DNA of 59,593 nt from positions 1-59,593 of the forward strand of contig JAADGC010000132.1 in NCBI GenBank assembly GCA_013152585.1, in the 5' to 3' direction. Below, piece by piece: positions 1-59,593 of this stretch. The stretch comes from Chloroflexota bacterium. Lineage in GTDB: Bacteria; Chloroflexota; Anaerolineae; J102. How positions within the stretch are numbered: the stretch's first letter is position 1; every line of letters begins with the position of its first letter. The notes beneath the pieces are model-generated. The model made no database searches. It saw only the letters and a list, made by a program, of their open reading frames with translations, and was not told the DNA's origin. Made by a program: the position numbers and the translations under genes.

Positions 1-1350
1 AACATTCTGGCTGGGGTACACCAGCCAGATCAGGGAAAGATATTGATCGACGGTCGGGAAGTGACTGTACCCAACCCTCATGCTTCCCAACAGCTTGGTC
101 TAGCTTTCATATTTCAGGAATTAAGCATTGTTGATGGCCTGTCCGTGGCCGAAAATATCGTCTTGGGTCAGGAACCCAAACGTGGGCCATTTTTCGACTT
201 TCCCACCGCTCAGCAAGGCGCCCACCGAGTACTCAGTACAATCGGTTTTGATCACATAGATGCCAGTGCTCTGGTAGGAACCCTGTCGGTAGCAGAGAAG
301 CAGGCGATTATGATTGCCCGCGCCTTATACCTGGAAGCCCGCGTCATCGTCATGGATGAGGCCACCTCTCCTTTGGATGTTGATGAAGTCGAAGATCTGT
401 TCAAGGTCATTCGCCAACTCAAGGCGCACGGGAAAGGAATTGTCTTCATTTCCCACCGTATGAGCGAGATATTCGAGATTGCAGACCGGGTGACAACCTT
501 TAAGGATGGTCGCAGAGTGGGAACTCACTCGATTGATGAGATTACGGAACGAGACCTGGTGCGCCTGATGGTTGGGCGACAAGTCAATGTGCGTTTCCCG
601 CCCAAAACCCGTCAGTCTGGCAAGGTGATCCTTAAAGCCAGCCATTTAGAAAACGCCACCCTGCATGATGTCAGTCTTGAATTGCGCCGGGGCGAAATCC
701 TGGCGCTGGCAGGCCTGGTTGGCTCAGGACGGACGGAACTACTCCGGGCCATTTTTGGCGCTGACAAGTTGTGGGAAGGACACATAGAAATCGAGGGAAA
801 AACGCTCACCCTGCACTCAACCAGCCAGGCCATCCAGGCCGGCATTGCCCTGGTGCCAGAGGATAGACGTAATCAAGGAATTATCGTCAAACAGTCGGTG
901 GGTCGAAACTTGACCACCGTATGGGCTATGTTTCCATTCCTGCGAAGATATGGTGATAAAAAAGAAGATCAGGTTGCGGAACTGCTGGTAGAGCACCTGC
1001 AGATTAAGACCCCTTCACTTCAGCAGATAATTGCTTACTTAAGCGGGGGAAATCAGCAAAAAGTGGTGGTTGGAAAATGGCTGGCGTTGGAGTCGAAAAT
1101 ATTGCTCCTCGATGAACCTACGCGGGGGATTGATGTGGGAGCAAAAATAGAGCTGTATCACTTAATCCATAAATTGGCTTGTGATGGCATGGGAGTCATT
1201 CTGGTATCATCCGAGTTGCCCGAAGTGCTGGGGATGGCCGATCGCATTTTAGTGATGCGGGCAGGAAAAATCGTTGGTGAACTGGATGGTAATGCCACCG
1301 AAGAAGATGTAATTGCCAAGTCTATGTTAACTCAGGAACTTGCCGTATGA
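1..1350 (+). CDS. Monosaccharide ABC importer ATP-binding protein with two fused NBDs (RbsA/MglA/XylG type); 5' end cut by window edge
   Basis: Frame 1 is open from base 1 (NILAGVHQPDQGKILIDGREV...), so the ORF-track start at 43 is artificial. NBD1 signature/Walker B: LSVAEKQAIMIARAL / VIVMDEATSPLD. NBD2 Walker A GLVGSGRTELLRAIFG, signature LSGGNQQKVVVGKWL, Walker B ILLLDEPTRGIDVGA. Confidence 0.9.
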   Translation, partial: NILAGVHQPDQGKILIDGREVTVPNPHASQQLGLAFIFQELSIVDGLSVAENIVLGQEPKRGPFFDFPTAQQGAHRVLSTIGFDHIDASALVGTLSVAEKQAIMIARALYLEARVIVMDEATSPLDVDEVEDLFKVIRQLKAHGKGIVFISHRMSEIFEIADRVTTFKDGRRVGTHSIDEITERDLVRLMVGRQVNVRFPPKTRQSGKVILKASHLENATLHDVSLELRRGEILALAGLVGSGRTELLRAIFGADKLWEGHIEIEGKTLTLHSTSQAIQAGIALVPEDRRNQGIIVKQSVGRNLTTVWAMFPFLRRYGDKKEDQVAELLVEHLQIKTPSLQQIIAYLSGGNQQKVVVGKWLALESKILLLDEPTRGIDVGAKIELYHLIHKLACDGMGVILVSSELPEVLGMADRILVMRAGKIVGELDGNATEEDVIAKSMLTQELAV

Positions 1351-2432
1351 TTAACCAAATCAGTCTCCCAAACCGGACAAATGTTTTGCGCTGGCTCACC
1401 AAAGATCGCCAGAGATTGCAAACACTCATTACATTAGCCGTCCTCATTTTGATGCTGGTGGGCTTTTCCAGCCAGAGTGATCGCTTTTTTGAGGTCACAA
1501 ATCTACTCAACGTTGCCCGCAGAATCTCGCCCCTGGTAATCGTGAGCAGTGCCGTGACGCTGGTCATGATTGCTCGTGGCCTCGACCTGTCGGTCGGTAG
1601 CATTATTGCGGCGACATCTGTATTTGCCGCCTACTTTGCTTCGAGTGGAATTCCGTTGTGGATAGCCTATCTTGGCGCTATCTCCCTGGGCACACTCTTC
1701 GGTGCGATCAATGCCTTCGTTATTGTGCGGATGCGGGTGAGTCCCATCATCGCCACACTCGGCACTTTGAATATTGCTCGAGGTATGGCTTACCTGATAT
1801 CATCCAGCGCCATTTTGGTCGGATTGCCAGAGAGTTGGGATTGGATCGGCACTTCGTATATCGGCCCCATTCCAACTTCGGTTGTGATTGCCGCCGTGGT
1901 CTTTATCGCCTTTCAGGTTGTCCTGACCAAAACGATATTTGGACGACACGTGTACGCCATCGGCGGAAACGAGGAAACCGCCCGGCTGTCTGGCGTCAAC
2001 GTAGAGCGACAGTTGACCATTCTTTACATCGTAACCGGCACGATGACCGCTCTGGCAGCGATAGTGCTTTCATCGCGACTGGGCAGCGGCGACCCCAACA
2101 TAGGCGTAGGCTTTGAATTTGAAGTGATTGTGGCCATTATCCTGGGGGGTACAAGTTTGGCGGGGGGAGAGGGCAGGCTTACCGGCACGCTTATCGGCGC
2201 TTTTATTGTAGGATTTTTGGGTAATGGCTTGAACTTGGCCGGGGTAGAACCCTTCTGGCAGTATATTGCCCAGGGTGTTGTCCTGATCTTTGCGATGGTC
2301 CTGGATCGGTTTGTGAATAATTTAGTGCTTTCTTTCTCTACGAGCCGCGACACAAGTAAAAAGCTGCATACATCCAAACAGAAATTAGATGCTTCTGTTG
2401 AAATGCAGGATCAACAAGTGAGGGAGATTTAA
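1347..2432 (+). CDS. ABC importer permease, RbsC/AraH type
   Basis: ATGA stop/start overlap with the ATPase gene. The 361-aa product is very hydrophobic with many TM stretches and carries the GGTSLAGGEGRLTGTLIGAF motif typical of ribose/xylose-type permeases. Confidence 0.85.
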   Translation: MINQISLPNRTNVLRWLTKDRQRLQTLITLAVLILMLVGFSSQSDRFFEVTNLLNVARRISPLVIVSSAVTLVMIARGLDLSVGSIIAATSVFAAYFASSGIPLWIAYLGAISLGTLFGAINAFVIVRMRVSPIIATLGTLNIARGMAYLISSSAILVGLPESWDWIGTSYIGPIPTSVVIAAVVFIAFQVVLTKTIFGRHVYAIGGNEETARLSGVNVERQLTILYIVTGTMTALAAIVLSSRLGSGDPNIGVGFEFEVIVAIILGGTSLAGGEGRLTGTLIGAFIVGFLGNGLNLAGVEPFWQYIAQGVVLIFAMVLDRFVNNLVLSFSTSRDTSKKLHTSKQKLDASVEMQDQQVREI

Positions 2433-3613
2433 TGATGTCTGATCGAGTTCGCATACAACGCTGTCATGATGCTTTACAAAAGGCCGGTCTGGATGCTCTG
2501 GTTTGCCGGCTACCGGAAAATATCGTGATGCTGACCGGCTACTGGCCGATGAATGGTTTTGCCTTCTTGATTTTTCCGTCGGAAAACGATCCGGTCTTGA
2601 TTGCGCCGGTTCCGGAGGAAGAATTGGCTAATGACAGTTGGGTCAAGGATGTGCGGCTATTTAAGTGGGGCCTGGTAGATAGCGGCGACCCCTACGAAAG
2701 CATCGGCAAATTATTGCAGGGAGCCGCAGCCGACCTGGGCCTTCAGGGCAAGCGCGTGGGCTATGAGGGCAGCTTTGAATTTGTGGCCGCCCCTTATGTG
2801 GGTGCTGAACCAAGCGTGTTCTCTCAGGTAACGCTGAACCTCTATCAACAGGCTTTTGGCGATAATCTCGTAGATGCCACGTCACTCATACACAAGCAGC
2901 GACTTTATAAAACAGAGGCTGAAATCGAACGACTGCGTATAGTCAATGATGTCGCTCGCATGGGCCTAAAAGCTTTTGCCGAACAGGTAGTTCCCGGCAA
3001 AAGTGAAATTGAAATTGTCGCCGCCGTCGAGTCGGCCATTATGCAAGGTGGCACGGGCTACAAAGGCGTCAAAGTTGCCAGAGCCTGGGCCTCGGTGATG
3101 TCAGGCCCGCGAGCAGCGGCAGCCTATAAACCGCATTTGCTCTCAACGCAACGCCGGTTGGAACCGGGTGATATGGCTTTGCTGGAGCTGGCCACCGTTG
3201 CCGATGGCTGGTGGTCTGACCTGACTCGTACACGCGTTGCCGGCAACCCCAGCGTAGCCGACCTTGAGAAGTGGCGGACGGTTGTCGAAGCGCAAAGAGC
3301 CGCCCTCGATGCTATTAAGCCTGGTGTGATGGCTTGTGCCGTGGATAAGGCCGCCCGCGACCTTATCGAGGCTCGGGGTCTGGGCCAGTATTTTATTCAC
3401 CATACCGGTCATGGCCTGGGGTTGCGGTACCACGAAGCGGAACCATTTCTGCATCCGGCGGTAGAGACCTGTTTAGAGCCGGGGATGGTTTCGTCCGTTG
3501 AGCCCGGCATTTACATCGAAGGCTGGGGGGGAATGCGCTGTGAGGACAATATTGTGGTTACAGAGACCGGCGTAGAAATCCTTTCCGAATTTTCTCGTAG
3601 CCTCGCCGGCTAA
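2432..3613 (+). CDS. M24-family metallohydrolase (Xaa-Pro dipeptidase / creatinase-like)
   Basis: Creatinase-type N-domain plus pita-bread C-domain. Metal-ligand contexts: DLTRT, HHTGHGLGLRYHE, SVEPGIY, MRCEDNIVVT. TAATG overlap with the permease stop. Confidence 0.85.
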   Translation: MMSDRVRIQRCHDALQKAGLDALVCRLPENIVMLTGYWPMNGFAFLIFPSENDPVLIAPVPEEELANDSWVKDVRLFKWGLVDSGDPYESIGKLLQGAAADLGLQGKRVGYEGSFEFVAAPYVGAEPSVFSQVTLNLYQQAFGDNLVDATSLIHKQRLYKTEAEIERLRIVNDVARMGLKAFAEQVVPGKSEIEIVAAVESAIMQGGTGYKGVKVARAWASVMSGPRAAAAYKPHLLSTQRRLEPGDMALLELATVADGWWSDLTRTRVAGNPSVADLEKWRTVVEAQRAALDAIKPGVMACAVDKAARDLIEARGLGQYFIHHTGHGLGLRYHEAEPFLHPAVETCLEPGMVSSVEPGIYIEGWGGMRCEDNIVVTETGVEILSEFSRSLAG

Positions 3614-3666
3614 CGGTCTAACAATCTTAGCAAGGTATCAGCATCACAAAAAAAGGAGATACAACC

Positions 3667-4449
3667 ATGAAACTTGCAGGCAAAAAAGCCGTTGTCACCG
3701 GTGGCGCTGCCGGAATCGGACGCAGCATTGCCCTGGCTCTGGCCAACGAGGGCGCAGATGTGGCCATTGCCGATCTTCAAACCGAAAAGGCCAACGCCGT
3801 AGCCCGGGAAATTGAAAGCAAAGGTCGCTGCAGTCTGGTGCTTACTTGCGATGTCGGCGACTCCGCCCAGGTAGATAAAATGATGGCCGATGCCTTCGAG
3901 GGATTGGGGGGTTTACATATCCTGGTCAACAATGCTGCCATTATTTCTCAGGATTCATTTTGGGAAATTACGGATGACGTGTGGCACAAAATTATTCGCA
4001 ATAATCTTTCCAGCGTATTTTTCTGCTCACGAGCGGCAGCTCGCTTGATGATTAAACAGCAGCAAGGCGGGCGGATTATTAATATGTCGTCCATCCACGC
4101 TACCTTGTCCGAACCAAATGCCGGCCCATATACGGCAGCTAAAGGGGGCGTCGAGGCCTTCTCCCGGACAATGGCCACTGAATTAGCACCGTATAAAATT
4201 CTGGTTAACTGTATCGCCCCCGGAGCCACCTATTCAGAACTGACCACCCCCATGTACACCGAGTCTGTCAAAAAAGCCCTGTTTATGCGTGTGCCTCTCA
4301 AGGAAATCGCCCAGCCTGAATGGATTGCGGCCGGAGTTGTGTTCGTGGCATCCGATGATGCCCGTTACATGACCGGGCAGGTGCTAACGTTAGATGGGGG
4401 CTATGTGATGGATGGTAGTCTGCCTGGAGCCGAATACTGGACCAAGTAG
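3667..4449 (+). CDS. SDR-family oxidoreductase (classical)
   Basis: TGGAAGIGRSIA cofactor motif, NNAA, catalytic Y-x3-K in YTAAKGG. AGGAGA RBS 6-7 nt upstream. Confidence 0.9.
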   Translation: MKLAGKKAVVTGGAAGIGRSIALALANEGADVAIADLQTEKANAVAREIESKGRCSLVLTCDVGDSAQVDKMMADAFEGLGGLHILVNNAAIISQDSFWEITDDVWHKIIRNNLSSVFFCSRAAARLMIKQQQGGRIINMSSIHATLSEPNAGPYTAAKGGVEAFSRTMATELAPYKILVNCIAPGATYSELTTPMYTESVKKALFMRVPLKEIAQPEWIAAGVVFVASDDARYMTGQVLTLDGGYVMDGSLPGAEYWTK

Positions 4450-4504
4450 GATATGTGTTGTATATCGCCGCTTACTCATTGCTGACCTGAACAGGTAACC
4501 GACT

Positions 4505-5614
4505 ATGACCTTTAGAAAACCACGCAACCACGGCTGTCGCATTAGCGACGACTGGACCTATAAAGGGATGCGTACCGTTGTTTTGGAAAACGAACTATTA
4601 CGGGTGACGATCTTGGTGGATAAGGGCAGTGATATCGTTGAATTTCGTTATAAGCCACTTGATCTGGATTTTCTCCACTATGCCCCTGGCGGGATTCGAA
4701 ACCCCACTCGCGAAACGCCTTCGGCCTACTCGACCAGCCCCTTTTTGGATTTTTTTAGTGGCGGCTGGAATGAAATCTTGCCCAACGGCGGCCCGTTTGT
4801 CACCTACAAGGGAGCTGATTTGGGACAGCACGGCGAGATAAGCCTGATCCCGTGGGATTACGCCATCGTTGAGGATAGGCCGGAACGGGTTGCGGTTCGT
4901 CTTTGGGTGCGGCCCCTCCGAACCCCCTTCTTTTTGGAAAAGACCCTTATGATGGAGCCAGAACGGCCTGTACTCCATATCAGCGAGACCTTGGTGAACG
5001 AAGCAGGCGAACCGGTGCACCTGATGTGGGGGCACCATATTGCCTTTGGCCGACCCTTTCTGGATGAGGGCGCAGTGATTGATACCCCGGCTCGACGTTT
5101 CATCGTGCATGGTCACATGCAAGATTTTGAGCCGCGCCGCTTCAAACCCGAGGCGCAGGGACATTGGCCCCATATCGAAGCCGCTGACGGCACAGCTTTG
5201 GCCGACGCCAGCATAGTTCCGGCCTACGGGACATTTCAGGCGCAAGAAATGGCTTATCTCACAGATTTGACGGATGGCTGGTATGCCATAACGAATACGG
5301 CCAAAGAAGTTGGTTTTGCCATCCACTTTGATCCAGAGCTATTCCGATACGTGTGGTACTGGCAGCAGCTTGGTGATGTTGCCCAAGGCTATCCCTGGTG
5401 GGGGCGAACACATACCGCCGCCCTGGAGCCGTGGACAAGCTACCCCACCGGCGGCCTGCAACAGGCTATTGCCAACAAGACAGCGCTGCTTTTACAGCCG
5501 GGCCAACAAATTGAAACCACCCTGACCGCAATTGCCTATCAAGGACTGACACGTGTTCACGACGTATCGGCAGATGGTCAGGTGCGTGGTAGCAAGAGAC
5601 AAGAAACATCCTAG
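4505..5614 (+). CDS. Aldose-1-epimerase-fold protein (DUF4432-like)
   Basis: 369 aa. VVLENELLRVTILVDKGSDIVEFRY and GGWNEILPNGG...GQHGE recall the DUF4432 / galactose-mutarotase-like family seen in sugar operons. The assignment is by recollection only. Confidence 0.55.
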   Translation: MTFRKPRNHGCRISDDWTYKGMRTVVLENELLRVTILVDKGSDIVEFRYKPLDLDFLHYAPGGIRNPTRETPSAYSTSPFLDFFSGGWNEILPNGGPFVTYKGADLGQHGEISLIPWDYAIVEDRPERVAVRLWVRPLRTPFFLEKTLMMEPERPVLHISETLVNEAGEPVHLMWGHHIAFGRPFLDEGAVIDTPARRFIVHGHMQDFEPRRFKPEAQGHWPHIEAADGTALADASIVPAYGTFQAQEMAYLTDLTDGWYAITNTAKEVGFAIHFDPELFRYVWYWQQLGDVAQGYPWWGRTHTAALEPWTSYPTGGLQQAIANKTALLLQPGQQIETTLTAIAYQGLTRVHDVSADGQVRGSKRQETS

Positions 5615-5622
5615 AGGGATAA

Positions 5623-6444
5623 ATGGAAAATCCGCATTACTTGAAAGAATGGTATAATTTTAGCGGCCAAACCATCCTGGTCACCGGCGGGGCTGGTGTG
5701 CTGGGAAGCGCCATAAGTCGGGCGCTGGTCCACGCCGGCGCGAATGTGGTGATACTTGATCTGAGTCTGGCTTCCCTGGCCGATGATCCAGACCTAACCC
5801 AAATCACCGCTATTCAAACCGACGTGCTGGATGTCGCCAGCCTACGTCATGCCGCCGAGCAGGTTCTGACTCAATTCGGCCGGATTGATGGCGTGGTCAA
5901 TGCTGCCGGCGGCAACAAGCCCCAGGCCACCGCCAGCGCCGAGCATTCATTTTTCGACCTGCCTCCAGAGGCCATCCGCTGGGTTGGCAACCTGAATTTA
6001 ATTGGCACCATCTTACCCTGTCAGATTTTTGGCCAGGTGATGGCCCGGCAGCAGGCCGGGGTTATTCTGAACATCGCCTCCATCGCCGGGCTGCGCCCAC
6101 TCACCCGCACCCCGGCCTACTGCGCCGCCAAAGCCGCTGTCGGCAACTTTACCCAGTGGCTGGCTGTGCATTTGGCCCAGGAATACTCACCACAAATCCG
6201 GGTCAATGCCCTGGCTCCCGGCTTTTTCCTGACTACCCAAAACCACTATCTGCTGATTGACCCAGAAACGCAGACGCTTACGAGGCGCGGCCAGACCATT
6301 ATCGGTCACACACCCATGGGCCGGTTTGGCGACCCCAAAGAATTGGTGGGCGCGGCTTTATGGCTGCTCTCGCCCGCTTCGTCATTTGTTACCGGCGCCG
6401 TGATTCCGGTAGATGGCGGCTTTACGGCCTTCAGCGGAGTATGA
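5623..6444 (+). CDS. SDR-family oxidoreductase
   Basis: TGGAGVLGSAIS, NAAG, Y-x3-K in YCAAKAA, C-terminal IPVDGG. Confidence 0.85.
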   Translation: MENPHYLKEWYNFSGQTILVTGGAGVLGSAISRALVHAGANVVILDLSLASLADDPDLTQITAIQTDVLDVASLRHAAEQVLTQFGRIDGVVNAAGGNKPQATASAEHSFFDLPPEAIRWVGNLNLIGTILPCQIFGQVMARQQAGVILNIASIAGLRPLTRTPAYCAAKAAVGNFTQWLAVHLAQEYSPQIRVNALAPGFFLTTQNHYLLIDPETQTLTRRGQTIIGHTPMGRFGDPKELVGAALWLLSPASSFVTGAVIPVDGGFTAFSGV

Positions 6445-6493
6445 CCCCGGCAGCAGTAGTGGCTTGCTACGACCTTGAATTGAAGGAGATAAT

Positions 6494-7495
6494 ATGACTC
6501 AAACAGTGAATCAGCCAGCAGTCACCGTCCCGTCTAACGAACTGGAAAAATGGATGCACATGTACCAACAAATGCTCATTATTCGTCTCTTTGAAGAGCA
6601 GGTGAACGAGCTATACCAGACCGGCCAGATGCCGGGGCTGGCTCATCTTTACAGCGGCGAAGAGGCGGTGGCGGTGGGCATGTGCGAGGCGCTGCGGCAC
6701 GATGATTACATTACCAGCACCCATCGCGGGCATGGCCACTGCCTGGCCAAAGGAGCCAAAGTAGACCGTATGTTTGCCGAGTTGTTGGGCAAAGCGGCCG
6801 GCTACTGCCGGGGCAAAGGCGGGAGTATGCACATTGCCGACCCCGTCAGCGGCAACCTGGGCGCTAACGCCATCGTCGGCGGCAGTGCTGGCATTGCCAC
6901 CGGAGCCGGGCTGTCGGCCCAACAGCGCCACACCGACCAAGTGGCGGTCTGTTTTTTTGGCGAAGGCGCTTTAGGGCAGGGGGTGATTTACGAAGTGATG
7001 AATATGGCCTCGCTCTGGAAACTGCCGGTTATTTACGTGTGCGAAAACAATCTCTACAGCGAGTACACCGGCTACAAAGAAGTGACCGCTGGTAGCATTG
7101 TCGACCGTCCCAAAGCTTTTGGCATCCACACCGAAGAGGTGGACGGCCAGGACGTGCGCCAGGTTCATGAAACCGCGCTGCATTTGGTAGAGCAGGCGCG
7201 GCGGCACCAGGGTCCTGCCTTCCTTCTTTGCAACACCTACCGCTACTACGGCCATCATGTGGGCGATATCAACCGTTCATACTACCGCCCCAAAGAAGAA
7301 GAGCAGTACTGGCGGGATGAACGAGATCCACTGAAAATCCTCAGCCAATGGCTGATTGGCCAAAAAATGGCCGAGCCACTAATGTTTGAACAAATCCAGC
7401 AAGAAGTGAATCAAATCGTTGAGCATGGCGTGCGCTTTGCCCAAAACGCCCCCTATCCCGACCCCAGCGAGGTGAGTCGCCATGTCTATGCCTAG
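6494..7495 (+). CDS. TPP-dependent 2-oxoacid/acetoin dehydrogenase E1 alpha subunit (copy 1)
   Basis: TSTHRGHGHCLAKG, GKGGSMH, TPP fold GEGALGQGVIYEVMNMASLWKLPVIYVCENNLY, YRYYGHHVGD. Confidence 0.9.
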   Translation: MTQTVNQPAVTVPSNELEKWMHMYQQMLIIRLFEEQVNELYQTGQMPGLAHLYSGEEAVAVGMCEALRHDDYITSTHRGHGHCLAKGAKVDRMFAELLGKAAGYCRGKGGSMHIADPVSGNLGANAIVGGSAGIATGAGLSAQQRHTDQVAVCFFGEGALGQGVIYEVMNMASLWKLPVIYVCENNLYSEYTGYKEVTAGSIVDRPKAFGIHTEEVDGQDVRQVHETALHLVEQARRHQGPAFLLCNTYRYYGHHVGDINRSYYRPKEEEQYWRDERDPLKILSQWLIGQKMAEPLMFEQIQQEVNQIVEHGVRFAQNAPYPDPSEVSRHVYA

Positions 7496-8504
7496 TCCTG
7501 ATACCCGACATATTACCTTTGCCCAGGCCATCAACGAGGCCCTGGCCGAAGAGATGCGCCGCGACCCCACCATCTTCATCATGGGAGAAGATGTAGCCGA
7601 AGCCGGTACGCCCTTTAAAGTGCTGGCGGGCTTGGTTGATGAATTTGGCACAGCGCGGGTCATCGATACCCCCATTTCCGAACAGGGCTTCTGTGGCATC
7701 GGCGTAGGGGCGGCCATGACCGGTATGCGGCCCGTGATCGACATCATGTTTGGCGACTTCCTGACCCTGGCGATGGATCAGATTGTGAACCAGGCTGCCA
7801 AAATTCACTATATGTCGGGCGGCAAGCTGAAAGTACCGATTGTGTTCCGCACCAACCTGGGCGCAACCCGTCGCTCCGCCGCCCAACATAGCCAGAGCTT
7901 CCAGGCCTGGGTTAGCCACATTCCCGGCCTGAAGGTGGTGTTGCCCACCACCCCCTACGAGGCCAAAGGGCTGCTCAAAAGCGCTATTCGCGACGACAAC
8001 CCCGTGGTATTTATCGAAGATAAGCTCAGTTTTCAACAAAAAGGGCCGGTGCCCACCGCAGAGTATCTGATTCCGTTTGGTCAGGCCGAAATCAAGCGAA
8101 GCGGCAACGACATCACCTTGGTGGCCACCAGCAGCATGGTCGACATAGCCTTGCAGGCCGCCACCCTCCTGGAGGCAGATGGGCTGAGTGCCGAGGTAAT
8201 TGATCCGCGCACCACCCTTCCGCTTGATAAAGAGACCATCATCAACTCAGTCAAAAAAACGAGCCGGGCCATTGTCATCGATGAAGGCTATGAACGATAC
8301 GGCATTACGGCCGAAATCGCCTCGCTGATTGCCGATGAAGCCTTTTACTACCTCGAGGCGCCGGTGAAACGGCTGGGCGCCATGGACGTACCGGTTCCGT
8401 TCTCACCGGTGCTGGAAGACCTGACCGTGCCCACGCCTGAGAAGGTGATCAAGATAGCCCGGCAGTTGTGCGGACGCATCACCACGTCGTTGACGGGAGC
8501 TTGA
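7482..8504 (+). CDS. E1 beta subunit (copy 1)
   Basis: Transketolase-like pyrimidine-binding region IDTPISEQGFCGIGVGAAMTGMRP plus a C-terminal domain. The start overlaps the E1 alpha stop. Confidence 0.9.
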   Translation: MSMPSPDTRHITFAQAINEALAEEMRRDPTIFIMGEDVAEAGTPFKVLAGLVDEFGTARVIDTPISEQGFCGIGVGAAMTGMRPVIDIMFGDFLTLAMDQIVNQAAKIHYMSGGKLKVPIVFRTNLGATRRSAAQHSQSFQAWVSHIPGLKVVLPTTPYEAKGLLKSAIRDDNPVVFIEDKLSFQQKGPVPTAEYLIPFGQAEIKRSGNDITLVATSSMVDIALQAATLLEADGLSAEVIDPRTTLPLDKETIINSVKKTSRAIVIDEGYERYGITAEIASLIADEAFYYLEAPVKRLGAMDVPVPFSPVLEDLTVPTPEKVIKIARQLCGRITTSLTGA

Positions 8505-9820
8505 TGATGGCCAAAAACGTTATTATGCCGGCGCTGGGGATGGCCCAGGAAACAGGCATCCTGCTGCAATGGCTCAGGCAGCCGGGGGAAATCGTGACCA
8601 AGGGCGAAGCACTGATGGAAGTGGAAACAGACAAGGCCACGGTTGAAATTGAGGCCCCCGCCTCCGGAATGCTGCAGAACGTAACCGCCGCTGCCGGCGA
8701 CGAAGTGCCGGTGGGTCAGATCATCGCCGTGATCGTGGCCCCTGGTGAAGCATCGCCGCCGCCGCAAGCTTCCCCCGCCCAGCCGCCGCAGATTGTTACG
8801 TCTGTGGCGGCTGGAGACCCTCCGGCCAAATCACCATCGGTGTCGCCCGTAGCGGCCCGCATCGCCGCCGAAAACAACATTGACGTGCGCGAAATTACGC
8901 CCCAATACGGTACGCGTGTGCAAAAAGCCGATGTGCTGGCCTGGCTGGAAACGGCCCGGGTCGTCCCTACCGCATCTCCCCGGGTGCTGGCTTCCCCCAA
9001 AGCTCGCCGCCTGGCCGCCGAAATCGGTCTGGATTTGGCACTTGTTGCCGGCAGTGGTCCGGCCGGGGCAGTGTCAGCGGCGGATGTGACGGCGGCAGCA
9101 GCGGCGCCGCCGCCCACGCCGGCGGCTGTACCGACGGCAGTCGACGCTGCAACTCTGCCGATGAACAACATCTGGCGGGTAGCCGCCAGGCGGGTGACAG
9201 ACAGTTGGACCACCACACCTCACTTTTATCTCAACCGCGAAGTTGACGCCGGCCAGCTTATCGCCTGGCGACAGGCGGCTCAGGCCCGCCTCGCCGAAAA
9301 AATCACTTTTACCGACCTGCTCACCAAACTGCTTGCACTCACCTTAAGCCAATATCCCCGCCTCAACGGGATGTGGCGGGACGGCGATATTGTATTAAAC
9401 GAAGAGATCAATATCGGGCTGGCCGTAGCAATTGAGGCCGGTCTCACTGTGCCGGTGATTCGCCGGGCCAATCAACTGAGCTTGCAGGAACTGGCCAGGC
9501 AGCGGCAGACGTTGGTGGCCAAAGCGCAGGCCGGCAAACTTTCGGCTCAGGAGCTGAGCGATGGCACGTTTACCATCAGCAATTTGGGCATGTACGGCAT
9601 CGACTCCTTCAGCCCCATCATCAACCCCCCGCAGGCAGCCATTCTGGCCGTGGGGCGCATCGCTGAGCGCGTCGTGGCGGTCAATGGCCGGCCGGTAGTC
9701 CAGCCGCGCATGGCGCTGACCCTCTCGTGCGATCACCGCGTGGTCGACGGCGCCGGCGGCGCTCAGTTTATGCAAACCCTGGTCGAGTTTATTGAGGAGC
9801 CGTTGCGCACTCTAAAGTGA
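8504..9820 (+). CDS. Dihydrolipoamide acyltransferase E2 (copy 1)
   Basis: ATG at 8504 overlaps the E1 beta TGA (the ORF-track GTG at 8468 is probably too early). Lipoyl domain EVETDKATVEIEA. Ala/Pro linkers. Two successive peripheral-subunit-binding-like segments (SPVAARIAAENNIDV and SPKARRLAAEIGLDL). Catalytic CDHRVVDGA. Confidence 0.9.
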   Translation: MMAKNVIMPALGMAQETGILLQWLRQPGEIVTKGEALMEVETDKATVEIEAPASGMLQNVTAAAGDEVPVGQIIAVIVAPGEASPPPQASPAQPPQIVTSVAAGDPPAKSPSVSPVAARIAAENNIDVREITPQYGTRVQKADVLAWLETARVVPTASPRVLASPKARRLAAEIGLDLALVAGSGPAGAVSAADVTAAAAAPPPTPAAVPTAVDAATLPMNNIWRVAARRVTDSWTTTPHFYLNREVDAGQLIAWRQAAQARLAEKITFTDLLTKLLALTLSQYPRLNGMWRDGDIVLNEEINIGLAVAIEAGLTVPVIRRANQLSLQELARQRQTLVAKAQAGKLSAQELSDGTFTISNLGMYGIDSFSPIINPPQAAILAVGRIAERVVAVNGRPVVQPRMALTLSCDHRVVDGAGGAQFMQTLVEFIEEPLRTLK

Positions 9821-9885
9821 AAGATTTATCCCCCAGGATAACGAAAACCATCTCATCCCACAATTCACGAAGGAGCACCACATCC

Positions 9886-11592
9886 GTGCAAGTCTTGCGA
9901 GTTAATACCGAAACCGGTTTGATCCACTACGAAGCTGTACCCGAACATTGGCAACGACTGGGCGGACGGGCGCTGGTGGCCCGTTTCTTGTTGGATGAAG
10001 TCCCCCCCACCTGCGAGCCACTCGGCCCCAACAACAAACTGATCTGGGCGCCGGGTCTGTTAGTGGGCCATATGCTTTCCAGCCTGGACCGCATTTCGGT
10101 GGGCGGCAAGAGCCCGCTAACCGGCGGCGTCAAAGAGGCCAACGCCGGCGGTACCACCGGCCTAAAAATGATCTGGCTGGGCCTGCATTCCCTGATTGTC
10201 GAAGGCGGCCCGGCCGCGGACGGACGCTGGCAAATTCTCCGCGTTGGCCTGGATGGAGCCAGCCTCGAAGACGCCGGTGATCTGGCTGGCCTGGGCTTGA
10301 AAGAGACCGCCATGCAACTGCTGAACCGCTACGGCCCCAAAATTGGCATTTCGGCCATCGGGCCGGCAGGAGAACGACTCTATCGCACCGCCGGCATTAC
10401 CCACATCGACAAAGACCGAAACCTAACCCGCATTTCGGCCAGAGGGGGATTGGGCGCAGTGATGGGGTGCAAGCGGCTCAAAGCCATCGTCTTCGACAAC
10501 CCCAAACCCCACCGCCCGCCGCTGGCCGACAAGACCCTCTTCAGAGATGCTTCCGCCCGCTATCTGCAAGGGTTACGTGAACATCCGCAAACATCCGAAA
10601 TCTACACCTTGTACGGCACGGCGGCGATGGTCAACTTTTGTAATTCACAGGGCGGTATGCCCACCCGTAACTTTTCCGCCGGCAGCTTTGAGGATGCCGA
10701 GGCCATCGGTGGCGAAGCTATCAAAGAATTGAACACCGAACGCGGCGGTGAAATTGCGCACGCCTGCATGCCGGGCTGCATCATTCGCTGTTCGAACCTG
10801 TATGCCGGGCCAGATGGCGAAACCCTGGTCACGCCTCTGGAATATGAAACCATTGGCTTGATGGGATCGAATCTGGGCCTGAACGATCCCGACGTCATTG
10901 CCAAGATGAACGACATCGCCAATGACATGGGCATGGACACCATTGATACCGGCGCCGCCCTGGGCGTGGCCGCCGAAGCCGGTTTGATGGCCTTTGGCGA
11001 TGGCAGCCGGGCCCTGGAATTGATGGAAGAAGTTCGGCAGGACACGCCACTGGGCCGGATTATCGGCAATGGGGCCGGTCTCGCCGGTAAGATTCTGGGG
11101 GTGATCCGGGTGCCGGTGGTCAAAAATCAGGCCTTATCTGCTTATGACCCCCGTGCTATCAAGGGCACCGGCGTTACCTTCGCTACCTCGCCTCAGGGTG
11201 CGGATCACACCTGCGGCCTGACCATCCGCGCCCAAGTTGACCACACTGATCCGGCCGGCCAGGCTAAGCTGTCGCAGGGGGTTCAATACAGCATGGCCGG
11301 TTACGATTCGTTGGGGGCTTGCATTTTTAGCGGGTCCGGCCTGGGCGCGGATGAGGCCATCGTCTCGGATTTGATCAACGGGCGTTACGGCTGGGGTGTT
11401 GGCCCAGATTACTTGCAACATTTGGGTCGGGAAACCATTCTGATGGAACGCGAGTTTAATCGTCGGGCCGGTTTTACCAACGCCGATGACCGGCTGCCCG
11501 AATGGATGACTGGCGAGGCTATCGCCCCCACCCATACCGTTTTTGACGTTCCCGACGCCGACTTGGACGCCATGTTTCGGCCAGAGTCTTGA
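9886..11592 (+). CDS. Aldehyde:ferredoxin oxidoreductase (AOR) family, tungsto/molybdopterin enzyme
   Basis: VQVLRVNTETGLIHYE matches the usual AOR N-terminus. GTG 9886 lies 10 nt after AGGAG (the ORF is also open from GTG 9817, overlapping the E2 stop). Cys cluster ACMPGCIIRC plus distal GACIFSG; pterin-region motifs GADHTCG and EREFNRRAGF. Confidence 0.8.
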   Translation: MQVLRVNTETGLIHYEAVPEHWQRLGGRALVARFLLDEVPPTCEPLGPNNKLIWAPGLLVGHMLSSLDRISVGGKSPLTGGVKEANAGGTTGLKMIWLGLHSLIVEGGPAADGRWQILRVGLDGASLEDAGDLAGLGLKETAMQLLNRYGPKIGISAIGPAGERLYRTAGITHIDKDRNLTRISARGGLGAVMGCKRLKAIVFDNPKPHRPPLADKTLFRDASARYLQGLREHPQTSEIYTLYGTAAMVNFCNSQGGMPTRNFSAGSFEDAEAIGGEAIKELNTERGGEIAHACMPGCIIRCSNLYAGPDGETLVTPLEYETIGLMGSNLGLNDPDVIAKMNDIANDMGMDTIDTGAALGVAAEAGLMAFGDGSRALELMEEVRQDTPLGRIIGNGAGLAGKILGVIRVPVVKNQALSAYDPRAIKGTGVTFATSPQGADHTCGLTIRAQVDHTDPAGQAKLSQGVQYSMAGYDSLGACIFSGSGLGADEAIVSDLINGRYGWGVGPDYLQHLGRETILMEREFNRRAGFTNADDRLPEWMTGEAIAPTHTVFDVPDADLDAMFRPES

Positions 11593-11903
11593 TCATAACC
11601 GGGCCACCCCCGCAAAAGAGTGCGCCTGCCCGCGATTGGCCCATGGTCTGTCCTTCAACTTACTCCTTCATCCATCATTGGTGATGGTCGTCAAAATGCC
11701 AGCCGGGCGCGTCAAGCAATAAGTCGCGTTTAGGCCAGCCATTTTGCACCCGGCGCAGGGTTACGTCCCAGGGGCGTACCCCACTCAGGCTGTCGGTGGC
11801 TTCAACATTGCAGGCACCCACGGCGGCGCCCAGCCATCCAATCCGGCAGAATGGGCCAATCGGCAGATATAGGCACCTGCGTTCAAGGTGGAAAAGGTAT
11901 GAT

Positions 11904-12599
11904 TCATCGGTTTGCTCCCGTGTAGTAGCGCGGATAATCATTGACCAGCAGGTGCAGCGGCGGCTCATCCTCCTGAATTTCGGGGAAGCGGCCTATGGGT
12001 TTGTAAAAACAGTTGTCAGTATTGTCGTCATTCACAGTTGAAACCTCGCCCACTAACACCCGGCTTTCAGCCCCCCAGAATTTGTGATAAAGACCAGATG
12101 GCAAGGTGATGCTTTCTCCAGGGCTCAAGACTACGGTATCGCCAGCCTTCACCATGCGCTTTACCCCGTCCATGCTTACAGTCACATCCGTATCGGCCAG
12201 GCCTTCATCTTCGGTAGAGTTATACAACTGAATGACCAGCTTACCCCCACCTCGATTGATGATGTCTTCGACTTTATTCCAGTGAAAGTGCATCGGTACG
12301 AATTGGTCGACACCAACGATCATAATCTTCTCGGCGTAGAGTTTGCCTATCCCTGTCCTAAGGTTTTCTGGAGTGCCGTTGCGAATGGTGAACAAGAATA
12401 AGCCAAAGTTCCAGTAATCATCTTGGCCAAAATCGGTGATGTCCCAACCCAACTGGTTTCCGACAATCTCATACACCTCTCGGCCTTTGGTTTTCCAATC
12501 TTCTGGAGTCCAGTAAGCAAAAGGGGGCAGATAAAATCCCTGCTTCCTGATGAAAGCATTTGCGTCGTGCATGATTGTGTTAATCTCTGATCGCTTCAT
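11904..12599 (-). CDS. D-lyxose/D-mannose ketol-isomerase family cupin
   Basis: 231 aa. MKRSEINTIMHDANAFIRKQGFYLPPFAYWTPEDW, PMHFHWNKVEDIINRGGG, LSPGESITLPSGLYHKFW and GEVSTVNDDNTDN closely follow the enterobacterial D-lyxose isomerase pattern as I remember it. GGAGGAAC RBS. Confidence 0.8.
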   Translation of the reverse strand: MKRSEINTIMHDANAFIRKQGFYLPPFAYWTPEDWKTKGREVYEIVGNQLGWDITDFGQDDYWNFGLFLFTIRNGTPENLRTGIGKLYAEKIMIVGVDQFVPMHFHWNKVEDIINRGGGKLVIQLYNSTEDEGLADTDVTVSMDGVKRMVKAGDTVVLSPGESITLPSGLYHKFWGAESRVLVGEVSTVNDDNTDNCFYKPIGRFPEIQEDEPPLHLLVNDYPRYYTGANR

Positions 12600-12687
12600 G
12601 AGAGGTTCCTCCTGTTTTGTTATCCATATCTGTCGATCGTAGCATCTCGTGGCGTATGTCGTAAGGGTATAGATGGCCTCGATTACC

Positions 12688-13599
12688 TTAACCCTTGACC
12701 GCGCCCAAGGTGATGCCCTTCACAAAGTACTGCTGGAAGGCCAGGAAAAAAACCAGCATAAAAAAGGCGCCAAACGTGCCGCCGGCCATCATCAGGCCGA
12801 TGTCCTGGGTCACCTTGCCGTAGGCGGGCACCCGGGTGATGAACGACACGCCAACGGGGATAGTGTACATAGACTTATCGGTAGCGACTAGTAAATGCCA
12901 CATAAAGTAGTTCCACGCCAGATTGAAGGTGAAGATGGCCAGTGCAGCCAGCGCGGGTGCTAGTAGAGGCACGGCGATGCGTGTGAACATTTGCCACTCC
13001 GATGCACCGTCTAACTTGGCGGCATCAAAGAGCTCGTCAGGAATGGTGCTGGCAAACTGCTTGACCAGGAAGACCCCAAATGGGGATGAAAGCATCGGCA
13101 GGGCCATGGCCAGATAGGTGCCAGGAACAGTGCTGGTCAGGTGCAGGCCGCTTACCAGCAGAAAGAGGGGAATGAGCATCACCTGGGTGGGCAGGAACAT
13201 AGTGCTCAACAGGATGAAGAAAAGCACATTCGACCCCGGGAAACGCTTCTTGGCGAACCCGTAGCCGGTCATAGCGGCGACGATGACCACCAAAACAACC
13301 GTCAGCATGGAGACAATAATGCTGTTCAGTAGCCAGCGCCAGGCCGGCCACGGACCAGTGAACAGGTTTGTCCAATTGCCCAAAGTGGGTTTGCTGGGGA
13401 AGAATTCCGGAGGCACAGCCATGGTGATGGTCTGCAACTTAAACGAGCCGGTGACCATCCAATACAGTGGCATCAGGAAAATGATAGCCAGCACTGTCAA
13501 AACGAGGTAACTGAACAGCCGGCCCAGCCTGCTCGACCAAAGCCCTCTATGATACGCCTTCTCATCGGATTTGCCGACTGTCGTAGTCGTGGTTGTCAT
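12688..13599 (-). CDS. CUT1 sugar ABC permease (MalG/UgpE-like)
   Basis: EAA loop DAAKLDGASEWQMFTRIAVPLLAP; six TM stretches. ATG 13599 (MTTTTTTVGK...) has a GAGGAA RBS; the longer ORF-track start would overlap the upstream gene. Confidence 0.85.
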   Translation of the reverse strand: MTTTTTTVGKSDEKAYHRGLWSSRLGRLFSYLVLTVLAIIFLMPLYWMVTGSFKLQTITMAVPPEFFPSKPTLGNWTNLFTGPWPAWRWLLNSIIVSMLTVVLVVIVAAMTGYGFAKKRFPGSNVLFFILLSTMFLPTQVMLIPLFLLVSGLHLTSTVPGTYLAMALPMLSSPFGVFLVKQFASTIPDELFDAAKLDGASEWQMFTRIAVPLLAPALAALAIFTFNLAWNYFMWHLLVATDKSMYTIPVGVSFITRVPAYGKVTQDIGLMMAGGTFGAFFMLVFFLAFQQYFVKGITLGAVKG

Positions 13600-13655
13600 A
13601 AGTGTTCCTCTATCCATCCCAAAGGACAATAACCTGCTCGCGTCATAATCATATC

Positions 13656-14552
13656 TTACACCTCGCTGCGATCCCACAAACGTAATTGGAGGAGGGTGAC
13701 GATGGCCACCAGGATCAACAGCACCACGCCGATGGCAGAAGCTTTGCCGTATTTGCTGGCAATGAAGGCGGTCTGGTAAATAAGGAAGACGAGTGACGTA
13801 CTGGAGCTAGACGGCCCGCCTTCGGTCAGCATATAGATCGTCTCCCAGACCTGAAAGACGCCGATGGTTTGGGTGGCAAGGACAAACAGAATCACGGGTC
13901 TCAGCAACGGCAAGGTGACATACCAGGTGCGCTGCCAGTTGTTGGCCCCGTCGACCACGGAGGCATCGAGGAGATCCTGGTTAAGGTTGGCCAGGGCGGC
14001 CAGAAACAAGATGATGGGTTGTCCGAGCGTGAAGGTCAGTACAACCATAGAAACTGCCCAAAAGCTATACCTGGTGCTGGCCAGCCAAAGAACCGGCTCG
14101 ATGCCCACCAGTCCCAGTAGGTAGTTCAGCAGGCCAAAGGTGGGGTTAAATATCCATAGCCAGACCACCGACAGGATCACACCGCCGGCCACCGCCGGCA
14201 GATAGAACGCTCCCCGGTAAAAGGATTGGGCCTTTATGCCTCTTGGGTGTATGAGTAGCGAGATCACCAGCGACAATCCGACGGTGGCCGGCACCACAAC
14301 CAGGACGTATTTGATGGTATTGAACAGGGCCTTCTGGAACTTAACGTTGGTAAATAGTCGCTCGTACTGTAGCAGTCCCACGAACTGGCGTTGGTCTATG
14401 GCGAAGGAGGCTTTGTAGAAAGAAAGACCGATAGCAACCGCGAGGGGCAAGAACATGAAGGCTATGAAGGCCAGATAACCCGGGGCGATGAACAGGTATC
14501 CTACCCGGTTACGCCAGATTTCTCTTCCGAGCCCTGTGAGTTTGGCTGTCAT
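13656..14552 (-). CDS. CUT1 sugar ABC permease (MalF/UgpA-like)
   Basis: EAA loop DASVVDGANNWQRTWYVTLPLLRP. ATG 14552 (MTAKLTGLGREIW...) is preceded by AAGGAG. Confidence 0.85.
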   Translation of the reverse strand: MTAKLTGLGREIWRNRVGYLFIAPGYLAFIAFMFLPLAVAIGLSFYKASFAIDQRQFVGLLQYERLFTNVKFQKALFNTIKYVLVVVPATVGLSLVISLLIHPRGIKAQSFYRGAFYLPAVAGGVILSVVWLWIFNPTFGLLNYLLGLVGIEPVLWLASTRYSFWAVSMVVLTFTLGQPIILFLAALANLNQDLLDASVVDGANNWQRTWYVTLPLLRPVILFVLATQTIGVFQVWETIYMLTEGGPSSSSTSLVFLIYQTAFIASKYGKASAIGVVLLILVAIVTLLQLRLWDRSEV

Positions 14553-14639
14553 ATCCGCTCCTTGTCGTGTTAGAGTAGGCGGCTGCCGGTGCACACTTCC
14601 CCGGCAGCCGCCAGGTTCAATTTCTTGCACCCTTGTGGC

Positions 14640-16049
14640 CTAGTCACATTCTGCGATAATTCCGTTAGCCTGTCCCACGAAATCATCCAGTATCTGTTGG
14701 ATGTCCGCATCCGGCTCCCAAAAGGCCTGTCGGGCCTCTGCCCAGGCCAGACGCACTTCGTTATAGTTGCAAGGAACGCCGGAGGAGTAGTAGTAATTCT
14801 TGGCGCCGTACTTCTGAACCACCGGCACCACCCAGGCCCAGTCGGGATCATCCGCCCAGGGATTCAGAGCATCATTGCGCACAGAGACCTCATTCCAACC
14901 AGCCGCGATTTGCACTCCTATCTCAGGCTGCTGAAGGTAATTGATGAAGTCCAGGATAACCGCCAGCTTCTTGGGGTTATCCTGCTTGAAAACGCTCCAG
15001 GCATGCGGATCCCAGGTGCCCATCGGCGTTGGTGGCGCGCCCGGCTTGTGCGGATAGTTCACCAGCAGGTACTCCATCGGCCCTTTGATGGAGCCATCTT
15101 CCAGACCGCGCGTGGTTACGCCGTTATACCAGAAGCCACCTCCGGTCATGGCGATCTCCTGGCGCTTCCAGTAACCATCCTGGTCGTCATCCACAAAGCC
15201 AGATGGCCCCGGCACTGTCAATCCTTCCTCCTGGAGGCTGTGCAGGAAAGTCATGGCCTCCACGCACTCCGGGCTATTGGCCACGTACTCTTGCTTCTCC
15301 TTGTCGTACAGATCGCAGCCCGGGAAGCCGCCAAACCAGTTGTTGAACGAGGTGTCAAAAGACGGGGTCTTAGCGAAGAACATGGTGCAGTAGCGGTTGG
15401 GCGGATCGTTGATGGCGCGGCAGGCTTTCAGGAACTCATCCGTCGTCCAGTTGCGATCGGGCTCCTGAGGCAGCAGATCCCCTAGCCCGGCCTCTTCGAA
15501 CATGGTTTTGTTGATGACGTAGGCAACGTAACCGGTGCCAATCGGGAGGGCCCAGATGCCGTCTGGCCCAGTGGTCACACTCAGTATACCAGGATCGTAT
15601 GCCGCTTTGTCCTTCTCGGTTATTGCTCCATCCAGTAGCTCCAGGAGACCGGCCTGGGCATACTTCTGGATGCGAAAGGTGCCATCATAGTAGATGTCGG
15701 GCGGCGTGCCGGCGGCCACGGCCGCGTCGACGAAGGTTGTGGTGCCGCCTGCCTCCACACCACGCAGGAAGAAGTTGATATTGACGCCGGGATGTTGCTT
15801 CTCGTATTCGTTGATCACCCGACTGTAGAAGTCCGACCACAGCTCCCCGGTGTCGGCCTTGGCCGAGCCCTCCGAGCCGAAAACCCACATGGTAATATCG
15901 ATGCGTTCGGGGGCCACCACTACAGTGACCTCCTTCTCGACCTCCTTGGTGACCACTACTTCCTTCTCAACAACCTGCGGTTGAGCGCACGCTGCCAACA
16001 GGAAAGCGGTGACCGCCATAAACAGAATTAGACGTATCTTTGTAAACAT
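14640..16049 (-). CDS. Extracellular sugar-binding lipoprotein (CUT1 SBP)
   Basis: Signal peptide with lipobox AFLLAAC followed by a repetitive EKEV linker; SBP_bac_1-like body. AGGAG RBS. Confidence 0.85.
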   Translation of the reverse strand: MFTKIRLILFMAVTAFLLAACAQPQVVEKEVVVTKEVEKEVTVVVAPERIDITMWVFGSEGSAKADTGELWSDFYSRVINEYEKQHPGVNINFFLRGVEAGGTTTFVDAAVAAGTPPDIYYDGTFRIQKYAQAGLLELLDGAITEKDKAAYDPGILSVTTGPDGIWALPIGTGYVAYVINKTMFEEAGLGDLLPQEPDRNWTTDEFLKACRAINDPPNRYCTMFFAKTPSFDTSFNNWFGGFPGCDLYDKEKQEYVANSPECVEAMTFLHSLQEEGLTVPGPSGFVDDDQDGYWKRQEIAMTGGGFWYNGVTTRGLEDGSIKGPMEYLLVNYPHKPGAPPTPMGTWDPHAWSVFKQDNPKKLAVILDFINYLQQPEIGVQIAAGWNEVSVRNDALNPWADDPDWAWVVPVVQKYGAKNYYYSSGVPCNYNEVRLAWAEARQAFWEPDADIQQILDDFVGQANGIIAECD

Positions 16050-16288
16050 TTTGTTCTCCTGACGAACTTATCATCTCAATAGAAGCGATTGATTGATGAC
16101 TTGCGTTTTCTACTAACAATTCATAGGCACACTCCTTTTCATCCATAGACAATCCGCCAGCAAGGCCCGCCATCCGTCAAACCGTTTCACATCTGCCGAC
16201 CCTCCCACGTTGCACACCCCCCGGGGATGCTGGTCCAACCCTCCGCCTGGTTTCGACACGTGCTGCCCGCGCAGTGGATCTCGAACTG

Positions 16289-16999
16289 TTACGCATCAGG
16301 CAGGCTCGTGGCACGGCGGATGCGTTCCTGTAGATGTCTGAAGTGGTGCATCATGTGTTGCCGCGCCAGGTCTTCATCGCGGGCTTTTACGGCATCCAGA
16401 ATGGCCACGTGGTTTTCGAGCTCTTCTTCCAGCCGGTTCACATCTTGAATAATCGGATTATCAAGATTCTCATAAGCGATCCAGAACACTTCGAAAAGAT
16501 TCATGAAGGTCTGATTGTTCAGGGTACCATACAGAATGCGGTGAAACTCTTCGTCCAGGTCTCTGTGAGGCTCTCCGGCTTGAACTCTTTCCTTCCAGAC
16601 ATCCATCAATGCTTCAAGCCGGTCCAGGTCGTCCGTGCTGATTTGTTTAACTACATATTCGATGGCCGCCCGCTCCAACAAGACCCGAATCTGGGCCAAC
16701 TCTGCCAACGTGTTCGTATCAAAACGTATACCATAATTGAGGGTTTCAAGAATGGGGTCAAAGGTATAGGGGCGTACGTAAAGTCCATCGCCACGCCGGA
16801 CTTCGATGATGCCCAGCGATTGTAGGGCCTTGATCGCTTCCCTGACAGAGCCGCGCCCAACTCCCAACTCTTCAGCCAGTTGCGTTTCTGATGGGAGGGG
16901 GTCGCCTGCACTCAACCCTTGATCCAAAATATACTGTTTGACGTAATCGCGAATGGCTTGGTTCAGAGCCGGTCTTTGAAGTAGTTTTGTCATAGGCAA
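16289..16999 (-). CDS. GntR-family (FadR/FCD subfamily) transcriptional regulator
   Basis: Winged HTH LPSETQLAEELGVGRGSVREAIKALQSLGIIEVRRGDGLYV, then an all-helical FCD-type C-domain. Confidence 0.9.
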   Translation of the reverse strand: MPMTKLLQRPALNQAIRDYVKQYILDQGLSAGDPLPSETQLAEELGVGRGSVREAIKALQSLGIIEVRRGDGLYVRPYTFDPILETLNYGIRFDTNTLAELAQIRVLLERAAIEYVVKQISTDDLDRLEALMDVWKERVQAGEPHRDLDEEFHRILYGTLNNQTFMNLFEVFWIAYENLDNPIIQDVNRLEEELENHVAILDAVKARDEDLARQHMMHHFRHLQERIRRATSLPDA

Positions 17000-17063
17000 T
17001 CCTCACTTTTTTATCTAAGCAATAGTTATCTGAAATTGGGTCGCCTTCTTTTGATATAGGCTA

Positions 17064-17092
17064 TTGACATCGACTTCGATATAGGTTATAAT
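17064..17092 (+). promoter_or_regulatory. Consensus sigma70-type promoter for the 20-gene + strand operon
   Basis: TTGACA (17064-17069), exactly 17 nt, TATAAT (17087-17092). It lies in the AT-rich divergent region between the GntR gene and the first dehydrogenase gene. GATATAGG occurs on both sides of the -35 (17053-17060, 17078-17085). Confidence 0.6.
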
Positions 17093-17099
17093 GCTTATA

Positions 17100-17119
17100 G
17101 GATGTCGGATGTCTGACAT
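17100..17119 (+). promoter_or_regulatory. Candidate GntR operator overlapping the predicted transcription start
   Basis: GGATGTC GGATGTC direct repeat (17100-17113) running into the perfect 11-bp palindrome ATGTCTGACAT (17109-17119). This is a GT-N-AC type core as used by GntR-family proteins. Confidence 0.45.
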
Positions 17120-17187
17120 ATTTCTGATTCTATCATAACTTGGTCTGAATGTCAATAGCCTCTCCAGACAAGAGAAAACGGTATACT

Positions 17188-18246
17188 ATGATGAAAGCAG
17201 TTGTCTATTACGCCCCCGGTGATATCCGAGTTGAGGATCGGCCAGAACCTGAACCGGCAGAAGACAATCTAATCGTGGAGGTTCGCTGTTGTGCCATCTG
17301 TGGCACTGATCTCAAGCTGGCGACCATCGGTAATCCGCGTTGTCATCCCCCGCGCATCATCGGCCACGAGTTGGTGGGCTATATTGTGCATGTCGGTTCG
17401 CAGGTCCAAGGTTTTGCCACAGGTGAACGGATAACATTGGCCACCACCATGGCTTGCGGTGATTGTCCCTATTGCGATCTGGGCCTGGGCAACCTGTGTC
17501 CCAATGCCAAACCCATCAGTTATGATTTCGATGGCGGATTTGCAGAGCGATTGGCGATTCCCCCGCTGGCGATCGTTAACGGCAACGTGATTAAAGTGCC
17601 CGACTCCGTCTCAGATGAGGCGGCAGCATTGAGCGAACCTCTGAGTTGTGTACTTAATGCCCTGGAGCTCGCTAACGTGAAGGCCTGCGGCAGTGTTCTC
17701 ATTATTGGCGGTGGGCCATTGGGGGCCTTACACGCTGAAGCAGCAAAGGCCCTGGGGGTGAAAAAAGTGATGATCGTGCAACGCTCGGAACCAAGGCTGT
17801 CTTTGCTGCGTAAACTTGGCGGTGTCAGGGTGATCAATGGCGCTCAAGAGGATGTGTTGTCTGTGGTTAGGGAGCAGACGGGAGGACTGGGGGCTGACTT
17901 GGTTTCCGTCTGTGCGCCGACACGTGAGGCTCAAGAGAAATCAATTCATTTTGCCCGCAAAGGTGGTACGGTTAGCCTGTTCGCCAGTCTGCCGAAAGAT
18001 GCGCCGGACATCACGCTAAACAGTCGCGTTGTGCATTACGGTGAGCTACGCATTGTCGGGGCGTCGGACTCGCGGCCGGAGCACGTGGCGAAAGCCGTGC
18101 GGCTGATGGCTGAGGGAAAGATGGACACAACCCCCATTATTACCCATCGCATATCACTTGAAGATATCCACGAAGGTTTAGATCTAATGAAAAACAAACA
18201 GTCATTGAAAGTCTTGGTCTATCCTCATAAAAGCAGAAAATCATGA
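17188..18246 (+). CDS. Zn-dependent medium-chain dehydrogenase (sorbitol/threonine dehydrogenase-like)
   Basis: MMKAVVYYAPGDIRVE start (ATG 17188). GHELVGYIVHVG, structural-Zn cluster CGDCPYCDLGLGNLC, NAD fold LIIGGGPLG. Confidence 0.9.
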   Translation: MMKAVVYYAPGDIRVEDRPEPEPAEDNLIVEVRCCAICGTDLKLATIGNPRCHPPRIIGHELVGYIVHVGSQVQGFATGERITLATTMACGDCPYCDLGLGNLCPNAKPISYDFDGGFAERLAIPPLAIVNGNVIKVPDSVSDEAAALSEPLSCVLNALELANVKACGSVLIIGGGPLGALHAEAAKALGVKKVMIVQRSEPRLSLLRKLGGVRVINGAQEDVLSVVREQTGGLGADLVSVCAPTREAQEKSIHFARKGGTVSLFASLPKDAPDITLNSRVVHYGELRIVGASDSRPEHVAKAVRLMAEGKMDTTPIITHRISLEDIHEGLDLMKNKQSLKVLVYPHKSRKS

Positions 18247-18698
18247 TACTTGCCACCAGACATACCGGCATCGTGGTGCAGGACATGGAGAAGTGCCTTC
18301 ATTTCTGGCAGGACATCATGGGGCTGGAGATAGCGATAGACTTCTGGGAAAGGGGCGAGTTTATCGACACCGTTCAACAATTGAGCGGCGTAAATCTACA
18401 CATGATAAAACTGACCGCGCCTGACGGTTCGGTGATCGAGCTCCTCAAAGATGAAGCACACCCAACGCCCCCTCCGGAAGGGAACAGAATGTGCGATAGA
18501 GGCATTCGTCACATTGCTTTTACGGTGGCCGACGTGGAGAAATCGTGGCGGATTCTGCGTGATAATGGCTGTGAGGTGTTGAGCAAGCCTGTATACGCAC
18601 CAGATGGAAAAGCAAAGCTTTTTTTTGCCCGTGACCCTGAGGGAAACCTACTCGAGATCGTTCAAGTTTTGAGCCTCGCAGGAGGGAACGATGCGTAA
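18243..18698 (+). CDS. VOC/glyoxalase-family protein
   Basis: 151 aa with two beta-alpha-beta-beta-beta modules (HTGIVVQDMEK..., IRHIAFTVADVEK..., DPEGNLLEIVQ). ATGA overlap with the upstream gene. Confidence 0.75.
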   Translation: MILATRHTGIVVQDMEKCLHFWQDIMGLEIAIDFWERGEFIDTVQQLSGVNLHMIKLTAPDGSVIELLKDEAHPTPPPEGNRMCDRGIRHIAFTVADVEKSWRILRDNGCEVLSKPVYAPDGKAKLFFARDPEGNLLEIVQVLSLAGGNDA

Positions 18699-20106
18699 CG
18701 AAATCAAGGTTGAAACGCGGTATCGTCGAATTGTCTCGGATATCCCACACCCTGACTCTCGGACAGTCATTGATGAACTGAGCCGGCTGGAACCGCGCTC
18801 GATGACTGGTATTTCGCCGGTCGTCTGGAACAGAGCAGAGGGGTTCCAGGTTTGGGACGGGCATGGCAATCGATGGCTTGATTTTACTTCAGCGATTGTG
18901 CTGGCCAACGTTGGCCACGCCAATCCCAAGATTAGCCAGGCCATTCGCGAACAGCTTGACCATTATCTATTCCACAGTTACTGCAATCCAACCGAGATCC
19001 GGCTGAGAGCTGTCAAGGCAATGAGAGAGATTCTGCCGCCTTATCTTGATAAAGTCTTCTTGTTAAGTACCGGATCGGAGGCCGTTGAAGCAGCTCTCAA
19101 GCTCACTCGTATGTATGGGCAAACAATCGCGTCCGGAAAAATTCACATCCTCTCCTACTACAATTCCTTCCACGGCCGGACGCTGGGGGCTCAGATGGCT
19201 GGAGGCTTTCTGGATCAGCAGGAGTGGATGGGCCAAAAGCCAGGTGGCTTCCATCATATTCCATTTCCAGAATGTGCACGCTGTCCTTGGGGCCGGCAAA
19301 AGTATGAAAATTGTGGAGTAGAATGCCTGGAACGATCGCTGGAACAACTCCGCGAACAGGATGTCCCGGACGATCTTTTTGCTGGCGTTATCACGGAGAC
19401 GTTTCAGGGACCAACCGTTGCCTTTATGCCCTTGGACTATGTACAGGCACTGCGTGAGTGGGCGGACAAGCACAAGACGTTACTTATCTTCGATGAGATA
19501 CAGGCAGCTTTTGGTCGGACAGCTAAATGGTTTGGGTTTGAGCATTATGGGGTCGAAGCTGATCTAATCTGTCTGGGCAAGGGTATGACTGCATCTTTGC
19601 CTATGTCTGCTGTGGCCGGGCGAGCTGCGATCCTCGATTTGCCTGATCCTGGTGAGATGAGCAGCACCCACACAGGAAATCCGTTGTGTTGTGCTGCAAC
19701 GATAGCCAATATCAACACCATTCGAGAAGAGGGGCTGATGGCGAACGCGGTTGCACTTGATCCTGTGATGCGAAAATCATTGGAGCATCTCTGCGAGAGT
19801 TTCCCGGGCTATGTCGGGGCCATCAACGGAAAAGGCCTCATCTGGGGTGTGTATCTGTTGAACCCGGCCACGGGGCAACCGAATTTGAGTCTAGCCAAGC
19901 GTGTCATCACGCGCTGCATAGAGCTTGGTCTCTTGATGCTGCCGACCGGAGGGCGCGGAACGTTGAAAATTGCGCCGCCCCTCTGCATCACAGAGGAAGC
20001 GCTTCTGGAGGGGGTTAGGGTGATCGAACAAGCTCTGGCCGAGTGTGTCGGGGGGAACTGGAATTCAGCCAGCACCCACGGGACAGGAATGGTGGAAAGC
20101 CTATGA
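18691..20106 (+). CDS. Class III (omega-type) PLP aminotransferase
   Basis: STGSEAVEAALKL, LIFDEIQAAFGRT, PLP-lysine context CLGKGMTAS. GGAGGG RBS. Confidence 0.9.
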   Translation: MRNEIKVETRYRRIVSDIPHPDSRTVIDELSRLEPRSMTGISPVVWNRAEGFQVWDGHGNRWLDFTSAIVLANVGHANPKISQAIREQLDHYLFHSYCNPTEIRLRAVKAMREILPPYLDKVFLLSTGSEAVEAALKLTRMYGQTIASGKIHILSYYNSFHGRTLGAQMAGGFLDQQEWMGQKPGGFHHIPFPECARCPWGRQKYENCGVECLERSLEQLREQDVPDDLFAGVITETFQGPTVAFMPLDYVQALREWADKHKTLLIFDEIQAAFGRTAKWFGFEHYGVEADLICLGKGMTASLPMSAVAGRAAILDLPDPGEMSSTHTGNPLCCAATIANINTIREEGLMANAVALDPVMRKSLEHLCESFPGYVGAINGKGLIWGVYLLNPATGQPNLSLAKRVITRCIELGLLMLPTGGRGTLKIAPPLCITEEALLEGVRVIEQALAECVGGNWNSASTHGTGMVESL

Positions 20107-21302
20107 AGACAAGTATGACTTCGCGAGAACGGCTTCTGGCTACCTGCGCCCATGAGCCCACCGACCATGTGCCGCTGCACCTGGATGTTCACCCTCTCTA
20201 TTATCAGTACGACCCACAAGCGACTACCTGGGAGGACCAATTTGAACGCACCGACGCTCTGCTGGCGCTCGGCGTTGATGCGATGATCGAGCTATGGTTG
20301 CCCGACCCGGCATTTCATCCCGATGTTAAGGTACGTAGCTGGCGCCAAGAGAGGAACGGCACGGTGCTGCTGGGCAAAGAATATGAAACACCGGCTGGCT
20401 CACTGCGACAGCTAATCAAGGAAACCCCCGGCCTATACCAATGGAACAAAATCAACGGCAAAACCCGCGGGCGACTGACCGACAACTTGATAGACGGGAT
20501 TGGTTTGCTGGAGGACGTGAACCCTTCACGAAGCGTTGAGTTTCTGATTAAGGGACCCGAAGATTTAGCGAAAATGCGCTATCTCTTCCAGCCTACGTCC
20601 GGTGACCAACTGGCTGAGTGGCGCACAGACGCCTTCTACGCCAAGAAAGAAGCTCAGAAACGTCAAGTGGCCTTTATCGCCCGCCGTACTTATTGTGGGT
20701 CGGCTATGGTGTGGCTCACAGATGCCATCGAGACCATGCTCTCTTATGAAGTGGACCCTGAGTACGTGGGCGAGTTCCTACAGATTATCCACGAATGGCA
20801 GTTGGCGACGTTGGAGATGGTCCTCGACATCGGCGACATCGACATAGTGACCCGTTTTGGCTACTACGACATCCCTGACTTCTGGAGTCGCAAATATTTT
20901 GATTACTATTTGCGGCCCAGGATGGACGAAGAGGCGGATATGGTCCATCAGGCGGGGACATTGCTCAGGCAGCAGCAAAGCAAAGGGCTAACTCAGTTAG
21001 TCGATATCTACAAAAAAATGAAGGTTGACATCTTGTGTGACATTGACCCGGTGCAGGGCCAGGAAGATATGGCCTTGTTGAAGAGGGAATTGGGGGCGAC
21101 CAAGACACTTATGGGCGGAATTAATGGTGATTTGTTCCTGGCAAACGCTTCTCCTGCAGAAATTGACCGAACTGTACAGGACACACTTCGACTGATGGCT
21201 GCGGGCGGCGGATTCATTATGCACATTATCCCCGGCATTTACTCTGGTGTACCCTGGGCTAATGTCCTGAGTTTGGTGGAAGCCTGGAGGAAGTATGCAT
21301 AA
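20103..21302 (+). CDS. URO-D (uroporphyrinogen decarboxylase/MtaA) family protein, paralogue 1
   Basis: ATGA overlap with the aminotransferase stop. N-terminus MTSRERLLATCAHEPTDHVPLHLD resembles the other paralogues. The HxCG position reads QQQSKG, so no His/Cys. Confidence 0.7.
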   Translation: MKTSMTSRERLLATCAHEPTDHVPLHLDVHPLYYQYDPQATTWEDQFERTDALLALGVDAMIELWLPDPAFHPDVKVRSWRQERNGTVLLGKEYETPAGSLRQLIKETPGLYQWNKINGKTRGRLTDNLIDGIGLLEDVNPSRSVEFLIKGPEDLAKMRYLFQPTSGDQLAEWRTDAFYAKKEAQKRQVAFIARRTYCGSAMVWLTDAIETMLSYEVDPEYVGEFLQIIHEWQLATLEMVLDIGDIDIVTRFGYYDIPDFWSRKYFDYYLRPRMDEEADMVHQAGTLLRQQQSKGLTQLVDIYKKMKVDILCDIDPVQGQEDMALLKRELGATKTLMGGINGDLFLANASPAEIDRTVQDTLRLMAAGGGFIMHIIPGIYSGVPWANVLSLVEAWRKYA

Positions 21303-21331
21303 CGTTAACATTAGCGATTTGGAGGTAAAAC

Positions 21332-22093
21332 ATGAAAATTCTTACTGCTAAGACGGCGATGGTAACCGGTGGGGCCACCGGCATTGGGGCGGCGACCGTT
21401 GAGCGCCTGGCCATGTTAGGAGCCGATGTCGCCTGTTGCTACAACACCAGCCGGGTGGCTGCCGAATCCCTGGCCCAGAAGATGCAGGAACATGGCCATG
21501 ACATTTTCACGGTAAAAGTGGACGTATCCAACGGCCAGGAAATAAAAGCCGGGGTGGAAGCGATTGCGGCTCATTTCGGACGCTCCATCAGCATCCTGGT
21601 CAACAATGCGGGTGATGTTTTTGCCGCATCACCTTTAGACAGAATGGAAGAGGAACTTTGGGACAAGGTGATGGGCGTCAATCTGCGGGGCGCGTTTCTC
21701 TGCGCCAAATATTGTATCCCTGGCATGAAGACAGCGAAGGCAGGGCGGATTATCAACGTCACCTCAATTTCTGCGCGTACCGGCGGCGGACCTGGCGCCG
21801 CCCACTACGCGGCGAGCAAAGGCGGTCTCGAAGCTTTGACGCGGGCGATGGCCCTGGAATTGGCCCCCTTTCACATCACGGTAAACGCCGTCTCGCCCGG
21901 CGTCATAGATACCCCCATCCATCAGCGCACCAACACACCCGAAACCCTTGAGAAACTGCGCCAAGTGATTCCCCTGGCCAGGCTAGGCCGGCCCGAGGAG
22001 GTGGCAAGAGTTATCTCCTTTCTAGCCTCAGAGGACGCCTCCTATATCACGGGTGACATTATCGCCGTCAACGGCGGCAAGCGGATGGATTGA
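21332..22093 (+). CDS. SDR-family oxidoreductase (FabG-like)
   Basis: TGGATGIGAATV, NNAG, YAASKGG, GDIIAVNGG. GGAGG RBS. Confidence 0.9.
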   Translation: MKILTAKTAMVTGGATGIGAATVERLAMLGADVACCYNTSRVAAESLAQKMQEHGHDIFTVKVDVSNGQEIKAGVEAIAAHFGRSISILVNNAGDVFAASPLDRMEEELWDKVMGVNLRGAFLCAKYCIPGMKTAKAGRIINVTSISARTGGGPGAAHYAASKGGLEALTRAMALELAPFHITVNAVSPGVIDTPIHQRTNTPETLEKLRQVIPLARLGRPEEVARVISFLASEDASYITGDIIAVNGGKRMD

Positions 22094-22122
22094 GTCATCA
22101 TGTTCTACGGAGTGCATCTCAC

Positions 22123-22899
22123 ATGAAGCTTGTGAACAAGGTTGCTGTGGTAACGGGTGGTGGTAGCGGCATCGGCGCTGAAATTTGCCGCGCCTTTGCC
22201 AGAGAAGGAGCTTTGGTAGCTGTCACCGATATGCGCCGGGAAGCGGCAGAGCAGATCGCGGCAGAAATTCGAGACGCCCAGGGCCAAGCATTCTCCTGGG
22301 GTTTTGATGTTTCCGATCATGCGACAGTGGAAGACGCTGTCTGCAAGATCGAAAAGCAATTGGGACCACTGGACATCTGGGTGAACAACGCCGGTATTTC
22401 TCGGGTTGTCCCTTTTCTTGATTGCAGCGATGATCTGTGGGATCTGATATTAAACGTCAATCTGAAGGGTACCTTCATCGGCTGTCAGGTGGCTGTTCGC
22501 CGTATGCTGCCCCGGAGACGCGGCGTGATTCTGAATATGTCATCTCAATCTGGTAAGGTTGGCAACAGTCACTATGCCGCCTATTGCGCCAGCAAGTTCG
22601 GAGTCATTGGTTTAACCCAGTCACTGGCCCAGGAGTTTGCCGGGGACGGAATTCGGGTCAACGCCCTGTGTCCTGGGGTGGTCTTTACACCGCTCTGGGA
22701 TGAGCAGACAAAAGACTATGCGCGCAAGCGGAACATCAGGCCGGAAGATGTCCGGTCCTATCTGGAAGAAAAGATCCCCTGTGGTAGGTTAGGCACCCCC
22801 GAGGATGTTGCCCGTACTGCCGTCTTTCTGGCCGGCGATGACGCCGCATACATCACTGGACAGGCCATCAACATCACTGGCGGCGCGGTTATGCACTAA
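22123..22899 (+). CDS. SDR-family oxidoreductase
   Basis: MKLVNKVAVVTGGGSGIGAEI start at ATG 22123. NNAG, YCASKFG, INITGG. Confidence 0.9.
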   Translation: MKLVNKVAVVTGGGSGIGAEICRAFAREGALVAVTDMRREAAEQIAAEIRDAQGQAFSWGFDVSDHATVEDAVCKIEKQLGPLDIWVNNAGISRVVPFLDCSDDLWDLILNVNLKGTFIGCQVAVRRMLPRRRGVILNMSSQSGKVGNSHYAAYCASKFGVIGLTQSLAQEFAGDGIRVNALCPGVVFTPLWDEQTKDYARKRNIRPEDVRSYLEEKIPCGRLGTPEDVARTAVFLAGDDAAYITGQAINITGGAVMH

Positions 22900-22915
22900 G
22901 GCGGGATGTAAACTC

Positions 22916-23953
22916 ATGCCAATCATTACGGATTATCAGGAAGTGAAAGATGTCTACCAGGAAGCGGCTGAATTGGGGGCTGCACTTCCTGTGTTTTGTA
23001 TGGAGGACAGAGAGACGCTAGAAGCGGTGCTGGCGTCGGTGTTGGAGTATGGTCAGGAGATCGGGGTAGAGAATTTGCCTATTGTCCCCTCCTGGACGGT
23101 GCGGTATCCGCCGCGGGGCCAGATGACGTTGATCACCGCCTGTGGCAACCCAGTGCTGGGTACGCAACTGATGTTTTCGGACTTGCAGGTGTTTATGGGA
23201 GAGAACAGTCCCTATCGGAAACTGCGGGTATTGCCGCATCTTGATCATGGCTTTCCCTGGTTGGATAGTGATATTCTTGATCACTTTGTCGATCAGTTTG
23301 CCTCGGTGATGCATGACGCCAGCGAGAAACCTTTTGAGGAGAACATACGGCTGACGGCAGAATACGTGGAGAAGATGCGGGGCCGGGTTGTGGTGGAAGG
23401 CGCGGTGGATGAAATCTTTGAATCCGGCGGTAGTGGATCAAAAAACGAACCGACAACGGTTGCACAGGCACGCAGGTTTTTGAGTGAGACAGGGGTGGAT
23501 ATTATCGTGCCAAATGTAGGCACCGAACACCGGGCCACGGCCGACCAGGTCCGGTATCGGTCTGACCGGGCGCGGGAAATTAGTGCGGCGGTGGGCAAAA
23601 TACTGTGCCTGCACGGCACTTCCTCGGTCAAACCCGAAGATCTCCCCAAACTGCCTGAGGACGGCTTTTTGAAAATCAACATTTACACCACGCTGGCAGT
23701 ACATGGTGGGCAGGCAGTGGCGCGTGAGGTTCTCTCAAGTCTGCACGACATCTTTGACGAGGAACAACTGCGACAGCTCATAGCGGACGGGATATTGTCA
23801 GAGTCGGTCCTTTCTACGGGCGACCCCACACCCATAAAACCAAAATTGGCCTCTGTGGCGAACCCACCCCGCCGTGATGCCTGGTTCCAGGCGGTCAGGG
23901 GCAGATGCAAGGATTTCCTGGTGGTATTCAACTACAGGAAATATGCACGATGA
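22916..23953 (+). CDS. Class II (metal-dependent) ketose-bisphosphate aldolase family protein
   Basis: ATG 22916 (MPIITDYQEVKDVY...). The three His ligand contexts of the FBA_II fold are present: PHLDHG, NVGTEH, LCLHGTSS. Confidence 0.75.
   Translation: MPIITDYQEVKDVYQEAAELGAALPVFCMEDRETLEAVLASVLEYGQEIGVENLPIVPSWTVRYPPRGQMTLITACGNPVLGTQLMFSDLQVFMGENSPYRKLRVLPHLDHGFPWLDSDILDHFVDQFASVMHDASEKPFEENIRLTAEYVEKMRGRVVVEGAVDEIFESGGSGSKNEPTTVAQARRFLSETGVDIIVPNVGTEHRATADQVRYRSDRAREISAAVGKILCLHGTSSVKPEDLPKLPEDGFLKINIYTTLAVHGGQAVAREVLSSLHDIFDEEQLRQLIADGILSESVLSTGDPTPIKPKLASVANPPRRDAWFQAVRGRCKDFLVVFNYRKYAR
23918..23952 (+). repeat. Gene-junction repeat, copy A (partner at 28994-29025)
   Basis: CTGGTGGTATTCAACTACAGGAAATATGCACGATG. 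It encodes the aldolase C-terminus (LVVFNYRKYAR) and supplies the ATG of the next gene. Confidence 0.7.
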
Positions 23954-25125
23954 GAGATGCTACAAGGTCAAAACGGCATGACCAAAAGGGGGCGAATAAC
24001 TTGAGTTTTGACCATTTACATAAGCCTGATCATTGCGCCGAGGTGGCTCGCCTGCACCAGAACGCGTTTGCCTGGAAGCCACAAGGCCGGATACCTTTAG
24101 GAATCCACGTGGTCAACCCGAGGCACACAGATGGAATTGATTACTCCCAGTGGCTCAATCCTGAGCCATTCCTGGAATTTCAAAGGAAAACACTGGCCGA
24201 TACCCTGGCTGTTGGTTCAGACCTAATGCCTGCTGTTGCCATCAACCACCTGGGTGATGCCGTCCTGACCAGCATGTTTGGAGCCGAACTGTTGATGCCA
24301 GAGAGCAGCTCCACAACCTTACAGGAGGTCGGACCAACCCCGGTACCGGTCTTTTCCAGCATCCAGGAAGCAGCCGAGTGGGGAGTGCCCGGCCTGGATG
24401 CCGGCATTATGCCCGAAGTCGAGAGAATGGCGCGCTTCTATCGGGGAAACCTTCCGCCATGGGTCCACGTCGTGGCCCCTATGCCGGCAGGGCCATTCTC
24501 TACTGCTATGGAACTGCGTGGTTCGGACATTCTGGTCGATCTGATAGATCATCCCGATCTTTGCCACCGTTTTATCTGCAACTGTACACAACTGCTGATT
24601 GAAGTTGAAAAAAAAGTGCGTATGCTGGTGGCGGCGCCATTACGTGATGAACACATCTCAAATTTTTGTATCATGGGCGCCGGCCTGAGGCTGGGGGAAG
24701 ATTCGATGGTGAATCTATCGCCGGCGATGATCCGTGAGTTCTGTGTTCCGGCTTTCGCCCAGGTCAACCAATATTTTGGTGGCAGGGGCCACATTCATTT
24801 CTGTTCGCTCCCCCATTCTCGCTTTGAACATATCTACTCGGCATTGCTCCCGGCCTCGGAGGTGGCGGTCGTCAGTTCTCAATTTGGCTTCGAGTACTAC
24901 GAGCAGCATCTCGATGAATTGCGTGGTCGTCTGGCTATAGAGGCTTTTTACGGTGAAGATGCCATGCAGTATGTTTGCCGGAAATACGGCTCATTCCGTG
25001 ACTGGGCAAACTACTTCGTGCCGCGTTTCAAGAACGAGTCAGGACTTGTACTCTACTTTCAGGCTGGCTCCCTCGAAGAGGGCCGTGAGATATGGACCGT
25101 CTGGCAGGAAGCGCACCAAAGGTGA
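23950..25125 (+). CDS. Divergent URO-D-like TIM-barrel protein, paralogue 2
   Basis: ATGA overlap. PAGPFSTAMELRGSDILVDLIDHPD resembles the GPFT...L..D.P segment of the URO-D/MtaA family. HIHFCSLPH sits at the HxC position. The N-terminal extension is about 35 aa. Confidence 0.5.
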   Translation: MRDATRSKRHDQKGANNLSFDHLHKPDHCAEVARLHQNAFAWKPQGRIPLGIHVVNPRHTDGIDYSQWLNPEPFLEFQRKTLADTLAVGSDLMPAVAINHLGDAVLTSMFGAELLMPESSSTTLQEVGPTPVPVFSSIQEAAEWGVPGLDAGIMPEVERMARFYRGNLPPWVHVVAPMPAGPFSTAMELRGSDILVDLIDHPDLCHRFICNCTQLLIEVEKKVRMLVAAPLRDEHISNFCIMGAGLRLGEDSMVNLSPAMIREFCVPAFAQVNQYFGGRGHIHFCSLPHSRFEHIYSALLPASEVAVVSSQFGFEYYEQHLDELRGRLAIEAFYGEDAMQYVCRKYGSFRDWANYFVPRFKNESGLVLYFQAGSLEEGREIWTVWQEAHQR

Positions 25126-25127
25126 CA

Positions 25128-26699
25128 ATGATGAATAAAGGGGCTTCAACAAGCAAAATGCTGAAATTTTCGGGCATCGTTAGACATCTTGGCGAATCTG
25201 CCAGTCTGGTTGCCGGTCTGGAAGCGCACGATTTCAGAGCAGCTAACACTTTTATGAAAGCGATGTACCCCGATGATGGCAGCTTGGTTCGACGGATACG
25301 GTTTATGGCCTGGGCCATACACCAAGTGTTTCGTATCATCCCCGACGCCTTGTCCACCGTGAGTTTTGCAAGGTGCGTTTCCAAGGTGCCGGTATGGCTG
25401 GCAGAGGGCAATCCTTTTGCTAACTATCCCTGGTCTACCCAGCCTGATGCGCAGCTCCCCGATGAGGTCGAAGTCGCAGTGATTGGCGCCGGTTTCACTG
25501 GCGCTGGTTGTGCTTACCATTGGGCAAAACAAGGGGCAGGTGACATGGTGGTTCTCGAAATGAATGATCCTGCCTCAGGCGCCAGCGGCAGCAACGAAGG
25601 TGTGGTAGTCATGGGTCGCTATTTTGCAATGGTGAGGGGGACCGTTCGTAAACATCTTGAATCTGCCCGGCCCGACTTAACCCCGATGCAGCGCCACAAG
25701 CTCGCCTCACAATTTGCGACGGCCTATGCCAAGAGTGCCTATAAAAATGCCTGCCTCATCGAAGAAACCATCGCCAAGGAGCAATACGACTGTGACTATG
25801 TGCGAAATGGTTGGATTCAGGCAGTGGATGTGGAGGATCAAGCGCTGCTGGAAGAATCGCTGCATCTTGATTGGGCAGCCGGATTCAATGACCGCAGCAG
25901 AATACAGCCTGATGAAGCCCTAAGTTTGGGAGGAATACAACTGGATTGTGCGGCCAGCTTCTCAAAGGGCGCAGCCCACTTCCACCCTGCCAAGTGGGTC
26001 TGGTGCTTGCTTAATACTGCACTCGAACAACCTTCTGTGAGTCTCTTTACGCGTACCAAAGTTCTGCAGGTAGAGGACGCTGGAGAGCACTACCTGGTGC
26101 ATACGACGCGCGGCGCCATAAAGGCTCGCTTCGTCATCAATGCGACCGAGTCGTTCACGGGCCTCTTGCACGCACAGTATAGAGACCTGATTGAACCCGT
26201 TCAGACCCAAGCTGCTTTCGCGGAAGGCGGGCCATCAGACATGAAGCCGGATATCGGTTACAGTTGTAAGCGCGGTTTCTTTGGCCGCTTTGGCCACCCA
26301 CAAGGGGTGTTGTTTGGCTCTGATGAAACCCATCTCTCTTACCGAGAGGCCGGGAGTAATCACCCTTCGCGCTTTATCACCAAATTTCTGGTTGGCGAGA
26401 TACAAAAATATTTTGGGCGTAGCTCACTTCATGTGACACGCGAGTGGAGTTCTACCGCCGGCTTCACTCCAGACGAATTCCCGGTTGTCGGTCTGCTGGA
26501 CGGCAAACGCCAGTACATCATCGGGGGAATGTGCGGATCGGGCACAGCCGTGTCTTTCAATGGCGCCCGTCATGTGGTTCAGCAAATCTTGGGCTTGGAT
26601 GGGCCGGATGATTATCCGACTCAGTACTTTGCTCCAACCCGTCTGCTCGCTCCTGAGCTGCATCCCTGGCCAGAGATCGTGGAGGAGAACATAAGATGA
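25128..26699 (+). CDS. FAD-dependent oxidoreductase (DAO/amine-oxidase type)
   Basis: Dinucleotide fold VAVIGAGFTGAGCAYHWAKQG...VVLE only about 120 aa into the protein; C-terminal GGMCGSGTAVS. Confidence 0.8.
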   Translation: MMNKGASTSKMLKFSGIVRHLGESASLVAGLEAHDFRAANTFMKAMYPDDGSLVRRIRFMAWAIHQVFRIIPDALSTVSFARCVSKVPVWLAEGNPFANYPWSTQPDAQLPDEVEVAVIGAGFTGAGCAYHWAKQGAGDMVVLEMNDPASGASGSNEGVVVMGRYFAMVRGTVRKHLESARPDLTPMQRHKLASQFATAYAKSAYKNACLIEETIAKEQYDCDYVRNGWIQAVDVEDQALLEESLHLDWAAGFNDRSRIQPDEALSLGGIQLDCAASFSKGAAHFHPAKWVWCLLNTALEQPSVSLFTRTKVLQVEDAGEHYLVHTTRGAIKARFVINATESFTGLLHAQYRDLIEPVQTQAAFAEGGPSDMKPDIGYSCKRGFFGRFGHPQGVLFGSDETHLSYREAGSNHPSRFITKFLVGEIQKYFGRSSLHVTREWSSTAGFTPDEFPVVGLLDGKRQYIIGGMCGSGTAVSFNGARHVVQQILGLDGPDDYPTQYFAPTRLLAPELHPWPEIVEENIR

Positions 26700-27856
26700 A
26701 TGGGAAGCAACGCATCCTCGCCACACTGGCTGGAGAAAAACCGGATCGCGTGCCCTTTGTGCCCAACATATGGCAATGGTTCTATGTGAATCAATACAAC
26801 GACACGCTGCCCGATGTCATTAGCGACGCTCAAAGCCCCGTTGAGGTGCTCAGGGGCATGGGTGCAGACATCTTTTCCAAGTTTGATGGAGAAATTGCTA
26901 AGTCAGTCTGCCGCGCCTGTCAGTACACCATTGAATTTGAGGGCGCATTTCGTGACAGCAAGACGCCAAATGCGGATTTTGCCAGTTTCGAGGGCGGGCC
27001 GATTCGGAAAGAGAGAATCGGGACCCCGTATGGCCCGCTGACTCACACCTGGGAATATCGAGAGGATGCCGGAGCGCCGTTTGAATCGGAACATTGGTGG
27101 AAAGATTTCGACTCCGAATACGCGGCCATTCGCTATTGGCTGGAGGACACCGAGACGCAGTGTGACTCTGAGGCACTCCAGGCAGGTCTATCCAATGTGG
27201 GTGAAGATGGGACCATTTTGCTCCAACTCCTGCCAACACCCCTCAAGAAATTCCACTGGCTGGCCGGTCAGGAGCAGGCCACTTTTTTCATCATGGACCA
27301 CCCGGAGAAAATGCGTGAGCTGGCCTCTATCCACGAGCGACAGTCGCTTGAGTGGCTGGAAGAAGTGGTAGACCTGGATGAAGTTTGGGTCTTTGAAGTG
27401 CCGGATAATGTAGACTCTATGTTCTATCCGCCCTACTGGTACGAAGAGTTCTGCCTGCCGATCCTGAAAAAAGAGGCGGAGATGGTCCGTGCCCGAGGTA
27501 AATACCTGTTTCTACATGCCTGTGGTCACCTGAAAGCGCTGGGGCCACTGTTCCTGGAAACGGGCGTGGCATGCGTAGAAGGTCAAGCGCCGCCCCCTTT
27601 GGGTGACTGGCATCTCCACGAGGCGCGGGCGCTCAGCGATCGGTTGATTGTGTGTGGTGGTATGGCAGCTCCCGAGCAGGAGTTGACAGGTGCAGATGCC
27701 ACGGAGCGAATCGATGCTTACGTGCGTGATCTTTTCGCTTCGATGGGCGACAAACGTCGTTTTCTGTTTGGTTCCAGTTGCAATACCTCACCGCTGACAC
27801 CGTATGAGAACCTTTTAGCCTTCCGGGATGCCGCCTGGAGGTATGGCAGACTATGA
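26696..27856 (+). CDS. URO-D/MtaA-like methyltransferase-family protein, paralogue 3
   Basis: MNGKQRILATLAGEKPDRVPFVP. HACG plus a distal GSSCNTSPLTPYEN, which gives a complete His-x-Cys...Cys pattern. ATGA overlap upstream. Confidence 0.75.
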   Translation: MNGKQRILATLAGEKPDRVPFVPNIWQWFYVNQYNDTLPDVISDAQSPVEVLRGMGADIFSKFDGEIAKSVCRACQYTIEFEGAFRDSKTPNADFASFEGGPIRKERIGTPYGPLTHTWEYREDAGAPFESEHWWKDFDSEYAAIRYWLEDTETQCDSEALQAGLSNVGEDGTILLQLLPTPLKKFHWLAGQEQATFFIMDHPEKMRELASIHERQSLEWLEEVVDLDEVWVFEVPDNVDSMFYPPYWYEEFCLPILKKEAEMVRARGKYLFLHACGHLKALGPLFLETGVACVEGQAPPPLGDWHLHEARALSDRLIVCGGMAAPEQELTGADATERIDAYVRDLFASMGDKRRFLFGSSCNTSPLTPYENLLAFRDAAWRYGRL

Positions 27857-28989
27857 ACGCTCGCGAACGGGTACTAGCGGCAATCAATCATGAGGAGCCA
27901 GACCGTGTACCGATTGATCTTGGCAGTGTTGGCCCGACGGGCATTCACGTCCTGGCCTACGAACGTCTACTCAAGGTGCTCGGAATTGAAGAGGAGATCG
28001 AAATATGGGACGTAGTTGGGCAATTGGCAAAACCATCGGAGACGGTTCTGGAGTTAGTGGGCGCCGACGTACGTGGTATTCGAGTGGGGGGCAGCGCCTA
28101 CAAGCCTGTTCTCTTATCGGCCACAGAACTCGTCGACCATTGGGGGACAGTCTGGCGGCGACCCGAGGGAGGACTCTGCTTCCACCTTGCCGAGTACCCT
28201 TTGAGAAACGCTACCCAACGCGACCTGGAAAGCTACCCATGGCCTGACGGCAAGAACCCTGATTTGGTAACCGGTCTGGCAGAAAGGGCCAGGTATCTGC
28301 GGGAAAATACACCGTACGCCGTTCTCGGCGAATTTGCGGGCCATTTTTTCGAGCGGGCGCAGATGGTGCGTGGCTTCGACACGTTTCTCCTGGACCTGGC
28401 GGCTGATCGCGATTTCGCTGAGGAATTGATGGACCGTATTCTTGCCGTTGAGATCGATATCGTTTCCGCCTTTTTGGATGCGGTCAACCCCTATATTGAC
28501 ATCATCGCTTTCAAAGATGACATCGCGATGCAGAGTGGCCCGGTGATTTCCCCCCAAATGTTCCGTGAGATGATCAAGCCTCGCATGAAAAAACTGATTG
28601 AGGCTATTCGCCGCAAAACACAGGCCAAGCTGTGGTTTCATAGCTGCGGCTCAGTCTACTACGCCATCCCGGACCTGATTGAGTTGGGGGTCGAGATTCT
28701 GAACCCCGTTCAGGTTCGGGCTGCGGGCATGGACACCGCCCGCCTCAAACGCAGTTTTGGGAAGAACCTGGCGTTTTGGGGTGGGATTGATACACAGCAC
28801 GTATTGCCTTTTGGCACCCCGGAGGACGTCAAAGCCGAAGTACGGCAGCGTATCTCCGATCTGGCCCCGGGTGGGGGTTACATCCTGGCCAGTGTACATA
28901 ATATCGAAGCAGATGTGTCCGGTGAAAATGTCTGGGCAATGTATCAAGCAGCCCATCACTACGGCCGCTATCCGCTACGCCAGTCATAA
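27853..28989 (+). CDS. URO-D/MtaA-like protein, paralogue 4
   Basis: MNARERVLAAINHEEPDRVPIDLG. FHSCG. The distal position reads ASVHNIE. ATGA overlap upstream. Confidence 0.8.
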   Translation: MNARERVLAAINHEEPDRVPIDLGSVGPTGIHVLAYERLLKVLGIEEEIEIWDVVGQLAKPSETVLELVGADVRGIRVGGSAYKPVLLSATELVDHWGTVWRRPEGGLCFHLAEYPLRNATQRDLESYPWPDGKNPDLVTGLAERARYLRENTPYAVLGEFAGHFFERAQMVRGFDTFLLDLAADRDFAEELMDRILAVEIDIVSAFLDAVNPYIDIIAFKDDIAMQSGPVISPQMFREMIKPRMKKLIEAIRRKTQAKLWFHSCGSVYYAIPDLIELGVEILNPVQVRAAGMDTARLKRSFGKNLAFWGGIDTQHVLPFGTPEDVKAEVRQRISDLAPGGGYILASVHNIEADVSGENVWAMYQAAHHYGRYPLRQS

Positions 28990-28993
28990 ATTG

Positions 28994-29025
28994 CTGGTAT
29001 TCAACTACAGGAGATATGCACAATG
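28994..29025 (+). repeat. Gene-junction repeat, copy B (partner at 23918-23952)
   Basis: CTGGTATTCAACTACAGGAGATATGCACAATG. Identical to copy A except for a 3-nt indel and two substitutions. Here it is intergenic, and its ATG opens only a 12-codon ORF (29023-29061). Confidence 0.7.
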
Positions 29026-29064
29026 AAACCTAGAAATTTATTCAATATGAAGGGAGGCTGAAAA

Positions 29065-29700
29065 ATGAGTCTTGAAACTATCTACGATGCAGTACTGAGA
29101 GGTGATGCAAACGTCGCCGAATCCGAGGTGAAGGCCGCAATAGATAATGGTACCGCAGCCGAAGAGATTTTGCACCAGGCTTGCATTCCGGCGATGACCG
29201 AAGTGGGCCGGCAGTTCGAAATCGGCGAAAAATTTGTCCCCGAGATGTTAATTGCTGCCCGGGCAATGCAGGTGGCGGTCAATATCCTCAAACCGCTGCT
29301 GGTAGAAGCGGATATCAAGGCATTGGGGAAAGTGGTGATCGGCACTGTAGCCGGTGATCTGCACGACATCGGCAAGAATCTGGTTGGTATGATGCTGGAA
29401 GGGGCCGGATTTGAGATCATCGACCTGGGTACCAACGTGGCCCCTGAAAAGTTTGTGGCCGCGGTTCAGGAAAACGAAATTGATATGGTGGGAATGTCGG
29501 CCCTGTTGACCACTACGATGCCCTCCATCACCGCCACCATCGAAGCGCTGACCGAAGCCGGGGTACGGAATCAGGTCAAGGTTATCATTGGCGGTGCGCC
29601 CATTACTCAGGATTTTGCCGACAAAATTGGCGCCGATGGCTTTGCCGCTGATGCCGGTAGCGCTCCCCGTGTGGCTAAGGCACTGCTGGGGGTCGAGTAA
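29065..29700 (+). CDS. Corrinoid (cobalamin-binding) methyl-carrier protein, MtaC/MtbC/MttC-like
   Basis: Helical cap domain followed by a B12-binding Rossmann domain with the full signature D-x-H-x-x-G (GDLHDIGKN) ... S-x-L (MSALLTTTM) ... G-G (VIIGGAP). AAGGGAGG RBS. Confidence 0.9.
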   Translation: MSLETIYDAVLRGDANVAESEVKAAIDNGTAAEEILHQACIPAMTEVGRQFEIGEKFVPEMLIAARAMQVAVNILKPLLVEADIKALGKVVIGTVAGDLHDIGKNLVGMMLEGAGFEIIDLGTNVAPEKFVAAVQENEIDMVGMSALLTTTMPSITATIEALTEAGVRNQVKVIIGGAPITQDFADKIGADGFAADAGSAPRVAKALLGVE

Positions 29701-29745
29701 TACATCTTCTGCTACTTCTCACTAAACCAAATCGGAGGCAAAACC

Positions 29746-30738
29746 ATGAGTCAAAAACCGCAACGCCTGGTATATCTAAACGGTGAATTTGTGCCGGAGA
29801 TAGAGGCGAATATCTCAATCTATGATTCGGCGCTGATGTTCGGTGACATGGTGTTCGAGATGACACGCTCCTTTAACAAGAAACAATTTATGCTGCGTCA
29901 ACATCTCGAACGCTTATACCGCGGCGTCAGGCAGCTTCGAATACCGCTCAAGATTTCTATCGAGGAAATGGAACAACTTGTCTACCAGACCATGGAAGCC
30001 AACGAGCCGGCGTTTGCACCTCGCGACGAGCACCGCATGATGATTGATGTTTCCCGGGGACCGCTGGGTATGTACCGAATGGTCTTCGGTGGCAAGGTCG
30101 AACCGACGGTTGTGATCGCCGACTTTCCGGTCAAGTGGACTGTGGCCTCACTGGCACATTTCTACGACGACGGTATCCACGCCATAACGCCATCGCAACG
30201 GGCGATCCCATCACAACTACTCGAACAGAAAATCAAGAATCGCAGCCGTTTGCATTTCTTGTTTGCTAATCTGCAAGTTTCCCTGGCTGACGATCCCAAC
30301 GCAATGGCTCTGCTCCTTGATCCGGATGGTCTCATTGCCGAGGCCACGGGGGCCAATTTCTTCATTGTCGTGGATGGGAAGCTCCTGACGCCGGAAGGCC
30401 GCAATATTCTGCGCGGCACCAGACGGGCGTACATCCTTGATCTGGCTCACCGCTTAGGGCTTGAAGCTCAAGAGAAAAATATCGACTTGTACGACGCAAT
30501 CCATGCGGACGAAGCGTTCTTCACCTCCACAGCCTTTTCGATGTTGCCCTGCACCAAAATCAATGGCCTGACCATTGGTGGTGGGAAGATGGGGCCTATA
30601 TTCAAGCGTCTCATCGCAGCCTGGAGCGAGGAGGTCGGAGTAGATATTATTGCCCAGACAAAAGCCTTTGCTGCTGAGGCAGATGCAGCCCTTTCCTCCG
30701 GAGCCAGTACATACCGGTTCAGCGAGGAAGAAGAATGA
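29746..30738 (+). CDS. Class IV PLP aminotransferase (branched-chain / D-amino-acid aminotransferase fold)
   Basis: ISIYDSALMFGDMVFEMTRSF, LEQKIKNRSRL, ATGANFFIV, GTRRAYILDLA. Confidence 0.85.
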   Translation: MSQKPQRLVYLNGEFVPEIEANISIYDSALMFGDMVFEMTRSFNKKQFMLRQHLERLYRGVRQLRIPLKISIEEMEQLVYQTMEANEPAFAPRDEHRMMIDVSRGPLGMYRMVFGGKVEPTVVIADFPVKWTVASLAHFYDDGIHAITPSQRAIPSQLLEQKIKNRSRLHFLFANLQVSLADDPNAMALLLDPDGLIAEATGANFFIVVDGKLLTPEGRNILRGTRRAYILDLAHRLGLEAQEKNIDLYDAIHADEAFFTSTAFSMLPCTKINGLTIGGGKMGPIFKRLIAAWSEEVGVDIIAQTKAFAAEADAALSSGASTYRFSEEEE

Positions 30739-30813
30739 GTGGCCCTATGCCGCCCTACGGGCGTCAGAATCAAGCAACCGACAGTACAGCTCTACCAGGA
30801 GGCACTGAAAATA

Positions 30814-31857
30814 ATGAGCAACAAAGAGTCAACAATGGCCGATCTGACTAAAGAGGAGTTGCTCGGAATGTATCGCCAGATGCACCGCATCCGTGCTTTC
30901 GAGATGGCAGTGTACGATGGGGTGCAGCGGGGCGTGATTGCCGGTGGCCCTCATTTGTACGTTGGCGAAGAGGCAGTCGCCGTTGGTGTGTGCACCACCC
31001 TGCGTCCCATGGACTATATCACCAGCACCCATCGCGGCCATGGCCATCTGATCGCCAAGGGTGGGCAGTTGAAGCCAATGATGGCCGAAATACTGGGCAA
31101 GGCCACCGGGTATTGCAAGGGCAAGGGAGGTTCTATGCACATTGCCGATCTGAACCTTGGCATTCTGGGCGCCAACGGTATCGTGGGCGGTGGTCTTCCC
31201 ACTGCTGTCGGCGCTGCACTCTCAAGCAAGCTCAAGCAGGGGGGCTGGGTAGTGGCCAGCTTTTTTGGGGATGGCGCAGCCAACACCGGCTCTTTTCATG
31301 AGTCACTCAATCTCGCCGCGGCCTGGAAACTACCGGTTATCTTCGTATGCGAAAACAATACTTTCGCTATGTTCACCCCCATGGAGTGGACCACTGCGAT
31401 CAAAGATCTCTCTGCTCGTGCCGCCGCCTACGGCATGGTCGGTACGACCGTTGACGGCAACGATGTTCTGGCAGTTTACCGGGCAGCGGTTGAGGCCAGA
31501 GAGAGGGCGTTGGCCGGCGAAGGGCCAACGCTGCTTGAATGCAAAACCTACCGGTTTTTGGGGCATTACGTCGGTGACCCTGAAGACTATCGAAAGCCTG
31601 GGGAGGTCGAGATGCACAAGAAGAATGACCCCTTGCCTCGCTTCGAGAAGGTTTTGATAGAAGCCGGCATGATAAACAAGGAATTGATGCAGCAAATGAT
31701 GGCTGAGACGCGGCAAGAAGCCAAGGAGGCGTTGGAGTTTGCCCTTTCCAGCCCCGACCCTGACCCTTCTGAGCTGACCATGGATGTCCGCCGCCCGTTC
31801 AAACCGTTGGGAGATTTAGAGCGTGTCTCCTACATTGTCGAGGAAGGAGTAGGCTAA
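30814..31857 (+). CDS. TPP-dependent dehydrogenase E1 alpha subunit (copy 2)
   Basis: ATG 30814 lies 10 nt after AGGAGG. TSTHRGHGHLIAKG, GKGGSMH, GDGAANTGSFHESLNLAAAWKLPVIFVCENN, YRFLGHYVGD. Confidence 0.9.
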   Translation: MSNKESTMADLTKEELLGMYRQMHRIRAFEMAVYDGVQRGVIAGGPHLYVGEEAVAVGVCTTLRPMDYITSTHRGHGHLIAKGGQLKPMMAEILGKATGYCKGKGGSMHIADLNLGILGANGIVGGGLPTAVGAALSSKLKQGGWVVASFFGDGAANTGSFHESLNLAAAWKLPVIFVCENNTFAMFTPMEWTTAIKDLSARAAAYGMVGTTVDGNDVLAVYRAAVEARERALAGEGPTLLECKTYRFLGHYVGDPEDYRKPGEVEMHKKNDPLPRFEKVLIEAGMINKELMQQMMAETRQEAKEALEFALSSPDPDPSELTMDVRRPFKPLGDLERVSYIVEEGVG

Positions 31858-32849
31858 TGTCAATGAGAGAGATCAGCTATTTGCAGGCACTGAATGAGGC
31901 CCTCCACGAAGAGATGGCTCGCGACATGGATGTGTTTATTATGGGTGAAGATATCGGGTTGGGCAAAGGAACGCTCGGCGTGACCGAAGGCCTGCGCCAT
32001 GAATTTGGCCCTGAGCGAGTGCGCAATACCCCTATTTCAGAGCAGGCTCTGGTCGGAGCAGCCTTGGGGGCCGCTCTGACCGGCTGTCGTCCCATTGTTG
32101 AATTGATGTTTATTGATTTGCTCGGCGTTTGCATGGACCAGGTCGCCAACCAGGTTGCCAAGGTTACCTACATGTCTGGCGGAAAGGCACGGCCGGCGCT
32201 GGTGATTCGCACGCAAGAGGGGGTGGGCTTGGGACTGGCTGCCCAGCACTCTCAAAGCCTGGAGGCCTGGTTAGTCCACATACCCGGGTTGATCGTCGTA
32301 GCCCCTTCTACCCCCTTTGACGCTAAGGGGCTGCTGAAGACCGCCGTTCGAGATGACAACCCGGTTTTCTTTATTGAGCATAAGTTGCTCTATTCGCTGA
32401 AAGGCCCCGTTCCCGAAGAAGAGTATCTGGTTCCCCTGGGAGTGGCGGATATAAAGCGAAAGGGTAGAGACGTTACGATTGTCGCTACCTCACACCAGGT
32501 TCAGTATGCTCTGGCGGCAGCGACCACCCTGGCCCTGGAGGGAACCGAAGCTGAGGTGATTGATCCACGCACGCTCAACCCCCTGGATGTCGAAACCATC
32601 GCCGAGTCGGTTCGCCGCACCCATCGGTTAGTTGTGGTGAATGAGGGCTGCCGCACCGGCGGCTACGCCTCCGAGGTGGCCGCCACGTTGGGCGAGCACG
32701 TCTTTGAATACCTGGATGCGCCCATTATGCGGGTAGCCGCCAAGGATGCTCCTATTCCGGCCAATCTCCAGCTTGAGAGGGAGGTGGTTCCAAAAGAAGA
32801 AGACATCCTGACTACAGTGCGCCAGATGGTGGGGAGCTCAGGCTGGTGA
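31857..32849 (+). CDS. E1 beta subunit (copy 2)
   Basis: NTPISEQALVGAALGAALTGCRP and a C-terminal transketolase domain. TAATG junction with E1 alpha. Confidence 0.9.
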   Translation: MSMREISYLQALNEALHEEMARDMDVFIMGEDIGLGKGTLGVTEGLRHEFGPERVRNTPISEQALVGAALGAALTGCRPIVELMFIDLLGVCMDQVANQVAKVTYMSGGKARPALVIRTQEGVGLGLAAQHSQSLEAWLVHIPGLIVVAPSTPFDAKGLLKTAVRDDNPVFFIEHKLLYSLKGPVPEEEYLVPLGVADIKRKGRDVTIVATSHQVQYALAAATTLALEGTEAEVIDPRTLNPLDVETIAESVRRTHRLVVVNEGCRTGGYASEVAATLGEHVFEYLDAPIMRVAAKDAPIPANLQLEREVVPKEEDILTTVRQMVGSSGW

Positions 32850-34033
32850 ACACTGAGATACGTATGCCTCAACTGGGTATGATGATGGTTGCGGGTACCC
32901 TCACGCACTGGCTGGTGGCAGATGGGGCCAGCGTCAAAAAGGGTGAGGAACTACTCGAAATCGAAACAGACAAAGTTGTCCAGACGATCACGGCCCCTGT
33001 AGACGGTGTAGTTAAATATGTCGCTGCCGAGGGGGAGGTTGTACCAGTTCTGCAAGTGCTGGGGTACATCTTGACAGTTGGTGAGGTGGCAGCCGAGCCA
33101 GGGGAGCAGAGTCCTCGGTCCGTGGCAGTGCCTCCATCCTCCGTACCTCTTGCACAAGTGCCCGGAGCAGGCCCGGCTGGGAGAATACGCTCCACCCCCA
33201 TCGCCCGCCGAATCGCGGCACTGCACGGTATTGACCTGGCCACGCTCGTAGGCAGCGGCCCAGGTGCGCGGATCGTGGAGGCTGACGTACGGGCGGCGGT
33301 ACAAAAAGCGGCCGCTCTCCTCAAGGAGCCACAGCGACGTGTGCTGCGAAGCATCCCGCTAACCGGACGGCGTGCGGTGATAGCCCGACGTATGGTAGAA
33401 AGCCTGGCCCAACGGGCACAGCTTACCATCGTCCGAGAAATAGACGCTACTGAATTGGTCAAGACACGTCAAGCCCTGGTGGCGCGCGCATCCGAACTCG
33501 GGGTCCGCGTCAGCTACGATGCCATCCTGGCCAAGGCGCTGGCAACTGCCCTGACCGAACAGCCAATCTTGAATGCGAGCATCGAGTCCGGGGTGATCGT
33601 GGTCTGGGAAGAGGTGAATGTGGGCATCGCCATTGCCACCCCAGTCGGGTTGGTCGTGCCGGTGGTGCCTAATGCGCACTCGCGGCCCCTGGTCGAAATC
33701 GCCGGCGCTATCGAAGATTTTGCTACACGGGCGGCGAATAGGAAGCTGTTGCCCGACGAGATGACCGGAGGAACGGTTACTATAACAAATGTAGGGTTGT
33801 TTGGCATTGACCTTTTTACGCCGATTCTGAATCCACCGGAGTCGGCCATTCTCGGCCTGGGGCGAATCGCGTCCCGTCCGTTTGTCGTCGGCGAGAGACT
33901 TACCGTGCGCCCAACGCTGCATCTTTCGCTGACATGGGACCACCAGGTGACCGATGGAGCGGAGGCGGGACAATTACTGGGGCGCATTGCCGAAATGATT
34001 GGGGATCGTCGTTACCTGTCCAGCCTTGCTTAG
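32846..34033 (+). CDS. Dihydrolipoamide acyltransferase E2 (copy 2)
   Basis: GTG start overlapping the E1 beta TGA. Lipoyl domain EIETDKVVQTITA, a single PSBD (STPIARRIAALHGIDL), catalytic WDHQVTDGA. Confidence 0.9.
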   Translation: MNTEIRMPQLGMMMVAGTLTHWLVADGASVKKGEELLEIETDKVVQTITAPVDGVVKYVAAEGEVVPVLQVLGYILTVGEVAAEPGEQSPRSVAVPPSSVPLAQVPGAGPAGRIRSTPIARRIAALHGIDLATLVGSGPGARIVEADVRAAVQKAAALLKEPQRRVLRSIPLTGRRAVIARRMVESLAQRAQLTIVREIDATELVKTRQALVARASELGVRVSYDAILAKALATALTEQPILNASIESGVIVVWEEVNVGIAIATPVGLVVPVVPNAHSRPLVEIAGAIEDFATRAANRKLLPDEMTGGTVTITNVGLFGIDLFTPILNPPESAILGLGRIASRPFVVGERLTVRPTLHLSLTWDHQVTDGAEAGQLLGRIAEMIGDRRYLSSLA

Positions 34034-34273
34034 TCCGATAAAGTCTATTTTCCATTCAACAGAAGGGTACTATTGCCCAAGAATCAACGGCATTTTAGCA
34101 GAGCAGAATCACCGAGATTTTCTAAAAAACCAGCCAGCCAGAATTATGTCGCTATCATCGGCATTCGGTCATTTTGTAGAAATGCCTTCGAGTTTTTTGT
34201 AAAGTATTTTTATTGTCGAAGAATTCAAGGAATCAAACCAGCACCACAAGTTATTAGTTTAGGAGGCACATAG

Positions 34274-35044
34274 ATGTATCTGAAGGAACGTTTGGCGGCC
34301 GGGCATTGCCAGATCGGGGCAGGCATATACTCCAACTCACCTGACTTGGTTGAGCTTGTAGCGAGGGACATGGATTGGATATGGTGGGAAGCCCAGCACT
34401 CGCACGCAGATTGGCAGACTATCGTTCACGGGGTGCGCACCGCGTATGGGATGCGGATACCGGTGCTGGTCAGAACCTGGACTCATAACGGCGATACGAT
34501 CGAAAGGCTACTCGACACCGGCGCAGAGGGGATCATTGTACCAATGGTCAATACACCCGAGCAGGCTGAAGAGATTGTCTCCCGCTGTTACTATCCGCCG
34601 CTTGGCAATCGTTCGTGTGGTTCAGTTCGGATGGAGAGTATCGAGATGGACCTGAACGAGTGGAACAAGCGCATTATCACCGTTATGATGATTGAAACGC
34701 CTGAGGCTGTAAAGAACGCCGAGTCCATTGCCGGCGTCCCGGGCGTGGATGGTCTGTTAATCGGCGCCCGGGACCTGGCAATACGGATTCTTGGCAAGAG
34801 CGTGGATAATGACGCTGCATTCCCCCATGTTAAGCGCGAAATGGATCATGTCGTCAGGGTTTGTCAGCAGACCGGCAAGGCTGCCGGGATAATTGCCTTA
34901 ACACCGGATGCATTGGCGGCGCGTATCCAGGAGGGGTACCGCTTGATCTGTGCTGGTATGGATGTGGACCATCTTCGGGCTACCTACCGTCGAATGAGAG
35001 AGACCGCCCAGGAAGCCATAGATATGGAGGTGACATCATTATAA
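34274..35044 (+). CDS. HpcH/HpaI-family 2-keto-3-deoxy-acid aldolase
   Basis: 256 aa. DWIWWEAQH, VLVRT, IIVPMVNTPEQAEEIV, MMIETPEAV and GVDGLLIGARDL match the HpcH/HpaI (class II pyruvate aldolase) pattern. AGGAGG RBS. Confidence 0.85.
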   Translation: MYLKERLAAGHCQIGAGIYSNSPDLVELVARDMDWIWWEAQHSHADWQTIVHGVRTAYGMRIPVLVRTWTHNGDTIERLLDTGAEGIIVPMVNTPEQAEEIVSRCYYPPLGNRSCGSVRMESIEMDLNEWNKRIITVMMIETPEAVKNAESIAGVPGVDGLLIGARDLAIRILGKSVDNDAAFPHVKREMDHVVRVCQQTGKAAGIIALTPDALAARIQEGYRLICAGMDVDHLRATYRRMRETAQEAIDMEVTSL

Positions 35045-36204
35045 AAAGCCGACAGATACCCAAGTTTGACTACAGTACGCCCTCTACAGCTTTGACGCAG
35101 CTCCTGGAGTGGATCGAAGAGCGCATAGACCTGGATCATGTCGCTGCTGTGGAAGAGCGACACATCAAGGCTCTACAGTGGGAGCCAGTGGATCGGCCGC
35201 CGGTAACCTTCTCTGCGCCAGTATCCGAGCCCTTCGTCGTGTATCCATACGCCCAGGCATTTCACGATTCGGCCAAGATGATGGTGAACGAATTGATAGG
35301 GCCTTATGCCGCGATGGGTCCATCCCCAAGCATTGTCAACAGCGTGCTCATCAAGGATGATTATCCTTTGCAGATACGGGCCTTTTACGGTGTGGGACTC
35401 TTCGTTTCGTTTTTTGGCGCCAAAAGCGAGATAATCGGGGATAACTTCCCCTGGACACAGCCGATTGGCCTTGAGACGTTGAAGCGACATGTCGCACGCG
35501 GTGTACCAGAACTAAAAAGCGAACTCTCCCAACGCGCTCTGGACACGATGGCCTATTATAAGGAGGTTCTGGCACCCTATCCGAAATGCCGACAGGCCAT
35601 CCACATCACTCAGCCTGATCTGCAAGGACCTTTTGAAAATGCCGTTCATTTGTGGGGGAGTGACATCTTTACCGCGTTTTACGATTGTCCTGATTTCCTG
35701 AGAGAATTACTCGACCTGTTGGCCGAGACGTGGGTGCTCGCCTGTCGCAAGTTCGCTGCTGAATCTACCGAGACTGCCCGAGAAGATTTCATTTATCTAC
35801 ACTTCACTATTGTAAAGGGAAAGGGCCTACTTAAAGATGACTCGACCGTCATGCTTTCTCCCCAAATCTACTCCGAATTCATCCGGCCCTTGAATGAGAA
35901 GGTGTTTCACGCTCTGGGAACTGGCGGCATCCATTGGTGTGGAAATGGTGACCAGTGGCGATCTAAGCTTATGGATACCAAAGGTCTGGCGTGCATTGAT
36001 TGGGGGAATCCTGACATGATCGACCTGCCTGCCTGGGCCACAATTCTCAGAGAACGCCGCCTGCCCGTTGCCAGAATGGAATGGAAGTCAAATGTTTTTT
36101 CCGAAATTGTCCCCGCACAACTATTCCCGACTGGGGCCTCCTTTGTCGTTATGGTAGACGATTTTGAACAAGCAAGGGCAATGGTCCAAAATGGAACAGT
36201 ATAA
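35038..36204 (+). CDS. Divergent URO-D-like protein, paralogue 5 (start uncertain; ATT 35038 or TTG 35092)
   Basis: EERHIKALQWEPVDRPPV aligns with the RERVLAAINHEEPDRVPI motif of the paralogues. GGIHWCG sits at the HxCG position. No ATG/GTG/TTG is in frame between 34930 and 35091; ATT 35038 lies 7 nt after GGAGG. Confidence 0.55.
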   Translation: MIKSRQIPKFDYSTPSTALTQLLEWIEERIDLDHVAAVEERHIKALQWEPVDRPPVTFSAPVSEPFVVYPYAQAFHDSAKMMVNELIGPYAAMGPSPSIVNSVLIKDDYPLQIRAFYGVGLFVSFFGAKSEIIGDNFPWTQPIGLETLKRHVARGVPELKSELSQRALDTMAYYKEVLAPYPKCRQAIHITQPDLQGPFENAVHLWGSDIFTAFYDCPDFLRELLDLLAETWVLACRKFAAESTETAREDFIYLHFTIVKGKGLLKDDSTVMLSPQIYSEFIRPLNEKVFHALGTGGIHWCGNGDQWRSKLMDTKGLACIDWGNPDMIDLPAWATILRERRLPVARMEWKSNVFSEIVPAQLFPTGASFVVMVDDFEQARAMVQNGTV

Positions 36205-36375
36205 CTGGCATCTTGGAGACGACAAGATGAAGTCTTTCGACAACAGTATCAGGTTTTCCGAAGAAACGATTCTTTCAGTAAACGCGTAGGTTGACGCGCT
36301 GCAAGCTACAATCATGTATTACCCGTGAAACCCACGGAGTTCGATATCCTCATCATGGAGAGACAAGTGAAAGAT

Positions 36376-37287
36376 ATGAGCATCGTAGTTCCCATTGTGA
36401 CACCCTGTACACCTTCGGGAGAGTTGGATTTGGATGGCTTAAAGGCTGTCTGTAAGGACGTGATAGGCGCTGGCTGCAGCAGCATCTTTGCCGTAGGCAG
36501 TACGGGGCGCGGGCCTTGGTTCAGTCGCGACGACCGCGCCAGAATCTGCCACACAGTCGCCGATCAAGCCGACTGCAACGTTCCGGTCCTGGCTGGATGC
36601 ATGGCATCAGGGCTCCCACAAATGCTGGAGAACGTTTACGCTATGGCTGATGCAGGTGCCCAAATGGCGGTCGTCACGGCTCCTGGATATTTTCGCTACA
36701 ACCAGAAAGAGATCGAGACTGTTTTCCTCAAGTTTGCAGACGCTAGTCCCCTGCCAGTGTTAATCTACGATATTCCAGATCTGGTCGGGATAAAACTGGA
36801 TGTGGAAATGATCATTCGGTTGGCTCGTCACGGAAATATTGTTGGAATTAAAGATTCGACGGCGGATTTCGTCCGTTTCAAAAAGCTGCTCACCGGCTTA
36901 GGTGACTTGTCTGATTTTTACGTATTTCAAGGCAAGGAGAGGTTTTTGGCTGACTCCCTGCTTGCGGGCGCTTCGGGTTTTGTGGTGAGCCTGGTTCAAA
37001 TTGATCCTCGCCCGTTCGTTGCACTCCATCGAGCAGTTCGTTCAGGGAAAATAGAAGTGGCACGGCGTATTCAGGCCGAAATCAGCAAGGTCACGGGTCT
37101 GATCGAGGAGAGCTTTAAACAGCGGCCAGAGACTTCAACTCTTTTCCATTTTCTGAACTGGTCTTTGCGGCATCGCCGTATCTGCGACAATATTCTTCTC
37201 GATCACGAGCAGGATTGCCCTCCGTGGTTGGCCGACACTGCAAGGAAAGTTTTCGAAATCTGCAAGGCTGCGAGTTTGATCGAGTGA
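36376..37287 (+). CDS. DapA/N-acetylneuraminate-lyase family (class I Schiff-base) lyase
   Basis: MSIVVPIVTPCTPSGELDLDGL start. GSTGRG, VLIYDIP, Schiff-base lysine context NIVGIKDST. Upstream in-frame starts at 36325/36355 are also possible. Confidence 0.8.
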   Translation: MSIVVPIVTPCTPSGELDLDGLKAVCKDVIGAGCSSIFAVGSTGRGPWFSRDDRARICHTVADQADCNVPVLAGCMASGLPQMLENVYAMADAGAQMAVVTAPGYFRYNQKEIETVFLKFADASPLPVLIYDIPDLVGIKLDVEMIIRLARHGNIVGIKDSTADFVRFKKLLTGLGDLSDFYVFQGKERFLADSLLAGASGFVVSLVQIDPRPFVALHRAVRSGKIEVARRIQAEISKVTGLIEESFKQRPETSTLFHFLNWSLRHRRICDNILLDHEQDCPPWLADTARKVFEICKAASLIE

Positions 37288-37320
37288 AAATCTGCGAATC
37301 ATTGAAGAGGTAATGAAATA

Positions 37321-38532
37321 ATGAGTATGTCATCGCGAGAGAGGGTACTGGCGGCCATAAACCACCAGGAGCCGGATCGGGTTCCCATCGATTTGGGGGG
37401 CGAGTCTAATACCGGCATCGCTGCGGGTACCTATACCCGCTTGCGGGAGCGATTGGGGATCGAAGGGGAGCCCGTGAAAGTCTTTGACGTGGAGCAAATG
37501 CTGGCCTGGGTTGAGCAGCCGGTGGTGGGAGCATTGGGGGTCGATGTTCTACCCATCCGCAGGCTGACACAAGCCTACGGTATGCGCCTTGACAATTGGC
37601 GTCCCTGGCGCTTAGACGATGGCACCCCCGTTCAGATGCCAGCCCGTTTCGACCCGGTGACCGAGGAGGATGGCAGCCTGGGTTTATATCTAAATGGTGA
37701 ACTGGTAGCTAAGAAGGTCTCGATGAGTCCCTACTTTGACCCCATGATCGAATTCAAGTTTTATAACCCGCTGCCGCCGGTCGAGACGTTCGACATGTGG
37801 GCCTTCACCGACGAGGAGTTAGGGTGGGCACGGCGCTGGGCCGAAAGGCTGCGTGCCGAAACGGACAAAGCCTTGCTCGGTGACCCCGGGGTTGTTCTAA
37901 CCCGTTGGAGCAGCTACCAGGAATGGCTGTACACCCTTGCCGCTGATCCTGATTATGTCCTCGCCTTCTACGACCGTAAGGTCGAGAACATGCTCACGAA
38001 TCTAGAACTGTATGCTCAAGCCGTGGGTAATAATATCGACATATTCCGGACGGGCGAGGACTATGGCACGCAGAAGGGGATGATGATCTCGCCTAAGATG
38101 TTCAACGAGATGATCGCGCCGTACTACAAGCGCGTGTTTGATTGGATTCACCAGAATACGTCGTGGAAGATATTCTTTCACTGTTGCGGCGCTATCTACC
38201 CGATCATCGGAACGTTGATTGAGTGCGGTATTGACATTCTTAACCCCGTCCAGACCACAGCGGTGGGTATGGACCCCGCCAAGCTCAAAGCGGAATTCGG
38301 TGAGGCGATTACCTTCTGGGGGGGAGGTATCGACACTCAGTCCGTGTTGCCCTTCGGCTCCCCGGAGGAGGTACGGGCACAGGTGCGGGAGCGCATCCAG
38401 ATCTTTGGTCTCGGCGGCGGCTTCGTCTTCACCCCTGTCCACAACATCCAGGAAAAGATTCCAGTTGACAACTTGCTGGCGATGTACGAAGCTGTGCATG
38501 AGTATGGGCAGTACCCGATTCGCAAGGCTTGA
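37321..38532 (+). CDS. URO-D/MtaA-like protein, paralogue 6
   Basis: MSMSSRERVLAAINHQEPDRVPIDLG. FHCCG. The distal position reads TPVHNIQ. Closest in sequence to paralogue 4. Confidence 0.8.
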   Translation: MSMSSRERVLAAINHQEPDRVPIDLGGESNTGIAAGTYTRLRERLGIEGEPVKVFDVEQMLAWVEQPVVGALGVDVLPIRRLTQAYGMRLDNWRPWRLDDGTPVQMPARFDPVTEEDGSLGLYLNGELVAKKVSMSPYFDPMIEFKFYNPLPPVETFDMWAFTDEELGWARRWAERLRAETDKALLGDPGVVLTRWSSYQEWLYTLAADPDYVLAFYDRKVENMLTNLELYAQAVGNNIDIFRTGEDYGTQKGMMISPKMFNEMIAPYYKRVFDWIHQNTSWKIFFHCCGAIYPIIGTLIECGIDILNPVQTTAVGMDPAKLKAEFGEAITFWGGGIDTQSVLPFGSPEEVRAQVRERIQIFGLGGGFVFTPVHNIQEKIPVDNLLAMYEAVHEYGQYPIRKA

Positions 38533-38687
38533 CCGGCGACTGTGATCCCCGATCTATTCGGCAATGCACCCCAGGTGTTGCATGCCTGCAAATCAACCGT
38601 GTTGCGTGTTCAAATCAGAAGGCACGTGCGAAGATGCCAGCACAGCCCGACGTAAGCAGTAGTCAGAGGAAAAGGCGTCGGAACATT

Positions 38688-38716
38688 TTGACAATTGGCC
38701 GCCAAACTGCTATAGT
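38688..38716 (+). promoter_or_regulatory. Near-consensus sigma70-type promoter upstream of the his region
   Basis: TTGACA (38688-38693), 17 nt, TATAGT (38711-38716). Confidence 0.55.
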
Positions 38717-38732
38717 CGACGAAGGTGTTAGC

Positions 38733-38777
38733 ATGACCGACTATTTGTTGCGCACATCCCTTCATCATTATAGCTGA
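38733..38777 (+). CDS. 14-codon leader-type ORF MTDYLLRTSLHHYS (candidate his leader peptide)
   Basis: AAGGTG lies 5 nt before the ATG. Two adjacent His codons (CAT CAT, 38763-38768) sit two codons before the stop. The ORF is sandwiched between the promoter and an intrinsic terminator. Confidence 0.35.
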   Translation: MTDYLLRTSLHHYS

Positions 38778-38824
38778 ACAGGTGAGGGCGGCCATTCCAG
38801 GGCGCTCTGGTCGTGCTCACCATC

Positions 38825-38851
38825 GAGACTAGCGATTCGCTAGTCTTTTTT
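38825..38851 (+). terminator. Rho-independent terminator / attenuator hairpin
   Basis: AGACTAGCG-ATT-CGCTAGTCT stem-loop followed by a T-run (38846-38851), 150 nt upstream of hisZ. Confidence 0.7.
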
Positions 38852-39002
38852 GTTATCTTGTAGCTGCCATTGCCCTCCAAAAAGGCCTCTCACAAAGCTT
38901 CTTTTTAGCTCTTTTTCTTGACGTCTCTGTGGCTTGGCGTGAGCTAAACACCTTCCTTTTTTCTCCGCGTTCTCAGCGGTCTCACCGTTGAAAGCTTTTC
39001 CT

Positions 39003-40286
39003 ATGACTCACTCTTCACTCCAAATCCCGCCTCCATCCATCACACCACCGGCCATTCCCCGCGGGGTCGCCGACTTCTTTGGCGGTGCTGCTCAGGCCCG
39101 ACGCCAGGCCGAAAGCGCCTTGCGCCAACTGGCCCGCCTGTGGGCCTACACCGAGATCATCCCCCCCACCTTCGAATACGCCGACACCCTCGCCGGTGAA
39201 GCCGGTTCGCAACTGGCCGCAGAGCTCTATCGCTTTCTCGACCGGGATGGCCGCACGTTGGCCCTGCGCCCCGACCTCACCATCCCCACCGCCCGTATTG
39301 CCGGCTCCAAGCTTTACGATCAAGCCCTGCCCCAACGTTTTTTCTATACCGGCTCCGCCTTCCGTTACGAAGAACTACGGGGAGGGCGGCAGCGCGAATT
39401 CCTGCAGGCCGGCGTCGAGCTCATCGGCGCCGGTGGTGCCGACGCCGACGCCGAGGTGCTGGCCCTGGCCGTACAGGCCTTACAGGCGTTGGGATTACCA
39501 AAATTTCGCTTCAGCCTGGGGCATTTGGGCTACTTCCACGGTCTGTTGGCACACCTGGCACTGGCGCCTGCGGAAATTGCCCGCGTACAGGCTGCCCTGG
39601 ATCGCAAAAGTCATGATGAAGTGGCAGACCTGGCAGCAGAACTACGCCTGCCGCCGCCTGAACGCCAGACATTGCTGGGGTTGTTGGACTTGATCGGTAG
39701 CCTGGAATCAGACACACTGGCGAGGGCGCAGAAGTTGGCTCGGAATCAGAAAATGCAGGACGCCGTGCAGCGGCTGCAGGCCATTAGCCAGCGCCTGCAC
39801 CACTATGCCGTGCACCATGCCTTCATGGTCGACTTGGCCGATGTGCGCGGCATGGACTACTATACCGGCATCACTTTCAAAGCCTACACATCCCAAATGG
39901 GCTCGTCCATCGTCAATGGTGGCCGTTACGATAATCTCGTGGGGCATTTTGGTCCGCCGCGGCCCGCTGTGGGCTGCGCCTTCTATCTCGACCGTATTCT
40001 GCTGGCCCAACGCCGCCAACTGGGCCCGCCCCCCGATCCCCGACCCGATCTGTTCATTCATCCCTGCGCCTGCGCCCAGTACGTGGCGCTGGCTCAGCAA
40101 AGCCGAGCGGCCGGCCTGATCACCGCCCTCGCCCTGGGCCCCGAATCGCCATCCACCGCCGCTGCCAGCCTACGCTGCACCTGCGATGGTGGCGCCATCC
40201 TGGAACGGCCAGGCCAGCCCCCGCAGCGCTTTGCCGTGGGCGAATGGCCGCACATCGTGGCTGAACTAAAATCCCTCGGATCCTGA
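39003..40286 (+). CDS. hisZ: ATP phosphoribosyltransferase regulatory subunit (HisS paralogue)
   Basis: Class II aaRS-like core, but with LRPDLTIPTARI rather than the HisS RPEGT motif. FRYEELRGGRQREFLQAGVELIG, GGRYDNL. Lies in a his operon that has a short-form hisG. The ORF is also open from TTG 38988. Confidence 0.8.
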   Translation: MTHSSLQIPPPSITPPAIPRGVADFFGGAAQARRQAESALRQLARLWAYTEIIPPTFEYADTLAGEAGSQLAAELYRFLDRDGRTLALRPDLTIPTARIAGSKLYDQALPQRFFYTGSAFRYEELRGGRQREFLQAGVELIGAGGADADAEVLALAVQALQALGLPKFRFSLGHLGYFHGLLAHLALAPAEIARVQAALDRKSHDEVADLAAELRLPPPERQTLLGLLDLIGSLESDTLARAQKLARNQKMQDAVQRLQAISQRLHHYAVHHAFMVDLADVRGMDYYTGITFKAYTSQMGSSIVNGGRYDNLVGHFGPPRPAVGCAFYLDRILLAQRRQLGPPPDPRPDLFIHPCACAQYVALAQQSRAAGLITALALGPESPSTAAASLRCTCDGGAILERPGQPPQRFAVGEWPHIVAELKSLGS

Positions 40287-40353
40287 CCCGGCTTATTCAG
40301 AGTCCCCAAGGTCTCTCGCACAGGCTGCTAAGGACGCCAAGATCACAAAAGTA

Positions 40354-40382
40354 TTGACATACAGCACCTATCTTGTTATAAT
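40354..40382 (+). promoter_or_regulatory. Perfect consensus sigma70 promoter for the ATPase/RloB pair
   Basis: TTGACA (40354-40359), 17 nt, TATAAT (40377-40382), in an AT-rich 155-nt spacer after hisZ. Confidence 0.6.
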
Positions 40383-40441
40383 GAGTATATTCGAGATTTT
40401 ATCACAAATTTTCAAGTTTCACTATAATAATTAGGTCTATT

Positions 40442-41743
40442 ATGATTATTGAATTCAGTGTGGGAAACTTCCGTTCCTTCCGTGATATAGTTACGCTCAG
40501 CATGGTGGCGGCAAAACTCAGGGCCAAGAACAAGGCGCTGGACGAGAACAACGTCTTCGCTGCGCCTGGGGCGCCCCCCCTACTGACCAGCGCCGCCATT
40601 TACGGCGCCAACGCCAGCGGCAAGAGCAATCTGATCGCTGCCATTGGCTTTATGCGGCGCTTTGTCATCGACTCCACCAAAGAAACGAGAGCCACCGGCG
40701 CCATTGATGTCGAAAGCTTCCGCTTGAGCACAACAACCATCGGTCAACCTTCCCATTTCGAGATCGTTTTCGTGCTGGACGATAAACGTTATCGCTATGG
40801 CTTCGAAGTCACCTCAGAGCGGGTTGTTGAGGAATGGCTTTTTTATGTGCCAAGCACACGCGAGGCCCGCCTGTTCGAACGTTTCGAAGACGAAATCAAG
40901 TTAGGCGAGTCATTCAAAGAGGGTAGAGACCTCATCGAGAAAACCCGCCCCAATGCCCTCTTCCTGTCAGTGGTCGCTCAATTCAATGGCCCTATCGCTA
41001 AAAATGTTATCGACTGGTTTAGAGGTTTGGGAATAATATCCGGCCTGTCGGACCAGGGCATTATGGGTTATACCATGCGTCGTTGGTCGGAAGGCAAGGC
41101 GACCGACAAAATGAGGCAATTCATACAACAGTTAGATCTTGGGATTCAAGATTTGAGCGTTGAGAAAGGTTTAGCCAGCTTAGAGCCTATTCCAGAAGAT
41201 ATGCCGGATGAGTTTCGCAAGATTATCGAACCATTTCGAGAATTTTTTAGTCGAGAGGATGTCGAAAGACTAACTGTCATCACGGAACACCCTGTTTTCG
41301 ACCAAGAGGGAATACGTGTGAGAAGTGAGAAATTCGATCTCGGGCAGCATGAGTCAGAAGGGACACAGAAACTGTTTGCGTTTTCGGGTCCGTTATTTGA
41401 CACACTTGAAAAAGGAAAAGTATTGTTTGTGGATGAGCTTGACGCCCGTCTGCACCCGTTGCTCACCCGCGAGATCGTTCGCTTGTTCAACTCTCGCCAA
41501 ACCAACCCTCACCACGCCCAACTGATCTTTACCACGCAAGACACCAGTTTACTCGATAACCGTTTTCTGCGCCGGGATCAAATCTGGTTCTCGGAAAAGG
41601 ACAGACAGGGCGCCACGCACCTGTACTCTTTGGCCGAGTACAAGGTGCGCAACGACGCTTCATTTGAGCGAGATTATATCCAGGGACGCTACGGGGCCAT
41701 TCCCTATTTGGGCGACTTGCGGCAGATTGTGGAGGGAGCTTGA
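40442..41743 (+). CDS. AAA_21/ABC-like ATPase (AbiLi / RloA / AriA-like defence ATPase)
   Basis: MIIEFSVGNFRSFRD start. Walker A GANASGKSNL, signature-like SEGTQKLFAF, Walker B VLFVDELDARLHP, FTTQDTSLLD, C-terminal RRDQIWFSEKD...GRYGAIPYLG. Visibly lower GC than its neighbours. Confidence 0.85.
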   Translation: MIIEFSVGNFRSFRDIVTLSMVAAKLRAKNKALDENNVFAAPGAPPLLTSAAIYGANASGKSNLIAAIGFMRRFVIDSTKETRATGAIDVESFRLSTTTIGQPSHFEIVFVLDDKRYRYGFEVTSERVVEEWLFYVPSTREARLFERFEDEIKLGESFKEGRDLIEKTRPNALFLSVVAQFNGPIAKNVIDWFRGLGIISGLSDQGIMGYTMRRWSEGKATDKMRQFIQQLDLGIQDLSVEKGLASLEPIPEDMPDEFRKIIEPFREFFSREDVERLTVITEHPVFDQEGIRVRSEKFDLGQHESEGTQKLFAFSGPLFDTLEKGKVLFVDELDARLHPLLTREIVRLFNSRQTNPHHAQLIFTTQDTSLLDNRFLRRDQIWFSEKDRQGATHLYSLAEYKVRNDASFERDYIQGRYGAIPYLGDLRQIVEGA

Positions 41744-42354
41744 TGACAAGGCAGCGCTCATCCCGACGTAAAGGTCGAGGTTACCGCACTCGACGCGTCA
41801 ATTTTCGGGAACCGGCGCAGCGTTTCCTGATCGTCTGCGAGGGTGAACGCACCGAACCGAACTACTTTAACAGCTTTCGAGTACCTAAACTTGTCATTCA
41901 TGCCAAAGGCTATGGCCTGAGCCCGAATGACTTAGTGAAAAAAGCTGAAGACGAACGCAGGTCGGATGACTACGATCAGGTGTGGTGCGTTTTCGACAGG
42001 GATCACTGCGGAGCAGAGGTTTTCAATGCAGCAATTCAACAAGCCCAAAATCTTGGTATCCAGGTCGCTTACTCCAACGAGGCCTTTGAGCTTTGGTACT
42101 TGCTCCACTTCCACTACTACAACACCGCCGTTTCTCGTCATGAATATGCTGCCAAGCTTGGTGATCTACTCGGTCATCCCTACCAGAAGAACTGCACGAC
42201 CATCTTTGAAGAGTTGCATGCCAGACAGAAGGATGCCATCCGCAACGCAGAACGGCTGCTATCCCAGTATTTACCGCCCAACCCCGCAGCCGATAACCCC
42301 TCCACTACCGTGCACAAACTGGTCGAGCAACTGAACAAATATGCGCGTCACTAG
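41743..42354 (+). CDS. RloB-family (Toprim/OLD-like) protein (AbiLii-like)
   Basis: TGATG overlap with the ATPase; GGAGGGAG RBS. RFLIVCEGERTEPNYF, VWCVFDRD and AYSNEAFELWYLLHF are RloB hallmarks. Confidence 0.85.
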   Translation: MTRQRSSRRKGRGYRTRRVNFREPAQRFLIVCEGERTEPNYFNSFRVPKLVIHAKGYGLSPNDLVKKAEDERRSDDYDQVWCVFDRDHCGAEVFNAAIQQAQNLGIQVAYSNEAFELWYLLHFHYYNTAVSRHEYAAKLGDLLGHPYQKNCTTIFEELHARQKDAIRNAERLLSQYLPPNPAADNPSTTVHKLVEQLNKYARH

Positions 42355-42452
42355 CCACCGGCTCTACCAAACATCGTAAACATGACCATCGATCAACTCA
42401 TCTTCACCCGTGATTCTTGCTCAATGGGCAAGAAAGCAACTGCGAAGGTACT

Positions 42453-43082
42453 ATGCTGACTATTGCCCTCCCCAAAGGCCGCCTGGCCGATGATGCGCTT
42501 GTCTGGTTGCAGCGCGCCGGCTGGTCCCTGCCGGCCACCGACAGCGGCCGCAAGCTGGTTGTTGCCAGCCAGGATGGCCGCCTGAACTACGTGCTGGCCA
42601 AGCCCATGGATGTGCCCGTCTTCGTGGAACAAGGCGCGGCCGACATCGGCATTGCCGGCCGCGATGTGGTGCGCGAGCGCGCCGCCGACGTGTTCGAACC
42701 CATGCGCCTGCCCTTTGGCCACTGTCGCCTCTCTGTGGCTGGCCCTGCTGCCCGCAAAGACCTGCCCCTGCGCCTCGACGTTTATCCCCGTGTGGCCACC
42801 AAATATCCCCGCCTCACCGGGCAATACTTCCGCGACCGTGGCATCTCCGCCGAGCTCATTGTGCTCAGCGGTTCGGTCGAGCTGGGCCCACTGGTCAATC
42901 TGGCCGATCTCATCGTCGATCTCGTGCAAACCGGCGACACCCTCCAGGCGAACGAGCTGGTGGAACTGCGCACCATTCTCGAATCGCAGGCCATACTCAT
43001 CGTCAACCGCGCCAGCTACCGCCTGCATACGGCTGCCATCGACGCCCTCCTCAGCTCCATGCGCCACACCATTGGCAAGTGA
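42453..43082 (+). CDS. hisG: ATP phosphoribosyltransferase, short (HisZ-dependent) form
   Basis: MLTIALPKGRL start at ATG 42453 after GAAGG. GAADIGIAGRDV, VATKYPRLT, DLIVDLVQTGDTL. About 209 aa with no C-terminal regulatory domain. Confidence 0.9.
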   Translation: MLTIALPKGRLADDALVWLQRAGWSLPATDSGRKLVVASQDGRLNYVLAKPMDVPVFVEQGAADIGIAGRDVVRERAADVFEPMRLPFGHCRLSVAGPAARKDLPLRLDVYPRVATKYPRLTGQYFRDRGISAELIVLSGSVELGPLVNLADLIVDLVQTGDTLQANELVELRTILESQAILIVNRASYRLHTAAIDALLSSMRHTIGK

Positions 43083-43087
43083 CCAGT

Positions 43088-43136
43088 CACAACTCGCAAC
43101 TCACAATCCGCAATTCGCATTCCGCAATTCCCAATT
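43088..43136. repeat. Degenerate heptanucleotide tandem array (7 units, CRCAAYT) filling the hisG-hisD spacer
   Basis: CACAACT CGCAACT CACAATC CGCAATT CGCATTC CGCAATT CCCAATT. Confidence 0.8.
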
Positions 43137-43139
43137 CCC

Positions 43140-44468
43140 ATGCTCTTCCCCATCTACGACCTCCCCAGCGCCCGCGACGGCATCCTCAAACGTCGCTCGT
43201 GGGCCGAAACCAACTATCCCCCCAGCCTCCTGCAGGGCATCGAACGCACCTTTGGCGTGGCCCTCAGCCCCGAACAGGCCGTGGCCCGCATCCTGGAAGA
43301 CGTGCGCCAGCGGGGCGACGAGGCCCTTTATCACTGGTCCCACCGCCTGGACGGCGCCACCTCACGCAACTTTCTGGCCAGCAAGGCAGAACGCCAGGCC
43401 GCGCTGGCACAGTTGGAGCCAGAGCTGCGCGCGGCTTTAGAACTGGCGGCCGAGCGCATCGCCGCCTTCCATCGCCGCCAGCCCGCCCATTCCTGGCTGC
43501 ACATGGATGAACACGAAGGCAGCCTGGGCCAGCTCGTGCGGCCGCTGGCAGCCGTCGGCGTGTACGTTCCCGGCGGCACCGCACCGCTGCCCTCCTCCTT
43601 GCTCATGGCCGCGGTGATTGCCCGCGTGGCCGGTGTGGAAACCGTCATCGCCTGCACGCCGCCGCACCGCCAAACCGGCCGCATCCCTGATAGCATCCTG
43701 GCGGCGGCCGAAATCGCCCACATCGACGGACTGTTTGCTCTGGGCGGGGCGCAGGCCATCGCCGCCATGGCCTTTGGCAGCGAGGCAGTTCCTGCCGTAG
43801 ACAAAATTGTGGGACCGGGGGGCCTGTTCGTCACATTGGCCAAACGCCAGGTCTTCGGCACCGTGGGTATCGACGGCCTGCCCGGCCCCACCGAGACCGT
43901 AGTCATCGCCGATGCCAGCGCTGACCCGGCCAAAGTCGCCGCCGATCTTTTGGCCCAGGCCGAACACGACATCCTGGCCACGGCCATCTTGCTCACCCCC
44001 AGCCGCAAACTGGCCACCACCGTGCAGATCCTCATTGCTCAGCGGGTAGAAACACTCAGCCGCGCCGACATACTCGCCGTCTCTCTGCCCACCCGCAGCG
44101 GCGCTGTGATCACCCCCGACCTGGCCACGGCCATGGCCGCGGCCAACGCGTTTGCCCCCGAGCATCTCTGCCTCTCCGTGGCCGATCCCTGGGCCTGGGT
44201 GCCCAAAGTGCGCAATGCCGGCGGCATTTTCGTGGGCGAAACCAGCTTCGAAGTTCTGGGCGACTACGTGGCCGGGCCCTCGCACATCATGCCCACCGCC
44301 GGCACTGCCCGCTTCGCCTCACCTTTGAATGTCGAAGATTTTATCAAACGTATCAGCCTCATTGGCCTTAGCCCCGCCACCAGCGCCCGGCTCAGCGCCC
44401 AGGCCGTGCGCATTGCCACCGCCGAAGGCCTGGATGCCCATGCGGCGGCGGCGCGGGAAAGGATGTAA
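43140..44468 (+). CDS. hisD: Histidinol dehydrogenase
   Basis: GPGGLFVTLAKRQVFG, AQAEHD, FAPEHL, GDYVAGPSHIMPT. Confidence 0.95.
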   Translation: MLFPIYDLPSARDGILKRRSWAETNYPPSLLQGIERTFGVALSPEQAVARILEDVRQRGDEALYHWSHRLDGATSRNFLASKAERQAALAQLEPELRAALELAAERIAAFHRRQPAHSWLHMDEHEGSLGQLVRPLAAVGVYVPGGTAPLPSSLLMAAVIARVAGVETVIACTPPHRQTGRIPDSILAAAEIAHIDGLFALGGAQAIAAMAFGSEAVPAVDKIVGPGGLFVTLAKRQVFGTVGIDGLPGPTETVVIADASADPAKVAADLLAQAEHDILATAILLTPSRKLATTVQILIAQRVETLSRADILAVSLPTRSGAVITPDLATAMAAANAFAPEHLCLSVADPWAWVPKVRNAGGIFVGETSFEVLGDYVAGPSHIMPTAGTARFASPLNVEDFIKRISLIGLSPATSARLSAQAVRIATAEGLDAHAAAARERM

Positions 44469-44470
44469 TC

Positions 44471-45589
44471 ATGCCCCAGCACTCTCCTTCACCCCGCCCC
44501 GATATTTCGCAAATGGAAACATACGTCGCGGTCAAGCCCTTTGAGGTCATGAGCGAGGAACTCGGTCGGGACCCCGCTGACATCATCAAACTGGACGCCA
44601 ACGAAAATCCCTACGGCCCCTCGCCGCGGGTGCAGGAAGCCCTGAGCGCTTATCCCTGGCTGCACATCTATCCCGACCCGCAGCAGGAGCAATTGCGCGT
44701 AGCCCTGGCCGACTACGTGGGCGTGTCCATGGAGAATATCTTCCCCGGCCACGGGGCAGATGAGATCATCGACCTGCTGTGCCGCGTGTTCCTGCAACCC
44801 GGCGACAGCATCATCACCTGTCCGCCCACCTTTGGCATGTACAGCTTCGATGCCAAACTCAGCGGTGCCCGGGTGATCGAAGTTTGGCGGGATGAGGACT
44901 TTGGCCTGGATGTGGAGGGCATCGAGCGGGCTGTGGCCGTGGCCGAGACCCCTCCCAAGATACTCTTCCTCACTTCGCCCAATAACCCCGACGGCGGCCT
45001 CGTCTCTCACGCTACCCTGCGTCGCCTGTTGCAATTGCCCCTGCTGGTGGTCGTCGACGAGGCCTACATCGAATTTGCCGAAGGCGAGGGCTCGGTAGCA
45101 GGCTGGGTGCCGGAAACGCCCAATTTGGCCGTGTTGCGCACCTTTTCCAAATGGGCGGGACTGGCGGGCCTGCGTCTGGGCTACGGCATCTTCCCCCTGG
45201 CCTTGATGGCACATCTGTGGAAGTGCAAACAGCCTTACAACGTCAACGTCGCCGCCGCCGTGGCGGGCCTGGCCAGCCTGGATGACCTGCCGTTGTTGCA
45301 GGCACGCGTGTCAACATTGAAGGTCGAGCGGGATCGGATGTATACTGCTTTACAGCAGATCCCCGCACTCCATCCTCTGCCCGGTCAGGGCAACTTCATC
45401 CTTTGCCGGGTGGAGGGCCGACCTGCGGCCGAACTCCAGCGTCAACTGGCTGCGCAAGGGATTCTTGTGCGCCATTACGACAAAGCCGGTCTACGCAATT
45501 ATCTGCGCATCAGCGCCGGTCGCCCGCAAGATAGCGAACGGCTGCTGGCGGCACTAAGCCGGTGCACCGAACTTTCCACTTCATCATAA
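44471..45589 (+). CDS. hisC: Histidinol-phosphate aminotransferase
   Basis: LDANENPYGPSP, VVVDEAYIEF, PLP-lysine context LRTFSKWAGLAGLRLGY. Confidence 0.9.
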   Translation: MPQHSPSPRPDISQMETYVAVKPFEVMSEELGRDPADIIKLDANENPYGPSPRVQEALSAYPWLHIYPDPQQEQLRVALADYVGVSMENIFPGHGADEIIDLLCRVFLQPGDSIITCPPTFGMYSFDAKLSGARVIEVWRDEDFGLDVEGIERAVAVAETPPKILFLTSPNNPDGGLVSHATLRRLLQLPLLVVVDEAYIEFAEGEGSVAGWVPETPNLAVLRTFSKWAGLAGLRLGYGIFPLALMAHLWKCKQPYNVNVAAAVAGLASLDDLPLLQARVSTLKVERDRMYTALQQIPALHPLPGQGNFILCRVEGRPAAELQRQLAAQGILVRHYDKAGLRNYLRISAGRPQDSERLLAALSRCTELSTSS

Positions 45590-45631
45590 TCACTCTCCAT
45601 CACACCCACTCCCACACGAAGACATATCCAA

Positions 45632-46672
45632 ATGGCTCACTATCTCATTACCGGAGGCTCTGGTTTCCTCGGCATCAATCTTGTTCGCACCTTGCTTGCC
45701 AGGGGCCAAAGCGTTACAACTCTCGATCTTACCCCCTTTGATTACGAGGATGTGCAGGACCAGGTCACGGCAATCACTGGCGATATCCGTGATACCGCCG
45801 CGGTTGCCACAGCCCTTGAGGGCATCGACATCGTCGTGCACACGGCGGCGGCCCTGCCCCTGTACAAGCCTGAAGACATCTATTCCACTGATATCGATGG
45901 TACGCGCAATGTGCTCGAGCAATCTCATCGCAAAGGCGTAGAGCGCTTCATCCACATCTCCTCGACCGCGGTATACGGCATCCCCGACCACCATCCCCTC
46001 GTCGAAACCGACAAACTGGAAGGGGTAGGTCCTTATGGCGAATCCAAAGTGAAGGCCGAAGCTATGTGCCAGGAATACCGGGACAAAGGCCTGTGTATCT
46101 CCATCATTCGTCCCAAATCCTTCATCGGTCCCGAACGTCTGGGCGTCTTCGCCTTGTTTTATGACTGGGCCAAAGATGGAAAGAACTTCCCCGTTTTGGG
46201 CCGGGGCGACAACCTGTATCAGTATCTTGACGTCGAAGATCTGTGCGATGCGATCTGGCTGTGTGCCACGTTACCCAGCGAAAAGACCAATGATACCTTC
46301 AATATCGGCGCCAAAGAATACGGCACCTCGCGTGAGGATTTTCAGGCCGTTTTGGACTACGCCGGCTTTGGCAAGCGCATCATTTCCATCCCCGAAGGCC
46401 CTGCCATCTTCATCCTGCGTTTTCTGGAAAAACTGGGAATTTCGCCGCTTTACAAATGGGTTTACGAGACGGCCGGAAAGGAATCTTTTGTCTCCATCGA
46501 AAAAGCAGAACAGGTGCTGGGATTCCGGCCAAAGTACTCGAACAAAGAGGCGCTCATTCGCAACTACCAGTGGTATCTGGAAAACCTCGATAGTTTCAGC
46601 CATGCTTCTGGCGTCACCCATCGCGTCCCCTGGCAACAGGGCGCTCTGAAATGGGCCAAGATGTTCTTCTGA
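45632..46672 (+). CDS. NAD-dependent epimerase/dehydratase (extended SDR)
   Basis: [18 protein letters not shown]-x3-K in [10 protein letters not shown]. Not a histidine-pathway enzyme. Confidence 0.85.
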
Positions 46673-46696
46673 GCCCCAGGACTCCGACAAATCATT

Positions 46697-47287
46697 ATGC
46701 CCCCCGTGATCATCAATCGCACTACCAAGGAAACAGAGATCAGCCTGACGCTGGACTTGAACGGCTCGGGTCAGGCCCAGATCGATACCGGCATCGGCTT
46801 CTTCGACCACATGTTGACGCTGTTCGCCCATCATGGCCTCTGCGACCTCGCGGTCAGCGCCCGTGGCGACCTGCATGTCGATGAACATCACACGGTCGAA
46901 GATGTGGGCATTTGTTTGGGACAGGCCATCAGCCGGGGGCTGGGTGAGCGCGCGGGCATTGTGCGCACGGCGCACAGCACCGTGCCCATGGATGAAAGCC
47001 TGGCCTTCGTGGCCATCGACCTCGGCGGTCGCCCCTATTGCGTGTTCCAGGCCGACTGGCACACCCCGCGCATTGGCGCCCTGGGCACCGATCTCATCGG
47101 CCATTTCTTCGAGACCGTGGCCACCCACGCGGCCATGAACCTACATGCCCGCGTGCTCTACGGCCGTAACGACCATCACCAATGTGAAGCCCTGTTCAAA
47201 GCCTTTGCCCGGGCATTAGACGGGGCAACCCGCGTCGATCCCCGTCGTCAGGGCGTCCCCTCCACCAAAGGCACGCTGACGGCATAG
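46697..47287 (+). CDS. hisB: Imidazoleglycerol-phosphate dehydratase
   Basis: [42 protein letters not shown]. Monofunctional length. Confidence 0.95.
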
Positions 47288-47479
47288 GGGCTTGCACCAT
47301 CGCAACCGGCGCGGTCTCCCGGCCACCTTGTTTTTCTTGTCACCTACGGCGAAGATGGCGGCACCGGCTATGTAGCACACCTTATTAAAATTGTAGTCAC
47401 CTGTGAGAAGAAGTCCTTTGCCATTTACCTTGCCCGGAATCACATTTGATGCCTCATTGTTATCAGGTCAACTATTCTT

Positions 47480-48106
47480 ATGCTCACCATTCTCGACTAC
47501 AAAATCGGCAACGTGCGCAGCGTGCAAAAAGCTGTGGAACGCGCTATCAGCAATGCCAACAGCGACCAGCAGGTGCAATTGACCGCCGACGCCGACCAGA
47601 TTCTGGCAGCCGATGGCGTCATCCTGCCGGGCGTGGGCGCGTTTGGCGCCTGTATCAGCAACCTCACCACCGCCGGTCTGGCCCCGGTCGTCCACGAAGT
47701 TGTGCGGGCGCAAATTCCCCTCTTGGGCATCTGCGTGGGCATGCAAATGCTGTTCGAGGGCAGTGAGGAGATGGGGAACTGGCAAGGGCTGGGGCTTTTG
47801 CCGGGCACTGTACGCAAGTTCCAGCCTCCCCTGCGCGTGCCCCAAATCGGCTGGAACCAGCTCCATCAGCAACGGCCCGATCCCTTATTTGCCGGAATCC
47901 CCGATGACGCCTACGCCTATTTCGTGCATTCCTACTACTGCGACCCGGCTGATCCCGCCGACGTACTCACCACCACCGACTACGGCATCGAATACGCATC
48001 AACCGTGCATCGGCATAATATCTGGGGTGTGCAATTTCACCCGGAGAAAAGCCAGATGGTGGGGATTCGTATCTTGCAAAATTTCATCGACATCACACAA
48101 CACTGA
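47480..48106 (+). CDS. hisH: Imidazole glycerol phosphate synthase, glutaminase subunit
   Basis: ILDYKIGNVRSV, LPGVGAFG, nucleophile context LLGICVGMQML, VQFHPEKS. Confidence 0.9.
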   Translation: MLTILDYKIGNVRSVQKAVERAISNANSDQQVQLTADADQILAADGVILPGVGAFGACISNLTTAGLAPVVHEVVRAQIPLLGICVGMQMLFEGSEEMGNWQGLGLLPGTVRKFQPPLRVPQIGWNQLHQQRPDPLFAGIPDDAYAYFVHSYYCDPADPADVLTTTDYGIEYASTVHRHNIWGVQFHPEKSQMVGIRILQNFIDITQH

Positions 48107-48116
48107 GTGAAAATCC

Positions 48117-48686
48117 ATGCTCCATTCCCTAAAACTTTCCCCTTCTCGTAGCCTTTTGCAGACGGGATTGATTGTGGGCTTCGCCTTGTTCACAGGCTTA
48201 GCCGCACAGATACGCCTGCCCCTGGCCTTCACGCCGGTGCCCGTGACCTTGCAGGTGCTGGCTGTGATTTTGACAGGCTTGCTCCTGAGTCCCAAAGACA
48301 GCTTTCTCAGTCAATTGAGTTATCTGGCTTTGGTTGCGGGAGGAGCACCGCTGGCAGCCGGAGGTGTGGGCGGCCCGGCGCTGTTCATCGGCCCCACTGC
48401 CGGTTACCTGTTGAGTTTTCCTTTAGCAGCAGCGTTCATTGCCCTGCTGGCAGGTGCCGATGCCAGACCCCTTCGCCGATTTTTTGCCGGCGTTGCCGGG
48501 ATTCCGATCATTTATCTGGCCGGGATTGGCTGGTTGGCCCTGAGCCTGCACTTAGACGCAACCCAAGCCTGGCGACTGGGTGGTGCTCCTTTTCTTGTAG
48601 TTGATCTGGTAAAAGCTTTGCTCGCCGCCACCGTCGCTGAAAGTGGCCGTCGCCTCTTGCGAATGTGGTCGGCACCTTCTCTCTAA
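48117..48686 (+). CDS. bioY: BioY-family biotin transporter S-component
   Basis: [36 protein letters not shown]; six hydrophobic helices. Confidence 0.75.
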
Positions 48687-48708
48687 GATCTCAAACTCAT
48701 TCCCCACC

Positions 48709-49494
48709 ATGATTCTCTTCCCCGCCATCGATCTCCGCCAAGGCCGCTGCGTGCGTTTGCGCCAGGGCGACCCCAACTCCGAAACCGTGTACGGCGATGA
48801 CCCCGCCGCCATGGCCCGCCATTGGCAAGAACTGGGCGCCCAGTGGTTACACGTGGTCAACCTGGATGGCGCTTTCGGCGAAGCTGTGGGGGGCACGTGG
48901 ACGCCCGGGGGCGGACCCCCGCCCGAGCAAGGTGCCCTGCTCCCCACCAATCTCCAACGCCTGGCCCAAATTCGTCAGGCCGTGTCCATACCCATCCAGT
49001 TTGGCGGCGGCCTGCGCACTTTGGATGATGCGGCGCTGGCCCTGAGCCTGGGCGCCACGCGCGTGGTGTTGGGCACCGTGGCGGTGCAGCAACCCGAGCT
49101 GGTACGCGAAGCCATCGCCCGTTTCGGCGCCGAACGTATTGTCGTGGGCATCGACGCCCGCGACGGCTACGTGGCCACCCACGGCTGGCAAGAGACCAGC
49201 ACCATGGAAGCAGTGACGTTGGCCATCGCCATGAAGGACGCCGGGGTGCAGCGCCTGGTCTACACCGACATCAGCCGCGATGGCATGTTGCAGGGCGTCA
49301 ACGTGGCGGCGACAGCCGAGCTCGCCCGGCAGAGCAGTATGTACGTGATCGCCTCGGGCGGGGTGCATACTGTCGCCGACATTCGGGCACTGCGGGCGGT
49401 GGCGGAGGATGGCGTAGAAGGCGTCATCATCGGGCAGGCGCTTTATCAGGGCACGCTCGATTTGCCCCAGGCCTTGCAGGCCGCTAAACTCTGA
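48709..49494 (+). CDS. hisA: ProFAR isomerase
   Basis: [17 protein letters not shown] (ATG 48709), [23 protein letters not shown]. Confidence 0.9.
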
Positions 49495-49549
49495 TCCCCG
49501 GCATCCTCTGCTGCCTGAATTTTTTCTTTCTCCCCCTTTTCTTACGCTT

Positions 49550-50326
49550 ATGTTAGCCAAACGAATCATTCCCTGTCTCGATGTCAAAGAAGGCCGTGTG
49601 GTCAAGGGCGTCAACTTCGTCGCTTTGCGAGATGCTGGCGATCCGGTGGCGCAGGCACAGCTTTACGATGCCGCCGGCGCCGACGAACTGGTCTTTCTCG
49701 ACATTACCGCTACGCACGAAAAGCGCGCTATCATGTTGGATGTGGTGCGCGCTGTGGCCGACAGCGTGTTCATCCCCTTTACCGTGGGCGGCGGACTGCG
49801 CACTGTGGAGGATATGAGCGCCATGTTGCAGGCCGGGGCCGACAAAGTCAGCATTAACTCGGCCGCGGTGCGCACTCCGCAGCTCATCACGCAAGGGGCG
49901 ACGTTATTTGGCAGCCAGTGCGTGGTGGTGGCCATCGATGCCCGGCGCCGGCCCGCCGGCGGCTGGGAAGTGGTGGTGCACGGGGGCCGTAAGCCCACCG
50001 GCTTGGAGGCCGTTGCCTGGGCCCGAGAAGTGGTGGAGCGTGGCGCCGGCGAGCTCCTGCTGACCAGCATGGATCGAGACGGCACCGCCGATGGCTATGA
50101 CATCGAGCTGTTGCAGGCAGTGACAGGTACGGTGCCCGTGCCGGTGATTGCCAGTGGTGGCGCCGGCACGCCCGAGCATTTCGCCGCAGCCCTGACCACC
50201 GGCGGAGCCGATGCCGCTTTGGCTGCCACCCTCTTTCATTTCAATCAGCTTTCTATTCCCGAGCTTAAACGCTACCTCCTGGCGCAGGGTATTCCCATTC
50301 GCCCGGTAGAGGTCGGCCATGCCTGA
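49550..50326 (+). CDS. hisF: Imidazole glycerol phosphate synthase, cyclase subunit
   Basis: [53 protein letters not shown]. Confidence 0.95.
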
Positions 50327-50678
50327 TCATTCCTTGCCCTCTGTGGATTTGCAGGCCGTGCGCTTCGACGCCCGGGGCCTGATCCCGGCCATCGTACAAG
50401 ACGCCGACACCGGCGAAGTTCTTACACTGGCCTACATGAACCGACAATCCCTGGAACGGACCCTTTCTACCCGCCAGACGCATTTTTGGAGCCGCAGCCG
50501 CCAGGAACTCTGGCACAAAGGCGCCACCAGCGGCAACTATCAAGACGTGGTCGAGCTGCGGCTCGACTGCGACGGCGACGCCCTCGTTGTCTTGGTGCAT
50601 CCGCGCGGCCCCGCCTGCCACACCGGCGCCCGTAGCTGCTTCTTCCGCACCGTCATCGCCTCATCGACCAGCGACTAA
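50319..50678 (+). CDS. hisI: Phosphoribosyl-AMP cyclohydrolase (stand-alone)
   Basis: [48 protein letters not shown]. 8-nt overlap with hisF. Confidence 0.9.
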
Positions 50679-50713
50679 CGACCAAGGACTAACGACTAAG
50701 GACTAAGGACTAA
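50672..50713. repeat. Heptanucleotide tandem array (6 units, SGACYAA) filling the hisI-hisE spacer
   Basis: CGACTAA CGACCAA GGACTAA CGACTAA GGACTAA GGACTAA. The first unit contains the hisI stop, and the last A is the A of the hisE ATG. Confidence 0.85.
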
Positions 50714-50988
50714 TGACACCCATCGATCAACTTTGGGCCACGATTCAATCACGCAAGGACGAGATGCCCGAGGGCAGCTACACCGCTTTTCTTTTCGAGA
50801 AGGGCGAGAACGAAATTCTAAAAAAGATCGGCGAAGAAGCCATCGAGGTGATCATCGCCGCCAAAGGCGAGGGAGACGAGCGGGTGCTGTACGAATCCGC
50901 CGACCTGATTTATCATCTGCTGGTGCTGCTGGCCGCCCGCGGGCTGAGCTGGCAGCAAGTCGAGGCAGAATTGGCGCAGCGATTTTGA
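50713..50988 (+). CDS. hisE: Phosphoribosyl-ATP pyrophosphohydrolase (stand-alone)
   Basis: [43 protein letters not shown]. Confidence 0.9.
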
Positions 50989-51022
50989 TCCTGCCGCCGG
51001 GGAGTGCATGCCAGCAGTGTAC

Positions 51023-52927
51023 TTAACCCACGGCCTCCAGCTCCAGCAACAGGATACTGACAGCCGGGATGGTCGTTTCCGTTTCGGCCCTGGCTCCGTC
51101 ACTATGCAGCCAGGCGCCGGGGGGCAGGGTTGCTGGCTGCGGCCGGGCGCCGACATTGACCAGCACCAGCACGGTGTCGTGCTCAAACTGCCGCTGCACC
51201 ACCCACACGCCTGCCGCCGCTTCCAGGCGCAAGGTGGTCAGATCGCCGTAGACGGTGGCCGGGTGCCGGCGTCGCCAATGCACGAGCTGCTTGAAGGTGG
51301 CGAGTAAGTCGGTGTCTTGCCGGTCGCCCCAGCGCATGGGATGTCGGGATTCTTCGCGATGGGGAGCTTTGGGCCGGGGCTGTGAGAGCCCAACCTCGGT
51401 GCCGTAATAGAGGATGGGGGTGCTCCCCAGCGCCATCATCAGCCCGGCTGCCAGACGTAGCCGCTGTTTATCGCCGTGCAGAATGGACAGGATGCGGTTC
51501 ATGTCGTGATTTTCGAGAAAGGTGGGGCGAGTGAAGTCGGCGGGGAAGTAGCGCTGGCTGCGGATGATGCTGGTGGCAAAGTCCTGGATGCGGCCGGGAT
51601 CATCGCTGCTAAACAGGCGACGCATCTGACGCGTGAAGTTAAAATCGAGACAGCCGTCTAAACGACCCGCATACGTGCGCAGATCGGCGCTGCCCTGGGT
51701 CACTTCGCCCACCAGCCAGCAGTCGGGGTTGACCTGTTTGCAGGCAAGGCGGAATGCTGTCCAGAAATCGTGGCTGGGACCGGCGGCATAGTCCAGCCGG
51801 TAGCCGTCGATCTGAAATTCCCGCAGCCAGTATTGGGCGGCCTCGAGGATGTACGTCCTGGCGTGGGGATGATCGAGATTAAGCTGGGGCATGGTTGGCA
51901 CGTCGAAAAAACAGCGATAGCCGTGTTTGTAGGCGTCGGAAAAGCTGTACCAGTGGCGATAAGGGCTATCGGGATCGTGCAAGGCTTGCTGGAATGGGGC
52001 AAACTGGTCGCTGGTATGACTGGCGACGAAGTCGAGGAGGATGTGCAGGCTCCGGGCATGGGCGGCCTCGATCAGCTCCCGCAGATCATCCTTGCTGCCA
52101 AAATGCCGGGTGACTTCATGGTAGTCGACAACATCGTATCCGTGATAGGTGCGGGTTTCGAAAATGGGCGTGAGCCAGATGGCATCGACGCCCAAGTCGC
52201 TGAGATAGTCGAGGTGTTCCCGGATGCCTGACAAATTCCCACCACAAAACTGGCTCAGACGGGCGGGACGCAAATAGGTGGAGGGGACAGGGGCGAAGCG
52301 ATCGACGAATATCTCATAAACGACGGCTTCGTGTGCCCAGGCGGGCGTCGAGTAAGCATCGATGCTGTAGCCGTAGAGGCCGGGCTTTTCCCTGGTGCCA
52401 TCCAGATTCGCTTCCTGGCTCCATATGCTGAAATCCGGCTCGTGCTGGCGCCAGCCCTGGATGCGGTAACGTACGTGTGTGCCCGGCGCCTGGCCGGGTA
52501 TCTCGCCCTGCCAGATCTCGCCATAATCCCACTGCAGGGGCTGCCACGTGGTGGCCGTTGGCTGGCAGGAAATGGCGATTCCGTGCTCGGCCCGGCCGCG
52601 GTGCCCCCTGGGTTCGCTGCCGTCGTAGGTGACATAAGCGGTGATGTGGTCCACCAGGGTGCCGGGACCCAGGCTGACCGTGATGCGCACGGGCTGATTG
52701 GGCTGGGGACGTAGCGGAGAGATGTTGTGGTTGTGCCGGAGCCCGCACCAGCGGCGGCGCTCGCTGGCTGCGATGCTGTCATCGGCATCGAGGGCGCCAA
52801 ACACAAAATCTTGCATCAAAGCTGTGTTTTTTTCTTGTTTCGATGTCATTTGTCTTGGCAATCCGGTCTTTGCCGCAGGGGCGCCCCTCCCGACATGCGG
52901 GCATGCTTCAAAAGAGCCATTTCGCAT
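51023..52927 (-). CDS. GH13 alpha-amylase-family glycoside hydrolase (neopullulanase/cyclomaltodextrinase-like); start uncertain (52927, 52849 or 52816)
   Basis: GH13 regions: I DFVASH, II DGYRLDYAAG, III WLVGEV, IV FLENHDMNR. Also GVDAIWLTPIFE. Confidence 0.85.
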   Translation of the reverse strand: MRNGSFEACPHVGRGAPAAKTGLPRQMTSKQEKNTALMQDFVFGALDADDSIAASERRRWCGLRHNHNISPLRPQPNQPVRITVSLGPGTLVDHITAYVTYDGSEPRGHRGRAEHGIAISCQPTATTWQPLQWDYGEIWQGEIPGQAPGTHVRYRIQGWRQHEPDFSIWSQEANLDGTREKPGLYGYSIDAYSTPAWAHEAVVYEIFVDRFAPVPSTYLRPARLSQFCGGNLSGIREHLDYLSDLGVDAIWLTPIFETRTYHGYDVVDYHEVTRHFGSKDDLRELIEAAHARSLHILLDFVASHTSDQFAPFQQALHDPDSPYRHWYSFSDAYKHGYRCFFDVPTMPQLNLDHPHARTYILEAAQYWLREFQIDGYRLDYAAGPSHDFWTAFRLACKQVNPDCWLVGEVTQGSADLRTYAGRLDGCLDFNFTRQMRRLFSSDDPGRIQDFATSIIRSQRYFPADFTRPTFLENHDMNRILSILHGDKQRLRLAAGLMMALGSTPILYYGTEVGLSQPRPKAPHREESRHPMRWGDRQDTDLLATFKQLVHWRRRHPATVYGDLTTLRLEAAAGVWVVQRQFEHDTVLVLVNVGARPQPATLPPGAWLHSDGARAETETTIPAVSILLLELEAVG

Positions 52928-52940
52928 CGTGACACGAGTA

Positions 52941-53828
52941 CTATCCTTTCACAGCGCCGACTGTCAAGCCGCTTTGCAACTGGTCTTGCACAAAATAGAA
53001 GAGGATGAGGGTGGGGATGGCAGCCATGAGGGCGCCGGCAGCGAAAGGCCCCCAGTTTTGTGAGAAGCGGCCACTGACAAAAAGGCTCAGGCCCACAGCC
53101 AGCGTGAAGTGGTTGATGTCTTTGAGCATGACGCGGGCCAGCAGGTAGTCGCCATAGGTGCCGATGAAGGTGAGGATGAAGATGACGACGAGGATGGGCC
53201 GCACCAGCGGCAGAATGATATAGAGGAAGGTCTGCATCGAAGAAGCGCCGTCCATGTGGGCCGATTCGTCCAAATCACGGGGAATCGAGTCGAAAAAGCC
53301 TTTCATCAGCCAGGTGTTAAAGCCCATGGCCCCGCCCATGTAGATGAGGATGAGCCCGCCCAGCGAGTCGATGCCCACGATAGGATAGTACTGGCCCAAT
53401 TGCCGCAAAATGAGAAACAGGGCGACAATGGCGAGGATGTTGGGGAAGACCTGGGCCAGGAGAATGGTCTTGAGCAGGGGTTGGCGGCCGCGGAAGCGAA
53501 AGCGTGAGAAGGCGTAAGCAGCAAAAGAGGTGATGCTCACCACCAGCACCGATGTGGTGAGCGACACAAACAGCGAGTTGCGCATCCACAGCAGGAAGGG
53601 GGTGTTCCCGTCGGTATTCTTGAGAATTTGCACGTAATGGTCGAAGTTGGCGCCCGCGGGAATGAGGTTGCGGCTGGCGATGGAGCTGGCGGGGTTGATC
53701 GAGGCGGAGAAGATGTAAATAACGGGCAGCAGGGCAAAGGCGATGGCCAGAAAGGACACGGCCATGCGCCAGGCAATCGAAATGCGTTTTTGACGCCGCA
53801 GAGAAGCGATTCGGGTGCTGCTAGACAT
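52941..53828 (-). CDS. Maltodextrin-type ABC permease, MalG-like
   Basis: EAA loop ESAHMDGASSMQTFLYIILPLVRP. ATG 53828 lies 2 nt after the upstream stop. Confidence 0.85.
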   Translation of the reverse strand: MSSSTRIASLRRQKRISIAWRMAVSFLAIAFALLPVIYIFSASINPASSIASRNLIPAGANFDHYVQILKNTDGNTPFLLWMRNSLFVSLTTSVLVVSITSFAAYAFSRFRFRGRQPLLKTILLAQVFPNILAIVALFLILRQLGQYYPIVGIDSLGGLILIYMGGAMGFNTWLMKGFFDSIPRDLDESAHMDGASSMQTFLYIILPLVRPILVVIFILTFIGTYGDYLLARVMLKDINHFTLAVGLSLFVSGRFSQNWGPFAAGALMAAIPTLILFYFVQDQLQSGLTVGAVKG

Positions 53829-55407
53829 TTTCGGACACCTCCTCCAACATGCCTGTGTAGCGGAAATTGAACAAGGTGATGGCGGCAACGACAATGAAGA
53901 TGAGGATGGCGATGGCCGATGCCAGGCCATAATCGGCGCCGCGACCCCCGGCAAAGGCCAGGCGGTAGGTGTAACTGATGAGGATGTCGGTGTGCCCGGC
54001 CGGCGTGGGGGTGCCGCTCATGGGCGGGCCGCCACGGTTGTAGAGATCGATGATGGTGAAGTTGTTGAAGTTAAAGGCAAAAGAACCCACCAACAGCGGG
54101 CCAACAGAAATCAGCAGCAAGGGCAGCGTGATGCGCCAGAATTGATTGAAGCCGTTGGCGCCATCCACGATTGCTGCTTCGTAGATATCTCGGGGGATGG
54201 CTTGCAGGGCGCCGGTGGTGATCAGGAACATGTAGGGAAAGCCCAACCACAGATTCACGATCAGGATGCCGATCTTGGCCCAAAGCGCATCGGTGAACCA
54301 GCCCGGATTCCAGGTGGTGCCGATAATGCCCAGGATGGGGTTGAACATGCCGCGCCAGATAAGAACGCTGATAAAGGCGGGCAGTGCATAGGGCACGATC
54401 AGGAGCACGCGCATAGGGCGGCGCCAGGGCAAATCTTCGGTGTTGAGCACCAGCGCCAGGAACAACCCCAGGGCAAAGGTGAGCAAAACGCTGAAGAACG
54501 CATAGCTAAACGTCCAGACGAAGATACTGATAAAAGGGCCGCGCAACTGGGGGCTTGTGAAGATGCGCTTGAAGTTCAAGAACCCGACCGACGTGGGGAA
54601 ACCCGGACGCAGGATGTCGCCATCGGCGGCCGTAAACGTGCCGTCCACGGACGCATACACCTTGCCCGTGGATTGGTCGATCATGGCGTCTGCCGCCGCA
54701 TCATAGACGTAGCGTTGTTGGAGCTGGGCGGCTTCTTTGAGCGATTTTACCTGCACAGCACCGATTTCGGGGCCGAACTTCTGCCCTTGCAAGTCGGCCA
54801 GGGCTTTGAACAGTTCCTTCTTCCCCAGGCGTTTGTAACCGGCGATGGTGGTGGGAATGTTGTTTTCGTCTAACGGTCCCAAGCCCAGGACCTGCCCGGG
54901 GCTGAGGAAGGGCTCACCGGGTTTGGCGAAGTAGGCGACGCCATCTTTGCCCTGTAGCCATAAGGCGTACTGCCCGTCGGCTGAGCGGAAGCCAGTCCAG
55001 GTGAAGACCTGGGCGTTTTCGGGCAGATATTGTTGGGCTTCGAGCTGGCGGATGGCCAGCGGCTTTTCGATGAGATGGCCGTCCCCGTAGTTGGTAAAGG
55101 CGGTGTAGGCGGTAAAGAGGACGGGATAAATGTGCAGCAGTAGCATGAAAGCCAGCCCCGGAGCAATCCAGCGCAGGGGCATGGCTGCGCCACGCAAAAA
55201 GACGATGTTGATGAAGAGAAGAACGATGGCAAGGGCGGCTGCAAGGGTACCAGCACCGTCGAAGATGAATCGGTAGACCAGCCAGATGCCCCAGGCGTCC
55301 AACAAAGACAGGAGGCCCAGGCGCAAAAGGAGGGCAGGGAGGTTGTTTGCCAGGGAGGAGAGGGGGCGCAAAGGCCCCCCCTCGTTTCTGGCTGTCTTGG
55401 CAGCCAT
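53821..55407 (-). CDS. Maltodextrin-type ABC permease, MalF-like with a large extracytoplasmic loop
   Basis: 528 aa. EAA loop EAAIVDGANGFNQFWRITLPLL, with a long non-hydrophobic loop between early TM helices, as in MalF. Confidence 0.85.
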   Translation of the reverse strand: MAAKTARNEGGPLRPLSSLANNLPALLLRLGLLSLLDAWGIWLVYRFIFDGAGTLAAALAIVLLFINIVFLRGAAMPLRWIAPGLAFMLLLHIYPVLFTAYTAFTNYGDGHLIEKPLAIRQLEAQQYLPENAQVFTWTGFRSADGQYALWLQGKDGVAYFAKPGEPFLSPGQVLGLGPLDENNIPTTIAGYKRLGKKELFKALADLQGQKFGPEIGAVQVKSLKEAAQLQQRYVYDAAADAMIDQSTGKVYASVDGTFTAADGDILRPGFPTSVGFLNFKRIFTSPQLRGPFISIFVWTFSYAFFSVLLTFALGLFLALVLNTEDLPWRRPMRVLLIVPYALPAFISVLIWRGMFNPILGIIGTTWNPGWFTDALWAKIGILIVNLWLGFPYMFLITTGALQAIPRDIYEAAIVDGANGFNQFWRITLPLLLISVGPLLVGSFAFNFNNFTIIDLYNRGGPPMSGTPTPAGHTDILISYTYRLAFAGGRGADYGLASAIAILIFIVVAAITLFNFRYTGMLEEVSENV

Positions 55408-55412
55408 GATTA

Positions 55413-57878
55413 TCAGCCTCCAGCAATGGCGGCTCGAATCTGTTCGGCGGCATTCTTGAAGGCGGTGTCAGGCGCTTCGGCTTGGTTGAAGATGAGGGTG
55501 ATGGCGTCGCCCCAGGCGCCCCACACGGCCGACATTTCGGGAATGGCGGGCATGGGCAGGCCGTTGGCACCGGCAGCGGCAAAGGCGGCCAGATCCGGGT
55601 CGTCGATGGCGTCGCGTACAGATACAAAGGCCGAGGGCCGAGGGTCGGCATCGAAGATGGCCTGCATGACTTCGGGGGTGGCGACGAATTCGTTCAGGAA
55701 GGCTTCGGCGAGCAGCTTGTTTTCGCTAAAGGCGCTGACCATGAAGCCCTGTACTCCCAGGAAAGGCTGGGCCTCTTGTGTCTGGCCGGGGATGGGGGCG
55801 ATGGCGTAGGAGATACCGGATTCACGTATCCGCGGCAACGACCAGGGGCCGGAGATCATCATAGCGGCGTCGCCGGATTCGAAGAGCACGTGCATGGTTT
55901 CCCAGTCGACGTCAGCGACGAGATGACCGTCTTTGACCGCCTGATCCAGGAATTCGGCGGCTGCCAGCGAACCAGGGCTGTCGAGGCCCACATCATCGGG
56001 GTTGTAGTTGTTGTTGGCATCCACGCCGAAGACGTAGCCACCAAAGGCGGTCTGGATGGGGAAGAAGTGGTAGGGGTCGCCGGCCTGCATGACCCAACCC
56101 TGCTTGACCTTGCCATCGGCTTCCAGTTGCGACGCCACGGAAATCACCTCATCCCAGGTGGTGGGCGGGGTGGGTACGAGGTCGGGGTTGTAGAAGAAGG
56201 CGACGTTTTCGGTGGCGTAAGGCATGCCGTAGAGCTGGCCTTCATAGCTGAAGGCTTGCACGGCGGCGGGGAGGAAGTCGTCGGGACTGCTGAGTTCGAG
56301 AGGCTCGACGATGCCGCTGGCTACGAGCTCGCCCAACCAGTCGTGGGCGCCGACAAAGATATCGGGGCCTTCGCCGGCGGGGGCGGCCAGTTTTACCTGA
56401 TCACGGATGTCGCCGAAGCCGACTTCCTGTACGGCCACGGTGACGCCGTATTCGTTCTGGAAGTTGGCGGCGACATCCTTCATGACGGGGGCGCGGATAT
56501 TGTCGGCCCAGATCACGAGATCGGCATCGGCACGCGTGAGGGTGGCCGGCTCTTCGGCCACGGGCTCGGGGGTGGGAGTAGGTTCGGGGGCACCGATCGC
56601 CTCCCGCACCTGCGTGGCGGCGTTCTTGAAGGCGGTGTCAGGCGCTTCGGCCTGGTTGAAGATAAGGGTGATGGCGTCGCCCCAGGCGCCCCATACGGCC
56701 GACATTTCGGGAATGGCGGGCATGGGTAGGCCGTTGGCGCCGGCAGCGGCAAAGGCGGCCAGATCCGGGTCGTCGATGGCGTCGCGTACAGATACAAAGG
56801 CCGAGGGCCGGGGATCGGCATCGAAGATGGCCTGCATGACTTTGGGGGTGGCGACGAATTCGTTCAGGAAGGCTTCGGCGAGCAGCTTGTTTTCGCTAAA
56901 GGCGCTGACCATGAAGCCCTGCACTCCCAGGAAGGGCTGGGCCTCTTGCGTCTGGCCGGGGATGGTGGCGATGGCGTAGGAAATGCCGGATTCGCGTATC
57001 CGTGGCAACGACCAGGGGCCGGAGAGCATCATGGCAGCGTCGCCCGATTCGAAGAGTACGTGCATGGTGTCCCAGTCGACGCCAGCGACGAGATGACCGT
57101 CTTTGACCGCCTGATCCAGGAATTCGGCGGCAGCGAGGGAGCCGGCATTATCGAGGCCGACGTCGTTGGGGTTGTAGTTGTTGTCGGCATCCACGCCGAA
57201 GACGTAGCCACCAAAGGCGGTCTGGATGGGGAAGAAGTGGTAGGGGTCACCGGCCTGCATGACCCAGCCCTGTTGGACCTTGCCGTCGGCTTCCAGTTGT
57301 GACGCCACGGCAATCACCTCATCCCAGGTGGTGGGGGGTTCGGGCACGAGGTCGGGGTTGTAGAAGAGGGCGACGTTTTCGGTGGCATAGGGCATGCCGT
57401 AGAGTTGGCCTTCATAGCTGAAGGCTTGTACGGCGGCGGGGAGGAAGTCGCCGGGATTGCTGAGTTCGAGAGGCTCGACGATGCCGCTGGCTACGAGCTC
57501 GCCCAACCAGTCGTGGGCGCCGACAAAGATGTCGGGGCCTTCGCCGGCGGGGGCGGCCAGTTTTACCTGATCACGGATGTCGCCGAAGCCGACTTCCTGC
57601 ACGATTAGTTCCAGGCCGTATTCATCCTGGAAGGATTGGGCCAGATCCCGCAGCACCGGGGCGCGGGTGTCGTCTGCCCAGATGGTCAGTTGCCCGGCTG
57701 GCTTCGCAGGTTCGGGCGTGGCGGTGGGGTTGGGAATGGGAGGCACCGGCGTGTCGGTGGGGACTGTGACCGGTGCTGTGGTGGGGACGGGCGTGGGTTG
57801 GGCTTGGCCGCCACACGCTGCCAATGCCATGGCAGCAATGATGACGACAATCAGAACCATCCAGTTGCGGCGAATCAT
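55413..57878 (-). CDS. Tandem-duplicated maltodextrin-binding lipoprotein (two complete MalE-like SBP domains in one 821-aa chain)
   Basis: Lipobox MALAAC and a Pro/Thr linker. SBP domain A spans about residues 62-433, followed by a PEPTPTPEP linker and SBP domain B (about 452-821). The domains are near-identical in sequence. AAGGAG RBS. Confidence 0.85.
55416..57695. repeat. Direct tandem duplication, period 1170 bp (390 codons), inside the SBP gene
   Basis: For example, CTTGAAGGCGGTGTCAGGCGCTTCGG occurs at both 55455 and 56625. About 990 nt from there onward match with only scattered substitutions. The last 100 nt or so of each unit (the N-terminal 30 or so codons of each domain) are clearly more diverged. 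Confidence 0.85.
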
Positions 57879-57983
57879 GTTTCTTCTCCTTGAGTCGAAA
57901 AAAGAGAGTGATAGGGGTGATAAGACTATGAGCCAGAAGCTGGGTGATGTGGACGAGTGGGAGAGGCGCTTCTGACAGGGGAA

Positions 57984-59015
57984 TCAGAGGGCGGCCGGGG
58001 CTGGCCCGGCCGAAGCACGGATCACGAGATTACAAGGGATGGTCGTTTGAGACGAGGGCATTTCTTCTGCCAGAATACTTTGGATGAGAAGGGATGTTGC
58101 TTTGGCGGCCATCACCGAATAGGGCACATACAACGATGTCAGAGCGGGGCTGGCGTAGGCGGCCAACAAGGAGTCGTTGGTACCGACGACAGACACGTCT
58201 TCGGGGATGCGCAGGTTTTGTTCCTGTAATGACCGCATAATGCCGATGGCCATGAGGTCGTTGGCTGCATAGTAAGCGGTGGGGGCCAATTCGCCCAGGC
58301 GAGACATACGGCGAACAGCCTGTCTGCCGCCATCTTCGACAAAAAAGCCGTAATCTACCCACTCTGGCAGGGGGGAGATGCCAGCTTTTTGCAAAGCGAT
58401 TTGGTAGCCGTGCAGACGTTCTTTCGACACCAGAACGTCGGGATCGCCCCCCACATAGGCGATGCGCTGATGCCCCATGCCCAGCAAGTAGTTGATGACT
58501 TGTTCGGTGTACATGGTGTCACTGCTGTCGACCCAGGCGCACGCCTCATGCGATGGGTCGGGCCTGCCGATGAGGACAAAAGGGGTGGCCTGGTTTTGCA
58601 GGGCCGATATCAGGTCAACGTCGAGGCGGTTGCTGAGCATGACGATGCCGTCGGCCTGCCGAGAGCCCACGATATCGAGGAGTTGGGTGATTTCGTCGGC
58701 ATGGCCATTGCTCCCTGCCACCAGCACCCGGAACCCATATTTAGAGGTTACTTCCAATAGCCCCTGCATCACCTGGGGGAAGAAAACATCTTCGAAATAG
58801 CCCTGGAATGCGTGCGAAACGGCGATGGCAATCGTGTGCGTGCACTGCATGCTCAGGGAGCGCGCAATGGCGTTGGGCTGAAAGCCCAGCTCATCAGCGG
58901 CTGCCAATACGCGTTGCCGCGTGGTATTGCTGATAGTGGGTTTGCCACTGAAAACACGACTGACTGTGCTGGGGTGAACCCCTGCTTTTTCGGCAACGTC
59001 GCGAATGGTCGGCAT
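57984..59015 (-). CDS. LacI-family transcriptional regulator (MalR-like)
   Basis: MPTIRDVAEKAGVHPSTVSRVFSG HTH at ATG 59015 (the ORF-track TTG 59087 would run through the operators). Periplasmic-binding-protein-like sugar domain. Confidence 0.9.
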   Translation of the reverse strand: MPTIRDVAEKAGVHPSTVSRVFSGKPTISNTTRQRVLAAADELGFQPNAIARSLSMQCTHTIAIAVSHAFQGYFEDVFFPQVMQGLLEVTSKYGFRVLVAGSNGHADEITQLLDIVGSRQADGIVMLSNRLDVDLISALQNQATPFVLIGRPDPSHEACAWVDSSDTMYTEQVINYLLGMGHQRIAYVGGDPDVLVSKERLHGYQIALQKAGISPLPEWVDYGFFVEDGGRQAVRRMSRLGELAPTAYYAANDLMAIGIMRSLQEQNLRIPEDVSVVGTNDSLLAAYASPALTSLYVPYSVMAAKATSLLIQSILAEEMPSSQTTIPCNLVIRASAGPAPAAL

Positions 59016-59049
59016 GGAGTTGCTGACTGAGAGAGGACGGGCGTTGTTT

Positions 59050-59063
59050 TGCAACCGCTTGCA
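59050..59063. promoter_or_regulatory. LacI-type operator half-perfect palindrome
   Basis: TGCAACCGCTTGCA, one mismatch from dyad symmetry, 35 nt upstream of the LacI ATG. Confidence 0.55.
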
Positions 59064-59082
59064 CGGCTTATCCGATTGTAAC

Positions 59083-59096
59083 TGCAACCGGTTGCA
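59083..59096. promoter_or_regulatory. LacI-type operator, perfect 14-bp palindrome
   Basis: TGCAACCGGTTGCA fits the TGnAAnCGnTTnCA LacI/CcpA-family operator pattern, with a central CG. Confidence 0.65.
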
Positions 59097-59593
59097 TTGT
59101 CAAGTAGGGGGCAACCCAAGGAATAAATGTTCCTGTTTCTGCTAAGTGAGCGTCTATCGGTGGCTCTCCCGTTTTGCTCTCGCTGACTGAAGTCAGGCTC
59201 TTCAGGCCTGCGGCCAGGAGTCGGCCTTCGCCGACTCTCCATGTGGCGAAGATCGGACGGCGGCGGAGGGCGACCGCAGGCCCCATAGCCCCGATTTCAA
59301 TCGGCGGGACGTCAATCATGTATCGGTTCCGCTGGCGGCGACCGCCCGGCGCATCACGGATGCGGCTAACGCTTCGTGAGCAGCGGTGAGGCGGGGCGCA
59401 TTGTCGGTAGGAAGGGTTGTGGGCGCCGACCGCCCGGCGATGAACCGCAGGGCACCAAAACGGCGCCGGGTGAACCCGGCTTGGTGGTGGGGCGCGATTC
59501 ACTTGCCAAATGCCGCGGACGCGCCGCCTGGAGCAGGGCTTTTCGTGCGCCAAGAGAGGGCGAGCAATTTCGGCAAGATTGTGCTGCGGCAAA

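Follow-up and report, generated by a model that had tools for sequence, protein, structure and literature searches.

O-demethylase and chloromethane systems use a UroD-fold protein as the substrate methyltransferase (MT-I) and can use an MtaA-like protein as the second methyltransferase, and the activase gene commonly lies at a different locus; zinc is optional in the published UroD-fold MT-I systems (PMC13222342). We analyzed a window of 59,593 nucleotides (contig JAADGC010000132.1 of an uncultured Chloroflexota bacterium) with a 21-kb operon of 20 co-directional genes (17149-38532). The operon encodes a corrinoid protein, here called CoP, and six UroD-like proteins, numbered U1 to U6 along the operon. 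We see about an even chance that U3, U4 and CoP form a corrinoid demethylase module within a conserved sugar/amino-sugar pathway ending in pyruvate and acetyl-CoA. The divergent unit (11904-16999) and the operon contain the following features, with genes other than U2 assigned by Pfam (URO-D gathering score, 23.9 bits).

11904-12599, minus strand: D-lyxose/mannose isomerase (LyxI)
12688-13677, minus strand: CUT1 permease
13656-14630, minus strand: CUT1 permease
14640-16049, minus strand: CUT1 sugar-binding protein, nearest solved relatives being sugar/oligosaccharide binders
16289-16999, minus strand: GntR/FCD regulator
17064-17155, both strands: divergent promoter region between the GntR gene and the operon
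17149-18246, plus strand: MDR zinc alcohol dehydrogenase, first operon gene
18243-18698, plus strand: small VOC/glyoxalase-fold protein
18691-20106, plus strand: class III aminotransferase
20103-21302, plus strand: U1, UroD-fold enzyme with Q-x-Q replacing H-x-C (URO-D 35.6 bits)
21332-22093, plus strand: SDR dehydrogenase
22090-22899, plus strand: SDR dehydrogenase
about 22805/22916-23953, plus strand: class II aldolase (FBA/tagatose-bisphosphate type)
23950-25125, plus strand: U2, MtaA/UroD fold, unannotated family of 176 clusters with invariant H283-x-C285
25092-26699, plus strand: DAO-family FAD oxidoreductase, 535 aa with a 125-aa N-terminal extension (DAO 146 bits)
26696-27856, plus strand: U3, UroD-fold enzyme with the full MtaA-type H-x-C...C (URO-D 54.2 bits)
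27853-28989, plus strand: U4, MtaA-like UroD-fold enzyme directly upstream of CoP (URO-D 94.6 bits)
29065-29700, plus strand: CoP, 211-aa stand-alone corrinoid (cobalamin) protein, predicted methyl carrier
29746-30738, plus strand: class IV aminotransferase (AT4)
30739-31857, plus strand: pyruvate-dehydrogenase-like E1 alpha (PDH_E1_alph_y 355 bits, cut-off 394)
31857-32849, plus strand: pyruvate-dehydrogenase-like E1 beta
32846-34033, plus strand: E2 of the pyruvate-dehydrogenase-like module
34274-35044, plus strand: HpcH/HpaI-family 2-keto-3-deoxy-acid aldolase
35038-36204, plus strand: U5, distant U2 relative with invariant H-x-C-G-N-G (URO-D 24.9 bits)
36325-37287, plus strand: DapA/DHDPS-family pyruvate-dependent aldolase or lyase (DHDPS 131 bits)
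37321-38532, plus strand: U6, U4 paralogue with H-x-C...H, final operon gene (URO-D 79.7 bits)

The original prediction had correctly described both the enzymes interleaved with the kit and the divergent genes for GntR, CUT1 and lyxose isomerase. Its co-directional operon with mostly overlapping junctions also stands (12 of 19 junctions overlap, while genes abut at one and are 29-240 bp apart at six), with caveats on the starts of three genes. Homologues lack about 12 of the N-terminal residues of U2, whose real start is probably about 12 codons downstream of 23950. U5 starts either at a non-canonical ATT at 35038, after the strong SD GGAGGTGA, or at TTG 35092, the next canonical start. For the class II aldolase, a start downstream of 22805 is probable, its L100 orthologue being 345 aa. 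In the divergent promoter region, the plus strand (17064-17092) carries TTGACA-17-TATAAT, identical with the sigma-70 consensus at 12/12 positions, and the minus strand (17155-17127) carries TTGACA-17-TAGAAT with an extended TG (11/12); both are consensus matches only. Upstream, at a distance of 5 kb, is a gene for an aldehyde:ferredoxin oxidoreductase, consistent with an anaerobe.

The accessory enzymes all scored below equivalog cut-offs, and their matches do not name the substrate. The first three operon genes had only generic NCBIfam matches, below cut-offs. Matches were also below cut-offs for the two SDR dehydrogenases, the class II aldolase and the DapA/DHDPS protein, and likewise for the HpcH/HpaI aldolase (HpaI, KDR aldolase and GarL). 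The DAO protein weakly matched sarcosine and pipecolate oxidases. No E3 subunit is present beside the E1/E2 genes.

CoP consists of a cap domain (B12-binding_2, PF02607, 72.6 bits) and a Rossmann B12-binding domain (PF02310, 100.9 bits). Its translation contains GDLHDIGKN (DxHxxG), MSALL (SxL) and IIGGAP (GG), an intact His-on motif set, which confirms the two-domain corrinoid protein with full signature that had been predicted. Against NCBIfam it scored 211 bits with MtgC_2, about 181-182 with MtbC and 180 with TIGR02370 (curated cut-off 215), all under curated cut-offs. The best solved relatives are PDB 1y80 (E 3.5e-57), MttC 7xcn and 4jgi, a putative O-demethylase cobalamin-binding protein (PMC3727330). 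The CarH model gave only 41 bits (cut-off 400) and mutase models at most 47, and CoP has no DNA-binding domain. These comparisons support the predicted assignment of CoP as a methyl-carrier corrinoid protein, and the candidates of a B12-sensing regulator and of a mutase subunit were rejected. The gene is preceded by an SD of its own (GGGAGG), and its GC and GC3 equal those of its neighbours.

All six UroD-like genes fall within the UroD/MtaA fold superfamily, as the original prediction held. Judged from sequence, its term paralogues is valid only at the superfamily level, with pairwise identities of 20-25% except for U4/U6 (40%). U2 had no match in Pfam, NCBIfam or PDB sequences, and the URO-D score of U5 is marginal, no single stretch being significant by itself. 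Both are nevertheless superfamily members: a local family HMM built from U1, U3, U4, U6 and CoP-neighbour ORFs, with U2 and U5 left out, found U2 at E 2e-20 and U5 at E 7e-26, and the two share 24% identity (blastp E 2e-14). The AF2 model of U2 (pLDDT 91.9) has M. mazei MtaA as its best Foldseek match (E 1e-9, TM 0.65/0.73). At E <= 0.01, none of the six had a HemE family among its NCBIfam matches, in agreement with the prediction that they are not true HemE. None reached the curated MtaA/CmuA cut-off (TIGR01463, 235 bits); the best was U4 with 66 bits, and U3 had 32.

At the positions of the H-x-C...C residues of M. mazei MtaA, which we take to be its zinc ligands, the six enzymes form four classes. 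U3 has the same H-x-C...C pattern (by both hmmalign and MAFFT), whereas U4 and U6 have H-x-C...H. U2 and U5 have H-x-C plus a putative third ligand. U1, which matched neither NCBIfam nor PDB sequences, lacks the pattern in alignment with its orthologues from L090, L099 and L100 (these labels denote loci in other genomes). In the U4 family H263, C265 and H349 are invariant and align to the H-x-C...C of MtaA, forming a putative metal triad. The U4-family profile matched MtaA 4ay7 (E 1.3e-10) and, of the chloromethane systems, the MT-I CdmB (E 8e-5 over 76 residues); UroD was absent from its matches at E <= 0.001. The U4 model (pLDDT 94.6) also found 4ay7 as best Foldseek match (E 1.6e-16), and for both U4 and U2 the ranking was MtaA first, UroD next, then MetE. 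Because of the U4-family profile and the Foldseek ranking, we consider that the six enzymes lean towards MtaA rather than UroD. U6 matched UroD, MtaA and CdmB weakly in PDB. U4 is a candidate methyltransferase partner of CoP, and U3 a second candidate in a tight U3-U4-CoP block (4-nt U3/U4 overlap, then a 75-nt gap before CoP).

Among about 50 predicted window genes scanned (a few shorter ORFs were left out), there was no MttB, MtaB, pterin-binding or RACo/RamA gene, as predicted, and no gene for cobalamin synthesis or uptake. A C1-acceptor enzyme was not found in the window, nor was a cobalamin riboswitch. The original prediction called the kit an orphan for its missing MtaB/MttB, MeTr and RamA. 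This argument is weak because MT-I is UroD-fold in O-demethylase and chloromethane systems and activases often sit elsewhere (PMC13222342); of the 238 genes that lie one or two positions from a CoP homologue, only about 10 are RACo-type.

Homologues of CoP occur widely, both in Anaerolineae and in other phyla that degrade glycans. The predicted co-occurrence with UroD-like genes held up elsewhere: among 83 loci holding CoP homologues at 51-80% identity, a UroD-like gene lies within 5 kb in 47 and within 1.5 kb in 39. URO-D is the top Pfam family near these homologues (23/125 first and 15/113 second neighbours), other neighbours being MTTB (5+5) and MtaB (3). Of the 87 UroD-like ORFs near CoP homologues, 69 are closest to U4 or U6; in most, the triad positions read H-x-(C/D)...(H/C/D). 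The modules often adjoin sugar transporters or sugar enzymes, including rhamnosidase/RhaM (L001), galactokinase (L002), GH36/GH4/GalT (L003), CUT1 with lyxose isomerase (L010) and fucose isomerase (L098); CUT2 transporters and LacI/ROK regulators likewise recur. The closest CoP orthologues (81-84%) occur in unrelated sugar loci.

The operon itself is conserved, with shuffled order, in at least five relatives, where orthologous operons keep U1, U2, U4, U5 and catabolic genes at 58-90% identity (71-90% in L099, 62-81% in L100 and 63-86% in L085). The first three genes keep their order in L099 and L100 (71-87%), and in L099 the operon again has a divergent GntR gene, an orthologue at 87%. U1 is conserved at 66-83%, the U5 orthologue in L101 at 67% and the DapA/DHDPS protein at 58-67% (L090, L100 and L101); the SDR/class II aldolase stretch (21332-23953) has orthologues in L088 and L100, and the DAO orthologues in L085, L099 and L100 are 476-543 aa. 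LyxI homologues lie beside U1/U2 or CoP in L088 and L010. By tblastn, CoP was absent from about 150 kb of the orthologous loci examined (L085, L099, L100, L101/L102 and L088/L090). Most of these views are short contigs; that of L100 (21 kb) covers the whole core. L085 and L100 keep the order U4-AT4-E1-E2 with U4 abutting AT4 and no CoP between, and U3 lies ahead of the DAO gene in L085 and is missing from L099 and L100. As CoP is not in view in the relatives, it is an accessory of this version of the operon. The orthologous operons speak against the claim of one kit wired into the operon.

Alternatively, U1, U2, U4 and U5 (and U6) may be corrinoid-independent enzymes of an amino-sugar/sugar-acid pathway. 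CoP, perhaps along with U3, would then have been inserted in this lineage as a small methyltransferase module of its own. We regard this as possible, at a tentative level. Five independent operon versions keep the four genes with no CoP in view, the positions of CoP and U3 vary, and more distant U2 relatives on Planctomycetota-type and marine contigs adjoin a second UroD-like gene and have no CoP within 10 kb. The metal pattern is missing from U1, MetE is among the Foldseek matches, and corrinoid-independent zinc enzymes are known in the UroD superfamily (PMC10418091); the proteins could be zinc-dependent alkyl or thiol transferases (as MetE and epoxyalkane:CoM transferase) or decarboxylases/lyases. 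However, U4/U6-type genes are elsewhere the commonest immediate neighbours of CoP homologues, and distant U2- and U5-like genes adjoin CoPs in L002, L015 and L025. The shortness of most CoP-less contigs also tempers the argument. CoP could plausibly act in trans, as several CoPs occur per genome (L001 has two in 10 kb) and the CoP sequence varies unusually little between differing contexts (75-85% identity). Because the orthologous operons keep U1, U2, U4 and U5 with no CoP in view, we infer rather than observe corrinoid dependence for most of the six.

Another explanation is that the operon encodes a conventional aryl methyl-ether O-demethylase acting on methoxylated phenolics (derived from lignin, or aglycones of plant glycosides that enter through the sugar transporter), with sugar enzymes handling the glycosyl part. 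The nearest characterized UroD-fold MT-I and CoP systems are indeed aryl O-demethylases and the Cdm system, and L001 pairs CoP and UroD genes with an alpha-L-rhamnosidase. Such enzymes act on flavonoid rhamnoglucosides, e.g. methoxylated hesperidin. Aldolases of the HpcH/HpaI and DapA types, as well as VOC proteins, are also known from pathways of aromatic ring cleavage, but the operon has no glycosidase and no ring-reducing or ring-cleaving enzyme, and its VOC protein is a 151-aa single module. CdmB being the only match to a characterized MT-I, the six are very far from these enzymes, and their neighbours are aminotransferases, an amine-oxidase-type flavoprotein, sugar isomerases and aldolases; we consider the aryl explanation unlikely. 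That no methyl transfer takes place, the six being ordinary uroporphyrinogen decarboxylases of heme or corrin synthesis or CoP a B12 sensor or mutase subunit, is highly improbable. The Pfam family name, the strong fold matches to UroD structures and the weak CarH and mutase matches of CoP would favour it, but the NCBIfam, U4-profile and CoP model scores already contradict it, and heme synthesis would give no reason for having six copies in a catabolic operon.

Our preferred reading, on which our judgment is evenly balanced, is a three-component O-demethylase/MtaA-like module for corrinoid-dependent methyl transfer inside a conserved catabolic operon. From the observed identity and fold of the parts, residue patterns, operon structure and gene-neighbourhood statistics, we infer all catalytic steps, which role each of U3 and U4 plays, and what serves as substrate and acceptor, as follows. 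A sugar-like, probably amino- and methyl-decorated compound would be imported via the divergent CUT1 transporter under control of the GntR/FCD regulator. One UroD-fold enzyme would transfer its methyl group to the Co(I) form of CoP, and a second would pass it from methyl-Co(III) to either tetrahydrofolate or a thiol. U3 and U4 would be the clearest pair, given their mutual overlap, their position directly upstream of CoP and His/Cys at the MtaA zinc-ligand positions. U1, U2, U5 and U6 may either broaden the range of methyl groups removed via the same CoP or catalyze related non-corrinoid steps. Acting on the demethylated skeleton, the dehydrogenases would oxidize it, the aminotransferases transaminate it and the three aldolases cleave it, and the PDH-like E1/E2 would convert the resulting pyruvate to acetyl-CoA. 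Reductive re-activation of CoP, cobamide supply and the C1 acceptor pathway would come from elsewhere in the genome. CoP and the six divergent MtaA/UroD-fold enzymes would most likely serve this bacterium in removing methyl groups from a sugar-like nutrient without oxygen.

The corrinoid protein gene and the six UroD-like genes (U1-U6, in operon order) belong to an operon of 20 genes that run in a single direction from 17149 to 38532. Its junctions overlap in 12 cases, abut in one and are gapped by 29-240 bp in six. The corrinoid protein (CoP) and U4 are recorded in GenBank as NOZ50038.1 and NOZ50037.1, respectively (locus tag GXP37_08340, uncultured Chloroflexi MAG), and the window is one whole contig of this MAG. 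U3, U4 and CoP are contiguous, placing two candidate methyltransferase genes beside one corrinoid protein gene. The features of the operon and its flanks are as follows.

2432-11592, + strand, second catabolic operon upstream of the main one, preceded by a CUT2-type ABC transporter
17064-17092, putative sigma-70 promoter upstream of the operon, perfect consensus match
17155-17127, divergent sigma-70 match (11/12) facing the GntR/FCD regulator gene
20103-21302, U1
23950-25125, U2
26696-27856, U3
27853-28989, U4
29065-29700, + strand, CoP
35038-36204, U5
37321-38532, U6
38988-40286, HisZ/HisS-like gene, downstream of the operon end
40442-42354, + strand, overlapping pair of an AAA_21 ATPase (433 aa) and an RloB-like protein (204 aa)
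55413-57878, - strand, 821-aa solute-binding protein with two SBP_bac_8/SBP_bac_1 stretches

The GntR regulator, CUT1 importer and lyxose/mannose isomerase that the original prediction had placed divergent to the operon were recovered by annotation: the GntR/FCD gene is followed by genes for a CUT1 sugar-binding protein, two permeases and a D-lyxose/mannose isomerase. The start of the class II aldolase was probably called too far upstream. Neither a cobalamin riboswitch nor a tRNA was found in the window.

The second operon contains an M24 peptidase/creatinase-like gene, two SDRs, a DUF4432 gene and a second set of PDH-like E1 alpha, E1 beta and E2 subunits (6494-9820). Two E1/E2 sets, both without E3, inside 35 kb of the window are unusual. 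A tungsten-type aldehyde:ferredoxin oxidoreductase gene (9817-11592) in the same operon points to an anaerobic lifestyle. Downstream of the main operon, the AAA_21/RloB-like pair sits between the HisZ/HisS-like gene and the histidine biosynthesis operon and looks like a small module of the defence or abortive-infection type. An ORF at 42610-43440, upstream of hisD where hisG is expected, has no Pfam match and overlaps long ORFs at 42417-43082 (+) and 42393-43067 (-). The 821-aa solute-binding protein is an apparent tandem duplication; its neighbours are a permease with a TM_PBP2_N extension, a GH13 alpha-amylase-family gene and a LacI regulator.

CoP is a stand-alone protein of 211 aa consisting of a cap (PF02607, B12-binding_2) and a Rossmann domain (PF02310, B12-binding), and the DxHxxG, SxL and GG elements of the cobalamin signature reported for it earlier are all read in the translation. 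This is the architecture of methyltransferase-cognate corrinoid proteins of the MtaC/MtbC/MtgC type (about 210 aa). In NCBIfam, CoP scored 181-211 bits with the MtgC and MtbC models, with 211 bits for MtgC_2 (curated cut-off 370) and 182 bits for MtbC (350), and 180 bits with the generic TIGR02370 (215), below each of these cut-offs. Scores were 41 bits with CarH and 47 bits or less with mutase subunits. The top PDB relatives are the Moorella protein 1y80, MttC (7xcn) and 4jgi, the cobalamin-binding protein of a putative Desulfitobacterium O-demethylase (PMC3727330). Because the MtgC and MtbC scores are high, the CarH and mutase scores are low and the solved relatives are of this kind, CoP is, as judged from its sequence, a methyl-carrier corrinoid protein outside all named substrate classes. 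The GC and GC3 of its gene equal those of the adjoining genes, and composition thus does not mark it as newly acquired.

The six URO-D paralogues named in the original prediction all fall in the UroD/MtaA superfamily, but they proved very divergent, with pairwise identities of 20-25% except for U4/U6 (40%). Against the Pfam PF01208 URO-D gathering score of 23.9 bits, U1 (35.6), U3 (54.2), U4 (94.6) and U6 (79.7) pass, U5 is marginal (24.9 bits, with no individually significant stretch) and U2 has no match in the Pfam or NCBIfam scans. U2 and U5 share 24% identity (E 2e-14). A family HMM built without them, from U1, U3, U4, U6 and UroD-like ORFs near CoP homologues, recovered U5 (E 7e-26) and U2 (E 2e-20). 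The AlphaFold model of U2 (pLDDT 91.9, from a 32-sequence alignment) had Methanosarcina mazei MtaA (4ay7) as its best Foldseek match (E 1e-9, TM 0.65/0.73), followed by 21 UroD chains at E < 2e-7; the U4 model (pLDDT 94.6) matched MtaA (E 1.6e-16), UroD and MetE, in that order. Sequence searches of the PDB with U1, U2 and U3 gave noise only, and profiles and predicted folds were required. We assign all six to the UroD/MtaA fold superfamily, U2 as judged from its profile match and predicted fold, and U5 from its profile match.

HemE, a possibility that the original prediction itself had raised, was absent from the NCBIfam matches of U1-U6 at E <= 0.01; U3-U6 matched only MtaA/CmuA-type families and U1 and U2 none. 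With TIGR01463 (MtaA/CmuA), U4 scored 66 bits, U6 53, U3 32 and U5 19, and all six fall short of its cut-off of 235 and of the MtaA/MtbA equivalog cut-offs of 400-600. A U4/U6-family profile of 31 sequences, searched against PDB chains, detected MtaA 4ay7 (E 1.3e-10) and, over the C-terminal 76 residues only, the chloromethane substrate:corrinoid methyltransferase (MT-I) CdmB (9rui, E 8e-5), with no UroD chain at E <= 0.001. The NCBIfam scores and this profile search contradict the reading that the genes are true HemE or that CoP is a B12 sensor, which we consider very improbable.

When this profile is aligned with MtaA, two invariant U4 residues, H263 and C265, fall on the MtaA H-x-C, and a third, H349, falls on the Cys of its APGCG segment; these MtaA residues are its three established zinc ligands. 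At the putative ligand positions U3 has a complete MtaA-type H-x-C...C, and U4 and U6 have H-x-C...H, invariant in the 31 family members. U2 and U5 have an invariant H-x-C at the first two positions, and U1 and its orthologues have Q-x-Q...P, with the ligands absent. Zinc is present in some UroD-fold MT-I enzymes and absent in others (PMC13222342).

The U2 family comprises 176 clusters, every one annotated as hypothetical, and a metagenome scan with U2 gave 10 loci only, mostly short. The start of U2 is probably over-extended upstream. For U5, canonical start codons are lacking around the point where the upstream aldolase gene ends. The ATT at 35038 is 4 nt downstream of a strong GGAGGTGA in the U5 start region (35026-35092 of the window) and may be a non-canonical start; the first ATG, GTG or TTG after it is the TTG at 35092, which would cut residues kept in U5 homologues. 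U2/U5 and U1 represent sizeable unannotated UroD-superfamily branches within a conserved operon.

Among the about 50 predicted genes scanned in the 59.6-kb window, no MttB (PF06253, MTTB), MtaB (PF12176), pterin-binding, reductive activase (RACo/RamA) or cobamide gene was found, so the absence of MtaB/MttB, RamA and a pterin module noted at the outset holds for these genes. The further claim that the missing partners make the kit an orphan was not sustained. The substrate methyltransferase of O-demethylase and chloromethane systems has the UroD fold too, their second methyltransferase (MT-II) can be MtaA-like, and the activase gene often lies at a distance, without co-regulation (PMC13222342). 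Given UroD-fold MT-I enzymes and remote activases, the missing partners are a weak anomaly.

At least 591 relatives of CoP came from a scan with a single genome for each GTDB species, and the best 80 plus three other loci were examined (n = 83). A UroD-like gene lies within 5 kb of the CoP homologue in 47 of the 83 loci when every ORF is scanned (41 with a greedy-by-length ORF filter) and within 1.5 kb in 39. URO-D is the top Pfam family beside CoP homologues, with 23 of 125 first and 15 of 113 second neighbours, followed by MTTB (5 and 5) and RACo (5 and 5), then MetH-type pieces, DUF1638, MtaB (3) and CobW (3). RACo-type genes account for about 10 of the 238 flanking ORFs, and an adjacent activase is therefore the exception. 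Most of the 87 UroD-like ORFs in CoP loci carry H-x-(C/D)...(H/C/D) at the triad positions, and 69 are closest to U4 or U6. DUF1638 proteins recur near CoP genes (5, 3 and 6 matches in three partly overlapping neighbour censuses). CobW-type GTPases also recur there (3 matches) and may be metal chaperones for the His/Cys sites of UroD-fold enzymes.

Versions of the operon were recovered from U2-family and U4-orthologue anchors. They are listed here with their identity to the window (AT3 and AT4, class III and class IV aminotransferases).

L099 (71-90%): GntR, ADH, VOC, AT3, U1, SDR, SDR, U2, DAO, U4, Ldh_2
L100 (62-81%): ADH, VOC, AT3, U1, SDR, SDR, aldolase, U2, DAO, U4, AT4, SDR, E1 alpha, E1 beta, lipoyl protein, PfkB; then, on the opposite strand, DapA, DegT, HpcH, GFO_IDH
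L085 (63-86%): DapA-family gene, U3, DAO, U4, AT4, E1 alpha, E1 beta, E2, HpcH-like gene (25%), U2
L101/L102 (44-74%): GntR, U4, family-5 binding protein, SDR, AT4, permeases, U5 (67%), DegT, DapA
L087, L088, L090, L091, L096 (58-82%): shuffled subsets of the operon

Given these several versions, the gene set is a genuine functional unit. By tblastn, CoP had no match in 17 operon-related loci (about 150 kb in total), and orthologues of the operon without CoP in view are L085, L099, L100, L101, L088 and L090. U4 is directly followed by the class IV aminotransferase in L085 and L100, and a 756-bp CoP-bearing segment lies between these two genes in the window. U3 is missing from L099 and L100 and occupies another position in L085. 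Remoter U2 relatives adjoin another UroD-like gene, with no CoP within 10 kb. CoP is outside the conserved gene set of the operon. The predicted co-conservation is thus seen for CoP and UroD at the family level, in the 47 loci, but not in the orthologues of this operon, including the E1/E2-bearing L085 and L100. The enzymes of the CoP-less operons either use a CoP encoded elsewhere or mostly need none. Supply from elsewhere in the genome is plausible, since there are several CoPs per genome and CoP is unusually conserved across contexts. L100 (15770-21149) and L101 (18061-20292) have extra genes absent from the window, for a PfkB kinase, a DegT/DnrJ/EryC1 sugar aminotransferase and a GFO_IDH_MocA oxidoreductase, and L101 has a family-5 (peptide/opine type) binding protein in place of CUT1. 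These genes are clues to an aminated sugar or cyclitol as substrate.

In Anaerolineae metagenomes, CoP homologues at 75-85% identity are abundant and stand in varied carbohydrate contexts, as in the following loci.

L001 (10001-20636): two CoPs and four UroD-like genes within 10 kb, with rhamnosidase, RhaM and a CUT2 transporter
L002 (8986-10636): CoP with galactokinase, CobW and a sugar transporter
L003: CoP with GH36, GH4 and GalT
L010: CoP with a CUT1 transporter and a lyxose isomerase (62% to that of the window)
L097: CoP with CUT1 permeases
L098: CoP with fucose isomerase, FGGY kinase and a Y1 transposase

The Y1 (IS200-type) transposase gene of L098 (1215-1637) lies directly 3' of a CoP orthologue (81% identity) and hints at a way in which CoP genes move between sugar loci. 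A further 134 ORFs from 38 UroD-positive loci were led by ABC_tran, BPD_transp_2, DUF1638, MDR alcohol dehydrogenases, DAO, BPD_transp_1, Peripla_BP_4 and LacI. Remoter CoP homologues, among the matches listed, are from Armatimonadota (including Fervidibacter sacchari), Verrucomicrobiota, Acidobacteriota, Planctomycetota and Bacillota. The searched literature gave no description of corrinoid-dependent carbohydrate demethylation or of these Chloroflexi CoP/UroD loci. Corrinoid/UroD modules are broadly associated with the carbohydrate loci of glycan degraders, an association that is apparently undescribed and includes the window system.

The closest known systems are compared here. The O-demethylases of acetogens and Desulfitobacterium (Odm/Vdm/Mtv) and CdmBCA of Acetobacterium dehalogenans have, like the window, a cap and Rossmann corrinoid protein of about 210 aa, and 4jgi from the O-demethylase side is a strong CoP match. 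Their MT-I is a UroD-fold TIM barrel, with zinc in some, which is the fold of the window candidates; their activase is often at a remote locus (PMC13222342), and none was found among the scanned window genes. CdmB is detected by the U4-family profile, yet the sequence relation is very remote. Unlike these systems, the window has no pterin-binding MT-II, has six divergent UroD-fold genes per CoP and has orthologous operons that lack the corrinoid protein. Its module lies among genes for sugar metabolism, aminotransferases and aldolases in a Chloroflexi bacterium, whereas theirs lie among the Wood-Ljungdahl C1 genes of Firmicutes. That the window encodes a conventional aryl methyl-ether O-demethylase for methoxylated aglycones is unlikely.

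Among the methanogen systems (MtaA/MtbA/MtsA with MtaC/MtbC), M. mazei MtaA is the top sequence and fold match of U4 and the top fold match of U2, its H-x-C motif is kept in U2-U6, and MtbC gives 182 bits with CoP. Unlike in MtaA, the third Cys is replaced by His in U4 and U6 and kept only in U3, and U1 has no ligands; no member of U1-U6 exceeds 66 bits against the cut-off of 235, and the MtaB/MttB partner is absent from the scanned window genes. Coenzyme M synthesis is not known in Chloroflexi, and the methyl acceptor must therefore differ from that of the MtaA systems. Type 1 mlp clusters, which contain bacterial and archaeal homologues of soluble CoM methyltransferases, occur outside methanogens and resemble the window in pairing corrinoid proteins with MtaA-like members of the UroD superfamily (Kountz and Balskus preprint, PMC10418091). 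They are defined by >25% identity to characterised CoM methyltransferases, their proposed substrates are methyl-sulfur or methyl-selenide compounds, and the preprint mentions neither Chloroflexi nor carbohydrate loci (PMC10418091).

Marine bacteria demethylate 6-O-methyl-D-galactose oxidatively by a cytochrome P450 (PMC6292453, PMC10033563), and no other carbohydrate demethylation was found in the searched literature. Both the P450 system and the window module are embedded in sugar-utilisation loci. The former is O2-dependent, releases formaldehyde and belongs to an unrelated protein family, whereas for the latter an O2-independent methyl transfer is proposed. The window system is a variation on corrinoid/UroD-fold methyltransferase systems, with an unmapped conserved sugar/amine operon and a non-fixed CoP.

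We give about an even chance to U3-U4-CoP being a corrinoid demethylase module that serves the conserved pathway, and infer each of its reactions from the parts, folds, motifs and neighbourhood statistics found. One of the UroD-fold enzymes U3 and U4 would move the substrate methyl onto Co(I)-CoP and the other would pass it to tetrahydrofolate or a thiol; the remaining paralogues would be additional substrate-specific methyltransferases or related enzymes. The skeleton would reach pyruvate via MDR/SDR dehydrogenases, two aminotransferases, the DAO-type flavoprotein and three aldolases (class II, HpcH and DapA type), and the PDH-like E1/E2 would turn pyruvate into acetyl-CoA. E1 alpha scored 355 bits against the 394-bit cut-off of the NCBIfam PDH-type model. 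Candidate methyl donors are O-methyl sugars or cyclitols, methylated amino sugars, methylthio compounds and methoxylated aglycones. Because no accessory enzyme, nor the CUT1 solute-binding protein, has an equivalog-level NCBIfam match, no described pathway can be assigned, as the original prediction had concluded from the gene combination.

A real though lesser possibility is that the conserved paralogues are corrinoid-independent and that CoP with U3 is a separate add-on, for which the orthologous operons without CoP speak. A wider form of the demethylase reading we advance tentatively and judge somewhat unlikely. It holds that a widespread, undescribed class of corrinoid-dependent UroD-fold methyltransferases demethylates non-aromatic carbohydrate-type substrates without O2 (O-methyl sugars, methyl cyclitols, methylated amino sugars and methylthio sugars), the H-x-C...H/C/D metal site activating a poor leaving group. 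The hosts would be Anaerolineae, Armatimonadota including Fervidibacter, Verrucomicrobiota, Acidobacteriota and Planctomycetota, and the operon, as a version with several methyltransferases, would supply a new route to pyruvate/acetyl-CoA. An inositol/rhizopine-type route was hinted at by an IolM-like ADH match (186 bits), the class II aldolase, and PfkB, GFO_IDH and DegT in L100; it was dropped, as IolE-, IolD- and IolB-type genes are all absent. AT4, E1/E2 and the thiol-type putative metal sites could point to a methionine/methylthio route, retained only as one candidate donor class.

Plant, algal and microbial glycans commonly contain methylated sugars, which obstruct normal sugar catabolism. 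Regardless of the sugar-methyl reading, the operon is conserved and its pathway cannot be mapped to any described one. If the modules do act on sugar-type methyls, they would account for the way in which Anaerolineae and other abundant glycan-degrading anaerobes handle methylated sugars, and would add a methyl (C1) source and a vitamin B12 demand to carbon cycling in sediments and digesters. Corrinoid methyltransferase chemistry would then extend to unactivated alkyl methyl ethers or thioethers.

Follow-up and report, generated by a model that had tools for sequence, protein, structure and literature searches.

AbiL is a two-gene abortive-infection system whose mechanism is, to our knowledge, still uncharacterised. 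In Lactococcus lactis it confers abortive infection, according to the summary of Deng 1999 in PMC13064643. AbiLii of Fusobacterium nucleatum was toxic in E. coli (PMC3985639), and in the one published test the Fusobacterium AbiLi failed to neutralise this toxicity in trans (PMC3985639), so a simple antitoxin model may be wrong. In published trees AbiL was placed beside PARIS among the AAA15/21 systems (PMC11464382). A review found no sequence similarity between AbiLii and the PARIS effector AriB, and the two structures superposed poorly (PMC13064643). AriB and P2 OLD are tRNases whose activity is restrained by the partner ATPase (PMC11464382, PMC12409363, PMC12445682, bioRxiv 10.64898/2026.07.10.737580).

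The window, 59,593 nucleotides that make up an entire contig of a Chloroflexota MAG, contained two co-oriented, tightly packed + strand genes between hisZ and the short-form hisG. hisZ (39003..40286, + strand) was identified with TIGR00443 (1.3e-92, above the cut-off) and Pfam tRNA-synt_His (2e-81); its open reading frame opens with TTG at 38988 and the likely start is the ATG at 39003. hisG (42453..43082, + strand) was identified with TIGR00070 (1.1e-58) and Pfam HisG (2.7e-51). The hisZ product is the regulatory subunit of ATP phosphoribosyltransferase; the products of hisZ and hisG form one enzyme and the genes are normally translationally coupled. The position, open reading frames and promoter of the segment all agreed with a sequence-only reading made previously of the same DNA. 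Minus-strand open reading frames of 65, 119 and 69 aa within the module were set aside as artefacts, since they lie antisense to two long genes with good support.

Profile searches assigned the segment, on the sequences of both proteins, to an AbiL-type cassette of an ABC ATPase and an RloB protein. The ATPase (433 aa, 40442..41743, + strand) matched Pfam AAA_21 at 2.2e-46 (cut-off 27 bits) and PADLOC AbiLi at 1.5e-107. The second protein (203 aa from the ATG, 41743..42354, + strand) matched Pfam RloB at 2.6e-47 and PADLOC AbiLii at 4.5e-34; the AAA_21 plus RloB assignment of the sequence-only reading was therefore upheld, with the second protein falling inside the RloB family. The TGA stop of the ATPase overlaps the RloB ATG by one base (TGATG, 41743 shared), as had been proposed, and the same stop/start overlap was present in loci L053, L055, L057, L223, L224 and L225. 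Of 161 family loci, 123 had an RloB open reading frame directly 3′ of the ATPase gene, and in about one third of the exceptions the locus runs off the contig. Homologues number thousands, many of them labelled RloB or abortive infection, and relatives were found in many phyla and contexts, frequently on viral or prophage contigs and small mobilizable plasmids. The AbiL pair is thus already catalogued as a very large family and the module itself is of an ordinary, common type.

Motifs of the ATPase were located at G55-S62 (Walker A), E304-S305-x-G307-T308 (signature-like), D331-E332-x-D334 (Walker B/D-loop) and H338. The C-terminal tail, which spans residues 401-433 and ends GRYGAIPYLG, was conserved and predicted to be disordered. 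Invariant or near-invariant columns in a 61-sequence family alignment comprised G55, N57, A58, G60, K61 and S62, together with D331, E332, D334 and H338 and, in the tail region, Y412, G415, G418, A419 and P421; the ATPase motifs quoted earlier from the sequence all fell on such columns. An AF2 model (pLDDT 83, pTM 0.82) gave Foldseek matches to Rad50 (6.9e-10), Thermus OLD 6p74 (9e-9), PtuA of Septu (1e-8) and also RecF; AriA structures were absent from its top 50 matches. Alignment of the ATPase to an OLD profile with hhalign (E 9e-5, probability 59%) gave a local match over the signature, Walker B and H-loop, in which the OLD H-loop histidine was paired with Q366. The modelled fold is that of a Rad50/SMC/OLD-like ABC ATPase head in which the Walker A, Walker B and signature motifs are all preserved. 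Pfam profile scans recognised no DNA-binding domain, HTH and RHH included, in either the ATPase or the RloB protein.

The N-terminal 20-25 residues of the RloB protein are Arg-rich and disordered. The AF2 model (pLDDT 85) has the order beta1-alpha-beta2-alpha-beta3-alpha-beta4, with E33 and E38 after beta1 and D85-x-D87 after beta3. Residues E33, E38, D85, D87, E116 and H122 were conserved in the family alignment, and the RloB motifs quoted in the sequence-only reading were likewise confirmed on invariant or nearly invariant columns. The protein is presumed to be a metal-dependent nuclease effector. Its pattern of EG-x-TE, followed after ∼52 aa by DxD, resembles OLD Toprim motifs I and II. When a more diverse alignment of 157 RloB sequences was compared with the OLD Toprim part in hhalign, motif I alone aligned (OLD EGKTE with RloB CEGEKTE), and weakly (probability ∼6%). 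Comparisons with P2 Old alone and with a 42-sequence OLD profile were non-significant in hhalign, and probabilities across the OLD tests were 0.1-6%. In Foldseek against the PDB, no entry matched the RloB model at E ≤ 1e-3, and its top 50 contained neither OLD nor AriB nor GajA; no match was obtained by sequence against PDB sequences with phmmer or profile hmmsearch. For neither protein family was a solved structure detectable in the PDB by sequence. The ATPase model resembles Rad50, OLD and PtuA; for RloB, the Toprim link described earlier was not reproduced statistically in these tests.

The cassette promoter (40354..40382, + strand) consists of a −35 TTGACA at 40354-40359, a 17-nt spacer, an extended −10 TG at 40374-40375 and a −10 TATAAT at 40377-40382. 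It is a 12/12 match to the sigma-70 consensus with the extended −10 TG, and the perfect TTGACA-17-TATAAT promoter claimed from the sequence is accordingly present. In 9 cassettes whose proteins are 60-91% identical and whose genomic surroundings differ, the −35 TTGAC and −10 TAnnAT were invariant and the 17-nt spacer was unconserved. An operator-like 15-bp element, CGAGATTTTATCACA (40392..40406, unstranded), begins ∼9 nt past the −10, which puts it near position +3 of the transcript. It is a degenerate copy, with 3/5 arm pairs, of the palindrome TGnnn-N5-nnnCA, whose position and half-sites are conserved in the near clade; locus L056 carries a perfect copy. Perfect palindromes were found in 32 of 120 family upstream regions (1.4±1.2 in shuffles) and copies with at least 4/5 pairs in 67 of 120 (11.2±3.6 in shuffles). 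Palindrome density was 1.62/kb upstream of family members and 0.091/kb elsewhere, an 18-fold enrichment. This enrichment suggests autoregulation. Three distant plasmid copies that were inspected had no clean palindrome, so the element is frequent and not universal. As far as these sequence comparisons go, the conserved promoter-plus-palindrome architecture is the feature of the cassette that is new here.

Folding of the palindrome as an RNA hairpin was weak (−0.9 kcal/mol for the window copy) and its mismatches were not enriched in G-U (10/56); a DNA operator was for these reasons preferred over an RNA hairpin. Searching the leader and spacers against Rfam gave no match at gathering scores and one chance-level match at E ≤ 1. 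Another stretch resembling a promoter, at 40399-40428 (10/12), was treated as fortuitous because it was not conserved beyond the sister genome.

Homology to cassettes in other contexts begins only at 40387-40395. The left spacer, from the hisZ stop to the promoter (40287..40353, + strand), is kept only in the sister locus L053. The right spacer (42355..42452, + strand) carries a small hairpin at 42414-42434 and the hisG Shine-Dalgarno GAAGG at 42444-42448; its last ∼60 nt are kept in L053, which has 112 bp extra after the RloB stop. No meaningful direct or inverted border repeats, target-site duplications or terminal inverted repeats were found at the segment borders. No tRNA gene was found in the window, and no integrase in the segment, whose only genes are the ATPase and RloB. 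The segment thus does not qualify as a classical genomic island or integrative element (no integrase, tRNA/attachment site or flanking repeats), in agreement with the lack of island hallmarks remarked on before. The 27-kb block adjoining hisZ was judged to be neither a defence island nor a mobile element, since all of its 20 profiled genes were metabolic or transport genes.

The module has a GC of 0.51-0.52 and a GC3 of 0.58, and the his genes a GC of 0.61-0.67 and a GC3 of 0.70-0.80. Mean GC3 for the whole window was 0.648 (sd 0.076), and the left 38 kb ranged over 0.53-0.72, mostly 0.55-0.70. The description of the segment as AT-richer is therefore correct relative to the his genes and not relative to the whole window, where the module GC3 is no outlier.

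The ATPase and RloB pair was absent from all 52 of 52 related Chloroflexota loci found with hisZ. In every related genome whose contig includes hisG, that gene comes after hisZ, and in relatives without an insert the pair either overlaps or is separated by no more than ∼10 nt. This comparison of the junction, which the sequence-only reading had proposed, revealed no native, lineage-wide pair and gave the ancestral state as an overlap or a gap of at most ∼10 nt. A sister genome (L053, ∼95-96% nucleotide identity, hisZ protein 96% identical) carries the same insertion at the same junction, so this genome is not alone in having it. Homologues at 66-75% identity occupy unrelated contexts. Horizontal acquisition, also proposed earlier, is supported by these homologues, by the absence from the 52 loci and by the composition unlike that of his genes. 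Relative to the sister genome dN/dS was 0.23 for the ATPase and 0.40 for RloB, with dS of the same order as for the neighbours; both genes are under purifying selection, yet their amino-acid change is faster than in the neighbours.

From the sequences of relatives, his genes in this Chloroflexota lineage seem to be under a leader-peptide attenuator, and their cluster often has unrelated genes, toxin-antitoxin pairs included, at its junctions. Other cargo at the his junctions of relatives was largely of toxin-antitoxin type: BrnT/BrnA, a nucleotidyltransferase (NTP_transf_2) gene and PhdYeFM/PIN.

A terminator scan predicted no intrinsic terminator on the + strand between the RloB stop and hisG, and the hisG-proximal spacer folded no better than shuffles (z −0.9). 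Given that no terminator was predicted, it is plausible, as the sequence-only reading had held, that cassette transcripts read through into hisG, or that the cassette promoter serves hisG and the his genes beyond it.

The segment is probably an AbiL-family anti-phage cassette, of an abortive-infection or toxin-antitoxin-like kind, that was acquired horizontally into the hisZ-hisG junction and works in the following manner. The cassette, with its promoter, its leader element and a translationally coupled gene pair, would have entered a formerly zero-length junction in the common ancestor with the one sister genome, and purifying selection would have retained it since. By analogy with PARIS and P2 OLD, the Rad50/OLD-like AbiLi would oligomerise and keep AbiLii (RloB) inactive until a phage-derived cue alters the state of the ATPase and RloB is freed or activated. 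RloB would then act as a metal-dependent nuclease through E33, E38, D85, D87 and E116. Its most likely target is RNA or tRNA, in which case translation would halt and the infection abort. AriB and P2 OLD are tRNases but GajA, a relative, cuts DNA and not tRNA, and the target of RloB is therefore not fixed by analogy. Transcription would begin at the cassette's own consensus promoter, near 40389, and the 15-bp palindrome at ∼+3 would most likely be an autorepression operator like those of type II toxin-antitoxin operons. Transcripts would probably continue into hisG and the downstream his genes, partly bypassing the leader/terminator control upstream of hisZ, where transcription would end at 38857. 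The data establish which family each protein belongs to, the coupling of the genes, the Rad50/OLD-like ATPase fold, the insertion with its co-inheritance, the selection, and the conserved promoter and palindrome, whereas we infer the defence phenotype, complex formation, trigger, nuclease substrate, operator function and read-through into hisG.

The pair could instead be mainly a selfish addiction module of toxin-antitoxin type without a significant anti-phage role, kept because its loss is lethal or because its excision harms the operon. In favour of this, pairs of an AAA protein and TOPRIM_OLD behave, and score, as toxin-antitoxin pairs (PMC10440598), Fusobacterium AbiLii is toxic (PMC3985639), a palindromic operator-like element at the promoter is typical of type II toxin-antitoxin operons, and the cargo at the his junctions of relatives is largely of toxin-antitoxin type. 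However, the founding AbiL has a demonstrated abortive-infection phenotype, as PMC13064643 summarises it. Like defence genes, its relatives often turn up on small mobilizable plasmids and on contigs of viruses or prophages, and the faster amino-acid change fits an arms race. An addiction module of this kind is unlikely, and the addiction and anti-phage readings are compatible and not mutually exclusive.

If the cassette were strict PARIS (AriA/AriB), its trigger would be an anti-restriction protein of the Ocr kind and its substrates would be of tRNA-Lys type. The PADLOC AriA model does match the ATPase at 1.8e-42, the two-gene architecture of ATPase and nuclease is the same, and the published trees place AbiL next to PARIS. 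AbiLi was nevertheless the best PADLOC model by 65 orders of magnitude, and the partner is RloB (PF13707), with DUF4435 or Toprim_OLD found in 0 of 61 family members in a permissive Pfam scan at E ≤ 10; the poor correspondence of AbiLii with AriB (PMC13064643) also argues against it. The cassette was assigned to AbiL and not to PARIS because it has no DUF4435 partner, and PARIS membership, refuted by an effector that is RloB instead of DUF4435, is very improbable. The earlier PARIS-like label is kept for the two-gene architecture of ATPase and nuclease-type protein, and dropped in the strict sense.

Still less credible is that the genes are RloA/RloB, accessory to type I restriction-modification and acting with Hsd proteins as in Campylobacter. 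The Pfam family is named for RloB, which was first seen in Campylobacter type I restriction-modification loci (PMC10440598, PMC13064643), and one plasmid ATPase homologue is annotated RloA, but here the cassette is flanked by hisZ and hisG, the window genes that were profiled included nothing hsd-like, and the near-clade copies are also without hsd neighbours. A housekeeping role in histidine biosynthesis or DNA repair as a native part of the his operon, which the co-oriented, tightly packed and probably co-transcribed arrangement and the resemblance of the ATPase to Rad50, RecF and SMC heads might recommend, is the least probable of all, given that the pair is missing from the his operon in every related locus, occurs across unrelated contexts, phyla, plasmids and viral contigs, and has a composition unlike the his genes.

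A wider reading joins three elements: autoregulation of AbiL cassettes through a deeply conserved palindromic operator at the transcription start, bound by the ATPase-RloB complex, a Caldilineales his operon that is a recurrent landing site, and a rewired hisG. It is offered tentatively and is, on balance, doubtful. Cassette transcription would then report the state of the ATPase-RloB complex, and tight self-repression would let cassettes settle without an integrase inside essential operons. The leader-peptide-controlled his operon would recurrently receive cargo of the toxin-antitoxin and defence kinds, and through the insertion hisG and the his genes after it would escape histidine attenuation.

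Standard defence finders would flag the module, which in itself adds little. Its value lies in the clean and datable way in which a defence cassette, without recombinase hallmarks, has come between the genes of one enzyme; the insertion at this junction indicates that core operons can tolerate such cargo. The sister genome permits rates and selection to be measured, and the promoter-plus-palindrome is a concrete and cheap hypothesis of AbiL regulation, testable in any model host. Defence hot spots here lie within operons and not merely between them, which bears on how hot spots are defined.

Among known systems, the AbiL pair of Lactococcus lactis (AbiLi/AbiLii) is alike in its co-oriented, overlapping genes for an AAA_21/AAA_15 ABC ATPase and then an RloB protein of ∼200 aa; the present pair differs in lying on a Chloroflexota (Caldilineales-like) chromosome within a biosynthetic operon, whereas the lactococcal system is on a plasmid. 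This comparison was made through PADLOC profiles. [quoted passage not shown] The OLD family (P2 Old, Thermus OLD, GajA of Gabija) is related through the match of the ATPase model to 6p74 (E 9e-9), and differs in that here the ATPase and putative nuclease are separate proteins. Septu PtuA/PtuB and retron-associated PtuAB have the same two-gene architecture of ATPase sensor and nuclease effector, and the ATPase model matches the PtuA hexamers 8sux, 8eea and 8ee4 (E ∼1e-8); the PtuB effector is an HNH nuclease and not RloB. RloAB of type I restriction-modification loci is set apart by hsdR/hsdM/hsdS adjacency, in place of which hisZ and hisG are found here. Type II toxin-antitoxin systems are similar in their compact bicistronic form, own promoter and palindromic element at the transcription start, and in occupying equivalent junctions in relatives; the upstream gene of the present cassette, by contrast, encodes a 433-aa ATPase with no detected HTH or RHH and not a small DNA-binding antitoxin.

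The gap between hisZ (39003/38988-40286; NCBIfam TIGR00443, above its cut-off) and the short-form hisG (42453-43082; NCBIfam TIGR00070) is occupied by two co-oriented ORFs. ORF A (40442-41743, 433 aa) matched Pfam AAA_21 (2.2e-46) and PADLOC AbiLi (1.5e-107), with the AriA model second at 1.8e-42. ORF B (41743-42354, 203 aa), whose ATG shares one base with the TGA of ORF A, had Pfam RloB (2.6e-47) and PADLOC AbiLii (4.5e-34) as its sole matches in these libraries. The profiles thus returned the AbiL-type pair of AAA_21 ATPase and RloB that the sequence-only reading had claimed. Of its label "AbiL/PARIS-like" only the first half was retained: the module is AbiL and not PARIS because the partner is RloB, not DUF4435. 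PARIS identity was dropped on this ground, with AriA scoring only second to AbiLi and neither DUF4435 nor Toprim_OLD matching any of 61 family members, even at E ≤ 10. The observation of the module is confirmed and its interpretation as a defence insertion is supported. The module is unremarkable within a known, poorly understood defence family, and we infer its anti-phage function and mechanism.

Module GC is 0.51-0.52 and GC3 0.58, against 0.61-0.67 and 0.70-0.80 for the his genes on either side, so the contrast with the neighbours is clear. GC3 across the window is heterogeneous (mean 0.648, sd 0.076; 0.53-0.72 and mostly 0.55-0.70 in the left 38 kb), and composition by itself does not set the module apart; the "visibly lower GC" first described holds against the flanking his genes and not against the window as a whole. 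A hisZ-based scan with one genome per species yielded 52 loci, all from Chloroflexota MAGs, the closest being Caldilineales-like with HisZ 62-72% identical. hisG followed hisZ wherever it was on the contig, and a relative of either module protein was encoded in 0 of the 52 loci. In insert-free relatives hisZ and hisG overlap (ATGA) or are separated by ~10 nt or less; therefore the 2,166-bp segment splits a formerly translationally coupled pair. The split is of consequence, since HisZ and short HisG are subunits of a single hetero-oligomeric enzyme. Homologues at 60-75% identity were found in unrelated genomic contexts. Horizontal insertion, as proposed, is supported by these contexts, the junctions and the relatives; a pair native to the whole lineage, named beforehand as the refuting case, was not found in the 52 loci. 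No tRNA is present in the window and no direct or inverted repeats bracket the segment, as had been noted. The position is unusual yet explicable.

The sister assembly (L053/L054) shares 93-97% nucleotide identity across shared genes and has the identical order hisZ-ATPase-RloB-hisG. Protein identity between the two is 91% and 90% for the module, against 94-98.5% for the flanking core proteins. Synonymous divergence is of similar order (module 0.13-0.22, neighbours 0.05-0.18), and dN/dS is 0.23 for the ATPase and 0.40 for RloB, compared with 0.07-0.25 for neighbours. These values fit a single insertion that would predate the split of window and sister, with vertical co-inheritance since, and selection on the module that would be purifying but relaxed or diversifying. 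A 112-bp indel lies between the RloB stop and hisG (extra sequence at L053 11965-12076, absent at window 42402/42403). A 27-kb block of the window (11656-38617), whose end lies directly ahead of the hisZ leader region, is missing from L053, where its flanks are ~30 bp apart. Its content is metabolic and transport-related overall: lyxose isomerase, a sugar ABC transporter, a GntR regulator, several URO-D-like proteins, a corrinoid-binding protein, aminotransferases and dehydrogenases. The 20 proteins scanned from this block include none with a mobility function.

The "perfect promoter" described from sequence is indeed present at sequence level: TTGACA-17-TATAAT at 40354-40382 matches the consensus at 12/12 positions and has an extended -10 TG. 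Nucleotide homology with cassettes in other contexts starts at 40387-40395 and stops just before the RloB stop. Upstream regions were aligned for nine near-clade cassettes (60-91% protein identity) that lie in different neighbourhoods except for the sister locus. The -35 TTGAC and -10 TAnnAT are invariant and the 17-nt spacer between them is unconserved; ~8-9 nt past the -10, both half-sites of a 15-bp element and the AAT behind it are also invariant. In the window the element reads CGAGATTTTATCACA (40392-40406), with pairing at only 3/5 arm positions, and the copy at L056, another family locus, is a perfect palindrome, TGTGATTTTTTCACA. At L224, a near-clade cassette (1409-4737, 67% identity), a perfect palindrome, CGTGAATTATTCACG, directly precedes the called start. 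The L224 cassette is co-directional between STAS-domain and radical-SAM (lipoyl-synthase-like) genes, with gaps of just 53 nt on its upstream side and 6 nt on its downstream side.

Palindromes were counted in 120 non-redundant upstream regions from family members at 37-91% identity, with dinucleotide shuffles as controls. Perfect TGnnn-N5-nnnCA occurred in 32 regions (shuffles 1.4±1.2, maximum 7) and copies with at least 4/5 pairs in 67 (shuffles 11.2±3.6). Density was 1.62/kb in 170-nt upstream windows versus 0.091/kb across the remaining 916 kb of those loci. The half-sites fall into four classes (TGAGA/TCTCA, TGTGA/TCACA, TGACA/TGTCA and TGCAT/ATGCA), with class kept even between proteins <40% identical. 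The element was absent from three distant plasmid copies and so is not universal. An RNA hairpin was rejected: it would be weak, and G-U accounts for 10/56 mismatches in imperfect copies, with no enrichment. For these reasons the element is read as a putative DNA operator that would bind a protein where transcription begins, which would imply autorepression. No DNA-binding domain is recognisable in the ATPase or RloB.

Upstream of hisZ are a promoter (38688-38716, 11/12 match), a 14-codon ORF, MTDYLLRTSLHHYS (38734-38778), ending in ...SLHHYS, and a strong terminator-like hairpin with a T-run (38825-38857). Analogous short ORFs occur in six relatives (L002, L003, L005, L007, L013 and L015), where their last residues are HH or HHH and one or two more (...FHHH, ...SSHHHD, ...STHHHT, ...SRHHD, ...LKHHHY and ...NYHHY), with T-runs between these and hisZ. 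The region 38688-38857 is a candidate attenuator of the histidine leader-peptide type; Rfam gave no match to it. The cassette promoter lies downstream of this candidate and no terminator is predicted between RloB and hisG, so hisG and the later his genes may receive attenuator-independent transcripts. Repression of the cassette promoter would limit such transcription.

In relatives the hisZ-hisG junction carries other inserts, and further his junctions carry cargo as well. Between hisZ and hisG, L003 has a BrnT/BrnA pair (11170-11790), L007 a degenerate fused remnant of this pair (11176-11538), L002 two small ORFs without assignment (11223-11712), and L004 and L016 simple repeats. L003 has a second BrnT between hisD and hisC (13888-14482) and DUF4160/DUF2442 with a nucleotidyltransferase between hisC and hisB (15987-16953). 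The hisB-hisH junction, only ~190 bp in the window, is 3.1 kb longer in L053, where 17195-20146 encodes a PhdYeFM antitoxin, a PIN toxin, an N6/N4 DNA methyltransferase and a 266-aa protein with no Pfam match; the last two may form a restriction-modification pair. In the window, an NAD-dependent epimerase (45632-46672, GC3 0.65, shared only with L053) lies between hisC and hisB, and a BioY transporter gene (48117-48686, GC3 0.58, at the same position in L001, L003 and L005) between hisH and hisA. The non-defence part of the cargo comprises, besides the epimerase and BioY, genes judged by eye to be Fic-like, GNAT-like and MBL-like. Genes of 251-268 aa just upstream of hisA in L002 (16670-17425, hisH|hisA) and L003 (18921-19727, BioY|hisA) carry, by eye, the HPFxDGNGRxxR motif typical of Fic/Doc. 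The pattern, drawn from his junctions only, is suggestive of the cluster as a landing site for foreign genes in relatives. The analysis adds a dated insertion, a family-wide promoter and palindrome architecture, and a mosaic his cluster led by the candidate attenuator.

The two families are very large, with 8,000 scored matches in protein database searches for the ATPase and >5,000 for RloB. Many cyanobacterial and Chloroflexi matches already bear the annotation "RloB family protein" or "abortive phage resistance protein"; the window ATPase itself, from a Chloroflexi MAG, has no annotation beyond "ATP-binding protein". Relatives are found on 190 PLSDB plasmids, many of them 4-6 kb mobilizable enterobacterial plasmids, and in 221 stretches of viral or prophage contigs. 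In 123 of 161 family loci the ORF immediately after the ATPase matches the RloB profile, and about one third of the remainder have no downstream DNA. AbiL was defined in L. lactis as a two-gene abortive infection system acting after phage transcription (PMC13064643, citing Deng 1999), and its mechanism is still unknown (PMC13064643). Fusobacterium AbiLii was toxic in E. coli and AbiLi in trans gave no neutralisation (PMC3985639); toxin-antitoxin behaviour is reported for AAA + TOPRIM_OLD pairs (PMC10440598).

AriB and P2 OLD are tRNases held back by their own ATPase (PMC11464382, PMC12409363, PMC12445682), and because of this analogy RNA or tRNA is favoured as the probable RloB target; GajA, which nicks DNA, is a counterexample. 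The RloB N-terminus, MTRQRSSRRKGRGYRTRRVNFRE (residues 1-25, 41743-41820), is Arg-rich; R17, R22 and R27 are nearly invariant although the N-terminus is predicted to be disordered, and contact with nucleic acid or with the ATPase is conceivable for it.

AbiL has been classed with PARIS, OLD, Gabija and MADS as ABC ATPase + TOPRIM systems (PMC11464382; PMC12409363; bioRxiv 10.64898/2026.07.10.737580), and kinship with OLD and Toprim proteins had been proposed here. The RloB model (pLDDT 85) is a beta-alpha-beta sandwich with invariant E33 and E38 after beta1 and D85-x-D87 after beta3, an acidic layout equivalent to the Toprim pattern. Foldseek against the PDB gave nothing at E ≤ 1e-3, with OLD, AriB and GajA absent from the top 50; profile hmmsearch against PDB sequences gave nothing relevant, and hhalign probabilities were 0.1-0.2% when P2 Old or an OLD profile of 42 sequences was the target. 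A relationship of RloB to Toprim could not be established statistically. Sequence searches gave no solved structure for either family. The ATPase family shows no variation in Walker A, the signature-like motif, Walker B/D-loop and H338, and the OLD H-loop histidine aligns with Q366. The C-terminal tail, ...ERDYIQGRYGAIPYLG... (residues 401-433, 41642-41740), is modelled at pLDDT <50 and has invariant Y412, G415, G418, A419 and P421; it may mediate docking of the partner or oligomerisation. The ATPase half of the proposed kinship was upheld: the predicted structure (pLDDT 83, pTM 0.82) confirms, at the level of a model, the Rad50/OLD-like ABC ATPase class, matching Rad50 (6.9e-10), RecF and SMC heads and, among defence systems, resembling Thermus OLD (9e-9) and PtuA of Septu (~1e-8).

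Follow-up and report, generated by a model that had tools for sequence, protein, structure and literature searches.

The malE gene of a Chloroflexota mal operon probably goes back to an old in-frame tandem duplication of MalE, the two cores of which have been homogenised by recurrent intragenic gene conversion, and its product would be a lipid-anchored two-headed protein for a MalFG importer. The process is the known one of gene conversion, and no new mechanism is involved. The gene lies in the window, by which we mean the whole 59,593-nt stretch of DNA that was analysed (contig JAADGC010000132.1); all features described below are on its minus strand.

The two-domain protein and its operon

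An ORF of 821 amino acids (55413..57878) follows a Shine-Dalgarno sequence, AAGGAG, seen directly in the sequence about 8 nt upstream of the malE ATG (57879..57895), and its translation runs through a lipobox signal, a tether, MalE domain A, a linker and MalE domain B. The putative signal peptide (residues 1-22, 57813..57878) is hydrophobic, with a predicted helix at residues 2-21, and ends in L-A-A-C22, which as a motif fits the lipobox [LVI][ASTVI][GAS]C with Cys22 as its cysteine. It is followed by a tether rich in Pro, Thr and Ala (residues 23-62, 57693..57812) that is predicted to be disordered (pLDDT <50 at residues 22-60), domain A (residues 63-430, 56589..57692), an inter-domain linker opening with the junction motif discussed below (residues 431-452, 56523..56588; pLDDT <50 at residues 435-445) and domain B (residues 453-821, 55416..56522). 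The substrate-binding domains are not fused to a transmembrane domain: malE has its stop codon at 55413-55415, and after a further 5 nt malF begins as an ORF of its own.

Pfam SBP_bac_8 and SBP_bac_1 match the protein with 310 and 251 bits, each in two stretches above the gathering score, the first stretch falling in domain A and the second in domain B. MalE is also the best-scoring NCBIfam model (NF007011), though each domain by itself stays below the equivalog cut-off of 291 bits (252.8 for A and 256.4 for B) and the whole protein reaches 507 bits only through the summing of its two domains. In the AF2 model (pTM 0.51) both domains have pLDDT >90 and the linkers are disordered. Foldseek matches Thermotoga maritima MalE1 and MalE2 with TM scores of 0.87-0.89, the best fit being to maltotetraose-bound forms, with maltotriose-bound forms also among the matches. 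PDB sequence scores are 314 bits for T. maritima MalE1 (the match of domain B), 292 bits for MalE2 and 189 bits for E. coli MalE. As modelled, both domains adopt the two-lobed MalE fold of the Thermotoga-like kind. They thus share fold and family with T. maritima MalE1/MalE2 (PDB 2GHA, 6DTU, 6DTS, 2FNC) and E. coli MalE, all of which are single-domain proteins, whereas the window protein carries two complete domains in one lipoprotein.

The gene order is LacI-malE(x2)-malF-malG-GH13. At the head of the locus stands a LacI-family regulator (57984..59087 as the longest ORF, the true start of which may be an ATG near 59015) with Pfam LacI and Peripla_BP_3/1 matches; its NCBIfam matches are all to LacI-family models, none above cut-off. 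The same regulator precedes malE in relatives. Downstream of malE are a MalF-type permease with a large external loop (53821..55407; Pfam BPD_transp_1 and TM_PBP2_N; NCBIfam MalF 387.4 bits against a cut-off of 392) and a MalG-type permease, the start of which was placed at the ATG overlapping the malF stop (52941..53828; Pfam BPD_transp_1; NCBIfam MalG 239.4 bits against a cut-off of 261). The last gene of the operon encodes a GH13 alpha-amylase-family enzyme (51023..52927; Pfam Alpha-amylase and DUF3459), the nearest NCBIfam models of which, cyclomaltodextrinase and maltodextrin glucosidase, both score far below cut-off. Each MalE domain by itself is below the equivalog cut-off, and MalF and MalG are just below theirs, so that the substrate could be an oligosaccharide other than maltodextrin; the JGI names of relatives of the binding protein read 'arabinogalactan oligomer/maltooligosaccharide'.

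Probable gene conversion between the two halves

A repeat search gives a start-to-start spacing of 1170 nt for the two units; Tandem Repeats Finder, the longest period of which is 500, below the 1170-nt unit, reported no repeat. Scanned at this offset, the units show identities of 0.57-0.83 in their first ~90 nt, of 0.83-1.00 from there to codon 421 and of 0.57 beyond it. The cores (codons 95-421, 56616..57596, in A and codons 485-811, 55446-56426, in B) are 94.1% identical over 981 nt, with 58 differences, of which 15 change a residue (dS 0.21, dN/dS 0.11). The N-terminal segments (codons 63-94, 57597..57692, in A and 56427-56522 in B) show 34 differences in 96 nt, or 64.6% identity, so that identity steps sharply at codon 94/95 (P = 2e-15, Fisher's exact test), and dN/dS between A and B is 0.39 in this segment against 0.11 in the core. 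These comparisons bear out the sequence-only reading in its exact 1170-bp offset and its more diverged first ~30 residues, and the peptide strings that it quoted, its PEPTPTPEP linker and its N/S, G/D and K/E substitutions are all present in the translation; its matching stretch of about 990 bp with scattered substitutions holds as to near-identity, the length being 981 bp. The final 9-10 codons of each unit, absent from that reading, are diverged too (13 differences in 27 nt). Within the core of domain A, moreover, 14 differences are clustered in 60 nt around codons 232-249 (P = 0.0004), forming an apparently unconverted island. The longest identical run in the cores, 78 nt, is not above chance (P = 0.36), and nothing in this genome therefore marks a part of the tract as very recently converted.

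A close sister species (G001) allows orthologs and paralogs to be compared directly. In the N-terminal 31 codons, orthologs share 85% nucleotide identity and paralogs 65-71%. In the cores the relation is reversed, with paralogs at 91-93% (93% in the window and 91% in the sister species) and orthologs at 82-84%; the corresponding dS is 0.21-0.37 for paralogs and 0.76-1.02 for orthologs. Among the four sequences, site patterns supporting orthology and those supporting concerted change stand at 15:1 in the first 93 nt and at 7:46 afterwards (P = 4e-9, Fisher's exact test). The N-terminal segments, the C-tails and the linker are orthologous between the window and G001, and the cores of the sister species carry species-specific changes common to its own A and B. 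Because the ends group by ortholog and the cores by genome, these results indicate that the two units evolve in concert by gene conversion in patchy tracts. Of the two origins left open by the sequence-only reading, a recent duplication or an older one homogenised by conversion, the comparison of ends with cores and the site patterns favour the latter and not the former.

Similar patterns are found in other doubles. In P0001 the cores are identical at the protein level and the tract ends lie as in the window gene, and the double of G089, which belongs to another family, has 900 nt at 100% identity between diverged ends. The fully identical cores in P0001 and G089 could in part reflect the behaviour of assemblers instead of very recent conversion. 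The double of G089 combines like diverged ends with two identical sugar loops; as far as sequence comparison can tell, an edge effect of conversion accounts for the diverged ends better than a difference in specificity does.

Paralogs closer to each other within a genome than to their orthologs, synonymous sites included, with flanking features that betray an old duplication, are also known from tufA/tufB, mtrA and other concerted prokaryotic paralogs (PMC6053082). Those are separate genes, whereas here conversion would run between the two halves of a single reading frame and would spare well-delimited unit ends and one internal island. The window gene would provide a clean bacterial case of intragenic concerted evolution with its tract ends mapped.

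Two other explanations of the near-identical halves have to be considered. Tandem duplications are frequent, and a recent lineage-specific one could have occurred without any conversion, with a separate gain of the odd N-terminal segments, say by recombination with a different malE; the whole-domain tree, which pairs A with B in every double, is as independent duplications would have it. We consider this very unlikely, however, since the A-type and B-type N-terminal segments, the C-tails and the linker all recur in the sister species (85% nucleotide identity) although its cores are species-specific, so that, without conversion, duplication would have had to happen twice independently with the same boundaries and junctions, and since the junction motif is common also to proteins of only 58-72% identity. 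It is more improbable still that the double is an assembly artefact, with a single malE falsely expanded or two strains stitched together. The source genome is a MAG-like assembly of 251 contigs, and repeats of about 1 kb do break short-read assemblies, as in G001 and in run X1, but the 58 core differences show a coding-like pattern (dN/dS 0.11) and are mostly synonymous, the unit ends are distinct, and at the junction one domain ends without a stop and a unique linker leads into the start of the next. This in-frame A|B junction recurs in at least six independent assemblies at 44-96% identity, among them P0001 (96%), P0002, P0004, a contig of the sister species (L007/L038) that spans the junction and then breaks within the repeat, G089 and several metagenome proteins. 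Public reads yielded one run (X1, a marine sediment metagenome) that gave only contigs of a 96-97% identical relative, none spanning the repeat; as these break in the repeat, they bear on that relative and neither prove nor disprove two copies in the present assembly, and the depth of one of their repeat pieces (35.9, against 21.7 and 23.4 in the flanks) hints at two collapsed copies there. Nothing was found in runs X2 and X3. Because the junction recurs in independent assemblies, the double malE is almost certainly a genuine gene and not an artefact. The sequence-only reading of an intact, functional-looking gene is also upheld by purifying selection on both halves (dN/dS 0.11 between halves and 0.09-0.10 per ortholog comparison, ~0.09 for A and 0.095 for B).

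Two heads on one anchor

Under the preferred reading of an old, homogenised duplication, the protein would resemble beads on a string (anchor, ~40-aa tether, head A, ~20-aa linker, head B) and serve the MalFG-type ABC importer encoded directly downstream, beside the GH13 enzyme. Recurrent intragenic conversion would keep the ~980-nt cores nearly identical and would miss ~31 codons at the start of each unit, ~10 at its end and the small internal island, where the original A/B differences are kept. The ligands of the two heads would be the same alpha-glucan oligosaccharides, and the heads would take turns in docking on MalFG. Each anchor would then have two binding sites and, conceivably, avidity for long dextrins; since one permease surface must accommodate both heads, homogenisation would be tolerated or favoured.

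The binding pocket was compared between the heads. Every mapped core pocket position is identical in A and B. At several positions where E. coli MalE contacts its sugar, other residues stand here, as they do in Thermotoga (W62 to G, R66 to W and Y341 to G). The only A/B differences near the binding cleft, D70/N460 and T71/I461, at the positions equivalent to Gly13 and Asp14 of E. coli MalE, are not common to other doubles, and the T/I difference is unique to this strain, P0001 and G001 having T in both heads. The loop aligned with Gly13-Asp14-Lys15 of E. coli MalE, where Asp14 and Lys15 contact the sugar, lies in the unconverted N-terminal segment and reads DTR in A and NIR in B; the loops are identical in both heads of G089, P0002 and P0004.

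The loop difference, together with the dN/dS of 0.39 between the N-terminal segments, could speak for sub-functionalised heads that differ in ligand range, affinity or docking role, with selection keeping the N-terminal segments distinct, and tandem domains can indeed differ in specificity, as SBD1 and SBD2 of GlnPQ do (PMC8025302). This explanation seems rather unlikely to us, since A and B agree at all remaining mapped pocket positions, the cleft differences are confined as described above, the N-terminal segments each show purifying selection when orthologs are compared (dN/dS 0.12-0.14) and the edge effect of conversion itself predicts diverged ends. The suggestion of the sequence-only reading that the domains have two slightly different specificities is thus not supported, and two equivalent heads on one anchor are more likely, judging from the residues compared. 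One head might in principle also be a non-binding spacer or a decaying copy that extends the reach of the other, as a second domain could act as a stalk. Nothing specific favours such a role, both heads keep the mapped conserved pocket residues with pLDDT >90, A and B have equally low dN/dS between orthologs, and conversion would keep repairing a decaying copy anyway, so that we give this possibility next to no weight.

Models of ABC importers have one binding protein per docking event, and to our knowledge GlnPQ is the only well-studied multi-head case. A free lipid-anchored double with conversion-matched heads would be a natural system for asking what is gained from a second identical head, be it site density, avidity for polymers or reach. 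In GlnPQ of Lactococcus lactis the tandem SBD1-SBD2 provides more binding sites, and the domains compete for docking (PMC8025302). Like GlnPQ, the window protein has two binding domains and a flexible linker in one polypeptide for one translocator. In GlnPQ, however, the binding domains form one chain with the membrane domain; they are of the amino-acid-binding SBP class, and each has its own specificity and affinity. The window double, with heads that are 90% identical, belongs to the carbohydrate class and is a lipoprotein apart from its permease. A literature search for free SBP-SBP doubles, made in a limited collection and hence no proof of novelty, found nothing relevant.

Age and distribution of double MalE proteins

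The comparison with relatives indicates that the duplication predates the genus and probably also the family. The motif APEPTPxPE occurs only at the A|B junctions of doubles, in five proteins from four tree lineages, with near-variants in two more, and was not found in the tethers of single-domain proteins. Its confinement to doubles of four lineages points to one origin of the double form. Some doubles may nevertheless be independent, as the motif is short and of low complexity and the linkers of P0004, P0008 and P0063 differ; the linker strings of the distant doubles L031, L034 and L037 were left out of this comparison, as the frames taken for these three were antisense shadow ORFs.

Doubles make up 9 of the 120 best homologs. 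A scan of metagenomes with junction peptides returned 80 loci, all singles, the exact-peptide seeds missing diverged junctions. Within the class, some double SBP is present in 16 of 301 genomes; in 14 of 301 there are ~800-aa doubles of another SBP_bac_1/8 subfamily with a mosaic self-identity of 78-95%. Four-domain forms also exist (P0241). The view that such fusions are rare for MalE-type proteins holds insofar as doubles are a minority, but it has to be qualified, as they recur in the class and quadruples are known as well. What sets the window double apart from other multi-SBP lipoproteins is its place in a complete mal operon, a closely related sister species that permits a direct test of conversion, and a junction motif linking doubles across lineages. 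A 1043-aa open frame in G149, considered as a possible MalE-MalF fusion, was rejected, being a normal malE, a stop and then malF.

These distributions allow a broader proposal, which we put forward tentatively and with some doubt. The two-headed form might be a long-lived, selected architecture with a single APEPTPxPE-marked origin, present in at least two families, in which the heads act jointly and conversion keeps both matched to one MalFG docking surface. Multi-headed SBP lipoproteins, whether double, quadruple or mixed, might then be a routine, undescribed uptake strategy in Chloroflexota. Joint action could conceivably mean bivalent binding of one long alpha-glucan, with avidity capture at the cell surface, or hand-over from the distal to the proximal head.

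Proteins of about 500 amino acids are also found among the relatives (P0003, P0005, P0008, P0063 and G001). Because each of them starts within the terminal part of one domain and continues, past a linker, into another, complete one, they are most readily read as truncated doubles. Double genes break short-read assemblies and are called as such truncated '500-aa' proteins, so that doubles would be under-counted in metagenomics.

A double MalE that is not an assembly artefact

The 821-aa ORF on the minus strand (55413..57878) encodes a signal peptide and lipobox ending in L-A-A-C22, a Pro/Thr tether of ~40 aa after the lipobox, domain A (residues 63-430), a linker (residues 431-452) that opens with [10 protein letters not shown], and domain B (residues 453-821). 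A repeat search shows direct repeats whose starts lie exactly 1170 nt apart, a period invisible to Tandem Repeats Finder. These results confirm the double MalE in one lipoprotein that the sequence-only reading had described. A strong AAGGAG lies 8 nt ahead of the malE ATG, within the 105 nt that separate malE from the LacI-family gene (57879-57983), where no obvious palindrome was seen.

Both halves match Pfam SBP_bac_8/SBP_bac_1, and the best model for both is NCBIfam MalE (252.8 and 256.4 bits); each half is under the 291-bit MalE equivalog cut-off, which the whole protein exceeds as a sum only. The nearest solved natural proteins are Thermotoga maritima MalE1 and MalE2 (314 and 292 bits), compared with 189 bits for E. 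coli MalE. In an AlphaFold2 model built from a 32-row alignment, pLDDT is above 90 in both domains and below 50 in the tether (22-60) and the linker (435-445); the pTM of 0.51 means that, in the model, the two domains are independent beads joined by a flexible string. Its top Foldseek matches are T. maritima MalE2 and MalE1 bound to maltotetraose or maltotriose (TM 0.87-0.89).

A false duplication during assembly would be expected to leave identical copies or random errors, whereas the two units show mostly synonymous differences and distinct ends. Moreover, the in-frame junction, in which a stop-less domain end is joined by a unique linker to the start of a new domain, recurs in independent assemblies: doubles are found in P0001 (ENA; 821 aa, 96% identical to the window protein), P0002 (JGI; 822 aa, 58-60%), P0004 (NCBI; 814 aa, 44%) and G089, a genome of another family (831 aa, 65%). 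It is thus highly improbable that the window double is an artefact. The junction is also present in G001 (Chloroflexota bacterium isolate Dive96_bin3.165), the sister species: one contig runs from A across the linker, covers half of B and stops within the repeat, and the C-terminal end and malF are on a separate contig. Four library proteins of about 500 aa (P0003, P0005, P0008 and P0063) each begin inside the end of a domain, followed by a linker and a complete second domain, and they appear to be doubles cut by assembly or gene calling. Contigs of a 96-97% relative from a public marine sediment metagenome run are likewise broken within the repeat; the depth of one repeat piece is 35.9, against 21.7 and 23.4 in the flanks, a weak indication of collapsed copies in that relative. 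Such breaks in short-read assemblies were seen at L007/L038 and L018 (G001) and in the four 500-aa proteins, and gene callers then output truncated proteins from an internal Met. Because the repeat breaks assemblies and truncates gene calls, tandem SBPs are systematically under-counted in metagenome catalogues.

Gene conversion between the two units

The sequence-only reading had proposed a dN/dS and sliding-window comparison of the units, and the profile (30-nt steps at offset 1170) bears out the diverged N-terminal segments. A/B identity is 0.57-0.83 in the first ~90 nt and 0.83-1.00 from there to codon 421, with nt 721-750 as the one exception (0.70), before dropping to 0.57 where the unit ends. 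The core (codons 95-421 versus 485-811) has 58 differences in 981 nt (94.1% identity; dS 0.206, dN 0.022, dN/dS 0.11), whereas the N-terminal segment (codons 63-94) has 34 differences in 96 nt (dS ~0.95), a significant step (P = 2e-15, Fisher's exact test). The final 9-10 codons are diverged too (13 differences in 27 nt), and an internal island at about codons 232-249 clusters 14 differences in 60 nt (P = 0.0004).

Both units of the window and of G001 were then compared at the DNA level over 206 codons. Over the first 31 codons, identity is 85% for orthologs (A-A, B-B) and 65-71% for paralogs. Core identity is 93% (window) and 91% (G001) between the paralogs of one genome, and 82-84% for all four between-genome pairs, orthologs included; core dS is 0.21 and 0.37 for paralogs and 0.76-1.02 for between-genome pairs. 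Among parsimony-informative sites, 15 favor orthology and 1 concerted evolution in the first 93 nt, against 7 and 46 thereafter (P = 4e-9, Fisher's exact test). Because the ends group by ortholog and the cores by genome, the duplication is older than the split of the window genome and G001, and the cores were homogenized later in each lineage; the sequence pattern identifies this as gene conversion. Of the alternatives in the sequence-only reading, an older duplication homogenized by conversion is therefore favored. Four of the 7 core sites favoring orthology (523-546) sit in the internal island, so conversion tracts are patchy.

In P0001, the cores (roughly residues 95-420) have identical protein sequences and are of the window's B type, and the unconverted ends are the same as those of the window. 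This suggests a recent B-to-A conversion, although an assembler effect may lie behind the identical cores. The units of G089, offset by 1176 nt, are 100% identical across 900 nt with ends at 85-93%. Diverged ends are the expected product of conversion between adjacent repeats, since tracts cannot enter the non-homologous flanks and the diverged ends then block further tracts; the pattern is explicable without selection for different N-termini. The evidence for intragenic conversion is unusually clear here, and the kinds involved (a MalE-type SBP, tandem binding domains, concerted evolution) are already known and add no new principle.

Substrate and equivalence of the two heads

A MalF-type permease with a large external loop begins 5 nt past the malE stop on the same strand (387 bits against a cut-off of 392), with a MalG-type permease downstream, also on the same strand (239 against 261). 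Also downstream, on the minus strand, a GH13 enzyme (51023-52927) is nearest to models of cyclomaltodextrinase and maltodextrin glucosidase; either activity, or another, is a candidate. It bears ~200 additional N-terminal residues ahead of the catalytic domain and is far under every NCBIfam equivalog cut-off. Given these matches, those of MalE and the LacI-family regulator upstream of malE, the substrates are likely maltodextrin-type alpha-glucan oligosaccharides; database annotation of relatives also reads "arabinogalactan oligomer/maltooligosaccharide".

Pocket positions were mapped through a HMMER alignment to E. coli MalE, with the roles of individual residues taken from that protein. The equivalents of Glu44, Trp62, Asp65, Arg66, Glu111, Glu153-Pro154-Tyr155, Trp230 and Trp340-Tyr341 are all core positions, and A and B agree at each of them. 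The sole near-cleft differences are at the equivalents of Gly13/Asp14 (D70-T71 in A, N460-I461 in B), which could be read in favor of the two slightly different specificities proposed earlier. The T/I difference, however, is seen only in the window strain, P0001 and G001 having T in both heads, and the two heads of each of G089, P0002 and P0004 do not differ in this loop. Different specificities are thus unlikely, and the proposal is unsupported. Because ortholog dN/dS is similarly low (0.09 for A, 0.095 for B) and the pocket positions match, both heads are maintained and, judging from these comparisons, are probably equivalent. The earlier interpretation is upheld in part: in its old duplication with conversion, and not in its two specificities.

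The protein has one lipid anchor, two intact MalE heads and flexible linkers, and is encoded beside one MalFG translocator. By analogy with the tandem SBDs of GlnPQ, each of which binds substrate and docks in turn (PMC8025302), each head would bind substrate and dock in turn, so that every anchored molecule would have twice the binding sites. Bivalent capture of long dextrins and hand-over from the distal to the proximal head are attractive possibilities. Conversion would hold both heads to the fit of the same permease surface, an idea that parallels what has been argued for concertedly evolving paralogs serving one complex (PMC6053082).

Origin and distribution of doubles

The double is the only close MalE in the window's own genome. 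Eight matching genomes, belonging to other genera of the family, have the ortholog in single form, and the LacI-malE-malF order is the same where inspected. In a tree of 67 domains, doubles occupy five or six positions among singles: the window genus with P0003, P0002 with P0008, P0005 with P0063, and P0004, with G089 as a further double outside this tree. The linker motif APEPTP.PE occurs 5 times in ~135 relatives, each time where A meets B in a double (window, P0002, P0003, P0005 and G089), with near-variants in P0001 and G001, and was found in none of the N-terminal tethers of singles among them. A junction-only motif across tree positions points to a single ancestral double, with later conversion and repeated unit loss, or transfer; a single origin is thus likely, on a motif that is short and of low complexity. 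The linkers of P0004, P0008 and P0063 are different, and these doubles may represent separate duplication events. L008, a single MalE in G007 and sister to P0003, has an N-terminal segment that looks mixed, with a B-like start (LVIWAD.TRAPVM) and an A-like continuation (YGIELVVQE); this short segment might reflect the collapse of a double to a single by recombination.

Doubles are a recurrent minority. The earlier view that they are rare for MalE-type proteins stands in that singles predominate, but doubles recur across the class: among its 301 genomes examined, 14 in eight families, not counting G000 or G089, carry ~800-aa doubles of another SBP_bac_1/8 subfamily. These are 28-32% identical to the window protein, and their halves are 78-95% identical and mosaic, which suggests that this unrelated kind of double undergoes conversion in the same way. 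In examples (L016, L017 and L029-L037 in G033, G038, G077, G284, G237, G147, G167, G071, G134, G207 and G209), blocks of 100% identity lie beside blocks of 60-80%. None of 80 metagenome loci fetched by the junction peptide was a double, exact-peptide seeds missing diverged junctions.

Among the best 150 cluster representatives (50% identity), singles are the majority and four-domain proteins of ~1,560-1,600 aa are also present. In P0241, P0246 and P0267, four stretches each match a MalE-like query, and Pfam confirms four tandem SBP_bac_8/SBP_bac_1 domains in P0241, a quadruple binding protein. Fusion partners of MalE-like domains also include other types of SBP, Ser/Thr kinases, WD40 repeats and a pullulanase X25 module. 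P0014, P0022, P0113, P0053 and P0142 join a MalE domain to a LivJ-like Peripla_BP_6 or ribose-type Peripla_BP_4 domain, P0142 with the X25 module in addition. The P0053 MalE domain and head A of the double P0002 are nearly identical, which means that the second head differs between close relatives. In P0150, P0143, P0131 and P0138, which comprise Ser/Thr protein kinases, a large protein of WD40 repeats and a protein weakly matching subtilase, the C-terminus is a MalE-like domain, presumably a sensor module.
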